A DNA stretch of 64,000 bases from Nemertoderma westbladi (Eukaryota; Animalia; Xenacoelomorpha): the NCBI GenBank assembly GCA_032718475.1, contig JAUCBJ010008647.1, positions 1-64,000 on the forward strand, written 5' to 3'. The position numbers were made by a program, and so were the translations under genes. The notes below the pieces were generated by a model, which saw nothing but the letters and a program-made list of their open reading frames with translations, was not told the DNA's origin and searched no databases. This document shows, in pieces, positions 1 to 64,000 of this stretch (positions within the stretch are counted from its first letter, which is position 1; the number at the start of each line of letters is the position of its first letter).

Positions 1-363
1 TGGTGACAGCCGTGGTAGAGTTGGCGATCGAATCGATATAATAGGGTAGTGTGGGGCTAGCCACACGATGAGAGGTTTGGGTACGCGAAGATGAATATGC
101 TATGGTTGGTTGATGCAACGACACGAACCAATACGCGCGGGTGGTAACAGCTGTAGGAGTAAGGAGGGCATCGTGAGGTTAGGCTACGCGTAGGTGATAG
201 GCAGCGATTGGTTGAAGGCAACGAGGCGAATCAATATTGATGGTGACAGATGGTCATTAAACACCTCGATTTAGCACCGGAATTTGGCATTTTTTAATTG
301 CCTCCGAGATGTGGCCCGTAGCCCAGGCTAGGGAGGAGTGAGTGGAGGGCTATGCTTCTCCTA

Positions 364-741
364 CTACTTATAGAATCCTTCCATCTCAGATTGATCAGTG
401 TCGTTCACATCACTGAATTGGACATGTAGTTCGGAATCACTCACCTGACTCGGACTATTTCGCTCGAATTCAGTGTGCAACAAGATATGATGTTTCGCAC
501 CGCACTTTGCACACCTTGCGTCGGAGTAACAGGTTCGCCGTTGGTGTCCTCGTCTGAGGCAATTATAACACAACCGCTTATCCCACATGACTTCCCGTCT
601 CTTTTTTAATGATTTCTTTAAGAATTTATCACACACATTTAAACGGTGGGGCCCGTCGCACAGCACACATTTGGGCTTGATGTTACTTACTTTAACATGT
701 GCTGTGTGGTGCACGTTCATTCTTTCCTCGGGCTTTCTCAC
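364..741 (-). pseudogene. gag: Gag C-terminal zinc-knuckle segment (frameshifted continuation)
   Basis: CVLCDGPHRLNVC, CYNCLRRGHQRRTC and CAKCGAKHHILLH form the typical BEL/Pao three-knuckle array. Confidence 0.8.
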
Positions 742-3422
742 CTGAATTCTCTTGGGAGACGTAGGAGGAGTTTTCTTACCTGTTCTCTCCTGTCATTGGT
801 TCGAGACTTGAATTTACTTACCTGGTCTTTAGGCGTTTTATTGACATAAGATCTTTCAGTGTCTTTCCCGCTATCCTCTCCTTGAGAAGTCTGGCTTTCG
901 CCGTCGTCTGTATAACACACTGGTGTTACCCTTCTCCTAGAAACGGGTTTCTCACTTACCTTGTTTTCCAGTGTCTTCTCTCTGGACTGCCTTAGGAGCT
1001 GTAATTTCACTTCTCCATCTAAGAATGACATGAGATCAGCCATGGTAGGGTCTCGTCGTTGTTGTTCCATCATATATAACACTTTCTTATCCCAGCGTGT
1101 ACCTACTCCACCCTTCGGTAAAGTAGAAGCCACTGCTCTAATAACCATGGCGCTCTGATACTCATGAGACTTACCTAGCCAATCTAATTGTCTGCAGATC
1201 TCCTGAATTTCATCGGAAAACTCTATAATCCCGCTGCTAATAAACTTTCGGGGTGCTACTAACTTTGCATACAAATACCCAGCTATGTTATTCCTATTAC
1301 CATACCTGATGTTTAGTGTATCCCAAACTTGTCTTAATCCGTCAGGATGTCCAATAAACTTTAACGCCATTAACTTGGGAGATCCTTCCAAGCACTCGAT
1401 GAGGAATCTAAGTTTCTCTCCATTAGATAGCACAGAGTTCTGTATGTTATCTTTGTAATATTCATTAAAAGGTAACCATTTCATCTCATCTCCATTGAAC
1501 TTGACGATCTCTCCCACTTTTACCGCTTGCCGGGCTTCGGTTCTAGCCATTTGACGCGTAAAACTTTCTTGGGCCATCGTGTTATTTAATATCGAGTTAT
1601 CGGTATATAAATTTCTCGGATTATGATCCGGTCTATAGGGAATATCATTATCAACAGATCTATAATTACCCTTAATAGGGTTCACTATAGGAGTTTCTAC
1701 TTCGCTAGCAGTATAGATGCGTGTAGGCTCCACACCTTGCGCATGAGATACTTCAGACCTAACAGGTTGACACATTGTTACAAGGGGTGGTGGTATACCC
1801 TTTTGTAAATTTACTAATTTATCGCGTTCTAGCGCGATATTTTGCTGCACTTCCTGCAACTCTAACCTACTTTCCTTTACGGTTCCCTTTAACTGTTGAA
1901 CAGTCCCTTCTAACTCTCGGACCTGTTGGGAGGAGCGCCTTTGATTCTCCTCCATCTTTCCGAGGAGAATGTCCATCCCCCGCCGTCTCTCGTCCACCCA
2001 ATCAACCGCCGAAACGGGATCCGCCAACGTTGTAGCGGGCGGACGAGGGACAACGGGCGACAAATCATGAATATTTCGCTCGGGGTCCAGGACCTGAACT
2101 GTCTCATGGGCTGTTCTATTGGGCACAGGTAGCTTAGTGCTGTGCAGAGGGAATTTAGAGGTAACTTCAGGGAGCACAGGTGTGTCTATCACCGAAGGGG
2201 TGATTTCAAGAACAGGCCTAATTATTTCAGGCTCATCTACTATAGTAGGGAGTCTTTCTATTTTAACCACCTGGTCTATGGGTTCTGTACTACCTAAGTT
2301 GGTGTTATTTAGTTGCCTTCTAACAGCTGGAGGCAAATCAGGCAATTTATGATGGTGGGATGTTCTTCTACGTCTGCTTAGACGAGATCTATTTCCTTTG
2401 CCTTCAGTATCGGTGGTATCACCTTCCTCAGATGATGTATATCCCTGTCGTTTGGGAGTAGATCGACTCATCATCTGCATATTACTAGCTGTTAACTGTT
2501 TATTTATGCAGTCTTGATTCTCCTGAATGTTTTCCAATTCTAATTGGGTGGTTTCTTCGGAAGCTCTCCGTTCTGCTTCTGCTACTGCCTCGGCCGCTGT
2601 TACAGCCGCCTTTCTTTCTGCTTCGGCCGCTGCCGCTGCCACTTTTCTTTCGGCTTCTGCCTCTGCCTCTGCCGCCTTTCTTTCGGCTTCTGCCTCTGCC
2701 TCTGCCGCCTTTCTTTCGGCTTCTGCCTCTGCCTCTGCCGCTGCCACTGCCGCTTTTCTTTCTGCTTCTGCCGCTGCCACTGCTGCTGCCACTGCCGCTG
2801 TCTTTCTGTCTTCTATACGTTTTTTCTTGACTTGCTCCTCCTGGACTCGTGTGATGCGGAGTTGTTCATCAAATTTAGCCTGGTTCGCAGCCCTCATTTC
2901 CATATCGATGGCATCCAACACAAGCTTGGTTCCTTCACTATTAGGGCTAAGTCCCTCTAACCTTCTCCTCAACTCGTCATCACCTAAAAAACGTTGATAG
3001 TCTGACAGATAGATGTCAATGGCATCCCTCTTATGCGGTTTCTCTGCCGTCGCTTCACTTTCCACTTGGGAAAAAGTAGCGTCTGTTGATTCTCCATGGG
3101 TTGAGCGCTCCTCCAGCTGAGCTTTCCACTGAGCTGTTCCTTGAACCTGGCGACTCACCCGTTGAAACCAAGTCTTTACGGCAACTTGCAACGACGTGTC
3201 TTGTCTTCTTTTAGAAGCCTCTTCAAAGGCTGATAATATTAGCCTGATTCGCAGAATTCTTTCTCTAACTTGATAAAGCAGTTGTCCCTGCTCTTGAGGT
3301 CCTTGAGGTTGTTGTAACAGTTGTTTTTCTACTCGCTCCATAGAGCTGAAGAATCCCTGTGCGTATCCGGCTGCGGACCTCTTCCACACAGCTGGATCGA
3401 TGGTTTCCTTGGCTACTCCCAT
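738..3422 (-). CDS. gag: BEL/Pao Gag-like protein, main part (coiled-coil AEAERKAA repeats plus capsid-like core); frameshifted before the zinc knuckles
   Basis: 894-aa ORF whose core motifs resemble the other Gags in this window (F-D/N-G-D...F, L..L..Y/C, L...YG). Confidence 0.75.
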   Translation of the reverse strand: MGVAKETIDPAVWKRSAAGYAQGFFSSMERVEKQLLQQPQGPQEQGQLLYQVRERILRIRLILSAFEEASKRRQDTSLQVAVKTWFQRVSRQVQGTAQWKAQLEERSTHGESTDATFSQVESEATAEKPHKRDAIDIYLSDYQRFLGDDELRRRLEGLSPNSEGTKLVLDAIDMEMRAANQAKFDEQLRITRVQEEQVKKKRIEDRKTAAVAAAVAAAEAERKAAVAAAEAEAEAERKAAEAEAEAERKAAEAEAEAERKVAAAAAEAERKAAVTAAEAVAEAERRASEETTQLELENIQENQDCINKQLTASNMQMMSRSTPKRQGYTSSEEGDTTDTEGKGNRSRLSRRRRTSHHHKLPDLPPAVRRQLNNTNLGSTEPIDQVVKIERLPTIVDEPEIIRPVLEITPSVIDTPVLPEVTSKFPLHSTKLPVPNRTAHETVQVLDPERNIHDLSPVVPRPPATTLADPVSAVDWVDERRRGMDILLGKMEENQRRSSQQVRELEGTVQQLKGTVKESRLELQEVQQNIALERDKLVNLQKGIPPPLVTMCQPVRSEVSHAQGVEPTRIYTASEVETPIVNPIKGNYRSVDNDIPYRPDHNPRNLYTDNSILNNTMAQESFTRQMARTEARQAVKVGEIVKFNGDEMKWLPFNEYYKDNIQNSVLSNGEKLRFLIECLEGSPKLMALKFIGHPDGLRQVWDTLNIRYGNRNNIAGYLYAKLVAPRKFISSGIIEFSDEIQEICRQLDWLGKSHEYQSAMVIRAVASTLPKGGVGTRWDKKVLYMMEQQRRDPTMADLMSFLDGEVKLQLLRQSREKTLENKVSEKPVSRRRVTPVCYTDDGESQTSQGEDSGKDTERSYVNKTPKDQVSKFKSRTNDRREQVRKLLLRLPREFR

Positions 3423-3456
3423 CTGGTGTATGTCTTCCCAGGCAGCTTCTGATAAA

Positions 3457-3975
3457 TCAAACGGGAGTCCGGGTCCGGGGAAGTTCCATTGCGACTCGCT
3501 GCGACTTCAGTTCTTCCCTCGTGTATCCCGCATAACTATCTCTAGTTGATCGCTGACTTCTCGCCCAATCGATCTGGTGTTCTTCCACCGCAATCAATAA
3601 CCTAGTGAGTACGGCTGCAGGAAGGATGAGAAGGGGATCCGAATAAACCGCATCCATCATACTTGCTCCGCGCTCGGGTGTCAGTTCTACAGTATCTTCA
3701 CTACTGGAGCTGTCGGGCCGCTGAGAAATAAGTTCTTGGCTCGCGGGTTGTTGCTGTTCCGCTGCTTCTTGGTCCCGCTTGACCTGAGCTCGAGTGCCTA
3801 TGATAGACCTACGATGTTGGACCAGCCTAGGTTCTTTTATTACTACTGGAGGGATGACCTTCCTCACAGTGGGGGGTGAACTGAACTTAGGTGTAGACGG
3901 TTCTACGCCTTTATCTGAGTCGCAGATAGTTACATCTAATAAACTGTCTGACAGGTTCTGCTTAGTATCAGACAT
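3457..3975 (-). CDS. 172-aa ORF immediately upstream of gag, function unknown (possibly a detached Gag N-terminus)
   Basis: ATG-started ORF ending 34 nt before the gag ATG; no recognisable motif. Confidence 0.35.
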   Translation of the reverse strand: MSDTKQNLSDSLLDVTICDSDKGVEPSTPKFSSPPTVRKVIPPVVIKEPRLVQHRRSIIGTRAQVKRDQEAAEQQQPASQELISQRPDSSSSEDTVELTPERGASMMDAVYSDPLLILPAAVLTRLLIAVEEHQIDWARSQRSTRDSYAGYTREELKSQRVAMELPRTRTPV

Positions 3976-4104
3976 GTTTGTTTAAACAGTTGAATGTCTA
4001 CCGCTATATTACAGTCTAAGCAAGTCTAGTAATTCAGTGTTAACTGCTAGCCTAGTAATTAATTACCGATACTGCTACTCAATGTAGTGTGATATATATA
4101 ATAT

Positions 4105-4490
4105 ATTAGAATACCGGTATGCTTATAGTATATATAACTATATAAGTATTATTACAGACTAGGTTTATCACAGAATACCGGTATAATTTTAGCACAAAGA
4201 TATATAAATATATAATAGGCTTATCGGGAATACCGGTATACAGTTTACAGTTTGTAGTATATATAATTCTGGACTAGAATTAATTACAAGTACCGGTATA
4301 ATTTCAGCCTAAATTTATAGAAATAAAGATAATAGGCCTATCGTAAATACCGGTATGCAGTTTACACTTATAGTGTATATATATAAGTATAATTACAAAC
4401 TATAATTAATTACAGAATACCGGTATGATTTCAACCTAAAATTTATAGAAATAAATATAATAAGCCTATTGTAAATACCGGTATATCAAT
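4105..4490. repeat. Degenerate AT-rich tandem repeat of about 60 bp centred on the palindrome TACCGGTA
   Basis: About 7 occurrences of TACCGGTA at roughly 55-70 bp spacing with similar flanks. Confidence 0.6.
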
Positions 4491-5424
4491 TATTTTAAAT
4501 AACTGAATTTCTGAATTTTAAGGGTTACTTGGTTACTTTAACTTACTTTATTGCCGTTATTTAAGCAGTAGTCCAACTGATATTGAGACCTAATTGTTGT
4601 GTGGCAGGCCTACTATTTATAAATCGTTTGAGTTGATTTATAATATATATATATATACCCGTTTAATGGGTTTTGTCAATGTTTGAAATAAATGTTATTA
4701 TTTCTGGGGAGTAATTACTACACAAAGCGGTGCGCTTTCAGTGAAGTGTTACTTATAGGACACTAAAACAAATAATGCTAATTTACCTAAGTTACTTAAT
4801 ACTACAAATTACGTACAATTCGGGTGAGATTACAATCTCTAAATAAACACAAAAATTTACAAAAACACAAAATACGAATTTTCAGGGTAATTTTACAAGA
4901 AGTCTACAAACCAGCCTAACAAAGGGTTAGAAATCTGGTTATTACAACGGACAGGGTACTACGGTATTTAAAAATAATAAGTAGTAGTAAATACACTGCG
5001 TTGTCCAGATAGGAAAATACCACCGCCTGACGACCTATAGCCGTATCGCTATAGGTACTACGTTATGTATCACGGAGTGTTCCTACCTAGAAGTTAATAG
5101 AGCTAATCGAACGTGCCTATCAACCACTTTACAACACAAATATAATGCCTACACTAATTACTTTCGGAAAGCACTGTACACTAAACCCTAAATTAGGTAC
5201 GAGTACTTGTACAACATATAATCAGTAGTTAAATATACTTGAACAGCTAAAAGAACCACGGCATCTGCTGGAGTGACCGGTGCACAAAATCACCAGTCTT
5301 TACCTACGCCAAGCAGCCCGTGTAGTACCGGGGTTAATTTAACTATAGCGGTATGTATAACAAACACAATTATTGTAGGAACAAACTTGGGGAATGAATG
5401 TTGCGAATAATCGCATAAACTCTG

Positions 5425-5998
5425 AATAATAAATATTACGCTACGCATACAAACTACTCAAACAAAATGCAGACCAAATACTGACAGACTACTATCAAGC
5501 CTAAATAAACTACAGGACATGCAGACTCCGAAATGATTAGGTAGTATGCGTTCTAACCCAGTAGTACGACTTATTCTTTAGATGGGGGTTTACCTTACAG
5601 CTTTGGCTGCCCCTACTTCCTAACCGTTCTTTATCGGACAGAGGCTCTACACACACTGCAATCCTTCAGACCTAACAACAGCCAGACAACTATCCAGCCT
5701 ACAAATTATCTAAATAAATATTATACGCTACCTGTACAGACCACACAAACAAAGTACAGACTAAACGATGGCAGACTACTCTCAAGCCTAAATAAACTAC
5801 AGGACATGCAGACTCCGAAATGATTAGGTAGTATGCGTTCTAACCCAGTAGTACGACTTATTCTTTAGTTGGGGGTTTACCTTACAGCTTTGGCTGCCCC
5901 TACTTCCTAACCGTTCTTTATCGGACAGGTGATCTACACACACTGCAATCCGTTCAGACTTAACAGCAATCAGACAACAGCTCAGCCTACAAATTGTC
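5425..5998. repeat. Tandem duplication of about 287 bp
   Basis: CAGACTACT(A/C)TCAAGCCTAAATAAACTACAGGACATGCAGACTCCG... occurs at about 5485 and 5772. Confidence 0.85.
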
Positions 5999-7421
5999 TG
6001 TACAATCTGATCAGGCTTACACGCCTTCTGTTCAATACTAGTCAATAAAAAACCAGGGCTGCAGTCCCTGATTAATTATTAAGGCCTACTGGTATATAAT
6101 TATCAAAATCGAATAATACTGCTGTACCTGTACTGCTGTAGGTACCGGTCCGGGTGGTTAGGTAGTCAGGCCTACTGGGTACCGGTTGCCGGTACTTCAG
6201 CTTTATTGCCTACTGCAATACAGAAGCAATATCCGTTATTGTTCGCGCTTTCAGACCTTTGGCAGTTTAACCCGCCAAATTAGGATGTCTTCTAGATAAT
6301 AAATCGCTTTTAGCCTCTGACAAGTATTTGATTCACTACACTAGTCGAAACCAATCGGTGCGCGATCATTCACCCGCTGGATATACCCGGGAGATTGGGT
6401 TCGACGGCTTAATCGTATTGCTATGTAAGCCTAATGTATTATTCGACTGACAGTATTATATAATCTCTGACAATATTATTCACCTTCGGGGAATATTAAC
6501 AGTTCCTTTAGGATGTGGCGCTCTATCTATATAAACAGAGTTATGACTTAAACTACTCACAACGATATGGCTTAGTTACAATTCACATATATGGCGCATT
6601 CTTTAGGAAATGCTTCGTTATCAGTCTCACTCATACACAATACTGCACAATACTGCACACTAATCTGCCGATCTTCACTGATTTTAGTCACATATAAAAG
6701 GAACACGGACCGAATCATGTAGGGTCTATCAAATAACATTAGATTCACTTCAAACCACTTTAACATAAGTCGCAATCGTTATATGTAACCTTTCTCTCTT
6801 ACCTTCGGTATATCAAGAATATTGGGTTTTCGGGGTTATTTATCGTTATTCCAAATATAATAATTCATCAACCATATTATGAAGAACTGACAGTAAATAG
6901 CAGTATAACAATATAAAAGTATGCACAGGTTGTTTGATTAGGTATGGTATGTTATGTATAGTTATGATAACGGATATATGTCCTTATAATTAAGCCTACT
7001 AGTGTAAGACTAAAAAACTGAAAACACTGAGGTGCCAAAAGCCGGTTCTTAGGCTCTGGGCAAAAACATAACACTGAACTACTGAGCCTCTGTATACACC
7101 TCCAACACAGAGACAACAAACGCTCTGATTGGTCAACCGAACAACGAGAGAACAAAGAAACAAAGAAACGTTGACGTGGCAATATCAGCTGTTAGCCGTC
7201 GTCATGGTAGCGACACTGTTTTCAAGAGTATCCAGCTTATCGCGTCACGAGATTGCGGATTATGTCCTCTAAAGTACAAATACAGTACAAATACATAAGA
7301 AATTACTTTTATGTCCTCTAAAACACCAGTACAGCAAGGACACGGCCTTTTTATGCCTGGCAAACCAACTACAGAGTACTTTAAGGGAAAATAACCGGTT
7401 AATGACGCAAAAGCTTTTACA

Positions 7422-8035
7422 GGTGCTAGGTGCAGCCACAATAGTAAGTATAACGGTGCTAGGTGCAGCCACATTAGTAAGTATAACGGTGCTAGGTGCA
7501 GCCACAATAGTAAGTATAACGGTGCTAGGTGCGGCCACAATCGTAAGTATAACGGTGCTAGGTGCAGCCACATTAGTAAGTATAACGGTGCTAGGTGCAG
7601 CCACATTAGTAAGTATAACGGTGCTAGGTGCAGCCACATTAGTAAGTATAACGGTGCTAGGTGCAGCCACATTAGTAAGTATAACGGTGCTAGGTGCAGC
7701 CACATTAGTAAGTATAACGGTGCTAGGTGCAGCCACAATAGTAAGTATAACGGTGCTAGGTGCAGCCACATTAGTAAGTATAACGGTGCTAGGTGCAGCC
7801 ACATTAGTAAGTATAACGGTGCTAGGTGCAGTCACAATAGTAAGTATAACGGTGCTAGGTGCAGCCACAATAGTAAGTATAACGGTGCTAGGTGCAGCCA
7901 CATTAGTAAGTATAACGGTGCTAGGTGCAGCCACAATAGTAAGTATAACGGTGCTAGGTGCAGCCACAATAGTAAGTATAACGGTGCTAGGTGCAGCCAC
8001 ATTAGTAAGTATAACGGTGCTAGGTGCAGCCACAT
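7422..8035. repeat. 33-bp minisatellite, about 18.5 copies
   Basis: Unit GGTGCTAGGTGCAGCCACA(T/A)TAGTAAGTATAAC. Confidence 0.95.
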
Positions 8036-8953
8036 TTTCTAAAAGAAAAAAAACGGTAACAATGAAAATTTATTGAATAGGTTGAAGATGACGTATTAGT
8101 TTACGGAAGTGAAATATGATTGGGAGAATAATTTACTTATGAAATGTAAAGCGCTAGGATATGAAATGTTCCTATCAAATGAATGAAATCATAACATTAT
8201 ATTTGTGCATAAATAAAAAACATTGTTTATCAGTTATAAAAAATTAGAATCCCTACCACCAAAACAGTACGTCCTAATTCTTATTCTGTGTTCTTTCAGA
8301 GTGTGGGCGGGGTGTGAGGGGGGGGGGGGGGATGTCGAAAGCCAATACTATCCGAATATTAGAATATATGGCTAGTATAATTATAATAATTAATTGTTCG
8401 CTAAGATGGCTTGCAGCTTCTGCTGCACGAAGCCCCACTTGAACCAATCCCACACAAAGTATAGTAGAGAGTACAAGTACACTTCCTTCATCTTTTAACT
8501 GGCAAAAATATGGATATATGGATTCTCAATTATATGAATTTTCTCCCCAAGGCCATGGCTTCGAAAATAAAATCTAATCTATGCCAATAAAAGTCAAATT
8601 CTGTCTCTCTGCGCTCGAACTGATCCAAAACAGGCGGAATGATTGCACTGGGAATTGGCATGTGTGATCAACTTTAACCAGTGGTCGTTATAGGCCACTT
8701 TTGGAAAAGTTTAATTCACGTTCGGTACCAGCGGGCTGACGGGCAGAGGGATTGTACTGGGACAAGTTCGGTACCGGTACCAGTTATTGCCGGTTATGGC
8801 GGAACCGGTACCGGCCAGGTTTTTTGAATTACCGCACACATTAATGGGTACTACATTCTGTATCAGGGAGGCCTAGCAATGCAATTATCAGGAAATACCG
8901 GGTAACCCGCCTCGGGTATTGCCAGCTAGTATAATATAAAACTGAAAACCAAC

Positions 8954-9283
8954 CTCTCCAGTATCACCATCTTCGGTCTCTGGCGGTTGAACTACCACAT
9001 CGTCATCTACATTCAATCCTCCATCCCCATGTCCCTTGGTTCGTATACACAAACACCGGGCCAAACAGCTGAATAGCAGCATCCGCAACCAGGACGGAAC
9101 CGGTTTGGCCGCGGGTCCCTGGTTCTGGATCACCATCACTATTATAGTTAGGATACAGGCGATAGTAAGGAGGGCGATAACGGTAAAGTAGTACCAGGCG
9201 ATATAGGGGATAATGAGACCATCACTGGGGACAGTTTCAGCAACAACGAGTTGGTAAACAATAACAGACAGAAGGACAGTCAC
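8954..9283 (-). CDS. Internal exon of a Cys-loop ligand-gated ion channel (nicotinic acetylcholine receptor-like, resembles alpha9/alpha10 type): M2, M2-M3 loop, M3 and start of the cytoplasmic loop
   Basis: VTVLLSVIVYQLVVAETVPSDGLIIPYIAWYY...LTIIVMVIQNQGPAAKPVPSWLRMLLFSCLARCLC follows the nAChR pattern (VTVLL..TVFQL.VAE.MP, P.I..YY, PVP.W.R). Acceptor TTACAG|GTG at 9284/9283, putative donor GAG|GTTGGT at 8954/8953; 330 bp, phase 0-0. Confidence 0.88.
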
Positions 9284-9517
9284 CTGTAATAATCGGTAAA
9301 CAATAACAAGCAGAAGGACAGTCACCTGTAATAATTGGTAAATAATAACAGACAGAAGGACAGTCACCTGTAATGATTAGTTAAGAATAACTTACAGAAG
9401 GACAGTCACCTGTAATAATTTGTAAACAATAACCTACAGAAGGACAGTCACCTGTAATAATTAGTAAACAATAACCGACAGAAGGACAGTCACCTGTAAT
9501 AATTAGTAAACAATAAC
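9251..9517. repeat. 42-bp satellite, proximal block overlapping the exon start
   Basis: About 6 units of GTCACCTGTAATAATTAGTAAACAATAACAGACAGAAGGACA, more diverged than the distal blocks. Confidence 0.95.
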
Positions 9518-9935
9518 TGTGAGCGGATTCAATTCCGCCTCACCAACCCCCATAAAGTGGGAAGTGGCGCCTTTAAGCAATATTGGGGATACGAGGTTAA
9601 TCCCCAATTAACCTCGTATCACACACCCAATAAACGGGGACAACAAACCCCGAAGGGCCACACAAAGGGAGGTCAGAGGTTAAACCTCCGGGAGAGGAAA
9701 GTGACAGTAGCGGGGGGGGGGGGGGGGGGGGAAACACTCCCACAGAGGTGGGAGCCGAGAATTAGGTTATTGGCCAATCAGAGCCAGGAAATGCATCCGC
9801 TAAGTAAATGAGGCCACAAGTACAGTAGGTAACCAATATATATTACCGATCAGTATTCTGTAGTTCAGTTATCTCAGTCACACAGGGCAGTACGGTGACA
9901 CTTTAACACCTTCACCGCCATCACCAATTATTGTG
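9518..9935 (+). mobile_element. Truncated LTR of the recurring BEL family (family A)
   Basis: Starts TGTGAGCGGATTCAATTCCGCCTCACCAACCCCCATAAAGTGGG, homologous to the LTRs at 46564 and 51297; 3' part missing. Confidence 0.85.
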
Positions 9936-10354
9936 TGTTACGCGGCAATCTGGGATCTACAGCTGGGCTAGTTACACCGCCTACGCCCCAAACTGCACAC
10001 ATAAAGGACAATGAAGACGCTGGAAGTGAAGTCACGTGGAATGCACCAGGGACCCACCAGAATAACACTCCCAACAACATAAAGCTCAGTCGACGAAGTC
10101 ATGTGGGATGGGGTTACGCAACATTCTGGGATCTTCAGCTGGACTAGTTACACCGCCTACGCCACAAAATCCACGCAACGGTCCCACCAGAATAACGCGA
10201 CTGAGAAACATAAAACCTCATCATTGAAGTCATGTGGATGCACCATGGACCCACCAGAATAACGGGATAGAGGGGGTGTTGCGCGGCAATCCGGGATCTA
10301 CAGCTGGACTAGTTACACCGCCTACGCCCTGAACTGCGCACGCAACGGACAACA
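9936..10354 (+). repeat. Three-copy degenerate repeat (about 170-bp period) with TRIM-like termini
   Basis: GGGATCT(A/T)CAGCTGG(G/A)CTAGTTACACCGCCTACGCC three times; last copy TGTTG...CAACA (10277-10354) is preceded by a purine tract. Confidence 0.6.
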
Positions 10355-10621
10355 TAACATACTACAATGGATACAATGAATTCCACTTCAAATCTTTACC
10401 ATTTCCAATAATCCAATGTCGTTGGTCCCGATGACCAAAATCAGGGTAAACAATACATAAACGACCCTGCGTCAGTCGAAACATCTGCAGGGTGACGCTG
10501 GACTCCACATAACACACGAGGAAACACAAATACCATTGCGTGGTTACAGTTGGTTCAAGGGGGTCCATTATCATTGTCGATAAATCACAGTTTAAGAGTT
10601 TGTCAACAGGATGAGAAGGGT

Positions 10622-13600
10622 TTAAATGGGTTTAGCATTGTCACCAATGTCTGCAGCAGGATTCTGAGTAGGGAACTTATCACCTCTCGTAGAGTCACCG
10701 CTGTCATTGCCTTCAAGAAGGCACAGCCTCTGGAAAGGGCGTTGGTAGTGGCCCTTTGCCGTTCGTATTGTCACAGTCCTCGCAAGTCCATCTTTGCTCG
10801 GGTGTATTGCCACGACTCCCGCCACAGGCCAGTGGACGCAGTCTTTGAGATCTTCTTTCACTAGCACCATGTCGCCAACCGCGACATTTCTATGGAGGGT
10901 TATGGATGGTTCTATGGATGGTCCAGAGGGTTATGAGGTACTCCTGGGCCCAGATTCTCCACCAATGCGCTGCCAACGCTTGGGCCTTCTTCCAATTGGT
11001 ATGTCTCGCGATATCGTTGGGATCCGGAAACATCGTCTCTGGAAGAATATGGGTCTTGGGTCTTCCCAGTAGGTGGTTAGGAGTGAGGGGCTCCAAATCT
11101 GTGGGGTCGTCGCGGATAGGGACGATGGGCCGGTTGTTCAGGGTAGCCGTGATCTCGCAGAACGTTGTGCGGAGGGTGTCATGGGTTACCCGGGTGTCTC
11201 CTAATGCATTGCGCATGGATCGTTTTACTAAGTCGATGAGCTTCTCCCATAACCCGCTCGTATGTGGTGCTAAGGGTGTTTGGAAGTGCCACTGTATATG
11301 GTGGTCCCTCCAGACTTGGGATGCGGTGTCCTCAGTAAACCAGCCCTCAATCGCCTCTCTAAGTTCTCTTTCTCTTCCCACGAAGTTTGTACCATTATCG
11401 GAGTACATATGACGACATGTCCCATTGTTCGCCACGAACCGACGCAGGGCGTTGATGAATGCGTGTTGCGTAAGGTTCACCACGATGTCTAGGTAGATTG
11501 CCCTAGACCTAAGGCAGGTAAAGATGGCTCCCCAGCATTTGATATTGTATCATCGCTCGATGACCGTGAATGGTCCGAAACAGTCTACTCCGGTTACATA
11601 GAACGGTGGGGAATCGGACTGTAGACGTGTGGCTGGTAAGCCACACTTCAGTTAACACTTTCTGGATCAGTGGCTGGATGAGGGTGATCCAATATCTTTG
11701 TCGTATATTAGCTATAATCCAGTTCTGTCCCGCGTGGTGGTTTTCCTCATGACACTGTTGGATTAATAGCTTGGCTAGTGTCGACGTTCTGGGCAGAAGC
11801 GCTGGGTATTTGACCTCGTATTCAACTGCGGCGTTTGCCATCCGGGTATTCAGTCGAATCAATCCGTCCTCTCCCATCATTGGTCTCAATTGATAGACTG
11901 GACTGTCCGGTTTTAAGGTCTTGCCCGCACTGAGTTGTTCCCACTCATCGGGGAAACTTTCTCTCTGGACATATCTAACAATACACTTCTCCGCGATAAT
12001 GAGTTCCTGTATACTTTGTTGAACTATCGGTTTGTTGTCTTTCCACCGTAGGAAGTTGCGAAGGGTTATGATGTGGTGGATGAGATGTCTCATTGATGAG
12101 TTTCGCTCGATCAATAGTTGTAAAGACGCCGCTGGTTGAGTGATCGTCGTGACGTTATAGTGCCTGCCCGAGTCCTTTGCAGGCTCGGTCAGACAACTAT
12201 AGATCTCCACTGTGGCGCTTCAATGGACTTTGCGGATTTCCTTGTCGTCTTTGGAGTATTTTCCGCTATCGAGTTCGGGATCGAATCGGGTACTCCAGGT
12301 TAATTGTGGCTGCTGTAGGAATTCCGGACCGGTGAGCCAGAGTTTACTTTTACCGAGTTGTTTTGGGATGGCGCCTCTGCTTGATAAGTCCGCTGGATTT
12401 TCTTTCCCATTTACATGGTGCCACTGTTCTCGGCCGGTGCATTGTTTTATCTCCGTGGCTCGGTTCACTACAAACGTGGTGTGACGCCGTGATGGTGAGT
12501 GGAGGTAGTAGAGAACGATACTCGAATCGACCCAGAAATGTTGAGATTCGATGGGGATTCGTATGTTCCGCATGACCATGCGGTTCTGTCTCACTGCCCA
12601 AACTGCGGCCTGTAGCTCAAGTCTCGGAATCGTCGCTACGAATTTCCCTGGATACTGTCTTAGCTTTAGAAAATAAGAAGCTCGTATCGCCGTTTCCATC
12701 TTGACTTAGTCTTCTTAAGAAAGTGACTACGCCAATTCCGGTATTCGAAGCATCCGAGAAGGTATGGAGCTGGAAGATATCCGTGGGTAGTTTATCGAGG
12801 AAGAACGGTCGAGGGATCCGCATAAGATGTAGGTGTTCGAGCTGTTCCGTCCACTTTCTCCATTTGACACTGAGGTGTGGGGGGAGTTCTTCATCCCATC
12901 CCAGTCCTTCTATCCACATTTCCTTAATCAAATTCATTCCAGCCAAGGTTACCAGAGATATGAAATTTAGTGGGTCGAATATTGCACTTTTTATGGACAA
13001 ACATCCCCTTTTCGTCATGGGCTTGGGTAGGGGGTTATATTTGAAGATGAATTCATCCAATTCTATGTCCCATTCAATGCCGAGTACACGGTGGTCCACA
13101 TCCTCGGAATACATTTTATTGTTTTCCAGTCGAATTTCCTCCGGAAACTTTTCCATAAGTTTTTTGTCGTGGGATCTGAACTTCACGAGTGGAAAACCTC
13201 CTTTCTTTAAACATTCCACCATCCCCATTGCTAGCTGATATGCCTCGTCGACATTATCGGCGCCGGCGCATCCGTCATCTACGTAGAAGCATCGTCGGAT
13301 GGTTTCTATGACGGTTGGAGGGAACTCGTTTTCGCACATAGTCACCGTTTTCTTCAGCATGTCACTACATGCTACCAGCGAGTCCTTAGCGCCGAAGATC
13401 CTGACAATCATGCGCATTACCTCTACATCCTTCAATGTGAGCTGACTTATCTCCTGTGGAGTTAATGTTTTATCCGTCCATAATATACGCAGACAGTCTG
13501 AGTCTCTTGGTAGCGTTCGGACCTGGTGAAACATCGCTTTGATGTCGCATGTGAATGCTATCCGGTTTTCCCTGAACCTGATCAACACGCCAATGAGTGT

Positions 13601-14335
13601 ACTGTATATGTTGGGCCCTGTATAAAGTTGGCTGTTCAGGGATTCGCCTTGATACATAGCGGCGGCATCATTGACTACTCGGATTTTACCACCCTTCCGG
13701 GCTTCTACCACATAGTGGGTTGGGAGATAATATGTTCTTTTACCCCCTTGCAGTTCATTCCGGGGTACCATTTCCGCTAATCCATCTTCTAGGTATCCTT
13801 TGATTACATTATTATATTTCTCCTTTATCTCGGGTTGTTCATTCAACCGGCGTAGGATCCCTTTAAGTCGCCTAAGGGCCATGTTGGCGTTATTCGCCAT
13901 TGGTTTATTTGGGTCTTTCCATAGCATGGGTGAACACCAATGTCCGTCTTTGAACGTGGCCTGATCAAGGATGTCAATACAATATTGATCCTCCTCGGAC
14001 GGGTTCTCGTCCTTTTCCACAAACTCTTGGGTCTCTAGATTAAAGTATTTGGTCATCCCCTGCTGGGTTTTCTCGGTCTCAAGGAACAAATCCTTGTCAA
14101 GGTCTGTAGCTGAACAATAACCCACGGAGGTTGCGTTATCTTTAATCTGACATTTAGGAAGGTATGTATAGGTGTCTGTAGTCTCTTCCTTGATGCCGCA
14201 GAGTGTCCATCCCATGATTGTTCGTTCAGCGTAAAAGCCGTCATCCTGCTTTATAGATCGGGCGACATCTCCGGTGGGTATGTGTAATTCCGGTGTGTCA
14301 AGTCCGATCAATAGGGTGATGCGGTTTACGTCCAA
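10622..14335 (-). pseudogene. pol: Disrupted pol (RT, RNase H, integrase) in five or more fragments
   Basis: RT: CDIKAMFHQV and FYVDDG. RNase H: HTFSDAS, TIPRLELQAA, WVDS, NPADLSSRG. Integrase: CHEENHHAG, YSDNGTNFVG, GLWEKL, PLTPNHLL, RPFQRLCLL. Confidence 0.92.
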
Positions 14336-14352
14336 CGGCGGGCACCTTAGGT

Positions 14353-17226
14353 CTACATCATCTCACGTCTACATTCTTCTACATCTAACTGTATGAGAGG
14401 GGCATATTCGGCTGATTGTCGGAACCGCACTCGGAGATCGGTGTGTACCAAGGCGTTCTTGATTGTTAGCTTAACCGTCTCGTAGCCCTTCATGACTCCT
14501 TCCATTTGGAGCTGCACCTCCCCGGATTCTACTTCTCTATGGTCGGTGATAGTTTGTATGGGCCATTTGCAAGGTTCATAGTCTAGGCCGAGTTGTTCGA
14601 GGAAATCCCGGTCGATGATGGTTCCGTCCGACCCATTATCAAGGAACGCGAGCGTTGTCAAGGATTTCCCGACCCCTTGAATTCTTACTGGGATTACTTT
14701 GGCGAAGACCATGTAACGGCGATTTATAAGGTTGACCGTGGCCGATATATTTGTCACTTGTGATACATCGGTGGAGGTCTTAAACGGGTTGGTTTCCCTC
14801 CGTTGAATCGTCCGGGTTCCTTTAGAAACGTGGTTCGTTTCTCCTCTTCGTTTGGCTTCAATCCGAAAGGGGAGGGTGGTGAAGTCAAAGTTCGCGGGGA
14901 TGTGGAGGAGTGTGTGATGACGTAGGTCATTACAGACCGCACAGCACGATATTTGGTCGCAATCCCGAACATAGTGACCTGTTCCAAGACACCGGAAGCA
15001 TCCTCGGTGTTTCATTATCGCCTCAAAGCGTGGGACGAGTTCGGCAAACTGGAACTTCCTGCAGAATTCCACCTTATGTTTCTCTCCGCAGAAGAGACAG
15101 AGAAGAGAGTTTGTGATGCCTTCCCTTTCGGGTGCCCAATTCGCAAGATAACACGCCCATTCCTCGGCTGATGTCGGTTCCTCGTAGTCTTCGTCGTCGG
15201 AATCCCTGGCCATGGTGATAGCCATCGTACTCACCGGAGGTGGACGGAATCTCGGTTTCTGAGTGGGTGTCTTACTCCTGGAGTTGCTCTCTATTCCGTC
15301 TAACTTGGCGAGACTTTGTTTCGAGAACATAGAGTCATTCATGGCTTCGGAGATATCGTCCAGGAATGCCGACATTTCGAGGAAACTGGGATCTCGATCT
15401 GGGTGTCTGCGCCGGAGATCTACGCATTTATACGCCCACTTACTTTGCAGCCATCCGGGGAACTTTCGGGCGATCTGTCGGAGGTTTAGAATGTTGTTTA
15501 CTTGTTCCTCCTTATTTAATGGTTTTAGAGTGTAGTAGGCATCCTTCATGGAATCTGAGAATTCCTGGATATTCTGTGGGTCCCCTAGGGATCCCGCGTC
15601 CTGTATCAGTTTCTCGAGAGTTTTATTAATTATAGTCCCGATATTTCCGTATCTTTTATCTAGAGTTTTCCATGCGTCATAGTATGCTTCATGAGCTCCT
15701 CCCTCAAAGCATGCGATAATTCTGCGTGGTTTGTCACCCTGGTATTGGGATAAATATACTAGTTTTTGTGCGTCGGCTATGTCCGTTGACCCAATCTGCG
15801 CGAAAAACCGTTTCTTGAATCTGAGGTAATCGACGGGGTCTCCTTCGAAGGTGCGGATCTCCATCTTGGGCATGGCCAGTCGGTTTTCCAATGCCCGGAT
15901 AATGCCAACGTCGTCTGAACCGGAATGACTAGGAGGGTTATAGTTATTGGCACTCTCTCCCATACACGATGTATCGACGATAGTTTTAATGATGACGCGG
16001 TTACGGATTTGTGGTGTGGATGTAAACGGGTTGTTGGATTGAGGGGTAGCGTCCCGTTCCGAGTCCTTTTCAGGCTCGTACTTGGGAACGCTCGGGACCG
16101 TGGGGTTGGCTGGGAAATAAGGTTCCTCATTCTTAAGCGTAACCGGTGGGGGGTGGAATACCAGTGCTTGTGCCGATAACGTAGACTGTATGGTAGGCGG
16201 GAGCTCGGGTTTCGGAGGTTTCGCCGCCGGTGGTGTAAATGACTTCTCTATTTCCGGTATCGGGATTGGTTCATAGTTCTGTTCTATACCCCTTTCCCAG
16301 TCCTCGTATAGTTGAATATCCCGTTCTATAAGTGCGGCTTCGTATTCTGCGAGTTTCGCAATATCCGCATTCTTTTTATGGATGAGAATCGCTTGGGCCT
16401 CGGCGTATTGTTTACGCATTTCTGCCTCCCATTTACGTTGTTCGGTCTCCTGTTTGGCCTCTCGTCTACATTGTTCAGCCTCCTGTTCGCGTTGTTCGGC
16501 CTGCCGTTCGGCCTCTTGTTTGGCCTCTCGTCTACATTGTTCAACCTCCTGTTCGCGTTGTTCGGCCTGCCGTTCGGCCTCTTGTCTATGCTGTTCGGCC
16601 TCCTTTTCGGCCTCTCGTTTTTGCATTTCGGCTGCTAATACATCTTGCTCGACTCGCAGTTGAACATACTCATCTTCCATCCAAGCTTTGAGGGCCAATG
16701 CCTTCTGTTCTCGTAGCTGATCTCGGAGTGGCTGACCCCCTTGAGAACTGCGTGCTGAACCGGACCTCTCGCTCCTAGCGCTGGAATGCTGGTTCCTAGA
16801 GGACCCCGTTCTCTTTCGATGAATTGCTGTCCTGGTGCTGGAGGTTCGCACTGATTCTGAGTCTGTTCTTTCCGCTCTCTTATAGTACTGTTCCTCGTAG
16901 CCTCTCACGAGGCTGAGGGTCCTCCGGTGTTGTTTGCGGAATTCATCTAGATGTACAAAATGTTCTTCTAGTCTGGGGTAGTTTACCTGATCGATGGCGG
17001 GGATGAGTTCTTGATACGCCTGTATCATCCTCTCATATCGTTGTAAGATACTTCGGATATTCTGAAGCTGAGTTTGTATCTCGTTGAGGGGGGTTTCAAC
17101 TCTCTTGAGTTGTTTCTCTATACGCTGATACACTCGAGTGACTCCGCCTTTGAGAGCACCTAGTCGACGGGTCATGTTCTTGACATTCGGTACCTCGTTG
17201 GCTTCCGAGTCTGTGTGGGTGTCCAT
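14353..17226 (-). CDS. gag: Gag-protease part of the family B polyprotein
   Basis: FEGDPVDYLRF core; knuckles CLFCGEKHKVEFC, CFRCLGTGHYVRDC, CAVCNDLRHHTLLH; aspartic protease AFLDNGSDGT. Confidence 0.9.
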   Translation of the reverse strand: MDTHTDSEANEVPNVKNMTRRLGALKGGVTRVYQRIEKQLKRVETPLNEIQTQLQNIRSILQRYERMIQAYQELIPAIDQVNYPRLEEHFVHLDEFRKQHRRTLSLVRGYEEQYYKRAERTDSESVRTSSTRTAIHRKRTGSSRNQHSSARSERSGSARSSQGGQPLRDQLREQKALALKAWMEDEYVQLRVEQDVLAAEMQKREAEKEAEQHRQEAERQAEQREQEVEQCRREAKQEAERQAEQREQEAEQCRREAKQETEQRKWEAEMRKQYAEAQAILIHKKNADIAKLAEYEAALIERDIQLYEDWERGIEQNYEPIPIPEIEKSFTPPAAKPPKPELPPTIQSTLSAQALVFHPPPVTLKNEEPYFPANPTVPSVPKYEPEKDSERDATPQSNNPFTSTPQIRNRVIIKTIVDTSCMGESANNYNPPSHSGSDDVGIIRALENRLAMPKMEIRTFEGDPVDYLRFKKRFFAQIGSTDIADAQKLVYLSQYQGDKPRRIIACFEGGAHEAYYDAWKTLDKRYGNIGTIINKTLEKLIQDAGSLGDPQNIQEFSDSMKDAYYTLKPLNKEEQVNNILNLRQIARKFPGWLQSKWAYKCVDLRRRHPDRDPSFLEMSAFLDDISEAMNDSMFSKQSLAKLDGIESNSRSKTPTQKPRFRPPPVSTMAITMARDSDDEDYEEPTSAEEWACYLANWAPEREGITNSLLCLFCGEKHKVEFCRKFQFAELVPRFEAIMKHRGCFRCLGTGHYVRDCDQISCCAVCNDLRHHTLLHIPANFDFTTLPFRIEAKRRGETNHVSKGTRTIQRRETNPFKTSTDVSQVTNISATVNLINRRYMVFAKVIPVRIQGVGKSLTTLAFLDNGSDGTIIDRDFLEQLGLDYEPCKWPIQTITDHREVESGEVQLQMEGVMKGYETVKLTIKNALVHTDLRVRFRQSAEYAPLIQLDVEECRREMM

Positions 17227-18049
17227 CTCGTCGGTGTCGTCATTCTAGCGCATCGTTGATAGCTAGATATGCGATGTCGTAAAATAGTTCTTCGTAGCTC
17301 TCGTACTCGGCTTGGACTACCCGAACGGTAATCCTGAATCGTCCAATGTTCGTTCCTTGTACTTCAACCTCGACGTGCCAGATTCCTGGCTCAACTTGGA
17401 TTATGTCAATAGGTGTGATCGATACTTCCATTCCCTGTTAACGACTCTCTATATGTGATCTGCCGACTACGAGTTTATTAGATCGAGTTTGTCTATTGAT
17501 TAAACCACGGCTTTGTCTTAACTCAAATACCAGAGTTTCCTCGTAGTGGGTGCTGGGTAAGCACGGAGAGAGTTTGAAGAGTATTGTAGGATTCCCAACT
17601 TCCACCAGTTGAAGTTGGCCGCATCTTATTCTCAATTTTGACAGCCCGTCAAAATTGATCCACCTATTCTCAATTTTGTTGCCGTTATTCCCGACACCAT
17701 GGGGGAAAACGCCGATGCTGGAGGCGGAACTTTTCAGACCACGGAATCCCGGCCAGTCACCGGATATTGATTGTGGAGAAGGAATACGTTCTTAAATGCA
17801 AGATTGCGGTTGAGGAAAAGTTTCATTGGTTGGATATACTATTTAATGTAACTTCCCTACAGTTGAACCTTGATTGAGAATAAGTTGGGCTTCCCCAAAT
17901 CAATATACACCAAATATTCACAATAATATAACACGACAATATAAATCCCTACAGTATATTATTTAATTACCCATTGTTCGCTCAGATTTTAGCCTAACTA
18001 ATGTTCCCCGATTTTCCCTCGGTCCTAGTCTTGGTGCCGTAGTGTCGGT

Positions 18050-18720
18050 GTTGGTCGACCCTGTTGCGTGTCCGTCCCACCCTTCCCGAACCCCGAAGGG
18101 ATCGGTCATCAGGAACCAGGATGGCTTGGCTAAGGGTCGGTCCAGTTGGTGGACCCTGTCGCGTATCCGTACCACCTCTCCCGAACCCCAAAGGGATCGG
18201 TCATTGGGAACCAGTACGGCTTGGCTAGGGGTTTGTCATGTCGGTGGACCCGTTCGCGTGTCTGTACCACCCCTCCCGAACCCCGAAGGGATCGATCATC
18301 GAGAACCAGTACGGCTTGGCTAGGGGTCCGTCGGTTCATCGCAGAGACCCATCCACCTAGGCTTTCCGAGTCCTTATTCAGGCTCGTAGTCACTTCGGTA
18401 GCCGAGAAACTGCTCCGAACAGTCGGTAGGCCAGTAGAGTCCAGTCCTTTGTCTTTCGACCCCGTTGCGTGTCCGTCCCACCCCTCCCGAACCCCGAAGG
18501 GATCGATCATCGAGAACCAGTACGGCTTGGCAAGGGGTCTGTCAGCCCGTTGTGAGCCCTAACGGTTGGTGGTTTTCCGAGTCCTTATTCAGGCTCGTAC
18601 TAACGCCGGTCGTGGAACCCACTCCAGGAAGGCAGTCCTCGTCGAACTCTTCCTCTGTTAGTCGGTCGACCCATTCGCGTGTCCGTACCACCCGACGGCT
18701 TGGCTAGGGGTCTGTCGTCG
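18050..18720 (-). repeat. 95-bp repeats (4 full, 1 partial) in the family B leader
   Basis: Copies at about 18057, 18152, 18247, 18458 and 18668. Confidence 0.85.
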
Positions 18721-18937
18721 TTTCCCGTCGCAAATCCCTGACACAAGCAGCAGACTTTCTGATGTCCTTTTCAGGCTCGTAATAACTGCTGTTGGCCAGG
18801 GACCGCTAAGGGCAGTCCTTGTCCTTTAGACCTAGCGAGTTACCAAATCCACCTCTACAGGCAGCAGGAAGTTGGCTAGGCCTAATAGTAGTCAGGTAAA
18901 CCTGAATACTGCTTAACTTTTCCTTCCCCCCCTGGCC

Positions 18938-18945
18938 CTTATATA
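18938..18945 (-). promoter_or_regulatory. TATA box of the family B LTR
   Basis: TATATAAG about 180 bp inside the element start, in a GC-rich context. Confidence 0.5.
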
Positions 18946-19124
18946 CATGAAATGAGTCCCGTACCCCGTAAGTCGCCCCAATGTTCGCCCATAAATCGCC
19001 CCCAGTCCATCGAGTGTGCCCAAATCCCATGTTCCCGCACCCAGTAGTGATATCGGAATAATCATTTTAAATAAATCCAAAAAATATTCAACTCGCGTTA
19101 GGAAAAGTTGAAATTCCGCGAACA

Positions 19125-20637
19125 TTAGTAATAATTAGTAAACAATAACAGACAGAAGGACAGTCACCTGTAATAATTAGTAAACAATAACCTATAATTA
19201 GTAAACAATAACCGATAGAAGGACAGTCACCTGTAATATTTAGTAAACAATAACCTATAATTAGTAAACAATAACCTACAGAAGGACAGTCACCTGTAAT
19301 AATTAGTAACCAATAACCTATAATTAGTAAACAATAACCGATAGAAGGACAGTCACCTGTAATATTTAGTAAACAAAAACCTATAATTAGTAAACAATAA
19401 CCGATAGAAGGACAGTCACCTGTAATAATTAGTAAACAATAACCTATAGAAGGACAGTCACCTGTAATAATTAGTACACAATAACAGACAGAAGGACAGT
19501 CACCTGTAATAATTAGTAAACAATAACCTATAATTAGTAAACAATAACCGATAGAAGGACAGTCACCTGTAATATTTAGTAAACAATAACCTATAATTAG
19601 TAAACAATAACCTACAGAAGGACAGTCAACTGTAATAATTAGTAAACAATAACCTATAATTAGTAAACAATAACCGATAGAAGGACAGTCACCTGTAATA
19701 TTTAGTAAACAAAAACCTATAATTAGTAAACAATAACAGACAGAAGGACAGTCACCTGTAATAAGTACTAAACAATAACCTATAATTAGTAAACAATAAC
19801 CTACAGAAGGACAGTCACCTGTAATAATTAGTAAACAATAACCTACAGAAGGACAGTCACCTGTAATAATTAGTAAACAATAACCTACAGAAGGCACGTC
19901 ACCTGTAATAATTAGTAAACAATAACCTACAGAAGGACAGTCACCTGTAATAATTAGTAAACAATAACCTACAGAAGGATAGTCACCTGTAATATTTTGT
20001 AAACAATAACCTATAATTAGTAAACAATAACCTACAGAAGGACAGTCACCTGTAATAATTAGTAAACAATAACCTACAGAAGGAGAGTCCCCTGTAATAA
20101 TTTGTAAACAATAACCTACAGAAGGACAGTCACCTGTACTAATTAGTAAACAATAACAGACAGAAGGACAGTCACCTGTAATAATTAGTAAACAATAACC
20201 TATAATTAGTAAACAATAACAGACAGAAAGACAGTCACCTGTAATAATTAGTAAACAATAACCTACAGAAGTACAGTCACCTGTAATAATTAGTAAATAA
20301 TAACAGACAGAAAGACAGTCACCTGTAATAATTAGTAAACAATAACAGACAGAAGGACGTCACCTGTAATAATTAGTAAACAATAACAGACAGAAGGACA
20401 GTCACCTGTAATAATTAGTAAATAATAACAGACAGAAGGACAGTCACCTGTAATAATTAGTAAACAATAACAGACTGAAGGACAGTCACCTGTAATAATT
20501 AGTAAACAATAACAGACAGAAAGACAGTCACCTGTAATAATTAGTAAACAATAACCTACAGAAGTACAGTCACCTGTAATAATTAGCAAATAATAACAGA
20601 CAGAAAGACAGTCACCTGTAATAATTAGTAAACAATA
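19125..20637. repeat. 42-bp satellite block with 21-bp half units
   Basis: Same unit; half unit ACCTATAATTAGTAAACAATA. Confidence 0.97.
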
Positions 20638-21675
20638 CTACTAGGATCGGCATGCTGCATTGCAGCTGCATTTTTAAGAATGCTGTGCCGGCTTGTCAAC
20701 AAAATTGCACCGCCACAACTCCCTATCACCCATGACATTTGCTAGATCATCCGCATCTTTAAGGCCAGTGTCCTTTAAGATGCGTCTCAAGAAAGTCATG
20801 GGCTGTCCACCATGCTTATTCACTCCATGAGGCTGCCCATGCCTTTCCCTTACGTATTCGAAGGTCCTCACCTGACTTCCGGATCCATGATCCCAGGTAA
20901 CAGAAGTCGTCCACATGCTCAAGCATACCATCCTTTGAGCTTATGCTCATCCGATCAGAGACTTGCTGAGGACTTTCAAAGTTAACTGTCAGAATTTTGG
21001 TCTTTCTGGAGTTAATAAAAAGACCAACACTAGAAGCAGCATGTTCTAGTGAGCTGAGGAGCCGTTGGGCTCCCTCTAATGATTCTGAGAGTACTCCTAA
21101 GTCATCAGCAAAATCTAGATCAGTTAGGTACTTGGCAGGATTTCCTCAACTTCTGGAGCCAGTAGGTGGAGTTATCATCACCCCATCATCATTATAATGA
21201 TCTAAGGACATGCGTAGAACATAGTCAACCACAATAATGAACAAGAATGGTGCAAGTGTGTCTCCTTGGAGGACGCCCCATAACACTTCAAATGGTTCTG
21301 TGTCACCGTCAACAGTAGATACAAATGTTGTCGAACCATGGTATACTGATCTGATTGCTGCAATAATTTCATCAGGAATCCCATATAATGAAAGTATGCT
21401 GAACATACGTGAGCGAGAGACTGAATCAAAGGCCTTGAAGAAGTCAACAAAGATAACAGCCAGATGCCTGTCTTTCTATTTTGATAACTCTTCAATTATC
21501 CTTCTAAGTGCCAAAATGGGCTCCATGGTCCCACGACCTTTACGGAACCCATTCTGATTTCCACGGAGCAGTCTCTCAATGGGATCTCTGATGCGATTAA
21601 ATAGAATCCTATTGTATAGCTTTGCAGCAATCGAGATCAATGAGATTCCCCGAAAAGAACCATAGAGTGTCATAG
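20638..21675 (-). mobile_element. 5'-truncated, degenerate non-LTR retrotransposon (RTE-like LINE) RT fragment
   Basis: RGISLISIAAKLYNRIL, QNGFRKGRG, VDFFKAFDSV, GVLQGDTLAPFLF, LDFADDL; short (TAG)n tail; target duplication AGTAAACAATA at 20627-20637 and 21676-21686. Confidence 0.88.
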
Positions 21676-24600
21676 AGTAAACAATAACAGACAGAAGGAC
21701 AGTCACCTGTAATAATTAGTAAACAATAACAGACAGAAAGACAGTCACCTGTAATAATTAGTAAACAATAACCTATAATTAGTAAACAATAACAGACAGA
21801 AAGACAGTCTCCTGTAATAATTAGTAAACAATAACAGACAGGACGGTCACCTGTAATAATTAGTAAACAATAACAGACAGAAGGACAGTCACCTGTAATA
21901 ATTAGTAAACAATAACCTACAGAAGTACAGTCACCTCACCTGTATTAATTAGTAAACAATAACCTATAATTAGTAAACAATAACCTATAATTAGTAAACA
22001 ATAACCTATAATTAGTAAACAATAACAGACAGAAGGACAGTCACCTGTAACAATTAGTAAACAGTAACAGACAGAAGGACAGTCACCTGTAATAATTAGT
22101 AAACAATAACCTACAGAAGTACAGTCACCTCACCTGTATTAATTAGTAAACAATAACAGACAGAAGGACAGTCACCTGTACTAATTAGTAAACAATAACT
22201 GACAGAAGGACAGTCACCTGTAATAATTAGTAAATAATAACCTATAATTAGTAAACAATAACAGACAGAAAGACAGTCTCCTGTAATAATTAGTAAACAA
22301 TAACAGACAGGACGGTCACCTGTAATAATTAGTAAACAATAACAGACAGAAGGACAGTCACCTGTAATAATTAGTAAATAATAACAGACAGAAGGACAGT
22401 CACCTGTACTAATTAGTAAACAATAACAGACAGAAAGACAGTCTCCTGTAATAATTATAAACAATAACAGACAGAAGGACAGTCACCTGTAATAATTAGT
22501 AAATAATAACCTATAATTAGTAAACAATAACAGACAGAAAGACAGTCACCTGTAATAATTAGTAAACAATAACAGACAGAAGGACAGTCACCTGTAATAA
22601 TTAGTAAATAATAACAGACAGAAGGACAGTCACCTGTAATAATTAGTAAACAATAACCTATAATTAGTAAACAATAACAGACAGAAAGACAGTCTCCTGT
22701 AATAATTAGTAAACAATAACAGACAGGACGGTCACCTGTAATAATTAGTAAACAATAACAGACCGAAGGACAGTCACCTGTAATAATTAGTAAACAATAA
22801 CCTACAGAAGTACAGTCACCTCGCCTGTATTAATTAGTAAACAATAACAGACAGAAGGACAGTCCCCTGTAATAATTAGTACATAATAACAGACAGAAAG
22901 ACAGTCACCTGTAATAATTAGTAAACAATAACAGACAGAAGGACAGTCACCTGTAATAATTAGTAAATAATAACCTATAATTAGTAAACAATAACCTATA
23001 ATTAGTAAACAATAACAGACAGAAGGACAGTCACCTGTAATAATTAGTAAATAATAACAGACAGAAGGACAGTCCCCTGTAATAATTAGTACATAATAAC
23101 AGACAGAAAGACAGTCACCTGTAATAATTAGTAAACAATAACAGACAGAAGGACAGTCACCTGTAATAATTAGTAAACAATAACAGACAGAAGGACAGTC
23201 ACCTGTAATAATTAGTAAATAATAACCTATAATTAGTAAACAATAACCTATAATTAGTAAACAATAACAGACAGAAAGACAGTCACCTGTAATAATTAGT
23301 AAACAATAACCTACAGAAGGACAGTCACCTGTAATAATTAGTAAACAATAACAGACAGAAGGACAGTCACCTGTAATAATTAGTAAATAATAACAGACAG
23401 AAAGACAGTCACCTGTAATAATTAGTAAACAATAACAGACAGAAATACAGTCACCTGTAATAATTAGTAAACAATAACAGACAGAAGGACAGTCCCCTGT
23501 AATAATTAGTACATAATAACAGACAGAAAGACAGTCACCTGTAATAATTAGTAAACAATAACAGACAGAAGGACAGTCACCTGTAATAATTAGTAAATAA
23601 TAACCTATAATTAGTAAACAATAACAGACAGAAGGACAGTCACCTGTAATAATTAGTAAACAATAACCTATAATTAGTAAACAATAACCTATAATTAGTA
23701 AACAATAACAGACAGAAAGACAGACACCTGTAATAATTAGTAAACAATAACCTATAATTAGTAAACAATAACAGACAGAAGGACAGTCACCTGTAATAAT
23801 TAGTAAACAATAACCTATAATTAGTAAACAATAACCTATAATTAGTAAACAATAACAGACAGAAAGACAGTCACCTGTAATAATTAGTAAATAATAACCT
23901 ATAATTAGTAAACAATAACAGACAGAAGGACAGTCACCTGTAATAATTAGTAAACAATAACCTATAATTAGTAAACAATAACCTATAATTAGTAAACAAT
24001 AACAGACAGAAAGACAGTCACCTGTAATAATTAGTAAACAATAACCTACAGAAGGACAGTCACCTGTAATAATTAGTAAACAATAACAGACAGAAGGACA
24101 GTCACCTGTAATAATTAGTAAATAATAACAGACAGAAAGACAGTCACCTGTAATAATTAGTAAACAATAACAGACAGAAATACAGTCACCTGTAATAATT
24201 AGTAAACAATAACAGACAGAAGGACAGTCACCTGTAATGATTAGTAAACAATAACCTATAATTAGTAAACAAGAACAGACAGAAAGACAGTTTCCTGAAA
24301 TAATTAGTAAACAATAACAGACAGAAGGACAGTCACCTGTAATAATTATTAAATAATAACCTATAATTAGTAAACAATAACCTATAATTAGTAAACAATA
24401 ACAGACAGAAAGACAGTCACCTGTAATAATTAGTAAACAATAACCTACAGAAGGACAGTCACCTGTACTAATTAGTAAACAATAACAGACAGAAGGACAG
24501 TCACCTGTAATGATTAGTAAACAATAACCTATAATTAGTAAACAAGAACAGACAGAAAGACAGTTTCCTGAAATAATTAGTAAACAATAACAGACAGAAG

Positions 24601-27600
24601 GACAGTCACCTGTAATAATTAGTAAATAATAACAGACAGAAGGACAGTCACCTGTAATGATTAGTAAACAATAACCTATAATTAGTAAACAAGAACAGAC
24701 AGAAAGACAGTTTCCTGAAATAATTAGTAAACAATAACAGACAGAAGGACAGTCACCTGTAATAATTAGTAAATAATAACCTATAATTAGTAAACAATAA
24801 CCTATAATTAGTAAACAATAACAGACAGAAAGACAGTCACCTGTAATAATTAGTAAACAATAACAGACAGAAGGACAGTCACCTGTAATAATTAGTAAAT
24901 AATAACCTATAATTAGTAAACAATAACCTATAATTAGTAAACAATAACAGACAGAAAGACAGTCACCTGTAATAATTAGTAAACAATAACCTACAGAAGG
25001 ACAGTCACCTGTACTAATTAGTAAACAATAACAGACAGAAGGACAGTCACCTGTAATAATTAGTAAATAATAACAGACAGAAAGACAGTCACCTGTAATA
25101 ATTAGTAAACAATAACAGACAGAAAGACAGTCACCTGTAATAATTAGTAAACAATAACAGACAGAAGGACAGTCACCTGTAATGATTAGTAAACAATAAC
25201 CTATAATTAGTAAACAAGAACAGACAGAAAGACAGTTTCCTGAAATAATTAGTAAACAATAACAGACAGAAGGACAGTCACCTGTAATAATTAGTAAATA
25301 ATAACCTATAATTAGTAAACAATAACCTATAATTAGTAAACAATAACAGACAGAAAGACAGTCACCTGTAATAATTAGTAAACAATAACCTACAGAAGGA
25401 CAGTCACCTGTACTAATTAGTAAACAATAACAGACAGAAGGACAGTCACCTGTAATAATTAGTAAATAATAACAGACAGAAAGACAGTCACCTGTAATAA
25501 TTAGTAAACAATAACAGACAGAAAGACAGTCACCTGTAATAATTAGTAAACAATAACAGACAGAAGGACAGTCACCTGTAATAATTAGTAAACAATTACC
25601 TATAATTAGTAAACAATAACAGACAGAAAGACAGTCACCTGTAATAATTAGTAAACAATAACCTACAGAAGGACAGTCACCTGTACTAATTAGTAAACAA
25701 TAACAGACAGAAGGACAGTCACCTGTAATAATTAGTAAATAATAACAGACAGAAAGACAGTCACCTGTAATAATGAGTAAACAATAACAGACAGAAAGAC
25801 AGTCACCTGTAATAATTAGTAAATAATAACAGACAGAAGGACAGTCACCTGTAATAATTAGTAAATAATAACAGACAGAAAGACAGTCACCTGTAATAAT
25901 TAGTAAATAATAACAGACAGAAAGACAGTCACCTGTAATAATTAGTAAACAATAACAGACAGAAGGACAGTCACCTGTAATAATTAGTAAATAATAACAG
26001 ACAGAAAGACAGTCACCTGTAATAATTAGTAAACAATAACAGACAGAAGGACGTCACCTGTAATAATTAGTAAACAATAACAGACAGAAGAACAGTCACC
26101 TGTAATAATTAGTAAATAATAACAGACAGAAAGACAGTCACCTGTAATAATTAGTAAACAATAACAGACAGAAGGACGTCACCTGTAATAATTAGTAAAC
26201 AATAACAGACAGAAGGACAGTCACCTGTAATAATTAGTAAATAATAACAGACAGAAGGACAGTCACCTGTAATAATTAGTAAATAATAACAGACAGAAAG
26301 ACAGTCACCTGTAATAATTAATAAACAATAACAGACAGAAAGACAGTCACCTGTAATAATTAGTAAATAATAACAGACAGAAAGACAGTCACCTGTAATA
26401 ATTAGTAAACAATAACAGACAGAAGGACAGTCACCTGTAATAATTAGTAAATAATAACAGACAGAAGGACAGTCACCTGTAATAATTAGTAAATAATAAC
26501 AGACAGAAAGACAGTCACCTGTAATAATTAGTAAACAATAACAGACAGAAGGACAGTCACCTGTAATAATTAGTAAACAATAACCTATAATTAGTAAACA
26601 ATAACAGACAGAAAGACAGTCACCTGTAATAATTAGTAAATAATAACAGACAGAAAGACAGTCACCTGTAATAATTAGTAAACAATAACAGACAGAAGGA
26701 CAGTCACCTGTAATAATTAGTAAACAATAGCAGACAGAAGGACAGTCACCTGTAATAATTAGTAAATAATAACAGACAGAAGGACAGTCACCTGTAATAA
26801 TTAGTAAACAATAACCTATAATTAGTAAACAATAACAGACAGAAAGACAGTCTCCTGTAATAATTAGTAAACAATAACCTACAGAAGTACAGTCACCTCA
26901 CCTGTATTAATTAGTAAACAATAACAGACAGAAGGACAGTCACCTGTAATAATTAGTAAACAATAACCTACAGAAGTACAGTCACCTCACCTGTATTAAT
27001 TAGTAAACAATAACAGACAGAAGGACAGTCACCTGTAATAATTAGTACATAATAACAGACAGAAAGACAGTCACCTGTAATAATTAGTAAACAATAACAG
27101 ACAGAAGGACAGTCACCTGTAATAATTAGTAAATAATAACCTATAATTAGTAAACAATAACCTATAATTAGTAAACAATAACAGACAGAAAGACAGTCAC
27201 CTGTAATAATTAGTAAACAATAACCTACAGAAGGACAGTCACCTGTACTAATTAGTAAACAATAACAGACAGAAGGACAGTCACCTGTAATAATTAGTAA
27301 ATAATAACAGACAGAAAGACAGTCACCTGTAATAATTAGTAAACAATAACAGACAGAAAGACAGTCACCTGTAATAATTAGTAAACAATAACAGACAGAA
27401 GGACAGTCACCTGTAATAATTAGTAAATAATAACAGACAGAAGGACAGTCACCTGTAATAATTAGTAAATAATAACAGACAGAAGGACAGTCACCTGTAA
27501 TAATTAGTAAATAATAACCTATAATTAGTAAACAATAACAGACAGAAAGACAGTCACCTGTAATAATTAGTAAACAATAACAGACAGAAGGACAGTCACC

Positions 27601-30600
27601 TGTAATAATTAGTAAATAATAACAGACAGAAAGACAGTCACCTGTAATAATTAGTAAACAATAACAGACAGAAAGACAGTTACCTGTAATAATTAGTAAA
27701 CAATAACAGACAGAAGGACAGTCACCTGTAATAATTAGTAAATAATAACAGACAGAAAGACAGTCACCTGTAATAATTAGTAAACAATAACAGACAGAAG
27801 GACAGTCACCTGTAATAATTAGTAAACAATTACCTATAATTAGTAAACAATAACAGACAGAAAGACAGTCACCTGTAATAATTAGTAAACAATAACCTAC
27901 AGAAGGACAGTCACCTGTACTAATTAGTAAACAATAACAGACAGAAGGACAGTCACCTGTAATAATTAGTAAATAATAACAGACAGAAAGACAGTCACCT
28001 GTAATAATTAGTAAATAATAACAGACAGAAGGACAGTCACCTGTAATAATTAGTAAACAATAACCTATAATTAGTAAACAATAACAGACAGAAAGACAGT
28101 CTCCTGTAATAATTAGTAAACAATAACAGACAGAAGGACAGTCACCTGTAATAATTGGTAAATAATAACAGACAGAAAGACAGTCACCTGTAATAATTAG
28201 TAAACAATAACAGACAGAAGGACAGTCACCTGTAATAATTAGTAAACAATAACAGACAGAAGGACAGTCACCTGTAATAATTAGTAAATAATAACAGACA
28301 GAAAGACAGTCACCTGTAATAATTAGTAAACAATAACAGACAGAAAGACAGTCACCTGTAATAATTAGTAAACAATAACAGACAGAAGGACAGTCACCTG
28401 TAATAATTAGTAAATAATAACAGACAGAAAGACAGTCACCTGTAATAATTAGTAAACAATAACAGACAGAAGGACAGTCACCTGTAATAATTAGTAAACA
28501 ATTACCTATAATTAGTAAACAATAACAGACAGAAAGACAGTCACCTGTAATAATTAGTAAACAATAACCTACAGAAGGACAGTCACCTGTACTAATTAGT
28601 AAACAATAACAGACAGAAGGACAGTCACCTGTAATAATTAGTAAATAATAACAGACAGAAAGACAGTCACCTGTAATAATTAGTAAATAATAACAGACAG
28701 AAGGACAGTCACCTGTAATAATTAGTAAACAATAACCTATAATTAGTAAACAATAACAGACAGAAAGACAGTCTCCTGTAATAATTAGTAAACAATAACA
28801 GACAGAAGGACAGTCACCTGTAATAATTGGTAAATAATAACAGACAGAAAGACAGTCACCTGTAATAATTAGTAAACAATAACAGACAGAAGGACAGTCA
28901 CCTGTAATAATTAGTAAACAATAACCTATAATTAGTAAACAATAACCTATAATTAGTAAACAATAACAGACAGAAAGACAGTCACCTGTAATAATTAGTA
29001 AACAATAACAGACAGAAAGACAGTCACCTGTAATAATTAGTAAACAATAACAGACAGAAAGACAGTCACCTGTAATAATTAGTAAACAATAACAGACAGA
29101 AGGACAGTCACCTGTAATAATTAGTAAATAATAACAGACAGAAAGACAGTCACCTGTAATAATTAGTAAACAATAACAGACAGAAGGACAGTCACCTGTA
29201 ATAATTAGTAAACAATTACCTATAATTAGTAAACAATAACAGACAGAAAGACAGTCACCTGTAATAATTAGTAAACAATAACCTACAGAAGGACAGTCAC
29301 CTGTACTAATTAGTAAACAATAACAGACAGAAGGACAGTCACCTGTAATAATTAGTAAATAATAACAGACAGAAAGACAGTCACCTGTAATAATTAGTAA
29401 ATAATAACAGACAGAAGGACAGTCACCTGTAATAATTAGTAAACAATAACCTATAATTAGTAAACAATAACAGACAGAAAGACAGTCTCCTGTAATAATT
29501 AGTAAACAATAACAGACAGAAGGACAGTCACCTGTAATAATTGGTAAATAATAACAGACAGAAAGACAGTCACCTGTAATAATTAGTAAACAATAACAGA
29601 CAGAAGGACAGTCACCTGTAATAATTAGTAAACAATAACCTATAATTAGTAAACAATAACCTATAATTAGTAAACAATAACAGACAGAAAGACAGTCACC
29701 TGTAATAATTAGTAAACAATAACAGACAGAAGGACAGTCACCTGTAATAATTAGTAAATAATAACAGACAGAAAGACAGTCACCTGTAATAATTAGTAAA
29801 CAATAACAGACAGAAAGACAGTCACCTGTAATAATTAGTAAACAATAACAGACAGAAGGACAGTCACCTGTAATAATTAGTAAATAATAACAGACAGAAA
29901 GACAGTCACCTGTAATAATTAGTAAACAATAACAGACAGAAGGACAGTCACCTGTAATAATTAGTAAACAATTACCTATAATTAGTAAACAATAACAGAC
30001 AGAAAGACAGTCACCTGTAATAATTAGTAAACAATAACCTACAGAAGGACAGTCACCTGTACTAATTAGTAAACAATAACAGACAGAAGGACAGTCACCT
30101 GTAATAATTAGTAAATAATAACAGACAGAAAGACAGTCACCTGTAATAATTAGTAAATAATAACAGACAGAAGGACAGTCACCTGTAATAATTAGTAAAC
30201 AATAACCTATAATTAGTAAACAATAACAGACAGAAAGACAGTCTCCTGTAATAATTAGTAAACAATAACAGACAGAAAGACAGTCACCTGTAATAATTGG
30301 TAAATAATAACAGACAGAAAGACAGTCACCTGTAATAATTAGTAAACAATAACAGACAGAAGGACAGTCACCTGTAATAATTAGTAAACAATAACCTATA
30401 ATTAGTAAACAATAACCTATAATTAGTAAACAATAACAGACAGAAAGACAGTCACCTGTAATAATTAGTAAATAATAACAGACAGAAAGACAGTCACCTG
30501 TAATAATTAGTAAACAATAACAGACAGAAGGACAGTCACCTGTAATAATTAGTAAACAATAACAGACAGAAGGACAGTCACCTGTAATAATTAGTAAATA

Positions 30601-33600
30601 ATAACAGACAGAAGGACAGTCACCTGTAATAATTAGTAAACAATAACCTACAGAAGTACAGTCACCTCGCCTGTATTAATTAGTAAACAATAACAGACAG
30701 AAGGACAGTCACCTGTAATAATTAGTAAATAATAAAAGACAGAAAGACAGTCACCTGTAATAATTAGTAAATAATAACAGACAGAAAGACAGTCACCTGT
30801 AATAATTAGTAAACAATAACAGACAGAAGGACGTCACCTGTAATAATTAGTAAACAATAACAGACAGAAGGACAGTCACCTGTAATAATTAGTAAATAAT
30901 AACAGACAGAAAGACAGTCACCTGTAATAATTAGTAAACAATAACAGACAGAAGGACGTCACCTGTAATAATTAGTAAACAATAACAGACAGAAGGACAG
31001 TCACCTGTAATAATTAGTAAATAATAACAGACAGAAGGACAGTCACCTGTAATAATTAGTAAATAATAACAGACAGAAAGACAGTCACCTGTAATAATTA
31101 GTAAACAATAACAGACAGAAAGACAGTCACCTGTAATAATTAGTAAATAATAACAGACAGAAAGACAGTCACCTGTAATAATTAGTAAACAATAACAGAC
31201 AGAAGGACAGTCACCTGTAATAATTAGTAAATAATAACAGACAGAAGGACAGTCACCTGTAATAATTAGTAAATAATAACAGACAGAAAGACAGTCACCT
31301 GTAATAATTAGTAAACAATAACAGACAGAAAGACAGTCACCTGTAATAATTAGTAAATAATAACAGACAGAAAGACAGTCACCTGTAATAATTAGTAAAC
31401 AATAACAGACAGAAGGACAGTCACCTGTAATAATTAGTAAATAATAACAGACAGAAAGACAGTCACCTGTAATAATTAGTAAACAATAACAGACAGAAGG
31501 ACGTCACCTGTAATAATTAGTAAACAATAACAGACAGAAGGACAGTCACCTGTAATAATTAGTAAATAATAACAGACAGAAAGACAGTCACCTGTAATAA
31601 TTAGTAAACAATAACAGACAGAAGGACGTCACCTGTAATAATTAGTAAACAATAACAGACAGAAGGACAGTCACCTGTAATAATTAGTAAATAATAACAG
31701 ACAGAAGGACAGTCACCTGTAATAATTAGTAAATAATAACAGACAGAAAGACAGTCACCTGTAATAATTAGTAAACAATAACAGACAGAAAGACAGTCAC
31801 CTGTAATAATTAGTAAATAATAACAGACAGAAAGACAGTCACCTGTAATAATTAGTAAACGTCCGTAACAGACAGAAGGACAGTCACCTGTAATAATTAG
31901 TAAATAATAACAGACAGAAGGACAGTCACCTGTAATAATTAGTAAATAATAACAGACAGAAAGACAGTCACCTGTAATAATTAGTAAACAATAACAGACA
32001 GAAGGACAGTCACCTGTAATAATTAGTAAACAATAACCTATAATTAGTAAACAATAACAGACAGAAAGACAGTCACCTGTAATAATTAGTAAATAATAAC
32101 AGACAGAAAGACAGTCACCTGTAATAATTAGTAAACAATAACAGACAGAAGGACAGTCACCTGTAATAATTAGTAAACAATAACAGACAGGAGGACAGTC
32201 ACCTGTAATAATTAGTAAATAATAACAGACAGAAGGACAGTCACCTGTAATAATTAGTAAACAATAACCTACAGAAGTACAGTCACCTCGCCTATATTAA
32301 TTAGTAAACAATAACAGACAGAAGGACAGTCACCTGTAATAATTAGTAAATAATAACAGACAGAAAGACAGTCACCTGTAATAATTAGTAAACAATAACA
32401 GACAGAAGGACGTCACCTGTAATAATTAGTAAACAATAACAGACAGAAGGACAGTCACCTGTAATAATTAGTAAACAATAACAGACAGAAGGACAGTCAC
32501 CTGTAATAATTAGTAAATAATAACAGACAGAAAGACAGCCACCTGTAATAATTAGTAAACAATAACAGACAGAAGGACGTCACCTGTAATAATTAGTAAA
32601 CAATAACAGACAGAAGGACAGTCACCTGTAATAATTAGTAAATAATAACAGACAGAAGGACAGTCGCCTGTAATAATTAGTAAATAATAACAGACAGAAA
32701 GACAGTCACCTGTAATAATTAGTAAACAATAACAGACAGAAAGACAGTCACCTGTAATAATTAGTAAATAATAACAGACAGAAAGACAGTCACCTGTAAT
32801 AATTAGTAAACAATAACAGACAGAAGGACAGTCACCTGTAATAATTAGTAAATAATAACAGACAGAAGGACAGTCACCTGTAATAATTAGTAAATAATAA
32901 CAGACAGAAAGACAGTCACCTGTAATAATTAGTAAACAATAACAGACAGAAAGACAGTCACCTGTAATAATTAGTAAATAATAACAGACAGAAAGACAGT
33001 CACCTGTAATAATTAGTAAACAATAACAGACAGAAGGACAGTCACCTGTAATAATTAGTAAATAATAACAGACAGAAGGACAGTCACCTGTAATAATTAG
33101 TAAATAATAATAGACAGAAAGACAGTCACCTGTAATAATTAGTAAACAATAACAGACAGAAAGACAGTCACCTGTAATAATTAGTAAACAATAACCGATA
33201 GAAGGACAGTCACCTGTAATATTTAGTAAACAATAACCTATAATTAGTAAACAATAACCTACAGAAGGACAGTCACCTGTAATAATTAGTAAACAATAAC
33301 CTATAATTAGTAAACAATAACCGATAGAAGGACAGTCACCTGTAATATTTAGTAAACAAAAACCTATAATTAGTAAACAATAACCGATAGAAGGACAGTC
33401 ACCTGTAATAATTAGTAAACAATAACCTATAGAAGGACAGTCACCTGTAATAATTAGTAAACAATAACAGACAGAAGGACAGTCACCTGTAATAATTAGT
33501 AAACAATAACCTATAATTAGTAAACAATAACCGATAGAAGGACAGTCACCTGTAATATTTAGTAAACAATAACCTATAATTAGTAAACAATAACCTACAG

Positions 33601-36513
33601 AAGGACAGTCAACTGTAATAATTAGTAAACAATAACCTATAATTAGTAAACAATAACCGATAGAAGGACAGTCACCTGTAATATTTAGTAAACAAAAACC
33701 TATAATTAGTAAACAATAACAGACAGAAGGACAGTCACCTGTAATAAGTACTAAACAATAACCTATAATTAGTAAACAATAACCTACAGAAGGACAGTCA
33801 CCTGTAATAATTAGTAAACAATAACAGACAGAAAGACAGTCACCTGTAATAATTAGTAAACAATAACCTACAGAAGGACAGTCACCTGTAATAATTAGTA
33901 AACAATAACCTACAGAAGGACAGTCACCTGTAATATTTAGTAAACAATAACCTATAATTAGTAAACAATAACCTACAGAAGGACAGTCACCTGTAATAAT
34001 TAGTAAACAATAACCTACAGAAGGACAGTCACCTGTAATATTTAGTAAACAATAACCTATAATTAGTAAACAATAACCTACAGAAGGACAGTCACCTGTA
34101 ATAATTAGTAAACAATAACCTACAGAAGGAGAGTCACCTGTAATAATTTGTAAACAATAACCTACAGAAGGACAGTCACCTGTACTAATTAGTAAACAAT
34201 AACAGACAGGAGGACAGTCACCTGTAATAATTAGTAAACAATAACCTATAATTAGTAAACAATAACAGACAGAAAGACAGTCACCTGTAATAATTAGTAA
34301 ACAATAACCTACAGAAGTACAGTCACCTGTATTAATTAGTAAACAATAACAGACAGAAGGACAGTCACCTGTAATAATTAGTAAATAATAACAGACAGAA
34401 AGACAGTCACCTGTAATAATTAGTAAATAATAACCTAATTAGTAAACAATAACAGACAGAAAGACAGTCTCCTGTAATAATTAGTAAACAATAACCTATA
34501 ATTAGTAAACAATAACAGACAGAAAGACAGTCACCTGTAATAATTAGTAAACAATAACCTACAGAAGTACAGTCACCTGTATTAATTAGTAAACAATAAC
34601 AGACAGAAGGACAGTCACCTGTAATAATTAGTAAACAATAACAGACAGAAGGACGTCACCTGTAATAATTAGTAAACAATAACAGACAGAAGGACAGTCA
34701 CCTGTAATAATTAGTAAATAATAACAGACAGAAAGACAGTCACCTGTAATAATTAGTAAACAATAACAGACAGAAGGACGTCACCTGTAATAATTAGTAA
34801 ACAATAACAGACAGAAGGACAGTCACCTGTAATAATTAGTAAATAATAACAGACAGAAGGACAGTCACCTGTAATAATTAGTAAATAATAACAGACAGAA
34901 AGACAGTCACCTGTAATAATTAGTAAACAATAACAGACAGAAAGACAGTCACCTGTAATAATTAGTAAATAATAACAGACAGAAAGACAGTCACCTGTAA
35001 TAATTAGTAAACAATAACAGACAGAAGGACAGTCACCTGTAATAATTAGTAAATAATAACAGACAGAAGGACAGTCACCTGTAATAATTAGTAAATAATA
35101 ACAGACAGAAAGACAGTCACCTGTAATAATTAGTAAACAATAACAGACATAAAGACAGTCACCTGTAATAATTAGTAAATAATAACAGACAGAAAGACAG
35201 TCACCTGTAATAATTAGTAAATAATAACAGACAGAAAGACAGTCACCTGTAATAATTAGTAAATAATAACAGACAGAAGGACAGTCACCTGTAATAATTA
35301 GTAAACAATAACCTATAATTAGTAAACAATAACAGACAGAAAGACAGTCTCCTGTAATAATTAGTAAACAATAACAGACAGGACGGTCACCTGTAATAAT
35401 TAGTAAATAATAACAGACAGAAAGACAGTCACCTGTAATAATTAGTAAATAATAACAGACAGAAAGACAGTCACCTGTAATAATTAGTAAACAATAACCT
35501 ATAATTAGTAAACAATAACAGACAGAAAGACAGTCTCCTGTAATAATTAGTAAACAATAACAGACAGGACGGTCACCTGTAATAATTAGTAAATAATAAC
35601 AGACAGAAAGACAGTCTCCAGTAATAATTAGTAAACAATAACAGACAGAAGGACAGTCACCTGTAATAATTAGTAAATAATAACCTATAATTAGTAAACA
35701 ATAACCTATAATTAGTAAACAATAACAGACAGAAAGACAGTCACCTGTAATAATTAGTAAACAATAACCTACAGAAGGACAGTCACCTGTAATAATTAGT
35801 AAACAATAACCTATAATTAGTAAACAATAACAGACAGAAGGACAGTCACCTGTAATAATTAGTAAATAATAACCTATAATTAGTAAACAATAACCTATAA
35901 TTAGTAAACAATAACAGACAGAAAGACAGTCACCTGTAATAATTAGTAAATAATAACAGACAGAAAGACAGTCACCTGTACTAATTAGTAAATAATAACA
36001 GACAGAAGGACAGTCACCTGTAATAATTAGTAAACAATAACCTACAGAAGGACAGTCACCTGTAATAATTAGTAAACAATAACAGACAGAAGGACAGTCA
36101 CCTGTAATAATTAGTAAATAATAACAGACAGAAAGACAGTCACCTGTAATAATTAGTAAATAATAACCTATAATTAGTAAACAATAACCGATAGAAGGAC
36201 AGTCACCTGTAATAATTAGTAAACAATAACAGACAGAAAGACAGTCACCTGTAATAATTAGTAAACAATAACAGACAGAAGGACAGTCACCTGTAATAAT
36301 TAGTAAACAATAACCTATAATTAGTAAACAATAACAGACAGAAAGAAAGACAGTCACCTGTAATAATTAGTAAACAATAACCTACAGAAGGACAGTCACC
36401 TGTACTAATTAGTAAATAATAACAGACAGAAGGACAGTCACCTGTAATAATTAGTAAACAATAACCTACAGAAGGACAGTCACCTGTAATAATTAGTAAA
36501 CAATAACAGACCG
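21676..36513. repeat. 42-bp satellite, main block (about 14.8 kb) with higher-order structure
   Basis: Continuous array of the unit with recurrent variants. Confidence 0.98.
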
Positions 36514-37074
36514 TGTTAGCTTATTCAATTCCGCTAACACCCCACAAAGTAAGCCGTTAAGCAATATTGGGAGCACGAGGTTGATTACCCAACCTCGTGC
36601 CACCCCGACAAAGTGGGAAGGAGAAACGCACAATAGGGGTCAGGGGCCATACCCCTGACAGAGAGAGAATAGCAGGAGTGAGGGGAAACACTCCAAAGGG
36701 CGCCAACAGGGATATTAGCCAATGGGGGAAGGCACCGGCTAGGTAGTGTAACGACGGCCAAACCGTGCAATATATATTATTAGGTACCATGTTACTGTAA
36801 TCAGTTATCTCATTGTATTAGTCGGTTAGCTAGGGTAGAGCGGAGACTTCTAAGACCGTCCTCGCCTACCACCATTTTATCTGTACATACTGTAATAACT
36901 CTTTGTATTTCAACCATCTATACTGTATCCATTTTATACTGTACCCATTACATTATACATATATCGGAGAATCAATAACATCAGAACTCTTAGACTCTTT
37001 TCACATTCACACGGCGGGGACGCGTACTTATAATAACCGCGGATAAACCGGGATCCTCCTTGGATCCCGTCACA
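36514..37074 (+). repeat. LTR, 561 bp
   Basis: TG...CA termini; homology to 51297-51873 and 52039-52630. Confidence 0.92.
36719..36806 (+). promoter_or_regulatory. LTR core promoter: CCAAT box, TATA, initiator
   Basis: CCAAT at 36719, TATATA at 36771, TCAGTT at 36801 (30 bp after TATA); similar arrangement in sister LTRs. Confidence 0.6.
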
Positions 37075-37113
37075 GTCTTAGAATTCCAGCCAGCTACCGA
37101 TCTAAAGTAAAAG

Positions 37114-38964
37114 ATGAGCGACGTAACGCCAACGCGGACCCCGGACGAAGAACTAACGATCCGCGAGGCCGCGACCAGACGGTATAGGCCTACGACGCCG
37201 GACCCATCGGAAACGGGTCATCCGGCAGTTCAGGATGAGGGGGGCCATCTGGAGCCAGAAGTCGAGTCGAGAGGAGGGGGAGTCGAGTTGAGAGAAGGTG
37301 AGGGCGAGTTGGAAGGAGAAAGAGACGAGTCGACACACGACGACGGTCGACATGCCAATGTCGCCGGCCAGCCACAGGCCGAGGGCGACGGACGGCCCAC
37401 CGGGACAGCAACGGTGGGGCCGCCGGTACGACGTCGGACCCGGAGAGATGGAGGAGAGGTCGGCGACGAGGACGTCGGGGTTTCTGATCGACTTCGATGG
37501 GCCTACAACGCGACCCGGAAGATACTTAAGGAGGCCAAGGAGGGGGCGAGGATAGACGAGGTAAAGTTGACAAAAGGACTAGGTGAGTCGGATAAACATT
37601 TTAGTTATCTAATGCGCTTCGGGCAGAGAGAACTGGCCAAGGAGAGAGTGAGAGGGGTTGCCGAGGAACTGTGTGATTTATGGCGGTGTAGGGGTATGCA
37701 ACCTAGCGTAGTGTACATAGGGCCATACTTAGTCGATGCCCGGGGTATAAAATTAGTGGGTTGGAGGAGACCTGAGGAGGGCGAATCCGAGGTTAACCCC
37801 GAGGATTCGGTCTCATCGGTCGGAGGGAATTCCAGTTCCGGGAGGCGGGGGAGAGTTAGTAGGACGGGAAGGTGGAGGGAATCCGTCACAACCGATAAGT
37901 CTGCTACATCCTCCGTAAAAGGAAGACGGGTGAGGGAAATAAACGCGGTGTACCATCTCGATCTGATAGCGCAGGGCCAGAGAGAGGTAGAGAGACAGTT
38001 AGAGGAGGGGAAAGCGCTATTAGAGAAAGAGATGGAACTGATTAAAGAGACCGGAGAGAGGGCCGAGAGAGCCGCGAGAAGCTTTAGGGAGAGTGAGGAA
38101 ATAGGGAGGAAGGAACAAGAGGAGCGTGAGGCGAGAGAGGAAAGTGAGCGTAAAGAGCGCAAGGCTGAACGTAAAGAGCGCGAGGCGAGAGAGGATAAGG
38201 AGCGTAGGGAGTGTGAGGCGAGAGAGGAAAGTGAGCGTAAAGAGCGCAAGGCGGAACGTAAAGAGCGCGAGGCGAGACGAACGGAGAGAATTGAGAGAGA
38301 GAAAGAACTGGCCGAACAGAGCGCGCGGGAGAGTCGGGAAATGATAGCAGACGGGAGGCGTATGCGGGATGGTTTACATGCCCGCCTAGGGGGGTTAATT
38401 CAGTACCAAACCAGACAGCAGCGCATACTGAAATTGGCGCGATTGGGGTTGTCAGAGAGTGAGGCTGGGTCGAGTGCTTTCGAGGAGCCAAGGGCCGAGG
38501 AAACATTTATTAATACCCCACTTACAGGAACCGCACGACAGACCCGAGACTGGTGTAACCGTACGGGCGGGGGGGGGGGGGGGGGGGGGGGTAATAATAA
38601 TACAACAGTAGACGACGTTAATATTAATAGTACCGTATTGGATAACTCTAACCAAACTTTTATTGCAGGAAATATTTTACCTAGTAGTAGTAATTTAAAT
38701 TTAAATCCGAATGATTCTAATATTAATGTAGGAAATAATTATAATATTAATGTAGTTACGCAAAATAATCCAAATAATCTAAATAATAATCTGAATTCGA
38801 ATTTACAAGATAATTCAAGTAACGCAATTGCGCAAAATAATTCGAATAACTTTATTTTGAATGAACAAAATAATTCCGTTTCTAATTTGGGTGCACAAAA
38901 TAATTTAACTGGGGTGGAGGATTTAATTGATTTAACCAATAACGGTACCTGTGGTGCTATTAAT
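37114..38964 (+). pseudogene. gag: Truncated Gag N-terminal region (E/R coiled coil, Asn-rich tract)
   Basis: ATG 40 bp after the LTR; homologous to the gag 5' region of the 52-64 kb element; reads into satellite and stops at 38982. Confidence 0.8.
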
Positions 38965-41900
38965 GTCACCTGTAATAATTAGTAAATAATAACAGACAGA
39001 AAGACAGTCACCTGTAATAATTAGTAAACAATAACAGACAGAAGGACAGTCACCTGTAATAATTAGTAAACAATAACAGACAGAAAGACAGTCACCTGTA
39101 ATAATTAGTAAATAATAACAGACAGAAAGACAGTCACCTGTAATAATTAGTAAACAATAACAGACAGAAGGACAGTCACCTGTAATAATTAGTAAACAAT
39201 AACAGACAGAAGGACAGTCACCTGTAATAATTAGTAAACAATAACAGACAGAAGGACATTCACCTGTAATAATTAGTAAACAATAACAGACAGAAGGACA
39301 GTCACCTGTAATAATTAGTAAATAATAACAGACAGAAGGACAGTCACCTGTAATAATTAGTAAACAATAACAGACAGAAGGACAGTCACCTGTAATAATT
39401 AGTAAATAATAACAGACAGAAAGACAGTCACCTGTAATAATTAGTAAACAATAACAGACAGAAAGACAGTCACCCGTAATAATTAGTAAACAATAACAGA
39501 CAGAAGGACAGTCACCTGTAATAATTAGTAAACAATAACAGACAGAAGGACAGTCACCTGTAATAATTAGTAAATAATAACAGACAGAAGGACAGTCACC
39601 TGTAATAATTAGTAAATAATAACAGACAGAAAGACAGTCACCTGTAATAATTAGTAAACAATAACAGACAGAAAGACAGTCACCTGTAATAATTAGTAAA
39701 CAATAACAGACAGAAGGACAGTCACCTGTAATAATTAGTAAACAATAACAGACAGAAGGACAGTCACCTGTACTAATTAGTAAACAATAACAGACAGAAA
39801 GACAGTCACCTGTAATAATTAGTAAACAATAACAGACAGAAAGACAGTCACCTGTAATAATTAGTAAATAATAACAGACAGAAGGACAGTCACCTGTAAT
39901 AAGTAGTAAACAATAACAGACAGAAGGACAGTCACCTGTAATAATTAGTAAACAATAACAGACAGAAGGACAGTCACCTGTAATAATTAGTAAACAATAA
40001 CAGACAGAAGGACAGTCACCTGTAATAATTAGTAAATAATAACAGACAGAAAGACAGTCACCTGTAATAATTAGTAAACAATAACAGACAGAAAGACAGT
40101 CACCTGTAATAATTAGTAAACAATAACAGACAGAAGGACAGTCACCTGTAATAATTAGTAAACAATAACAGACAGAAGGACAGTCACCTGTAATAATTAG
40201 TAAACAATAACAGACAGAAGGAAATAACAGACAGAAGGACAGTCACCTGTAATAATTAGTAAACAATAACAGACAGAAGGACAGTCACCTGTAATAATTA
40301 GTAAATAATAACAGACAGAAAGACAGTCACCTGTAATAATTAGTAAACAATAACAGACAGAAGGACAGTCACCTGTAATAATTAGTAAACAATAACAGAC
40401 AGAAGGACAGTCACCTGTAATAATTAGTAAACAATAACAGACAGAAGGACAGTCACCTGTAATAATTAGTAAACAATAACAGACAGAAGGACAGTCACCT
40501 GTAATAATTAGTAAACAATAACAGACAGAAGGACAGTCACCTGTAATAATTAGTAAACAATAACAGACAGAAGGACAGTCACCTGTAATAATTAGTAAAC
40601 AATAACAGACAGAAGGACAGTCACCTGTAATAATTAGTAAATAATAGCAGACAGAAGGACAGTCACCTGTAATAATTAGTAAACAATAACAGACAGAAGG
40701 ACAGTCACCTGTAATAATTAGTAAACAATAACAGACAGAAGGACAGTCACCTGTAATAATTAGTAAATAATAACAGACAGAAAGACAGTCACCTGTAATA
40801 ATTAGTAAACAATAACAGACAGAAAGACAGTCACCTGTAATAATTAGTAAACAATAACAGACAGAAGGACAGTCACCTGTAATAATTAGTAAACAATAAC
40901 AGACAGAAGGACAGTCACCTGTAATAATTAGTAAACAATAACCTACAGAAGTACAGTCACCTCGCCTGTACCAATTAGTAAACAATAACAGACAGAAGGA
41001 CAGTCACCTGTAATAATTAGTAAATAATAACAGACAGAAAGACAGTCACCTGTAATAATTAGTAAACAATAACAGATAGAAGGACAGTCACCTGTAATAA
41101 TTAGTAAACAATAACAGACAGAAGGACAGTCACCTGTAATAATTAGTAAACAATAACAGACAGAAGGACAGTCACCTGTAATAATTAGTAAACAATAACA
41201 GACAGAAGGACAGTCACCTGTAATAATTAGTAAATAATAACAGACAGAAGGACAGTCACCTGTAATAATTAGTAAACAATAACCTACAGAAGTACAGTCA
41301 CCTGTAATAATTAGTAAATAATAACAGACAGAAGGACAGTCACCTGTAATAATTAGTAAATAATAACAGACAGAAAGACAGTCACCTGTAATAATTAGTA
41401 AATAATAACAGACAGAAAGACAGTCACCTGTAATAATTAGTAAATAATAACAGACAGAAAGACAGTCACCTGTAATAATTAGTAAATAATAACAGACAGA
41501 AAGACGGTCACCTGTAATAATTAGTAAACAATAACAGACAGAAGGACGTCACCTGTAATAATTAGTAAAAAATAACAGACAGAAGGACAGTCACCTGTAA
41601 TAATTAGTAAATAATAACAGACAGAAGGACAGTCACCTGTAATAATTAGTAAATAATAACAGACAGAAAGACAGTCACCTGTAATAATTAGTAAATAATA
41701 ACAGACAGAAAGACAGTCACCTGTAATAATTAGTAAATAATAACAGACAGAAAGACAGTCACCTGTAATAATTAGTAAACAATAACAGACAGAAGGACAG
41801 TCACCTGTAATAAATAGTAAACAATAACAGACAGAAGGACAGTCACCTGTAATAATTAGTAAACAATAACAGACAGGAGGACAGTCACCTGTAATAATTA

Positions 41901-44900
41901 GTAAACAATAACAGACAGAAGGACAGTCACCTGTAATAATTAGTAAACAATAACAGACTGAAGGACAGTCACCTGTAATAATTAGTAAACAATAACAGAC
42001 AGAAGGACAGTCACCTGTAATAATTAGTAAATAATAACAGACAGAAAGACAGTCACCTGTAATAATTAGTAAACAATAACAGACAGAAGGACAGTCACCT
42101 GTAATAATTAGTAAACAATAACAGACAGAAGGACAGTCACCTGTAATAATTAGTAAACAATAACAGACAGAAGGACAGTCACCTGTAATAATTAGTAAAC
42201 AATAACAGACAGAAGGACAGTCACCTGTAATAATTAGTAAATAATAACAGACAGAAAGACAGTCACCTGTAATAATTAGTAAATAATAACCTATAATTAG
42301 TAAACAATAACAGACAGAAGGACAGTCACCTGTAATAATTAGTAAATAATAACAGACAGAAGGACAGTCACCTGTAATAATTAGTAAACAATAACCTACA
42401 GAAGTACAGTCACCTCGCCTGTAATAATTAGTAAACAATAACAGACAGAAGGACAGTCACCTGTAATAATTAGTAAATAATAACAGACAGAAAGACAGTC
42501 CCTGTAATAATTAGTAAACAATAACAGATAGAAGGACAGTCACCTGTAATAATTAGTAAACAATAACAGACAGAAGGACAGTCACCTGTAATAATTAGTA
42601 AATAATAACTGACAGAAAGACAGTCACCTGTAATAATTAGTAAACAATAACAGATAGAGGGACAGTCACCTGTAATAATTAGTAAACAATAACAGACAGA
42701 AGGACAGTCACCTGTAATAATTAGTAAATAATAACTGACAGAAAGACAGTCACCTGTAATAATTAGTAAACAATAACAGATAGAGGGACAGTCACCTGTA
42801 ATAATTAGTAAACAATAACAGACAGAAGGACAGTCACCTGTAATAATTAGTAAACAATAACAGACAGAAGGACAGTCACCTGTAATAATTAGTAAACAAT
42901 AACCTACAGAAGTACAGTCACCTCGCCTGTAATAATTAGTAAACAATAACAGACAGAAGGACAGTCACCTGTAATAATTAGTAAATAATAACAGACAGAA
43001 AGACAGTCCCTGTAATAATTAGTAAACAATAACAGATAGAAGGACAGTCACCTGTAATAATTAGTAAACAATAACAGATAGAAGGACAGTCACCTGTAAT
43101 AATTAGTAAATAATAACAGATAGAAGGACAGTCACCTGTAATAATTAGTAAATAATAACAGACAGAAGGACAGTCACCTGTAATAATTAGTAAACAATAA
43201 CAGACAGAAGGACAGTCACCTGTAATAATTAGTAAACAATAACAGACAGAAGGACAGTCACCTGTAATAATTAGTAAACAATAACAGACAGAAGGACAGT
43301 CACCTGTAATAATTAGTAAACAATAACAGACAGAAGGAAATAACAGACAGAAGGACAGTCACCTGTAATAATTAGTAAACAATAACAGACAGAAGGACAG
43401 TCACCTGTAATAATTAGTAAATAATAACAGACAGAAAGACAGTCACCTGTAATAATTAGTAAACAATAACAGACAGAAGGACAGTCACCTGTAATAATTA
43501 GTAAACAATAACAGACAGAAGGACAGTCACCTGTAATAATTAGTAAACAATAACAGACAGAAGGACAGTCACCTGTAATAATTAGTAAACAATAACAGAC
43601 AGAAGGACAGTCACCTGTAATAATTAGTAAACAATAACAGACAGAAGGACAGTCACCTGTAATAATTAGTAAACAATAACAGACAGAAGGACAGTCACCT
43701 GTAATAATTAGTAAACAATAACAGACAGAAGGACAGTCACCTGTAATAATTAGTAAATAATAGCAGACAGAAGGACAGTCACCTGTAATAATTAGTAAAC
43801 AATAACAGACAGAAGGACAGTCACCTGTAATAATTAGTAAACAATAACAGACAGAAGGACAGTCACCTGTAATAATTAGTAAATAATAACAGACAGAAAG
43901 ACAGTCACCTGTAATAATTAGTAAACAATAACAGACAGAAAGACAGTCACCTGTAATAATTAGTAAACAATAACAGACAGAATGACAGTCACCTGTAATA
44001 ATTAGTAAACAATAACAGACAGAAGGACAGTCACCTGTAATAATTAGTAAACAATAACCTACAGAAGTACAGTCACCTCGCCTGTACCAATTAGTAAACA
44101 ATAACAGACAGAAGGACAGTCACCTGTAATAATTAGTAAATAATAACAGACAGAAAGACAGTCACCTGTAATAATTAGTAAACAATAACAGATAGAAGGA
44201 CAGTCACCTGTAATAATTAGTAAACAATAACAGACAGAAGGACAGTCACCTGTAATAATTAGTAAACAATAACAGACAGAAGGACAGTCACCTGTAATAA
44301 TTAGTAAACAATAACAGACAGAAGGACAGTCACCTGTAATAATTAGTAAATAATAACAGACAGAAGGACAGTCACCTGTAATAATTAGTAAACAATAACC
44401 TACAGAAGTACAGTCACCTGTAATAATTAGTAAATAATAACAGACAGAAGGACAGTCACCTGTAATAATTAGTAAATAATAACAGACAGAAAGACAGTCA
44501 CCTGTAATAATTAGTAAATAATAACAGACAGAAAGACAGTCACCTGTAATAATTAGTAAATAATAACAGACAGAAAGACAGTCACCTGTAATAATTAGTA
44601 AATAATAACAGACAGAAAGACGGTCACCTGTAATAATTAGTAAACAATAACAGACAGAAGGACGTCACCTGTAATAATTAGTAAAAAATAACAGACAGAA
44701 GGACAGTCACCTGTAATAATTAGTAAATAATAACAGACAGAAGGACAGTCACCTGTAATAATTAGTAAATAATAACAGACAGAAAGACAGTCACCTGTAA
44801 TAATTAGTAAATAATAACAGACAGAAAGACAGTCACCTGTAATAATTAGTAAATAATAACAGACAGAAAGACAGTCACCTGTAATAATTAGTAAACAATA

Positions 44901-46563
44901 ACAGACAGAAGGACAGTCACCTGTAATAAATAGTAAACAATAACAGACAGAAGGACAGTCACCTGTAATAATTAGTAAACAATAACAGACAGGAGGACAG
45001 TCACCTGTAATAATTAGTAAACAATAACAGACAGAAGGACAGTCACCTGTAATAATTAGTAAACAATAACAGACTGAAGGACAGTCACCTGTAATAATTA
45101 GTAAACAATAACAGACAGAAGGACAGTCACCTGTAATAATTAGTAAATAATAACAGACAGAAAGACAGTCACCTGTAATAATTAGTAAACAATAACAGAC
45201 AGAAGGACAGTCACCTGTAATAATTAGTAAACAATAACAGACAGAAGGACAGTCACCTGTAATAATTAGTAAACAATAACAGACAGAAGGACAGTCACCT
45301 GTAATAATTAGTAAACAATAACAGACAGAAGGACAGTCACCTGTAATAATTAGTAAATAATAACAGACAGAAAGACAGTCACCTGTAATAATTAGTAAAT
45401 AATAACCTATAATTAGTAAACAATAACAGACAGAAGGACAGTCACCTGTAATAATTAGTAAATAATAACAGACAGAAGGACAGTCACCTGTAATAATTAG
45501 TAAACAATAACCTACAGAAGTACAGTCACCTCGCCTGTAATAATTAGTAAACAATAACAGACAGAAGGACAGTCACCTGTAATAATTAGTAAATAATAAC
45601 AGACAGAAAGACAGTCCCTGTAATAATTAGTAAACAATAACAGATAGAAGGACAGTCACCTGTAATAATTAGTAAACAATAACAGACAGAAGGACAGTCA
45701 CCTGTAATAATTAGTAAATAATAACTGACAGAAAGACAGTCACCTGTAATAATTAGTAAACAATAACAGATAGAGGGACAGTCACCTGTAATAATTAGTA
45801 AACAATAACAGACAGAAGGACAGTCACCTGTAATAATTAGTAAATAATAACTGACAGAAAGACAGTCACCTGTAATAATTAGTAAACAATAACAGATAGA
45901 GGGACAGTCACCTGTAATAATTAGTAAACAATAACAGACAGAAGGACAGTCACCTGTAATAATTAGTAAACAATAACAGACAGAAGGACAGTCACCTGTA
46001 ATAATTAGTAAACAATAACCTACAGAAGTACAGTCACCTCGCCTGTAATAATTAGTAAACAATAACAGACAGAAGGACAGTCACCTGTAATAATTAGTAA
46101 ATAATAACAGACAGAAAGACAGTCCCTGTAATAATTAGTAAACAATAACAGATAGAAGGACAGTCACCTGTAATAATTAGTAAACAATAACAGATAGAAG
46201 GACAGTCACCTGTAATAATTAGTAAATAATAACAGATAGAAGGACAGTCACCTGTAATAATTAGTAAACAACAACAGACAGAAGGACAGTCACCTGTAAT
46301 AATTAGTAAATAATAACAGACAGAAAGACAGTCACCTGTAATAATTAGTAAACAATAACAGACAGAAGGACAGTCACCTGTAATAATTAGTAAATAATAA
46401 CGTACAGAAGGACAGTCACCTGTAATAATTAGTAAATAATAATAGACAGAAGGACAGTCACCTGTAATAATTAGTAAACAATAACCTATAATTAGTAAAC
46501 AATAACAGACAGAAAGACAGTCTCCTGTAATAATTAGTAAACAATAACAGACAGAAGGACAGT
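38965..46563. repeat. 42-bp satellite block (about 7.6 kb) containing a 3116-bp tandem duplication
   Basis: Diagnostic variants and ORF-track hits recur at a constant offset of 3116 bp. Confidence 0.98.
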
Positions 46564-47091
46564 TGTGAGTGTATTCAATTCTGCCTCACCAACCCCCATA
46601 AAGTGGGCCAGCGAGACCCTTAAGCAATATTGGGAGCACGAGGTTGATTACCAATCAACCTTGTATCACCCCAATAAGTGGGGCAACAATAGGCCCCAAG
46701 AGGACACACACACAATGGGGGTCAGAGGTTACACCTCCGGGAGGGAGAGAGAGACAGCAGCGGGGGGAAGTACACCCAGGGAGATGGGAAGGTGACAAGT
46801 GAGTTATTAGCCAATGGGGGGAAGGCATCGGCTGAGTAGTGTAATGCGGCCAACCGGTGCAATATATTACCATGTCGGTGTATCATTCATTCACTTGTAG
46901 TAAGTCAGTTAGTTAGGACGGTACCGGAACTCTAATTACTGTGACGGGATCCACGGAGGATCCCGGTTTATCCGGTTTCTAATCTACGCGTCCCCGCCGT
47001 GTGTGTGAAAGGTAGAAAGAGTTATTGATCGGTGTATATAGTTCCAAAGGTATAATAGTATATGATAATGGTTGTTATAATATAAGTGTAC

Positions 47092-49877
47092 CGGCAGACT
47101 GCAGGACATACTGTAGGCCTTACTGCACATACTATTATAGGCCATGCTGGGAGAGATAGAGTAGGCGATAGGGTAGTGCGAACGACGGGATTAAACCCGG
47201 AAGTCGCGGAGTACATACCGGTAGGTAGGCAAGAAGTGGGTAGGCCTATATCGGTACAGCAGCATGACTATAATACACAGGGACATAACATATATCCAGG
47301 GAAGGGGAGAGTTATTGCTGATAGATGTATGGGCCCCAATATATTAACATCAACCCCAGTACCAAACATTCCGGTGGGGGGGGGGGGGGGGGGACAGGGT
47401 GACATTCCCCCATTCCAATATCAACAATATACTCGAACAGCAACGAGAACACCTAACCCCCTGGACGAGAACAGGTCTTGCGACACGGAAATATGGAGGG
47501 GGCCGTTACCCCCAATGATATATCCGACGCAACAAGTTAGATCAACAGCAGATAGGACGAACGGATCGCACCCAACGGCAGAATCTGTACAGCATCCATC
47601 GAACCCATTGGAAGCACAGGCGATGGGAATGGCGACGCTAATCGATGCATTAAAGACCAGGATCGAGTTACCACCAGTCGAGCCATTTAAATTCGATGGA
47701 AGTAGGCCGGAAGAATACCTGCAGTTTCGGCGCATGTACAGTAACGAGATATTAAGTAAGAACTTGATGCAGGTGGAGTGCCTAAAATATCTACAGGTGT
47801 ATACAGGAGGCCCAGCATACGACATCGTGAGGCAGTACCAGAGCATCGAGGGCGGCTTCACGACAGCATGGCGGGCGCTAGACAGGGAATACGGACACCC
47901 GGCCAAGATCATCCGGCAAACCCTGAGAGGTATAACATCGGGTGGCCTACAGGACAACCCCGTTAGCATAAAGACCTTTGCGAACAAGGTCGAGAAGGCG
48001 TTAATCGTGTTAAAGACGCTAGACGCGCCATACGAACTCAACGCATCTAATAACATCACCACAATAGCGCAGGCACTGCCGATCTGGCTGCGGAGCAAGT
48101 GGAGGAAGATCGCCTTCTCCACTCGAGAGAAGAAAGGTGCGGAGCCGGGGCTGGAGGAAATGTCAAACTTCCTCAACTACGAAGCCGAGTTGATAACAGA
48201 CCCAGTCTATAGTGAGGATAGTTTGGGGAAGGCGCCAAAGACCGAATACAACAGGCCTGGACCCGAACATAATCCGACAGATCCATTCTCGAGAGTAAGA
48301 CAGTCGCTACCACACGCGGCCACACAGGGGGCTACAAGCCCACAGTTAGCTGGGAGTAGGGCCACACCGTGGCAGGGACAGAAAGAAAATAACACCATAA
48401 ATAAACATAATCCCAATATACCCAGTAGGCCGAGTACAGATAACCAAAACACTAAATCGGTAGATATAAACCTACGCGCAATACGTGAAGGACTATATAG
48501 GGAACGCTATAATCCAGGATTCAAATTTCAATTACATCGGGACGGAACCCATAAGACCATGAGTTCTAAGCACTGGCAAGCGTTGCCCAAACAAGATCGT
48601 ATAGCCTACACAGACGCAAATGGACTATGTCATCGATGTGTGGTAGAAGGACACAGATCCGGAGAGTGTAGAGAAACAGCGACAGGAGATAACGAGACTG
48701 GAGGCCAAACAATGGCTACAAGCACGACAGTGGCAAGAAAGAAGAGAAAAGTACTACTCGGGGTAGTACTGGTGAAGATATCAGGAGAGGGCGGTCGATC
48801 AGTAACGACATTAATGCTGGTCGACAGCGGAGCAGCCTTCACGCTGGTGGAGAACTGGGTGGCCGAAGAGATAGGGCTAAAGACGAGGCCGAATAGAATG
48901 GCGGTAACCACCGTCTCAAGTAAGGATGAGGTCCTGGAGATGAGGACGGGACGGTGCAGGATATCAGCGATTGCACCGGGATGCAACTATGGGGCGACGA
49001 TCGACCCCATCCATGTGATAGAATCGATAAACATCAACGCCAGGCGACCAACCAACATCGAAGTCGAACAATATACAGTACATTCCTGGACGGTATCGAT
49101 TTCTCAATACCAGAGGTGGACGTTAGGAAGGTATCCATTATAGTAGGAATGGACTGCCCGACGGCCCACGAGAGAACAAAGACGGTCTTCGGCGAAGACA
49201 GGCAGCGGGACCCGACGGCGATCCTCACGCCGTTCGGATGGACGCTTAGCGGCCCAGTTAAAACCAAGATTCCATCCAGAGTGACGGAGACATCAGGGTG
49301 CATGTTACCAGGCACCGTAGACACGGAGGTTGAAGAGGAGAAACAGGAGATAGTAGAGCCAGACAGGGAAGTAACAGTAAGAGAGTGGGCGGAGGAGAAT
49401 GGATTTCCCAGCAAGTATCGGTATGGAGATGGAGAGGAGTGGACGGCGAGATGTCCGGAGGAGTGTCCGGTGGAGTGTCAGGAGGACAATAGTCCAGAGC
49501 AGTGTCTAGAGGAGTGTCCAGAGGAGTGTCCGGAAGAGACGCCGGTCCGGTTGAGAGGCATACCGACAAGGGGGAGCTCGAGTAGGAAGACAGGATGGAA
49601 AGGGATAGGACTATTGTTGTACCTTCTGTTTTGCCTGTTCTTTCACTTTCTATTCATTCTGCCGCCGGGAGATAACAAGGTGGGAGGTGGCATTTTGATG
49701 CCAGGAGACGAGAAAGTTAAGAAGGCGGTGGAGAGACCCGATTTCAGGGTGGCAGAAGAGAGAGAACCAATTCCTGGTGAGTTGGAATTGGTGGAGAGAG
49801 TGTGGCAAAGAATAAGAGGACGTATAAAGGAGGCAGTGGGAGAGTGCCTACTGGAAAAAGGGGCACTTCAGAGTTAA
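47092..49877 (+). pseudogene. gag: Gag-protease remnant, 5'-deleted, frameshift near 49075, unrelated C-terminal tail
   Basis: FKFDGSRPEEYLQF, CHRCVVEGHRSGEC, protease MLVDSGAAFT, AILTPFGWTLSGP; highly similar to 60.1-62.3 kb (minus). Confidence 0.85.
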
Positions 49878-50099
49878 GTCGTCCAATATTTTGGACTGAG
49901 GGGGGTGGGAATGAGGGCGAGACGCCCTTCCCACACAAATAATTATTTAATTAAAATAAATAACAAAATAATTAAATAATAAGATAAGTAGAAGGTAGAA
50001 AGTAATAGTTAGAAGAGATAGTAAGTAGTAGCAAGGAGTAGTAGAAAGTAGTAGTAGAGTGTTAGAAGGTGGCAGGGTAAGGGAGTGTGGTATATTAAC

Positions 50100-50900
50100 A
50101 TGCCACGAGTAGTAGCAGAGGGGTTGTGGGCACCGGAAGCGCCACGTAGAAAGTAGTAAGAGAGGGGTTGTGGGCACCGGAAGCGCCACATAGAAAGTAG
50201 TAAGAGAGGGGTTGTGGGCACCGTAAGTGCCACGTAGAAAGTAGTAAGAGAGGGGTTGTGGGCACCGGAAGCGCCATGTAGAAAGTGGTAGCAGAGAGTG
50301 GTTGTGGGCACCGCAAGCGCCACATAGATAGAGGTAGTAGAGTAGTAGAGAGGGCACATAGGGTGCCAGGTAGTAGAGTAGTAGAGAGGGCACATAGAGT
50401 GCCAGGTAGTAGAGTAGTAGAGAGGGCACATAGGGTGCCAGGTAGTAGAGTAGTAGAGATTGGCACATAGGGTGCCAGGTAGTAGAGTTAGAGGTAGTAG
50501 AGTAGTAAAGAGGGCACATAGGGTGCCAGGTAGTAGAGTAGTAGAGAGGGCACATAGGGTGCCAGGTAGTAGAGTAGTAGAGACGGGCACATAGGGTGCC
50601 AGATAGTAGAGTGGTTGTGGGCACCGCAAGCGCCATGTAGATGGAGGAAGTAGTAGTAGAGTGGTTGTGGGCACCGCAAGCGCCACGTAGATGGAGGTAG
50701 TAAGCAGAGTGGTTGTGGGCACCGCAAGCGCCACGTAGAAACTAGTAAGTAGAGTTAGAGTTAGTAGAGAGTTAGAGGGTTTTAGTTAGAGCTAGTAGAG
50801 TTAGAGTTAGTAGAGAGTTGGAGAGTTCTAGTAGAGTTAGGAGTTAGTTAGAGTTAGAGAAGTTAGATAGTTAGATAGTTAGCAAGTTAGACCTTAGATA
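50100..50900 (+). repeat. Mixed 44-bp and 36-bp tandem repeats plus purine-rich low complexity in the 3' UTR
   Basis: GGGTTGTGGGCACCGGAAGCGCCAC... at 44-bp period; GGCACATAGGGTGCCAGGTAGTAGAG... at 36-bp period. Confidence 0.85.
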
Positions 50901-51283
50901 AGGTAGATAGTATGATAGCACAGGGGTAGCATTAGAGATTAGGGCCTTAGGGAGTGGCAGAGAGTAGAGAGGAGTATGGAGAGGAGCTGCTGGCGAGAGG
51001 CAGAGCAGGCGAGTGCGATTCAGGTGTGGGGAGAGAGTAAGAGCGGAGTTAGAGCGGAGTTAGAGTGGTGAGAGTGTTGGGGAAACAAAAGTTGTGTGAA
51101 AGAAGCGCACGATCGGCCCGACACGAGACGCCAGAGGGTAGTGACATCATACCCATAGGGAGCAGCCTGGAAAGCCGACTCCAAGAAAAAATAACTCCAC
51201 CCCACACCCGATAATAGATCGAGTTCCAGCGGAATTGAAGCGCACTTAGAGGTTGATGCTATCTTCTCTCCGGGAAGATAGCA

Positions 51284-51296
51284 TGGGGGGGGGGAG
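51284..51296 (+). other. Polypurine tract
   Basis: G-run plus AG directly before the TG of the 3' LTR. Confidence 0.85.
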
Positions 51297-51873
51297 TGTG
51301 AGCGTATTAAATTCCGCCTCACCAACCCCCATAAAGTGGGCCAGCGAGACCCTTAAGCAATATTGGGAGCACGAGGTTGATTACCAATAAACCTTGTATC
51401 ACCCCAATAAGTGGGGCAACAATAGGCCCCAAGAGGACACACACACAATGGGGGTCAGAGGTTACACCTCCGGGAGGGAGAGAGAGACAGCAGCGGGGGG
51501 AAGTACACCCAGGGAGATGGGAAGGTGACAAGTGAGTTATTAGCCAATGGGGGGAAGGCATCGGCTGATTAGTGTAATGCGGCCAACCGGTGCAATATAT
51601 TACCATGTCGGTGTATCATTCATTCACTTGTAGTAAGTCAGTTAGTTAGGACGGTACCGGAACTCTAATTACCGTCACCGTCATTCCTGTCATCTGCCAA
51701 TAGTACATATATCATTTACCAGTACACTTATATTATAACAACCATTATCATATACTATTATACCTTTGGAACTATATACACCGATCAATAACTCTTTCTA
51801 CCTTTCACACACACGGCGGGGACGCGTAGATTAGAAACCGGATAAACCGGGATCCTCCGTGGATCCCGTCACA
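51297..51873 (+). repeat. 3' LTR, 577 bp
   Basis: TGTGAG...GTCACA; about 5 differences from the 5' copy over 46564-46939. Confidence 0.95.
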
Positions 51874-52038
51874 ACAGTCACCTGTAATAATTAGTAAACA
51901 ATAACCTATAATTAGTAAACAATAACAGACAGAAAGACAGTCTCCTGTAATAATTAGTAAACAATAACAGACAGGACAGTCACCTGTAATAATTAGTAAA
52001 CAATAACAGACAGAAGGACAGTCACCTGTAATAATTAG
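51874..52038. repeat. 42-bp satellite, short block between two elements
   Basis: About 4 units. Confidence 0.95.
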
Positions 52039-52630
52039 TGTGACGGGATCTGCGGAGGATCCTGGTTTATCCGGTTTTTGGTTCCTAGTTTACGCGTCCC
52101 CACCGTGCGTGAAAGATATAAAGAGTTCTGGGTTGTTGATCAATCGATGTATATAAGTTCGGGATATAATATAATAGAGATAATAGCACAAATGGTTGAT
52201 GTATGATGTAATGTACCGGTAGGTGATATGTACTGGTGACGGGGGGCGGAGACGGTAACTAGACCTAACTGTAACTAACGGTACTGTCCTAACTAGCTGA
52301 CTTACTACAAGTGAATGAAATATTGCATGGACCGGTAATATATTGCACAGTTGGCCATATTGCTCTACCCAGTCGATGCTTCCCCCCAATTGGCTAATAT
52401 CCTAATTGTCGCCCCTTTACCTTCCCTGGAGTGTTTCCCGTTACTCCTGTTATTCCCTCTCTCTCTCAGGGGTGTAACCTCTGACCCCTTTGTGCGTATG
52501 TCCTCCGGGGTTTCCTTGTCCCCACTTTATTGGGGTGGTACGAGGTTGATATTGGATATCAACCTCGTGTTCCCAATATTGCTTAAAGCTCACTTTATGG
52601 GGCTGGTTAGTGGAATTGAATACGCTAACA
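52039..52630 (-). repeat. 3' LTR, 592 bp
   Basis: Minus strand reads TGTTAGCGTATTCAATTCC...CCCGTCACA; preceded by GGGGGGGAG. Confidence 0.93.
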
Positions 52631-53337
52631 CTCCCCCCCATGCTATCTTCCCGGTAAGAAGATAGCATCCACCTCTAGTGCGCTACAATTCCACTGGATC
52701 TCGACCTAGTATCGAGTGTGGGATGGAACTATTTTTATTTTTTTCAGAGCCAGTTTTCCAGACCGCCCCCTATGGGTATGATATTGCTACCCTGTCTACC
52801 TGGCGTCCCGTGTTGGGCCGATCATGCGCTCCTTTCACACGACTTTTGTTTCCCCAACACTTTCGCCACTCTAACTCCACTCTATTCTCACCCTGACTCT
52901 CGCTACTTCTCCTCACCTCCGCTCTAACTTTCGGACTTCCCTGTCCCTCACTCGCCCTCTTGTTCCTCCCCCCCCACACTTGAGTCGCACTTGCACTCTC
53001 TCCGCACTTCGCACTATCGCTCCATCGCTCGACCCCTCCTTGGCTAACTCACTCATCTCTGACGAGTCCCATCCCCCTCTCCTGTGCCGTCGCACTCAGG
53101 AAATGTGAAGTCGTCTAGTGTCTCGTTCGTCATAGTCAGTCATCCCCCGGTCCAGTAGCTAATTGGAAAAAGGTTGAGTGACTATAGTACTTACTTCAAT
53201 TATATTTTGCTAAACTAATAATGATTACTACGTACGTACCTACTAATTGCACTTTTCAATTGTTTAAATTACTTAAATTTATACTTAGGAGTTCGCACGT
53301 CTCGCGTGGTGCCTTCCAGGCATATTACTCCGAAGTC

Positions 53338-55511
53338 CTAGTTCGTTCCACCAGCCTTTGGGAACCACCTCAAGTCTTTCCCTTTGTCTTCCCCCTCCCT
53401 GGGTCGTTTCCTGGTCACTGCCGCTCCTCTGGTCTTGTCTGCTTTCTGGCTTCTGACTCTCGCCGCCACCTCCTTGCTGATCCCGGTCGTCGACTCCTTG
53501 GGTGCCGGTGTTATTAGCTCCCGGTATCGCTTCGCGGGTGGCCCCTCCGAGTGGCCCTGTTGTCTCCCCCTGATGGCGTCCCATAGGATCATCTTCATTG
53601 CCCGCGGCACATGCTCCGCCAAGAAATCCCTAAACTCTCCTCTACTCTGTGGCGTCCACCTATACAAATACCTCTGCGTATTTATCACTCCGGCATATGA
53701 TGCCGCCGTCGCCACTTTCTGGTAGGTAAACGGAAGCCTCCGTTTGATAATCTCCATGTGAGCCTCCTGATTGATGTTAAAGAAGCCCCACCGGAACTCC
53801 TGGGCCTTCATACGTTGCCGAGTCATCGCCCCGACGTCGGCCCATTCCTCGAAGATCCTAAACTTCTCTTCGTCGTCCATCCAGTCGCACTGGCGTCCGT
53901 AATGTCCCCGAAAGTTACACTTCGAACATCGGTTATGCAACCGTGGTCACGCCCCCATCCTGTGGCTCGACTCACGGCAATAGAGACAACTAGTCCCTTT
54001 CTGGACCCGGTACAAACAGCTCCTTTCCTGATGGGTCTGTCTCCCACAGTAATCACAGCTGAGCACCAATGTCTCCCGCCCTACGTCGTCTTTCGTCCCA
54101 AGCGATCTCCGTGGTCTGTGGAGTCGCTGATAAGCAAACTTCCGGACGTTAGCGTCCCTATCTACGTCGATCTCCTCGCCCCTCTCGGGCATCGTCTCCC
54201 CGAATACTACCCTAGAGACTCCCCCGAACTCCCTGATGAAGTCCAACGAAGTTCGTCCAAGCCCGCTTGTTCCTCGAAGCCGTAGCTCTGTGCCCTAGCT
54301 TCCTCCTCCCTTTCTTCTGCTTCTCTCCTTTCCCGTCTGGCGACTTCTTCCAGTCGCTTCGCCTCTCGCCTATCCGTCTCTAGCTGCTCCCATCTCTGAC
54401 ACGGCGTATCCACCTCCCCGTCTACCAGATGTCGGCTGTTATAGTACACCGACTCGCCCTTCAGCCCCGGGTGGTCTACCAGACCCTCGAAAGCCGTCTT
54501 AAAGGCTCTTCTGTAGTTTAGGGGTGATCCCGATAATAGGAATGCCGTTGGTTCCCTCTCAATAATCACGGTCATGAATAGGTTAAGCAAACCTATCATT
54601 ATCCAGTCCTCCTGTAGGATATATCGCTTCTGATATACCTTTATAGCTCCTCTCCGGAATTGATACACCTCTTGTCTCCCTGGCCTCGCTCCCCACTTCA
54701 GTGAGTTCGCCAAGTCTGCTCCGTACTCCTCTCTGAACTTGCCCCAGTCCATCAGTTTGTGACACATGAGCCCCATTAACTGGCCCATCGCCACTGCCCC
54801 GCAATGTCCTGTGGTCTCTATTAGTCCCAATCCGTCCGGCGCTGTCATAGCCATGTACACCGTCTGCGTATCCAGAAGGTTGGGGGTGTCCGGACCGATG
54901 ATCCTCTCCGCGTCGTCGCGAATCGCCGATCCCACTTTTGTCCTCGACTTCTCTCTCACTAGTACTTGCACTGCCTTCGGCAGCCGGTTTAACTTCGGCC
55001 CATCCTTCTTTCCATACGTTCCTAGATCGAATAGGAATATGTCCCCATTTGGCACAGCCAAATGTAGGAGTATGGTTCTGGCTGACGCCGCCGATCCTCT
55101 CCTCGAACCCTCCTCGTCTTCCATGGTCCCCTCATCGTCCAGGACCATATACCCTTCTCTGCTGACGGACTCTACGAACCTCTTCCAATCCTTCCTCGGT
55201 GGATCCCTTGCGTACTTCGGAATCCCGAACTTCGCTTCGTCTCCTTTTATCACGTAGTGGAAATGCTCGAAGATCGCGTTGTCCAGCGACAGCGTCCCGT
55301 AGGTCCCGACCAGCCACTGTTCGTGCACCTCCCTGAAATGGTCCTGTAGCGCTCGCGCTGCGTGACCCCTCTCTAACCGTTCGTAGTATCCCCTCGTTCT
55401 CTCTTCCGGATGCCTCTTGGTGAAATCCACCAGTATCTCCTTTCCTCCTAGCTCCGCCTTTCTCTTTCGCACAAGTTTGCTTGCCATCTCGAACTTTACC
55501 CGATCGCTCAC
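53338..55511 (-). pseudogene. Accessory ORF: DEDDy (RNase D/WRN/EXD-like) 3'-5' exonuclease plus three CCHC zinc knuckles; one frameshift and one stop
   Basis: ExoI-like YMVLDDEG, LLHLAVPNGDIFLFDL, LPKAVQVLVREKSRTKVGSAIRDD (ExoII-like), LLDTQ, ExoIII-like YQKRYILQED; CDYCGRQTHQERSC, CLYCRESSHRMGA*, CSKCNFRGHYGRQC. Confidence 0.72.
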
Positions 55512-55979
55512 CCGTTGGGTGGTGCCTTACCAAGGCGCAGTAGGGTGAGTGATAGGTTAAGGTGGTTTATCTCAGTTCGATGGCCTATCTCCCTCTGGAT
55601 TACTAAGTTAATTAGCCTATTTCCACTGCTTGATTTCTGTAGCTACCAAATTGTACCTAAATTGTGAATTTTGTCAGTTACTTTTATTATGTTCCAGAAT
55701 TTTCTTGCTGCTGTTACCATAATTTGTCAATTTCTTAGCTCTATCCTATTTTGGTATTTTTAATCTAATTCAATCCTACCATTGTGCTGTTACTTACTAT
55801 TGCCTATGGATTATTCTATTTCATAATCCACATTCTGGCCTACTCTGTGGGCTTGTGCAGTACAACAGTATGCGTCGCGCGGCCTACACGATTTATCCAG
55901 CTGTACTCATATGCCCCCTCTCGCTACTAACTACTAACTAATGTCTATACTATATATATATATCCCTCTACCTCTTACT

Positions 55980-56500
55980 CTTACAAACCGGTACTACGTA
56001 CCCTCTTACTAACTTCTAACTCTCTCTAACTAACTAACTAATCGGTACTGCGTACCCTCTTACTAACCTCTAACTCCACTAACTAACTAATCGGTACTAC
56101 GTACCCTCTTACTAACCTCTAACTCCCTTAACTAACTAACGGTACTACGTACCCTCTTACCAACCTCTTACTTTCTCCAACTAACTAACGGTACTATGTA
56201 CCCTCTTACCAACCTCTAACTCTCTCCAACTAACTAACGGTACTATGTACCCTCTTACCAACCTCTAACTCTCTCCAACTAACTAATGGTACTACGTACC
56301 CTCTTACTAAACTCCAACTTCTGCCTACTGATGGTACTACGTACCCTCTTACTAACTAACTTCTGCCTACTGATGGTACTACGTACCCTCTTACTAACTA
56401 ACTTCTGCCTACTGACGGTACTACGTACCTTCTTACTAACTAACTTCTGCCTACTGACGGTACTACGTACCCTCTTACTAACTAACTTCTATCTACTGAC
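55980..56500. repeat. Tandem repeats of about 42-50 bp between pol and the accessory ORF
   Basis: About 11 copies of GGTACTACGTACCCTCTTAC(T/C)AAC... Confidence 0.85.
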
Positions 56501-56625
56501 TTTCGCTTCTTATTATTTTTTATTTTATTTTTATTTTTATTGTGTAGGAAGGGCGTCTCGCCCTCAATCCCACCCCCCTCAGTCCAAAACTTGGACGACT
56601 AAACTACACTAAAAACCACACTAGT

Positions 56626-59600
56626 TCAAGGTGCCCCCTCTAGTAGACAGCATTTTCCTACAGCCCTCCTGTAGGTCTTTCTGTCTTTTGCACCTATCTT
56701 TCCACCTATTCGCACTTCTACCGATCGGACTCTTCCATCCTCATCGGAGTAAGTGCCCACAACTCTCGCCAACCGCCATTGGTTGTTGATGATGGTATCA
56801 TCCGTGACGATCACCAGATCACCCTCCTTTAGCTCTCTGTTCGTGTTCCTCCACTTACTTCTTCTGTGTAATGTGGGCAGATATTCCTCGACCCACCTCC
56901 TCCAGTATTCTGCGCTTATCGCCTTAGCGACTTTCCAACTCTGGCGGGAGTGTATGTCGTCTGGGTCTACACCCCGCATGTCGACTGTCGCCGGCCTCTC
57001 CATTAGAAAGTGACTGGGCGTCAGCACGTCTAATGACTCAGGGTCATCATTCTCTGGATATAGCGGTCTGCTATTAATGATACCCTCACACTTTGCCAGT
57101 ACTGTCCTTAGTACGTCCTCTGTAACCATGTGGGTGTTCATCAGCTTCGTCATCAGACGTTTCGAACTACCCAATAATCTCTCGACGCATCCTAGGGTAT
57201 GCGGAGCATACGGCGTCCTCCTCTCCCACTTTACTTGTCGCCTTCTCATGGCCGCCCTGACTTCCTCCCCTTCCAGGATATCCAAGGCCTCCGCCATCTC
57301 GTTCTCCGCCCCCACAAAGTTGGTCCCGCTGTCAGAATACAGTACTGCGATTGTCCCACCTTTGCGGTCTCTAAATCTTTCTAAAGCATTAATGAATGCT
57401 GATGCGGTTGCATCTTGGGCGAGTTCTATTCCTACCGCCCGCGTGTTGTTACATACGAAGATGATACCATAGCGTTTCTCCGTGTGCCGCATCACCTTAA
57501 TCTTTATCGGCCCGAACATATCCACACTGCAATGCGTAAATGGCGGGTCGTGCTGTCTTACTCTACTGGCCGGTAGTGGCGCCATTTCCTGTATGGCCCG
57601 TTCCTTCTTCTCCCGTCGGCAGCTCTGGCACTGCCCCACTACCGCCTTTACCTTCTTCCTCAACTGTTTGACCCAAAAGGTCCTTCTTATCTCCGTGAGG
57701 GTTCGGTTGGTGCCCCCGTGCAATATCGATTTGTGGGAGTCCCAGATAATCTGGTGGACTATCGGCGATCCTGTGGGAATGATGATGGGCTTCGGTGGTA
57801 CGACGATACTGTTGTTGTATCCCACCCTAGAGTTCATTACTAGGATCCCGTCGTCATTAAGTTGTGGTGACAGCGTGATCAGCTCGCTGTCCCGCCGGAG
57901 ATGCTGTTGCTTACCAACGCGTTCCACCTCGTCGCCATAGTTCTTCCTCTGCTCGTAGTGGATGACTGCTTTGGCCGCTCCTTCCAGGTCTATTGTCGTT
58001 CTAATCTTCACGTCTTTACCAACTCCCCTGAGGAAATTCCCGAAGGCTCTCCAGTATGCCACTAACTTCTTGGTCTTGTACCAACTAGAACTGTAGCTAA
58101 GGAGTTTATCCGTCGGGTTATCGCACAGTTCTCCTGGTTTTGGTTGCACGTCCCTTATCTCCCTCACCATCTGGGAGTATATCTCCTCTCCCTCTGAATC
58201 TCCCTCTTCTCCTTCTGACACTACTTCTCCTGAGCCCGGGTCCACCTTTCTCATCGGCGGCCAGGCCTCCCTATCGCTCAGAAACTGTGGCCCGTGTTGC
58301 CACAATACTTCCTTCTTCAAGAAAGTGTGGCGTACCACGCCCCTCGATAACAATTCCGCTGGGATCTCGTCCGTTGGGCAGTAGTGCCACCTTTCCAGTT
58401 TTGTGGTCGCCCTTATTTCGTCCACTCTATTCGCGACGAATATAGGGTATCTCGTCCTTTCGTTGTGTAGCCAACCGAGCACTACCATGGAATCCGTCCA
58501 GTAGTGTGTTTCCACTATGTTGGGAATAGCGTCCACTAAGTAGGGTATGGCCCTAACTCCTAATCTCGCAGCTGTCAACTCGAGTTTCGGAACTGATGCT
58601 GAGTCTGGTGGCGTCGACTTCGCTTTACTGAATGCGAGTCTGGGCTTGTGAGCCCCCTCTCGTTGTACTAAGTAGAGTGCCGCTCCATATGCCTCTAATG
58701 ACGCATCGGAGAACATATGTAGATCCAGATTCGTCTCCCCATCCGGGAAATATACACGCGGCATGCTGTATGTTCCCATCTGCTCTAAACTCTCTGTCCA
58801 CTTGTTCCACTGCTTACTAATCTCTTCTGGGACCTCTGCGTCCCACTCGTCCTTTAATTTGTATACTCTCTTGAGTATCTGTTTCCCCGTGACTAGTAAT
58901 GGGGATGCTAGGCCTAGGGGATCGTATATCCTCGCTATATATGACACATAGCCCCTCTTTGTGTGGATACCTGCTCCCTCCTGACTCAATTGGTATTTTA
59001 ACTCATCTGTCTCTCTGTTCCACACGATTCCCAGTGCCTTCTGTTGAGACTCTATCCTCTTGTTCGCCATGTCCTGCCCCTTGGCTGTTGTGGGATTATC
59101 CATGGTCGATCCTGGTCTCTCGTCTTTTATTGCCTCGATAAATTCCTTCGAACTGGATTGGAATTTGGTTAGGTTGAAGCTGGATCCTTTAAGGATGTCG
59201 CGAACCTCGCGCCCTGTGTCCAGTAGCTCCTTAACCGTATTTCCAGACTCCATCCCGTTGTCTACGTAGAAGCCGCGTCGAATCATATCGACGGCTTTGG
59301 CGCTGAACTTATCTTCCTTCCCTGCTACCGTATCTCTTACGGCCATAGTCGTTGTAAACGAAGACGACTTGGCTCCCATATTCTGTAATACCATCTTATA
59401 CATTGGTATGGTCGACGGTTCCTCATCGCCGTCGTACCATAGGAAGCGTTGGCTGTCGCTATCCTCTCCCGTTACACGGACTTGGTTGAACATGCCTTCA
59501 ATGTCGCAGGTGAAAGCGTGTTTGCCATTCCTGAATCTGAGTAGGACCTCGATCCCTGAGTTGTAGATGTTGGGACCCTCCAGCAGATAATCGTTTAGGC

Positions 59601-60189
59601 ATTTCCCGTTGGTCTTGGCTGATGCGTCAACTGCCATCCGCAGTTTACCTTTCTTCGGGTCTATAGCCACGTGGAGTGGCAGGTAATAGGTCCTGTCCGT
59701 GTTTGGCTCGTCGACCGGTAACTCCACGGCCCATCCTTTCTCGACATACTTTCTAATTGTCTTCTGGATGTACTCATTCTTCTCGGGGCTCCGTTTTAAC
59801 GTCTGCTTTAACTTGCGAAGCCTCGTAAGTACCATCCCTTTGTTGTCGGGTAACGGTAGCTTTGGTAGCTTCCATACCATCCCTATGGTATACCGCCCCT
59901 CATCGCATGTCATCGATTCCTTTACACTTTGTAAAGCCTGCTTGTCTTCTACCGAGGTTCCGACCCCGGTCTCCTTTAATCCCTCAAAATCCTGCCTGAG
60001 CAGTCTCCTGAGTTGCTCCCCTGCTCCCTCATCCTCCATCTCTCGCATAGTTCCCGCGAACATGCATCCTGATGTCTCCGACATCCTAAATGGTATCTTA
60101 CTCTTGATTGGGCCACTCAGTGTCCACCCGAATGGTGTCAATATCGCCACCGGGTCACATTGCCTGTCTTCGCCGAAGACCGTTTGCAT
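56626..60189 (-). CDS. pol: BEL/Pao Pol: RT, RNase H, integrase (1187 aa open, but cut off from Gag by a stop and an 80-bp duplication)
   Basis: CDIEGMFNQV, FYVDNG, HMFSDAS, VPKLELTAA, WTDS, H...H...CQSC, SVDMFGP, YSDSGTNFVG, GCVERL, LTPSHFL. Confidence 0.95.
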   Translation of the reverse strand: MQTVFGEDRQCDPVAILTPFGWTLSGPIKSKIPFRMSETSGCMFAGTMREMEDEGAGEQLRRLLRQDFEGLKETGVGTSVEDKQALQSVKESMTCDEGRYTIGMVWKLPKLPLPDNKGMVLTRLRKLKQTLKRSPEKNEYIQKTIRKYVEKGWAVELPVDEPNTDRTYYLPLHVAIDPKKGKLRMAVDASAKTNGKCLNDYLLEGPNIYNSGIEVLLRFRNGKHAFTCDIEGMFNQVRVTGEDSDSQRFLWYDGDEEPSTIPMYKMVLQNMGAKSSSFTTTMAVRDTVAGKEDKFSAKAVDMIRRGFYVDNGMESGNTVKELLDTGREVRDILKGSSFNLTKFQSSSKEFIEAIKDERPGSTMDNPTTAKGQDMANKRIESQQKALGIVWNRETDELKYQLSQEGAGIHTKRGYVSYIARIYDPLGLASPLLVTGKQILKRVYKLKDEWDAEVPEEISKQWNKWTESLEQMGTYSMPRVYFPDGETNLDLHMFSDASLEAYGAALYLVQREGAHKPRLAFSKAKSTPPDSASVPKLELTAARLGVRAIPYLVDAIPNIVETHYWTDSMVVLGWLHNERTRYPIFVANRVDEIRATTKLERWHYCPTDEIPAELLSRGVVRHTFLKKEVLWQHGPQFLSDREAWPPMRKVDPGSGEVVSEGEEGDSEGEEIYSQMVREIRDVQPKPGELCDNPTDKLLSYSSSWYKTKKLVAYWRAFGNFLRGVGKDVKIRTTIDLEGAAKAVIHYEQRKNYGDEVERVGKQQHLRRDSELITLSPQLNDDGILVMNSRVGYNNSIVVPPKPIIIPTGSPIVHQIIWDSHKSILHGGTNRTLTEIRRTFWVKQLRKKVKAVVGQCQSCRREKKERAIQEMAPLPASRVRQHDPPFTHCSVDMFGPIKIKVMRHTEKRYGIIFVCNNTRAVGIELAQDATASAFINALERFRDRKGGTIAVLYSDSGTNFVGAENEMAEALDILEGEEVRAAMRRRQVKWERRTPYAPHTLGCVERLLGSSKRLMTKLMNTHMVTEDVLRTVLAKCEGIINSRPLYPENDDPESLDVLTPSHFLMERPATVDMRGVDPDDIHSRQSWKVAKAISAEYWRRWVEEYLPTLHRRSKWRNTNRELKEGDLVIVTDDTIINNQWRLARVVGTYSDEDGRVRSVEVRIGGKIGAKDRKTYRRAVGKCCLLEGAP

Positions 60190-60192
60190 TCT

Positions 60193-63100
60193 CTAGTGGG
60201 CCGTTGGGCAGTCCATTCCTACTATGATGGATACCTTTCTAACGTCCACCTCTGGGATTGAGAAGTCGATACTGTCCAGGAATCTGTATTGTTCGACCTC
60301 GATGTTGGTTGGCCGTCTGGCGTTAATATTTATCGACTCTATCACCTGGATGGGGTCTATGGTCGCCCCATAATCGCATCCCGGTGCTACCGCTGCTATC
60401 ATGCACTGTCCGGTTCTCATCTCCAGAACCTCATCTTTGCTGGAGATGGTTGTTACCGCCATTCTACTTGGCCTCGTTCTCAATCCCGTCCGGTTCTCAT
60501 CTCCAGAACCTCATCTTTGCTGGAGATGGTTGTTACCGCCATTCTACTTGGCCTCGTTCTCAATCCTATCTCTTCGGCCACCCAATCCTCAACTAAGGTG
60601 AAGGCTGCACCACTGTCGACCAGCATGAGTGTGGTTACTGATCGGTTGCCTTCGCCGATTATCCTTACTGGTACTACCCCTAATAGTACCGTCCCTCTCT
60701 TCTTTGCTACTTCGGTGCTTGTTGCCATTGTTTGTCCTTTACTCTGACCGAACTTAGTTGGCGTTTCTCTGCATTGTCTAGCTCTGTGTCCACTCATCAC
60801 GCATCGCAAGCAGATGTCATTTCTCGCCGCGTATTCTACCTGATCTTCCCTGGGTAGCGCCTGCCAGTACCTGCAGTTCATGGTCTGATGAAGCGCATTT
60901 GAATGTAGCTGACATTTGCTCTTTGGATCGTAGCCATCCTTATACAGTGCATTGCGTATCGCAGATGCATTTGTACCAAAGTCCTTACTGTTCTTATTGT
61001 TTAAATTCTGCCTACTGGGCGTACTGGGGGTATGTTTATTTGTGTTGTTATTTTTCCCCTGTCCGCTCCATGATGTGGACTTACCCTCGGCTACCTGTGG
61101 ACTTGCAGTCCTCTGCGTCGCTGCGTATGGCAGTGATTGCCTGAGCTTTGGTAATGCGTTTGACGTGTTATGTTCTGGTTTCGGCCTGTGGTAATCGGTC
61201 TTTGATCCCTTTCCCAGGCTATCCTCGCTGTATACTGGGTCCGTTATAAGTTCAGCTTCATAGTTTAAGAAGCTTGACATCTCTTCTAAACCCGGTTCCG
61301 CACCCTTCCTATCTCGAGTGGAGAAAGCGATTTTCCTCCACTTATTGCGCAGCCACATCGGAAGTGCCTGGGCTATCGTTATGATGTTGTTGGACGCGTA
61401 TGGCGCATCCAATGTCTTTAGCACGATTAGCGCCTTCTCGACTTTGTTAGCGAATGTCTTTATGCTAACGGGGTTATCCTGTAGGCCACCCGATGTTATA
61501 CCTCTCAGGGTCTGCCGGATGATCTTGGCCGTGTGCTCGTATTCCCTGTCTAACGCCCGCCATGCCGTCGTGAAGCCACCCTCGATACCCTGGTATTGCC
61601 TCACGATGTTGTATGCTGGGCCCCCTGTATATACTTGCAAATACTTTAGGCACTCCGCCTGCGTCAAATTCTTTGTTAATATTTTGTTACTATACATGCG
61701 CCGAAACTGTAGGTATTCTTCCGGTCTACTCCCATCGAATTTGAATGGTTCCACGGGTGGTAACTCGATCCTTGTTTTTAGTGCATCGATTAATGTGGCC
61801 ATCCCCACCGCTTGCGCTTCCAATGGGTTCGATGGGTGCTGCATAGGTTCTCCCGTTGGGTGCGGTCCGTTCGTCCTGTTTGCCGCTTTCCTCTGACTTG
61901 GATATATCATAGGGGGTAGCGGCCCCCTCCATATTTCTGTGTCACATGATCTATTCTCGTCCAAGGGGTTCGATGTTCTTACTCCTACTGGGGTATATTG
62001 TTGATATTGTGATGGGGGAATGTCACCCTGCCCCCCCCCCCCCCCCCCACTGGTATATTTGGTACTGGGGTTGATGTTAATATATTGGAGCCCATGCATC
62101 TATCCGCAATAATCCCCCCTTCCCCTGGGTATATGTTATGTCCTTGCATGCTGTAGCCATACTGCTGTGCTGGTACCGGTATAGGCCTATCTACTTCTGG
62201 TCTCCTTGCCGGTATATACTCCGCGACTTCCGGGTTTAATCCCGCTGTTCGCGCTATCCTATCGCCTATATTATCTCTCTCAGCATAGCCTATGGTATGT
62301 GCAGTAAGGCCTACAGTATGTCCTGCAGTCTGTATGTGTCGCTCGGGATCGAAGTTTATCCTTCTCGAATAATCCTCCCCGCGCCCACCGCATTCTCGAT
62401 CGGTAGGTATATCCCGTCGGGAAGCTTCTCTTCGACCCCCTCTACTGCTCTCGCTCTCGTGCCGGTACATCCCGTACCCCTCTCTCTGTGCGCAATACGC
62501 CTCGTCAGGTCGCACTCCTCCGGGGCGACGGCAATCTCCCGAAGTTCGACCCTGCTGACTCTCCGTCTCCACCTCTACCACCGACGGCTCGCTATCCGTC
62601 CTCGCTCTCCTGTCGTTCGTGGCGACACTTCTTCCACTCTCTTCCCTTCTTCTCTCTGTAGTGCAGTATTCCCGCTCGTGAGATCTCTCGTCGACCTCCC
62701 GGTTAAACTCCACTGTTCTTCTTCCCTCTTCTGATCAGGCTCGACGCTTCGTCCGCCCTCTCGCGACGTCAACCTGTCTCTCTCTGCTCGATTGCATGCC
62801 GCTGGGGATACTCGCAATCCCCCTATCACTCTCCGTCGCCGGGTGTTGCGGTTTACCTGTCTCAGCCCGCGCATTATCCGTCGACGTCTGTGGGGCACTC
62901 TCTGCCCCCCACTTTTCGCCGCTAACTCGCTGTTGTGGGGCTCCTGTAGCCCCCCCCCCCCCCACTCGCCACATCTAACTTCACTATCTCTCACCCCGCT
63001 ACTATATCCCTCTCTAGCCGACACATCAACCCTACTGCGGCTGGGTCCATTCACCCCCGCCTCTCCCTCTGCTATTGTGTGGCCTACCAGGCCCTCTACT

Positions 63101-64000
63101 TTCTGCCTACTAATTACGTGGCCTACCAGGCCCTCTCCGGGTTGGCTCAACCCCGCCACTTCCAGCCCACTAACTAAGTGGCCTACCAGGCCCTCGTCTG
63201 CCGGGTTATACACGTCCAACACATTCACGTTAATAGCACCACTAATATTGTCATTGGTTAGATCAATTAAATCCTCTAACTCGATTAAGTTACCTTGTGC
63301 GCCCAAATTAGAAACGGAATTATTTTGCTCGTTCGAAATAAGATTATTTGAATTATTTTGTAAATTCAGACTTATATTTAAATTATTTGAATTATTTTGT
63401 AAATTCGGACTTAGATTATTTATTTTCTTTTGATTATTTTCTACATTAATATTAGAATCACTAGGATTTAAATTACTACTGTCGGGCAAAATATTATTTC
63501 CTGCAATGAAAGTTTGATTAGAATTATCTAGTACAGTACTATTAATATTAACGTTGTCTACTGTATCATTATTATTACCCCCCCCCCCCACCCGTACAGT
63601 TACACCAGTCTCGGGTCTGTCGTGCGGTCCCTGTAAGTGGGGTATTAATAAATGTTTCTTCGACCCTCGGCTAAGCACTCGAGCCAGCGTCACTCTCTGA
63701 CAGCCCCATCTGGGCCATTTTTAGTCTGCGCTTCTGTCTGGTTTGGTACTGAATGAGCCCCCCTAGGCGGGCATGTAAACCATCCCGCACACGCTTCCCC
63801 TCTGCTGCTCTTTCCCGACTCTCCCGCGTGCTCTGCTCGGCCAAATCCCTCGCTCTCTCAACTCTCTCCATTCGTTTCGCCTCCCTTGCCACCTCACGCT
63901 CTTTAAGTTCTGCCTCGCGCTCTTTTCGTTCAGCCTCGCGCTCTTTGCGTTCACACTCCTCTCTCGCCTCACGCTCTTCTCGTTCCTTCCTCCCTATTTC
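60193..64000 (-). pseudogene. gag: Gag-protease of the family A element, broken by frameshifts
   Basis: Successive ORFs switch frame at or near G-homopolymers; FKFDGSRPEEYLQF, CLRCVMSGHRARQC, MLVDSGAAFT. Confidence 0.88.

What the first reader, a model, noticed from the sequence alone, without database searches (positions are those of the whole stretch)
9251..52038. A 24-kb satellite made from the splice acceptor and pore-helix codons of an ion-channel exon
Seen: on the minus strand the unit is TAA TTA TTA CAG|GTG ACT GTC CTT CTG TCT GTT ATT GTT TAC, i.e. 12 nt of intron plus codons VTVLLSVIVY. The last unit runs straight into the real nAChR-like exon. Roughly 550-600 units lie upstream in one orientation. 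Inference: the satellite arose by amplifying the intron-exon junction, expanded the intron to more than 54 kb and placed hundreds of near-identical decoy acceptors, almost all followed by an in-frame TAA, ahead of the true one. A conserved channel sequence sets the direction of origin as exon to satellite.
Basis: partly seen in the sequence, partly recalled or inferred. Interest (0 to 1): 0.85.

Follow-up and report, generated by a model that had tools for sequence, protein, structure and literature searches.

The report
Giant splice-site satellite in receptor gene
A 42-base piece spanning the start of one exon of an acetylcholine-receptor-like gene is repeated more than 500 times (24 kb) in front of that exon, yet a likely messenger-RNA sequence carries the exon only once; this is an unusually large case of a repeat type known from lancelets as a 'mirage', likely tolerated because a splice to a wrong copy would re-create a usable splice site.

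Summary
Real. 24,389 bp of a 42-bp repeat lie in five blocks, split by Bel/Pao retrotransposons, upstream of a 330-nt nAChR-like M2-M3 exon. 524 acceptor cores were counted, and 486 of 496 full units carry an in-frame stop. Correction: the unit is 33 nt of exon plus 9 nt of intron end; the TAA is the exon's CAA codon, mutated. A public contig matches the exon exactly and continues in frame on both sides, upstream with the conserved M1-M2 loop, so it is likely spliced mRNA with one M2. The upstream exon ends in the same five bases as the acceptor, so a splice to most decoys would rebuild a CAG|GTGACT donor: they look like ratchet points. The kind is known (amphioxus 'mirages', PMC3087553), and this scan found it before in other genomes, at up to about 105 copies. 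This one is about five times larger. Still open: whether the intron predates the repeat (about 65%) or was born from it (about 25%). The intron's 5' end lies outside the window.

The parts
8954..9283 (-). True exon, 330 nt, phase 0: M2 (from about its fifth residue), M2-M3 loop, M3 and start of the intracellular loop of an nAChR-like subunit
   Evidence: Pfam and PDB hits; 0 differences in contigs of 4 of 4 runs laid; open frame
9284..9292 (-). True 3' splice site, TTATTACAG; its last five bases equal the last five bases of the upstream exon in the likely mRNA
   Evidence: X4 contig matches to 9288 and then turns into M1-M2 loop codons; only the cut after 9284 gives a canonical AG (sequence)
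8948..8953 (-). Likely downstream donor GAG|GTTGGT (6 of 9 consensus matches; the alternative after 8950 has 3 of 9)
   Evidence: X4 contig leaves the window at 8950 and goes on in an open frame
9284..9519 (-). Block 1: five decoy units and a partial one; the two nearest are stop-free and would add 14 or 28 residues to M2 if used
19127..20638 (-). Block 2 of the satellite (1,512 bp; partly a copy of about 33.2 kb)
21675..36513 (-). Block 3 (14,839 bp; 42-mers mixed with 21-nt sub-units, higher-order repeats)
38964..46564 (-). Block 4 (7,601 bp; most homogeneous, holds a duplication at 3,116-bp offset)
51873..52040 (-). Block 5 (168 bp), cut at its far end by an LTR
9518..19126 (-). Bel/Pao LTR retrotransposon, broken, inserted in the array
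   Evidence: DUF1759, Peptidase_A17, rve; LTR likeness
20639..21674 (.). 1,036-bp insertion of unknown kind between blocks 2 and 3
36514..38963 (+). LTR plus a truncated ORF related to the element at the window's end
   Evidence: no Pfam hit
46564..51873 (+). Bel/Pao element with two LTRs 98.2% alike and a 5-bp target-site duplication; the array is in register across it
52041..64000 (-). Bel/Pao element running off the window; the array may resume beyond it

Best explanation
This is a giant 'mirage': a 42-bp piece covering the first 33 nt of the pore-helix exon and the 9 nt in front of it is repeated over 500 times, likely by tandem amplification of an intron end that already existed, and the gene likely still splices correctly because a splice to a wrong copy would rebuild a donor. 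Shown: the unit's make-up, its continuity with the exon, the later LTR insertion, 493 CAG|GT cores and the stops. Inferred: (1) duplication across the acceptor, then unequal exchange and homogenisation, with CAA to TAA fixed in the array's interior; (2) the upstream exon ends in CAG and most units start GTGACT, so joining to a decoy would give CAG|GTGACT again, which can be spliced onward, ratchet-fashion, until the true exon, defined by its own donor 330 nt on, is reached; (3) leftover units would bring a stop and be removed by nonsense-mediated decay. The array is likely tolerated clutter, not an adaptation.
For: Unit equals exon nt 1-33 at 32 positions plus an AT-rich end in CAG. Units beside the exon are more diverged (3.0 differences against 1.1-2.2 in the large blocks) and the two nearest keep CAA/CGA, the edge pattern described for mirages (PMC3087553). 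One 1,766-nt contig of run X4 matches 8950-9288 with 0 differences and goes on in frame at both ends: upstream PAESGEKMG, like homologues' M1-M2 loop; downstream an open frame; neither flank is in the window. Repeat-like contigs lie on the junction in X1, X2 and X3 (two studies), and their single-copy exon contig stops 30 nt into the unit, so the array is not peculiar to one assembly. The unit donor matches the U1 consensus at 8 of 9, better than the gene's next donor (6 of 9); 469 such donors lie in the array and 9 in the other 39,611 bp of that strand. A purely exonic origin needs at least 3 changes in 6 junction bases against 1 in the other 36 (clustering p 0.0014). Acceptor-donor pairs with a roughly 50-nt cryptic exon are the ratchet-point anatomy (PMC8605326).
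Against: The intron's 5' end was not seen, so 'intron first' is untested. Five shared bases at the two ends and a strong donor at the mRNA junction are what the intron-birth model predicts. X4 is labelled 'DNA?' by guess; that its contig is cDNA is my inference, only 30 nt were seen on each side, and that individual may lack the array. Contigs drop rare forms, so +14/+28-residue isoforms are not excluded. No splicing intermediate was observed. The final junction also carries the donor, so the true exon could be skipped and needs protection (inferred; the exon junction complex does this in mammals, PMC8605326). The true acceptor has no better branch motif than the decoys. The donor score is a plain match count against a recalled consensus.
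Confidence: 0.6

Rival explanations
1. The intron was born from the repeat (Rogers model). M1-M2-M3 was one exon; a rare Gln codon gave a CAG|GTGACT proto-splice site; a 42-nt in-frame duplication, with a 4-nt filler or later changes at its joint, supplied donor and acceptor; the new intron then grew into a satellite.
For: Unit length is 14 codons. Upstream exon and acceptor share TACAG. The junction is an 8-of-9 donor. Gln at this position occurs in 1 of 108 homologues matched by my pattern (42 of 150 unmatched and dropped). Precedents: ATP2A1 (PMC3265369), fission-yeast 24-bp repeats (as cited in PMC4974935), Drosophila (PMC2891723). The position is not one I recall for alpha7 (2 nt earlier) or alpha9 (five codons earlier); the paper read gave no positions in text.
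Against: At least 3 of 6 junction bases misfit for every breakpoint. None of 524 cores keeps the upstream exon's C before TACAG in an exon-like context; 464 read TAATTATTACAG. CAG at both ends is expected from splice consensus, which leaves only two extra shared bases. A 5-bp direct repeat also fits intron gain by insertion (PMC3443670). Acceptor mirages on existing introns seem common in marine invertebrates (unchecked notes).
Confidence: 0.25
2. Same origin as the best explanation, but one-step splicing: decoys are never used because only the true exon is defined (enhancers, downstream donor), or the heterochromatic array is passed over.
For: Mirages without any need for recursion splice normally (PMC3087553, PMC3902484). 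The human F7 VNTR pseudo-donors stay silent by position (PMC1557585 abstract). Other arrays noted by this scan are reported to splice correctly (unchecked).
Against: Each decoy has strong donors 0, 42 and 84 nt downstream, so it can be defined as a cryptic exon, and hundreds are transcribed before the true one (inference).
Confidence: 0.35
3. The array is inflated or misplaced by assembly, or this allele is dead and the spliced contig comes from an allele without the array.
For: 3,386 bp repeated at 3,116-bp offset with 12 mismatches. X4 is a different sample from those showing the repeat.
Against: Diverse unit variants, higher-order structure, and an LTR element with a clean target-site duplication inside the array. 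The exon is intact and identical in 4 of 4 runs, and repeat contigs occur in two studies.
Confidence: 0.1

Closest known systems
Amphioxus 'mirage' minisatellites (Adh3, globins BflGb6/BflGb9, troponin C, PGBD5; PMC3087553 and PMC3902484, passages read; Canestro 2002 not held)
   Same: Head-to-tail copies of an intron/exon boundary beside the true one, homogenised inside, diverged at the edges, mRNA apparently normal.
   Different: The passages read give 2-7 copies of 60-160 bp (Adh3 units 10-72 bp, copy number not seen); here at least 524 cores and 24.4 kb, invaded by LTR elements, with a donor directly behind nearly every acceptor.
Intron gain by tandem duplication of an AGGT site (Rogers; PMC3265369, PMC3443670, PMC2891723, PMC4974935)
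   Same: Intron sequence resembles the flanking exon; the junction is AG|GT; stop codons lie inside.
   Different: Known cases are small; here the intron's 5' end and the ancestral state are unseen and the junction bases fit imperfectly.
Recursive splicing at ratchet points / RS-exons (PMC8605326, introduction read)
   Same: Acceptor and donor side by side, a short cryptic exon with a stop and a second donor, in a long intron.
   Different: Known ratchet points are single conserved sites; here hundreds are made by repeat amplification, and their use is untested.
Human F7 intron 7 VNTR (PMC1557585, abstract read)
   Same: A minisatellite that copies a splice site; the extra sites stay silent.
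   Different: Donor side and few copies; selection there favours the first site, here the last must win.

Membership tests
Mirage minisatellite | Tandem unit spans an intron/exon boundary of the host gene | tested here: met
   33 nt exon + 9 nt ending in AG; junction placed by the X4 contig. Holds for today's gene structure whichever origin is right.
Mirage minisatellite | Array abuts the authentic boundary in the same orientation | tested here: met
Mirage minisatellite | Concerted evolution inside, edge units apart | tested here: met
   mean 4.6% from the modal unit; block 1 more diverged, keeps CAA/CGA
Mirage minisatellite | mRNA spliced normally | tested here: inconclusive
   one likely cDNA contig with a single M2; run type guessed, other individual, rare forms invisible
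Mirage minisatellite | Length varies between alleles | not testable with these tools
   contigs break in the repeat; no long reads
Intron gain by tandem duplication | AG|GT proto-splice site at the mRNA junction, shared by both intron ends | tested here: met
   CAG|GTGACT, 8 of 9; five shared bases
Intron gain by tandem duplication | Unit wholly explained by flanking exon sequence | tested here: inconclusive
   38 of 42 positions assignable; at least 3 of 6 junction bases misfit
Intron gain by tandem duplication | Intron absent in outgroups; intron starts with the duplicated sequence | not testable with these tools
   no genome held; M1 exon outside the window
Recursive (ratchet) splice site | Acceptor directly followed by a donor, second donor a short way on | tested here: met
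   493 of 524 cores CAG|GT; period 42
Recursive (ratchet) splice site | Intermediates in RNA (sawtooth, lariats) | not testable with these tools
   only contigs were available
Cys-loop receptor, nAChR-like | M2-M3 transmembrane region homologous to nAChR | tested here: met
   8 of the 10 hits looked up are named alpha7/9/10-like or hypothetical animal proteins, best identity 44% or less
Cys-loop receptor, nAChR-like | Ligand-binding domain with Cys-loop and vicinal cysteines | not testable with these tools
   those exons are outside the window

The most novel reading that the evidence does not exclude
The whole intron of more than 54 kb was created from coding sequence: a 14-codon duplication in the pore helix became an intron at a CAG|GT site, grew into a satellite of hundreds of self-regenerating splice sites, drew in retrotransposons, and is removed by stepwise ratcheting, so the repeat supplies its own route of excision.
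Probability: 0.2. Interest if true: 0.78.

Novelty: new member of a known kind. Interest (0 to 1): 0.46.

Why it matters
It is a natural test of 3' splice-site choice: over 500 near-identical acceptors are transcribed before the right one, and local sequence does not single it out. It links three things usually treated apart: satellite birth from a single-copy gene, intron growth and recursive splicing. If the intron was born from the repeat, it would be a very large, still legible case of intron gain. As it stands it is an extreme member of a described class; five paper searches (listings only) showed no mirage of this size.

Tried and rejected
No whole genome is held, so the M1 exon, the far end of the array and copies elsewhere could not be sought. 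Homologue search among longer proteins: 0 of 478 candidates scored; the profile-library search found 315, none close. No RNA holder was listed among public runs. X4 shows no cover on the repeat or on parts of the intron; not used as evidence. First idea that X4 held an ancestral allele with a plain intron: rejected once its flanks translated as receptor sequence; a retrocopy or an intronless allele is not formally excluded. Summed contig depth as copy number: rejected (two runs of one sample differ about tenfold). No contig joining M1 to a repeat unit was laid in X1 or X2, but none joining the repeat to the known LTR flanks was either, so this blank says nothing. An AT-AC intron cut 2 nt earlier: considered, but I saw no matching branch motif before the true acceptor (by eye, recalled consensus). 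The long Cys-rich frames in the array are a by-product of the 42-bp period; not pursued. The 33-bp array at 7422-8036 is not the next exon of the X4 contig. A tblastn hit at 14770-14982 (E 2.6e-4, one protein, inside a gag gene) was dismissed. Per-position conservation of AG and GT was not interpreted, because units are not independent. Canestro 2002 and Zhuo 2007 are not held. Atlas look-ups did not complete. Earlier-findings look-ups by place and by sequence were empty. No supplements were read; those of PMC3087553 hold mirage alignments that may bear on copy numbers.

Full report
Observation. Tandem Repeats Finder and two scripts show a 42-bp satellite in five blocks between 9251 and 52040, 24,389 bp in all and all in one orientation. 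524 acceptor cores were counted with up to two mismatches in ten bases, the true one included; 522 end in CAG and 493 read CAG|GT. 496 ungapped 42-mers differ from the modal unit by 4.6% on average, and 486 of them carry an in-frame stop. The blocks are separated by Bel/Pao retrotransposons and one unexplained 1-kb insert. One element has LTRs 98.2% alike and a 5-bp target-site duplication with the array in register on both sides, so it came after the array. The last block is cut by an LTR whose element runs off the window.

The exon. The last unit runs into a 330-nt open frame (9283 to 8954) that matches Pfam Neur_chan_memb and the M2-M3 region of nicotinic receptors. The best of 315 library hits are 44% identical or less; of ten looked up, most are named alpha7-, alpha9- or alpha10-like proteins of various animals. 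The M2 motif is conserved across these, which sets the direction as exon to satellite. A profile of 77 full-length homologues (of 150 fetched) found no other receptor exon among 4,129 six-frame peptides. If the gene is whole in cis, the intron exceeds 54.7 kb, of which the satellite is under half.

What the unit is made of. The modal unit equals exon bases 1-33 at 32 positions. The one change turns the exon's CAA into TAA, and the two units nearest the exon still have CAA or CGA. The non-exon part is therefore 9 nt, not 12. Those two units are stop-free: their acceptors would add 14 or 28 residues to M2, while the three further proximal acceptors hit a stop.

Public runs. Six runs were listed, four holding the stretch. 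The exon shows no difference in any of the four laid. X1, X2 and X3 (two samples, two studies) have many high-depth contigs on the repeat, and their single-copy exon contig ends 30 nt into the unit, as expected at a repeat. X4 gave one contig of 1,766 nt that matches 8950-9288 and continues unlike the window on both sides. The upstream 30 nt translate as PAESGEKMG, in frame with the exon and like the M1-M2 loop of homologues; the downstream 30 nt stay open in the same frame; neither occurs in the window with up to 8 mismatches. I infer spliced mRNA with a single M2. The run's type is only guessed as DNA, that individual's genotype is unknown, and contigs hide rare isoforms.

Mechanism. The contig shows that the upstream exon ends in the same five bases as the acceptor. 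Splicing it to any of 463 exact CAG|GTGACT units would rebuild that same site, which matches the donor consensus at 8 of 9, against 6 of 9 for the gene's next donor. 469 such sites lie in the array and 9 in the other 39,611 bp of the strand (consensus recalled). That is the anatomy of ratchet points with a short cryptic exon (PMC8605326, introduction). A wrong splice would thus be recoverable, and retained units would bring a stop. This is inference: no intermediate was seen, one-step exon definition is a close rival, and the true exon, which also starts with the donor, must be protected from skipping. Branch-like motifs do not favour the true acceptor.

Origin. Two histories fit. In the first, an existing acceptor junction was amplified. 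The AT-rich 9-mer is then simply the old intron end, and no changes are needed. In the second, a 14-codon duplication at a proto-splice site created the intron (PMC3265369 first quarter; PMC3443670 passages; PMC2891723 passages; PMC4974935 first fifth). For it: in-frame length, five shared bases, a strong junction donor, and a Gln found in 1 of 108 matched homologues (42 of 150 not matched). Against it: at least 3 of 6 junction bases misfit at every breakpoint, against 1 change in the other 36 (p 0.0014 for such clustering by point change; a filler at the joint would remove this objection). The nAChR papers read gave no intron positions in text (PMC6354393 passages and section 6); PMC6896357 passages report novel introns in expanded molluscan receptors. 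I put the first history at about 65% and the second at about 25%; these are judgements, not computed values.

Known kind. Tandem copies of intron/exon boundaries are described in amphioxus as mirages, with concerted evolution, diverged edges and normal mRNA (PMC3087553 passages; PMC3902484 passages). The human F7 VNTR is a donor-side parallel (abstract). This scan has noted the kind in other genomes, up to about 105 copies and 6.8 kb among eight shown (unchecked notes). I had reached 'mirage' from the paper before that call, but the notes raised my odds for the first history. Five searches listed no case with hundreds of copies; two key papers could not be read.

Verdict. A real and very large member of a known class, with a testable twist: its units are acceptor-donor pairs that the upstream exon would regenerate. 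Interest 0.46. The reading that the intron was born from the repeat and is removed by ratcheting has probability about 0.2 and would deserve about 0.78.

Noticed in passing
window 7422-8036: A second array, 33 bp x 18.6 and 97% uniform. On the + strand it starts right after TTTTACAG and each unit holds GTAAGT, so it may be a donor-side mirage of a gene on the other strand. Could be chance.
   Followed up: partly
window 54207-55526 and 53338-53946 (-): Two extra ORFs (439 and 202 aa) downstream of pol inside a Bel/Pao element; no Pfam hit for either, no PDB sequence hit for the longer, Atlas not answered.
   Followed up: partly
window 9518, 36514, 46564, 52041: Four related LTR elements (LTRs 68-80% alike) sit in the array at different positions within the unit: accumulation without a fixed target.
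   Followed up: partly
window 39893-43278 and 43009-46394: 3,386 bp repeated at 3,116-bp offset with 12 mismatches: a recent higher-order duplication or an assembly artefact.
   Followed up: partly
window 8950-8953: The downstream intron also sits at an AG|GT junction, with four bases shared between intron start and next exon; high-copy small elements follow at about 8350-8940.
   Followed up: partly
window 46941-47094: An inverted copy (99.4%) of 51719-51872: one LTR of this element has its inner part flipped.
   Followed up: no
window 9284-9286 and the codon before the exon: The residue just before the exon's first Val is Gln in the likely mRNA; 1 of 108 matched homologues has Gln there, 48 have Gly. 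An unusual M2 residue.
   Followed up: partly
window 738-3981 (-): Another Bel/Pao gag (DUF1759) in the downstream intron, running towards the window's start.
   Followed up: no

Follow-up and report, generated by a model that had tools for sequence, protein, structure and literature searches.

A family of BEL/Pao retrotransposons probably primes its minus-strand DNA independently of tRNA, from a 5' fragment of its own transcript; a probability of roughly three in four is assigned to this reading. The letters that directly follow the 5' LTR of one element are the reverse complement of a motif inside that LTR, and in a second family they change in step with the motif.

The BEL/Pao elements and their satellite setting

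The window (the whole stretch analysed, positions 1-64,000) is eukaryotic repeat DNA, in which LTR retrotransposons are nested in a 42-bp satellite. Five related LTRs were found in it: 36514-37074, 46564, 51297-51873, 52631-52039 on the minus strand, and a truncated copy at 9518.

36514..37074, plus strand: 5' LTR (TG...CA, 561 nt) of a BEL/Pao element inside the 42-bp satellite
37111..38982, plus strand: gag-type ORF (ATG 37114) of the 36514 element, truncated by satellite from about 38965
51297..51873, plus strand: intact 3' LTR of the sister family, motif 51664-51672, with a G-rich tract before it and the target duplication after it
52039..52631, minus strand: 3' LTR of a third member, motif ending 52255; its 5' LTR lies outside the window
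56626..60192, minus strand: Pol ORF of the third member, with RT, RNase H with D-E-D motifs and integrase; Peptidase_A17, DUF5641
9518..9930, plus strand: truncated LTR of a fourth member, motif ending 9909
9253-9517, 19128-20637, 21677-36511, 38965-46563 and 51874-52035: 42-bp satellite

The sister copies were assigned to BEL/Pao because their ORFs (47086, 56629 and 60483) carry DUF1759, Peptidase_A17, DUF5641 and an H2C2 integrase domain. The domain order in the 52039-64000 element is protease-RT-RNase H-integrase, as in BEL/Pao. The ORF at 37111-38982 gave no Pfam match of its own and was assigned through its DNA identity to the gag region of the sister element (75.6% over 872 nt), the Pfam domains coming from the sister copies. 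LTRs of 561-593 nt, inside the 0.2-1.2 kb range of BEL/Pao, with TG...CA ends, the G-rich tract and the 5-bp target duplication also agree with BEL/Pao. Judged from its proteins the 36514 family is BEL/Pao, and judged from its putative priming position it is a variant.

All intact LTR boundaries of the family within the window adjoin the 42-bp satellite, which suggests targeted or tolerated insertion. The RT active-site motif of the Pol at 56626-60192 reads YVDN, and that of a second BEL lineage of the window YVDD; the YVDN copy is probably inactive.

The post-LTR sequence and the predicted primer duplex

36770..36806, plus strand: TATA-like box (36770) and Inr-like TCAGTT (36801-06), with the start near 36803 as a prediction only
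36817..36847, plus strand: 5' part of the predicted RNA, with imperfect predicted pairing to the leader at 37084-37106
36848..36856, plus strand: candidate self-primer motif, with 36856 as the predicted 3' end of the primer
36857..36866, plus strand: 5' arm of a predicted LTR-internal helix, starting one base past the motif
37013..37022, plus strand: 3' arm of the same predicted helix; its GGGGACG block is conserved in 3/3 complete LTRs
37049..37069, plus strand: hairpin just 5' of the LTR end, predicted in 36514 and 51297 and weaker in 52631
37075..37083, plus strand: candidate primer-binding position, the reverse complement of 36848-36856, with no spacer and no TGG

Two observations place the LTR end at 37074: it is identical to the ends of two 3' LTRs that border on satellite (51873 and 52039), and the sister element is flanked by a 5-bp target duplication (46559-63 / 51874-78). 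An earlier note on this DNA had claimed that this end is followed by the reverse complement of 36848-36856 rather than by TGG, with the duplex flush to the LTR terminus. Its coordinates and sequence were correct, and no spacer separates 37074 from the complementary letters. TGG is absent within 6 nt of the LTR end of the 36514 element, unlike a tRNA-type primer-binding site (PBS); an 18-nt PBS that pairs with the 3' end of a tRNA, which serves as the ICTV criterion, was not found in this element. The 64-kb window contains no tRNA genes. At lengths of 5 to 9 letters, the match between 37075-37083 and 36848-36856 occurs only once in the LTR; it does not extend beyond 9. The last letters of the motif, AC, are invariant in 4/4 LTRs, and the remaining letters vary.

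The chance of the 9-mer, previously put at about 0.2%, was 0.23% in dinucleotide shuffles of the LTR (46/20,000), and a match was recovered in 4/500 shuffles once spacers of 0-3 nt and splice junctions were permitted. The 9-nt match by itself is suggestive rather than decisive. The self-complementarity of the post-LTR sequence is nevertheless real as a feature of the DNA, and the 36514 element is the sole molecule that carries motif and PBS together. Splicing was rejected as a primer source for this family: the best spliced match was 4 nt versus 9 contiguous, and no usable intron lies between the TATA box and the motif.

The letters at 36801 are Inr-like, as the earlier note had it, and the spacing from TATA to Inr is 27-33 nt in 4/4 LTRs. 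From the predicted start to the motif end, primers of 43-62 nt are predicted among the sister LTRs, so that 54 nt is not a constant primer size. The bulged extension of the core pairing was found (36842-45 with 37084-87), and the predicted duplex, 36817-36856 with 37075-37106, is longer than had been described. Folding of the 54 nt from the Inr-like site with the leader gave -29.6 kcal/mol for the whole duplex, against -16.7 +/- 3.3 for shuffles (3/2000 as good). When all 54-nt windows in 36514-38900 were scored, it ranked top (-30.4, runner-up -24.3). Predicted pair probabilities in the duplex were about 0.9. Taken alone, the pairing upstream of 36842 was marginal and not significant (107/2000 shuffles). 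The predicted fold of 36803-37110 had a z score of -2.3 (2/100 shuffles).

In the predicted fold, the motif helix passes without a change of strand into a helix of 10 bp (36857-66 pairing with 37013-22), and the predicted primer end is the junction of the two. The adjacent helix has probabilities of 0.93-1.0 in the 36514 LTR and 0.97-0.98 in the 52631 LTR, lower at the first base, and is formed by different letters in the two. It is ambiguous in the 51297 LTR (0.36-0.52), so that two of the three complete LTRs have a strong helix. The 52631 LTR also contains a partial motif duplication (52255-52285, minus strand), which provides two possible primer ends separated by about 16 nt.

Under the proposed mechanism, transcription would start about 30 nt past the TATA box, and the first 43-62 nt would fold back over PBS and leader sequence. 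The motif helix would stack on another one, made up of the ten bases that follow and the conserved block near the LTR end, and the RNA would be cut where the two helices meet, after the invariant AC. The cut would thus be placed by structure rather than by distance from the cap. The cutter would most likely be the element's own RNase H, on the analogy of Tf1, which is said to need duplexes beside its primer helix; RNase H acidic motifs are present in the sister Pol, where the cutting activity itself is presumed. Reverse transcriptase would then extend the resulting 3' end into the LTR terminus.

The primer could also derive from the element without being cut from its genome, if short LTR transcripts (capped, prematurely ended or made by a small-RNA pathway) ended at the motif and acted in trans. 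The predicted 43-62 nt agrees in size with promoter-proximal short RNAs; LTR copies are highly abundant in the DNA runs, and the long predicted duplex would retain a free RNA well. The conserved helix that begins one base past the motif is, however, easier to explain if the motif and the downstream RNA are one molecule, and this alternative is considered unlikely. Still less credit is given to the motif being an RNA 3' end in the 3' LTR (a cleavage/poly(A) site), with the tail end of the genome as primer. Downstream of the motif there is no clear poly(A) signal, only AATAAC/GATAAA, as this reading would allow. Against it, neither AATAAA nor ATTAAA occurs between TATA box and motif in 4/4 LTRs, and the pairing of upstream sequence with the leader and the adjacent helix suit a 5' copy. 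A cut within the element's own 5' RNA is the preferred reading.

Covariation in a second family and the inverted 46564 copy

Covariation was analysed in contigs of four DNA runs (of six), which come from one organism and three studies; X1 and X2 are one sample, and one of the four runs may be the source of the window DNA. The probe was 46912-46980, whose minus strand reads the LTR end followed by the complement of the second family's motif. The motifs of the 36514 and 46564/51297 families differ at 5/9 ungapped places. In X1, 9 contigs align from the LTR end to 46931, nine letters past it, and then continue with unlike sequence; in X3, 6 contigs do the same and then diverge. X2 pieces also reach 46931, piece 10 with one difference in 42 nt. 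The next three letters of the X1 cell can pair with 46926-28, resembling the bulged extension of the 36514 element. Another 9 X3 contigs depart after two letters, and their cell has the 36514 reading. A further post-LTR variant is present at 46933, in rows from each of the four runs.

The prediction that post-LTR letters complement the family's own motif thus held over 9 letters for the 46564 family, in contigs from two studies. An X5 row at 46936 (3 contigs, mixed, agreement 0.68) carries the 52039-predicted letters for seven positions and then differs, and the 9518-predicted form was absent from the 24 loose-end rows covered, of 61. When 36505-37330 was compared with the contigs, seven joints kept the LTR end plus 2 letters (six, 37076) or plus 9 (one, 37083), after which the sister contigs re-enter gag. 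The two letters kept match the motif's final AC, which is invariant in 4/4 LTRs.

Satellite flanks were rejected as the origin of the 9-nt extensions in the main rows, with at least 2/9 mismatches to the probe, and the contig cells past the LTR end are not satellite-like by eye. These cells are mixtures (agreement 0.5-0.7) of contigs too short to link motif and PBS, and the second family is tied in through short contigs, with an LTR end almost identical in all families. Within these limits, the PBS letters change in step with the LTR motif in the second family.

These data bear on the view that the pairing is a structural switch for translation, packaging or dimerisation, the primer being a host tRNA half or another host RNA. 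Half-tRNA priming is known in copia-type elements (PMC6317226 and PMC10886601, excerpts), and the predicted duplex reaches toward the gag start. A host primer is disfavoured because it would keep the post-LTR letters constant, whereas those beyond the first two vary between families and track the LTR motif. In half-tRNA-primed elements (copia, Ty5, Osser, Bianca) the PBS fits an internal tRNA segment, and the variable site of the 36514 family argues against this. The helix is also flush with the LTR end, where synthesis has to begin. This view is regarded as improbable, marginally more so than a short RNA acting in trans.

The 5' LTR of the second family is rearranged at the motif:

46564..46939, plus strand: sister family 5' LTR from U3 to the motif end (motif 46931-46939), with 5 differences in 376 nt from 51297-51672
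46940..47094, minus strand: inverted copy of the final 155 nt of this LTR, with 1 difference in 155 and its terminus flush to the motif

The gag sequence starts again at 47095, directly after the inverted segment. The inversion lies exactly at the motif, beyond mere damage; the arrangement at 46939/46940 is the sequence expected of primer plus minus-strand DNA, and both inversion breakpoints fall at the predicted primer/cDNA joint. One X3 contig spans 46913-46962 with no mismatch, with only 27 nt left of the joint, short of the bridging rule. The inversion is present in X3 contigs and was not seen in X1, X2 or X5. Measured against its sister, the 46564 element has lost the PBS, the leader and at least 1.6 kb despite a perfect target duplication, and the second joint of the inversion has no microhomology relative to the sister.

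This inversion is what reverse transcription would produce if it went on to copy its own primer. A DNA template switch inside the 9-nt homology would produce the identical product, so the inversion has no power to fix the primer end. The 46564 copy proves an inverted repeat, not a primer end.

Distant relatives, known systems and significance

The best matches of the window Pol are 30-37% identical, with nothing above 37%. LTR-end patterns gave 0 matches in viral contigs and in metagenome contigs, and none of 31 candidates in viral contigs was a Pol relative; with these searches empty, no close relatives from other species were obtained. More distant relatives came from 78 metagenome loci; 53 of these were entered, and LTR pairs were sought in 46. 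A usable LTR end was available in 14, with both ends seen in 8 and the end set by eye in 6. Left out were L005 and L023 (end unclear), L020 and L077 (near copies), and L045 and L058 (no end fixed); the remaining loci were unexamined or without LTR pairs. L001, the best Pol match, was dropped for want of a usable LTR pair. Splice acceptors required 7 pyrimidines in 12, applied equally to data and shuffles.

Among the eight loci with both ends seen, two near-identical loci had a TGG site, five matched 11-15 nt across a predicted LTR intron (0/500 shuffles each), and one had a contiguous 11-nt match (0/500). In all six by-eye loci a match of 9-13 nt spans a predicted intron (0-10/500 shuffles). 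Twelve of the 14 distant relatives are thus self-complementary, 11 of them across a predicted splice junction, and two are tRNA-type. In the twelve, the post-LTR sequence starts with GT (10/12) or AT (2/12).

The intron-type loci (L012, L013, L018, L025, L029, L030, L060, L070, L074, L075 and L076) match over 9-15 nt across a predicted GT..AG LTR intron, with the predicted primer end 4-7 nt past the acceptor; in L025 the 5' LTR end is one base off, which leaves its 11-nt match unaffected. A second intron-free case, L028 (550-980), has a contiguous 11-nt self match with a 3-nt spacer and stands amid the splice-type group. L002, L003 and L031 have tRNA-type TGG sites past a T-rich spacer of 5-6 nt. 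The 36514 family differs from 11/12 of the self-complementary relatives in its contiguous motif, the lack of a spacer and of intron removal, and its long branch.

The relatives also weigh on the reading that the pairing has no function, the post-LTR segment being an inverted duplication of LTR sequence or a product of chance. A comparable inversion is known at 46940-47094, and the core match is just 9 nt. The match is kept with different letters in the second family and in 12/14 distant relatives, however, and an element without a primer site could not reach the observed copy abundance. The absence of function is judged very improbable, on a par with priming from the RNA 3' end.

Phylogenetic analyses gave two placements. 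With FastTree (72 rows), the window Pol grouped with other long branches, away from the self-complementary group. With an IQ-TREE mixture model (30 of those 72 rows), it fell, together with all 12 self-complementary loci, inside a group supported at 99/99, and the tRNA-type L002, L003 and L031 fell outside. Placement of the window Pol within the self-complementary clade is tentative because of its long branch and the disagreement of the two trees. In both trees, subject to the same long-branch warning, the second BEL lineage of the window is sister to the 36514 family. That lineage lies at 738-7400 and 10890-19124 on the minus strand and has long leaders with 95-bp and 285-bp repeats; neither an LTR pair nor a clear primer site was found for it in the window.

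Self-priming as such is known. The first 11 bases of Tf1 RNA serve as primer, freed by an RNase H cut (PMC7175516, excerpt), and Tj1 of S. japonicus self-primes with a PBS complementary to its own 5' LTR RNA (PMC4600332, excerpt). Tf1/Tf2 of S. pombe, Tj1, the Tf1/sushi group and plant Tcn1 (PMC6317226, excerpt) share with the 36514 family a PBS that complements the element's own 5' LTR RNA, with no tRNA. The comparison is one of working, not of membership: Tf1/sushi elements have Ty3/gypsy (chromovirus) proteins, whereas those of the 36514 family are BEL/Pao. The Tf1 primer is the first 11 bases; in the 36514 family the motif end is predicted 43-62 nt past the start, and the predicted duplex is longer and imperfect. 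The primer-freeing RNase H cut described for Tf1 is a prediction for the 36514 family, and the evidence on its priming consists of DNA sequence and predicted folding. For TAR/Houba/Osr-1, plant Ty1/copia elements, self-primers were likewise predicted from post-LTR complementarity to the 5' LTR, in copia and in plants and with a threshold of at least 10 bp; the perfect core of the 36514 family, 9 nt, is below that 10-nt threshold (PMC6317226, excerpt).

ICTV describes BEL/Pao (Belpaoviridae, Semotivirus) as host-tRNA-primed, with an 18-nt PBS for tRNA-Arg or tRNA-Gly, and its replication as poorly understood (PMC8742986). The 36514 family shares with that description the protein domains and their order, the LTR size and the purine tract; a tRNA-Arg or tRNA-Gly PBS is absent. 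The C. elegans BEL element Cer7 has reportedly been proposed to encode its own tRNA-like primer. No published case of BEL/Pao self-priming was found, with subscription papers, Repbase and GyDB outside the search scope; PMC554778 and PMC3118150 do not contain the words tRNA or priming, and PMC3286476 (excerpt) holds no BEL data. The mechanism would therefore be a known one, not found in print for the BEL/Pao superfamily, and the predicted long, intron-free primer appears distinct.

A wider scenario is held with less than even confidence. A large BEL/Pao branch, extending from the 36514 family as far as elements with fish and sea-urchin proteins among their relatives, would do without tRNA priming; most of its members would splice their primer, the 36514 family would use an intron-free one, roughly 50 nt long, that is cut at a three-way junction, and the 46564 copy would be an integrated primer-cDNA fossil.

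If the main reading is true, self-priming would extend to a third superfamily of LTR elements; the primer would far exceed that of Tf1 in length, and the cut would be located inside the RNA through structure; the predicted positions are exact, with the primer 3' end at 36856 and the new 5' end at 36857. It would account for tRNA-based PBS finders missing such elements, and the elements may escape control through tRNA supply or tRNA fragments. The finding is also relevant to whether hairpin priming is an ancestral trait or one regained repeatedly (PMC3601003, excerpt).

Follow-up and report, generated by a model that had tools for sequence, protein, structure and literature searches.

The question raised by this locus is what a BEL/Pao retrotransposon carries in the slot between its pol gene and its 3' LTR, where an env gene would sit. 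The ICTV profile of the Belpaoviridae (PMC8742986) gives no third genes of the family other than env-like ones. The window analyzed here, 64,000 nucleotides of Nemertoderma westbladi contig JAUCBJ010008647.1, is repeat-rich animal DNA with several BEL/Pao elements inside it. A sequence-only reading of the window had proposed that one of these elements holds an extra ORF in that slot, and such an accessory coding region is present, with a BEL/Pao pol on one side and a polypurine tract and LTR on the other. Our analysis supports the identification of this region as a DEDDy-type exonuclease-like accessory gene combined with zinc knuckles.

Host element and its setting in the window

The host element lies on the minus strand and extends from past position 64000 down to 52039, with its 5' LTR outside the window. 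Even without that LTR, the element is longer than 12 kb. Its gag and protease region (60193 to 63720, minus strand) is broken into four pieces (63720-62575, 62734-61985, 62099-60480, and 60510-60193) and includes a 79-bp tandem duplication at 60408-60566. Pfam recognized DUF1759 (E 4e-11) and an aspartic protease (E 3e-5) in these pieces. The pol gene (56626 to 60192, minus strand) is open over 1188 aa and encodes reverse transcriptase, RNase H, and integrase, with Pfam matches to PF05380 (E 2e-40) and PF18701 (E 9e-24). Both domains were present in all 49 pol homologues among the matches listed. The element thus has the Pao-type gag and pol domains (DUF1759, Asp protease, Peptidase_A17, Integrase_H2C2, and DUF5641) in the order PR-RT-RH-IN. 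The nearest database relative of pol was 33% identical, and a scan of viral contigs with pol gave no match. The reverse transcriptase motif reads YVDN, and a second BEL element in the window, at 12617-14362, reads YVDD. The YVDN form has been reported for Cer7 to Cer12 of Caenorhabditis elegans in the available text of PMC554778. Downstream of pol, repeat analysis showed a tandem-repeat spacer at 55965-56500, which separates pol from the accessory region. A polypurine tract lies at 52631-52652, followed by a 592-bp 3' LTR (52039 to 52630, TG...CA) that abuts a 42-bp satellite; all three features are on the minus strand. By its gag and pol domains, polypurine tract, and 3' LTR, the host element is a BEL/Pao LTR retrotransposon (Belpaoviridae).

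Two further elements in the window belong to the same family. One, a young, nonautonomous sister at 46564-51873 (plus strand), has gag-protease in one frame and lacks most of pol and ORF3. The 5' parts of its LTRs are identical at 371 of 376 positions, and compared with the 3' LTR, its 5' LTR ends in 155 bp of inverted sequence (46940-47094). The other relative (36514-38979, plus strand) consists of an LTR and the N-terminal 623 aa of a gag frame that the satellite truncates, and it is 80 to 86% alike to 63230-64000. At least three members of the family, all within 36500-52040, border on this 42-bp satellite, a pattern that may reflect a target preference or tolerance. The satellite itself spans about 27 kb (19100-46560), and translation of its unit gives LLQVTVLLSVIVY-like repeats, which are in frame with the PF02932 match (E 1e-8) of an exon for a Cys-loop receptor (8891-9376). 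From this correspondence, noted over 8891-9630 and the satellite, the satellite appears to have arisen from the part of the exon that encodes the pore helix (M2). Two BEL/Pao elements from other families, with gag or gag-pol, lie on the minus strand at 738-3981 and 9500-17244. The BEL element at 17244-10700, with 29 to 40% identity in pol, lacks a third ORF; no ORF after its pol exceeds 89 codons.

Layout of the accessory region

Three open minus-strand stretches (55526-54207, 54294-53947, and 53946-53338) were present in the ORF listing and correspond to the three ORF pieces described earlier. The remaining two frames were stop-rich across each of them. The first stretch holds ORF3a (54207 to 55487, 426 aa), which consists of the exonuclease-like domain and a charged coil. 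Its first ATG is at 55487, which replaces the start previously placed at 55511, and lies in a strong Kozak context with G at -3 and +4. The charged coil of the earlier description was recovered from composition as an E/R-rich helix at 54290-54395 (minus strand), which likely forms a coiled coil. The other two stretches make up the ORF3b frame (53338 to 54294), which is in the -1 frame and encodes zinc knuckles, then a helical region, and then a basic region. ORF3b has its own ATG at 54192 (284 codons), and the sole interruption of the frame is one in-frame stop at 53947-53949. The three knuckle motifs occupy 53887-54057 on the minus strand (54057-54016, 53988-53947, and 53928-53887). Of the three CCHC knuckles claimed, the first and third have a complete C-x2-C-x4-H-x4-C pattern, and the middle one is interrupted by this stop. 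A zf-CCHC_4 match on the knuckles (E 0.004) was under the Pfam cutoff. No signal peptide or convincing membrane anchor was found in either ORF3 frame, the strongest hydrophobic 19-mers scoring 1.47 in ORF3a and 0.47 in ORF3b. The lack of a convincing anchor in both frames indicates that the third gene is not an env.

Copies of the element and selection on ORF3

We examined other copies in assembled DNA contigs from four runs of three studies (14879, 8024, 7414, and 165 contigs per run); runs X1 and X2 come from one sample, and X1 is possibly the window's own source. Contigs 85 to 100% alike filled every bin of 52000-58000, from pol to the LTR, in all four runs, so the ORF is multicopy. No RNA run was among the sequencing runs listed with matches, a result that has no bearing on expression. 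At the ORF3b stop codon, more than 99% of contig depth differed from the window in all four runs from the three studies, indicating that the stop is private to the window copy. The in-frame stop claimed from the sequence is therefore real for this copy and absent as a family trait. The same reading had treated the shift of frame between 54295 and 54246 as a break in one ORF. However, the offset is common to other copies. No indel with a share of at least 22% was found over 54180-55180 in either of two runs from two studies (2136 and 1287 contigs), the overlapping -1 frame being kept, and contig depth showed no dip at the junction of ORF3a and ORF3b. The same comparison detected high-share indels elsewhere, at 53166 and 55913, indicating that the frame offset is a family trait and not damage. 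The contigs are short: none of the 16 contig pieces listed spans 54250, and none joins ORF3 to pol in other copies, for which we infer the linkage. A minor DNA deletion variant skips 54330-55469, which is nearly all of ORF3a; it occurred in three runs of two studies, with low depth, and other internal deletions were also among the variants listed. We rejected the joint 54329-55470 as a splice, since its ends lack GT-AG.

No LTR, TIR, or target-site repeat was found bounding the ORF3 cassette, which has the same orientation as pol and is placed ahead of the polypurine tract. We therefore rejected a separate nested insertion, of which the window shows no sign. Among metagenomic BEL loci, 78 were fetched, 3 without the pol C terminus were dropped, and 75 were kept; they are only 29 to 37% identical in pol, and two of them (L144 and L192) are one contig. 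The exonuclease ORF was absent from all 29 of the 75 loci that had at least 1 kb of downstream sequence (54 segments of at least 100 aa, E up to 1). ORF3 is thus a lineage-specific cargo of this element. Six of the loci (L144, L192, L191, L136, L130, and L186) have another long gag-like frame within about 1 kb, which suggests tandem arrays of BEL elements in many metagenomic loci.

Selection across copies was assessed from 40 of the 83 differences from the window copy in 54180-55180. In the ORF3a frame, 26 of these 40 differences were at third positions (p 4e-5), and 29 were synonymous compared to 12.1 expected when the same change types were placed randomly (p 5e-5). In each of the other two frames over ORF3a, 6 of the 40 would be synonymous and 2 would create stops. 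These counts show that purifying selection acts on ORF3a, and none of the 40 differences falls at the codons of the putative catalytic residues D117, E119, D192, W265, Y289, and E293. For comparison, 11 of 17 listed sites in pol were at third positions. For ORF3b the figure was 3 of 7, which is uninformative on selection.

Junction between ORF3a and ORF3b

The stop map shows both frames open over an 85-nt overlap zone (54210-54294, minus strand), with no indel. Within it, a 14-bp hairpin with a 1x1 internal loop (54218-54252, minus strand) is a candidate -1 frameshift stimulator. Its predicted stability is -16.9 kcal/mol (z -2.3 and -2.7), and shuffled sequences were as stable in 4 of 200 and 1 of 200 cases, or 6 of 200 for a longer window; the hairpin was selected after scanning 12 windows, and other parts of ORF3 contain more stable ones. 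No canonical X XXY YYZ slippery heptamer was found near the junction in the window copy. In most other copies, two positions that immediately precede the hairpin differ from the window, going by the 40 of 83 differences listed. In the ORF3a frame (frame A), the listed differences at 54258 and 54260 leave the amino acid unchanged. The difference at 54247, in the unpaired loop of the hairpin, is nonsynonymous in that frame and occupies a third codon position of frame B. At these three listed sites, constraint appears to pass from frame A to frame B just before the hairpin. We give even odds to a -1 ribosomal frameshift joining ORF3a to ORF3b. Such a shift would give a protein of about 717 aa, close to the joined product of about 720 aa that had been proposed, whose existence as a single protein we only infer.

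The main competitor is that two separate proteins are made, a free ORF3a nuclease and an ORF3b knuckle protein that starts at ATG 54192, either by reinitiation 15 nt past the ORF3a stop or from a transcript with alternative splicing; in that case the coil may mediate their association. At -3 this ATG has a purine, just upstream of it are a short run of pyrimidines and an AG, all three knuckle motifs lie downstream of it, and the window copy has no canonical slippery site, all of which would suit two proteins. However, frame B is already open for 34 codons ahead of the ATG, and the hairpin and the apparent constraint switch (three sites) are also upstream of it. On this evidence, we consider separate translation rather unlikely.

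Resemblance of ORF3a to DEDDy exonucleases

The DEDDy-type 3'-5' exonuclease-like domain was placed at 54531-55250 (minus strand) by profile score, alignment, and a seeded fold model. The putative catalytic residues of ORF3a are D117 and E119 (ExoI), D192 (ExoII), W265, and Y289 and E293 (ExoIII). In the alignment, D117, E119, and D192 fall on invariant or nearly invariant columns of PF01612. WRN, EXD2, mut-7 (Nibbler), EXD1, and Egalitarian share the motif order DxE, L.LA, LFD, LP..V..L, KVG...D, D, W, and Q..Y...[DE]. MAFFT placed the ORF3a motifs in the same order (DxE, HLA for QLA, LFD, LP..V..L, KVG...D, LLD, W, and Q..Y...E), with the Trp after ExoIII also in register and the motifs collinear over about 180 residues. 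The DEDDy motif spacing proposed from the sequence was thus recovered in full order, except that the ExoIII Asp is Glu. ExoIII of ORF3a is Y289-x3-E293, followed by D294, and so does not have the Y-x3-D of DEDDy enzymes. ORF3a differs from the PF01612 group in its low identity to the aligned proteins (10 to 21%), in insertions, and in scoring below the Pfam threshold.

The resemblance was quantified with profiles built from PF01612 domains of 61 genomes and 120 longer proteins, eukaryotic ones included. Against a profile of 56 dereplicated domains, ORF3a scored 11.8 bits (E 6e-6 as a single comparison), a score reached by none of 500 shuffles. It ranked first of 103 window segments and above 567 natural nonexonuclease sequences, the next best of which scored 4.1 bits. 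A eukaryote-rich profile gave 11.6 bits, compared to 22 to 36 for true distant members, and the local profile match was limited to about residues 133 to 208. Small profiles were weak or negative (best 2.6 bits, with 2 of 500 shuffles), and with the NrnC, RNase D, and PolA profile sets the score was not above shuffles. These scores quantify a resemblance and are not a discovery, because the hypothesis was drawn from the same motifs. The best-scoring profiles were WRN/EXD2-like, a preference that is biased by the absence of EXD1, Egalitarian, mut-7, and Rrp6 sequences from the profiles, and hhalign of ORF3a against ten bacterial WRN-like proteins gave a probability of 0.4%.

Database searches did not bear out the exonuclease and knuckle matches anticipated for the extra ORF. 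ORF3a had no match in Pfam at E up to 1 or 10, falling short of the curated PF01612 model, and the knuckle match was the one below cutoff described above. There was also no match to ORF3a in PHROGs, NCBIfam, or PDB sequences, and none of 7996 candidates from a search of 5.8 billion proteins matched it. Among 1.84 billion representatives, three matches were obtained, all to TPR repeats, and these were rejected as homologues because they share a short motif only. Metagenome and viral contigs contained no ORF3a locus, and the last piece of ORF3b had no match in viral contigs. A further search gave 3 weak phage matches at E 4 to 5.

AlphaFold on the single ORF3a sequence gave a pLDDT of 30, and with a 42-row exonuclease alignment it gave a pLDDT of 73.6 and a pTM of 0.75. 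Structure prediction therefore returned an exonuclease-like fold only when fed an exonuclease alignment. The seeded model is circular in this respect and indicates compatibility with a DnaQ-like fold, not proof of it. In a Foldseek search with the seeded model, the Trypanosoma brucei RNase D TbRND (7c45) was the top match (E 3.9e-7, TM 0.59, 16% identity), and Egalitarian was also among the foremost. By VIA, the model was closest to RNase D 1yt3 (Z 15.7, rmsd 3.3, 176 aligned), with TbRND at Z 15.0 (rmsd 3.4, 198 aligned) and Nibbler, WRN, EXD1, and Egalitarian at Z 14.4 to 15.5. RNase D, Nibbler, WRN, TbRND, and EXD1 were tied within 1 Z unit. TbRND was also the second-ranked match for ORF3b, at a nonsignificant E of 0.46. 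We consider it very probable that the ORF3a domain has the DEDDy fold. Its catalytic activity is uncertain because the last catalytic Asp is replaced by Glu; an active D-E-D-E enzyme is somewhat favored. Its substrate would probably be RNA rather than DNA.

Alternatively, ORF3a may be a pseudonuclease that binds RNA ends without cutting them, as do EXD1, Exuperantia, and Egalitarian, and serves the transport or shielding of the element RNA. The ExoIII Glu is apparently the majority state, with no difference at that codon among the 40 of 83 listed. Egalitarian and EXD1 are among the structural neighbors of the seeded model, and DEDD derivatives in the piRNA pathway are inactive binders (PMC5408684). 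However, ORF3a retains the Tyr and three of the acidic residues, and the replacement of the fourth is conservative. Rotifer ORF3s with a D-to-E change ("DEED") are still called possibly active (PMC5408684), and the structural ranks that include EXD1 are tied within 1 Z unit. We regard a purely binding role as unlikely.

An enzyme that acts on DNA, either as a WRN-like proofreader of reverse transcription or as a trimmer of cDNA ends before integration, is improbable. The WRN/EXD2-like top profiles would point to it, but that preference carries the bias described above, and the wide divergence of copies (85 to 99% alike) is neutral, neither supporting nor excluding it. Zinc knuckles usually bind RNA, which argues against a DNA substrate. 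In addition, the gene stands apart from pol and has no evident route of entry into the particle, and none of the 29 other BEL loci with at least 1 kb downstream carries it. It is very improbable that the ORF encodes something other than an exonuclease or came in as a nested passenger, since the failure of databases to recognize ORF3a, the lack of the cassette in the sister element (46564-51873, about 79 to 84% alike), and the unseen ORF3-pol link in the short contigs of other copies are outweighed by the specific profile test and motif order, by a cassette that is co-oriented and ahead of the polypurine tract with no bounding repeats, by contigs in every bin from pol to LTR in all four runs, and by the loss of most of pol as well from the sister element.

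Proposed role of the accessory gene

Our preferred reading, to which we give a probability of roughly 0.4, is that ORF3 is a selected accessory gene, likely a DEDDy-type RNA exonuclease, that is joined to the knuckles by a likely -1 frameshift and would trim the 3' ends of RNA, either the element RNA itself or RNA near it. Expression would be from a spliced subgenomic RNA, as we assume by analogy with other ORF3s. The majority of ribosomes would produce the 426-aa nuclease-coil protein, and a minority would produce the fusion of about 717 aa. By analogy with the CCHC fingers of TbRND, the knuckles would grip single-stranded RNA and pass its 3' end to the nuclease. The likeliest use of such an enzyme would be to counter host RNA defense, by trimming small guide RNAs or the tailed 3' ends of element RNA, and defeat of a small-RNA or tailing-based restriction is a plausible payoff. 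A more specific form, in which a second programmed frameshift sets a fixed ratio of free to fused exonuclease and the fusion suppresses small-RNA or tailing defense in convergence on trypanosome RNase D, is speculative, and we would not expect it to hold in full.

Relation to known elements and significance

An accessory exonuclease is said to occur in a C. elegans Cer element, a nematode BEL element. In the literature searched, no exonuclease ORF was found described for BEL/Pao. The word "exonuclease" occurs 0 times in the available text of PMC3118150, PMC2774666, and PMC554778, and the available part of PMC11662393 mentions no BEL exonuclease ORF. The element shares with the Belpaoviridae that carry an env-like gene, such as Tas and Cer7, the gag-pol order, the Pao-type domains, the third slot, the polypurine tract, and the LTR (PMC8742986; available text of PMC554778). 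However, the third gene of Tas and Cer7 is env-like, whereas the ORF3 described here is not, and Belpaoviridae measure 4.2 to 10 kb (same sources), compared to more than 12 kb here without the 5' LTR.

The closest precedent is in rotifers, where Juno, Vesta, and Athena/Terminon elements carry DEDDy ORF3s; DEDDy exonucleases were previously unreported in retrotransposons according to Rodriguez et al. 2017 (PMC5408684), and the case is repeated in the available text of a 2017 review (PMC5718144). In Juno, Vesta, and Terminon, as here, a DEDDy-type gene is 3' of pol in the env slot, and one catalytic Asp is changed to Glu (PMC5408684). In contrast, the rotifer elements belong to bdelloid lineages that are not described there as BEL/Pao, and their motif is DEED, whereas that of ORF3a is D-E-D-E, a comparison made by description and not by sequence (PMC5408684). 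The rotifer ORF3s are also stated to be without coiled coils, and the paper describes neither a knuckle array nor a second, overlapping frame in them (PMC5408684).

The order of domains is similar to that of TbRND, in which a DEDD exonuclease domain is followed by an array of CCHC knuckles (available text of PMC7797062). According to the same text, the four CCHC fingers bind RNA and touch it upstream of the active site, and the Asp equivalent to the ExoIII position is critical (D230A). However, TbRND is described there as a cellular mitochondrial enzyme with one reading frame, four knuckles, and a canonical DEDD motif. Its structural match to ORF3a comes from a model fed with exonucleases, in which it ties with RNase D, Nibbler, WRN, and EXD1.

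The novelty of the general theme is reduced by the published rotifer DEDDy ORF3s (PMC5408684). New here are the host lineage (BEL/Pao), the very divergent D-E-D-E nuclease, the three knuckles, and the conserved frame offset. If the junction is a programmed frameshift, recoding would operate in an accessory gene instead of in gag-pol. As an unbroken frame of 426 aa, ORF3a is amenable to direct assay, so that its function in counterdefense, RNA end processing, or proofreading is a testable question. As far as the literature was searched, nuclease third genes are otherwise described only for rotifer retroelements. No selection was shown for the rotifer ORF3s, whereas here purifying selection acts on a nuclease-like gene in a different LTR family. 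With such a gene under selection in a second LTR family, capture of a DEDDy nuclease seems to be a strategy that LTR elements have adopted repeatedly.
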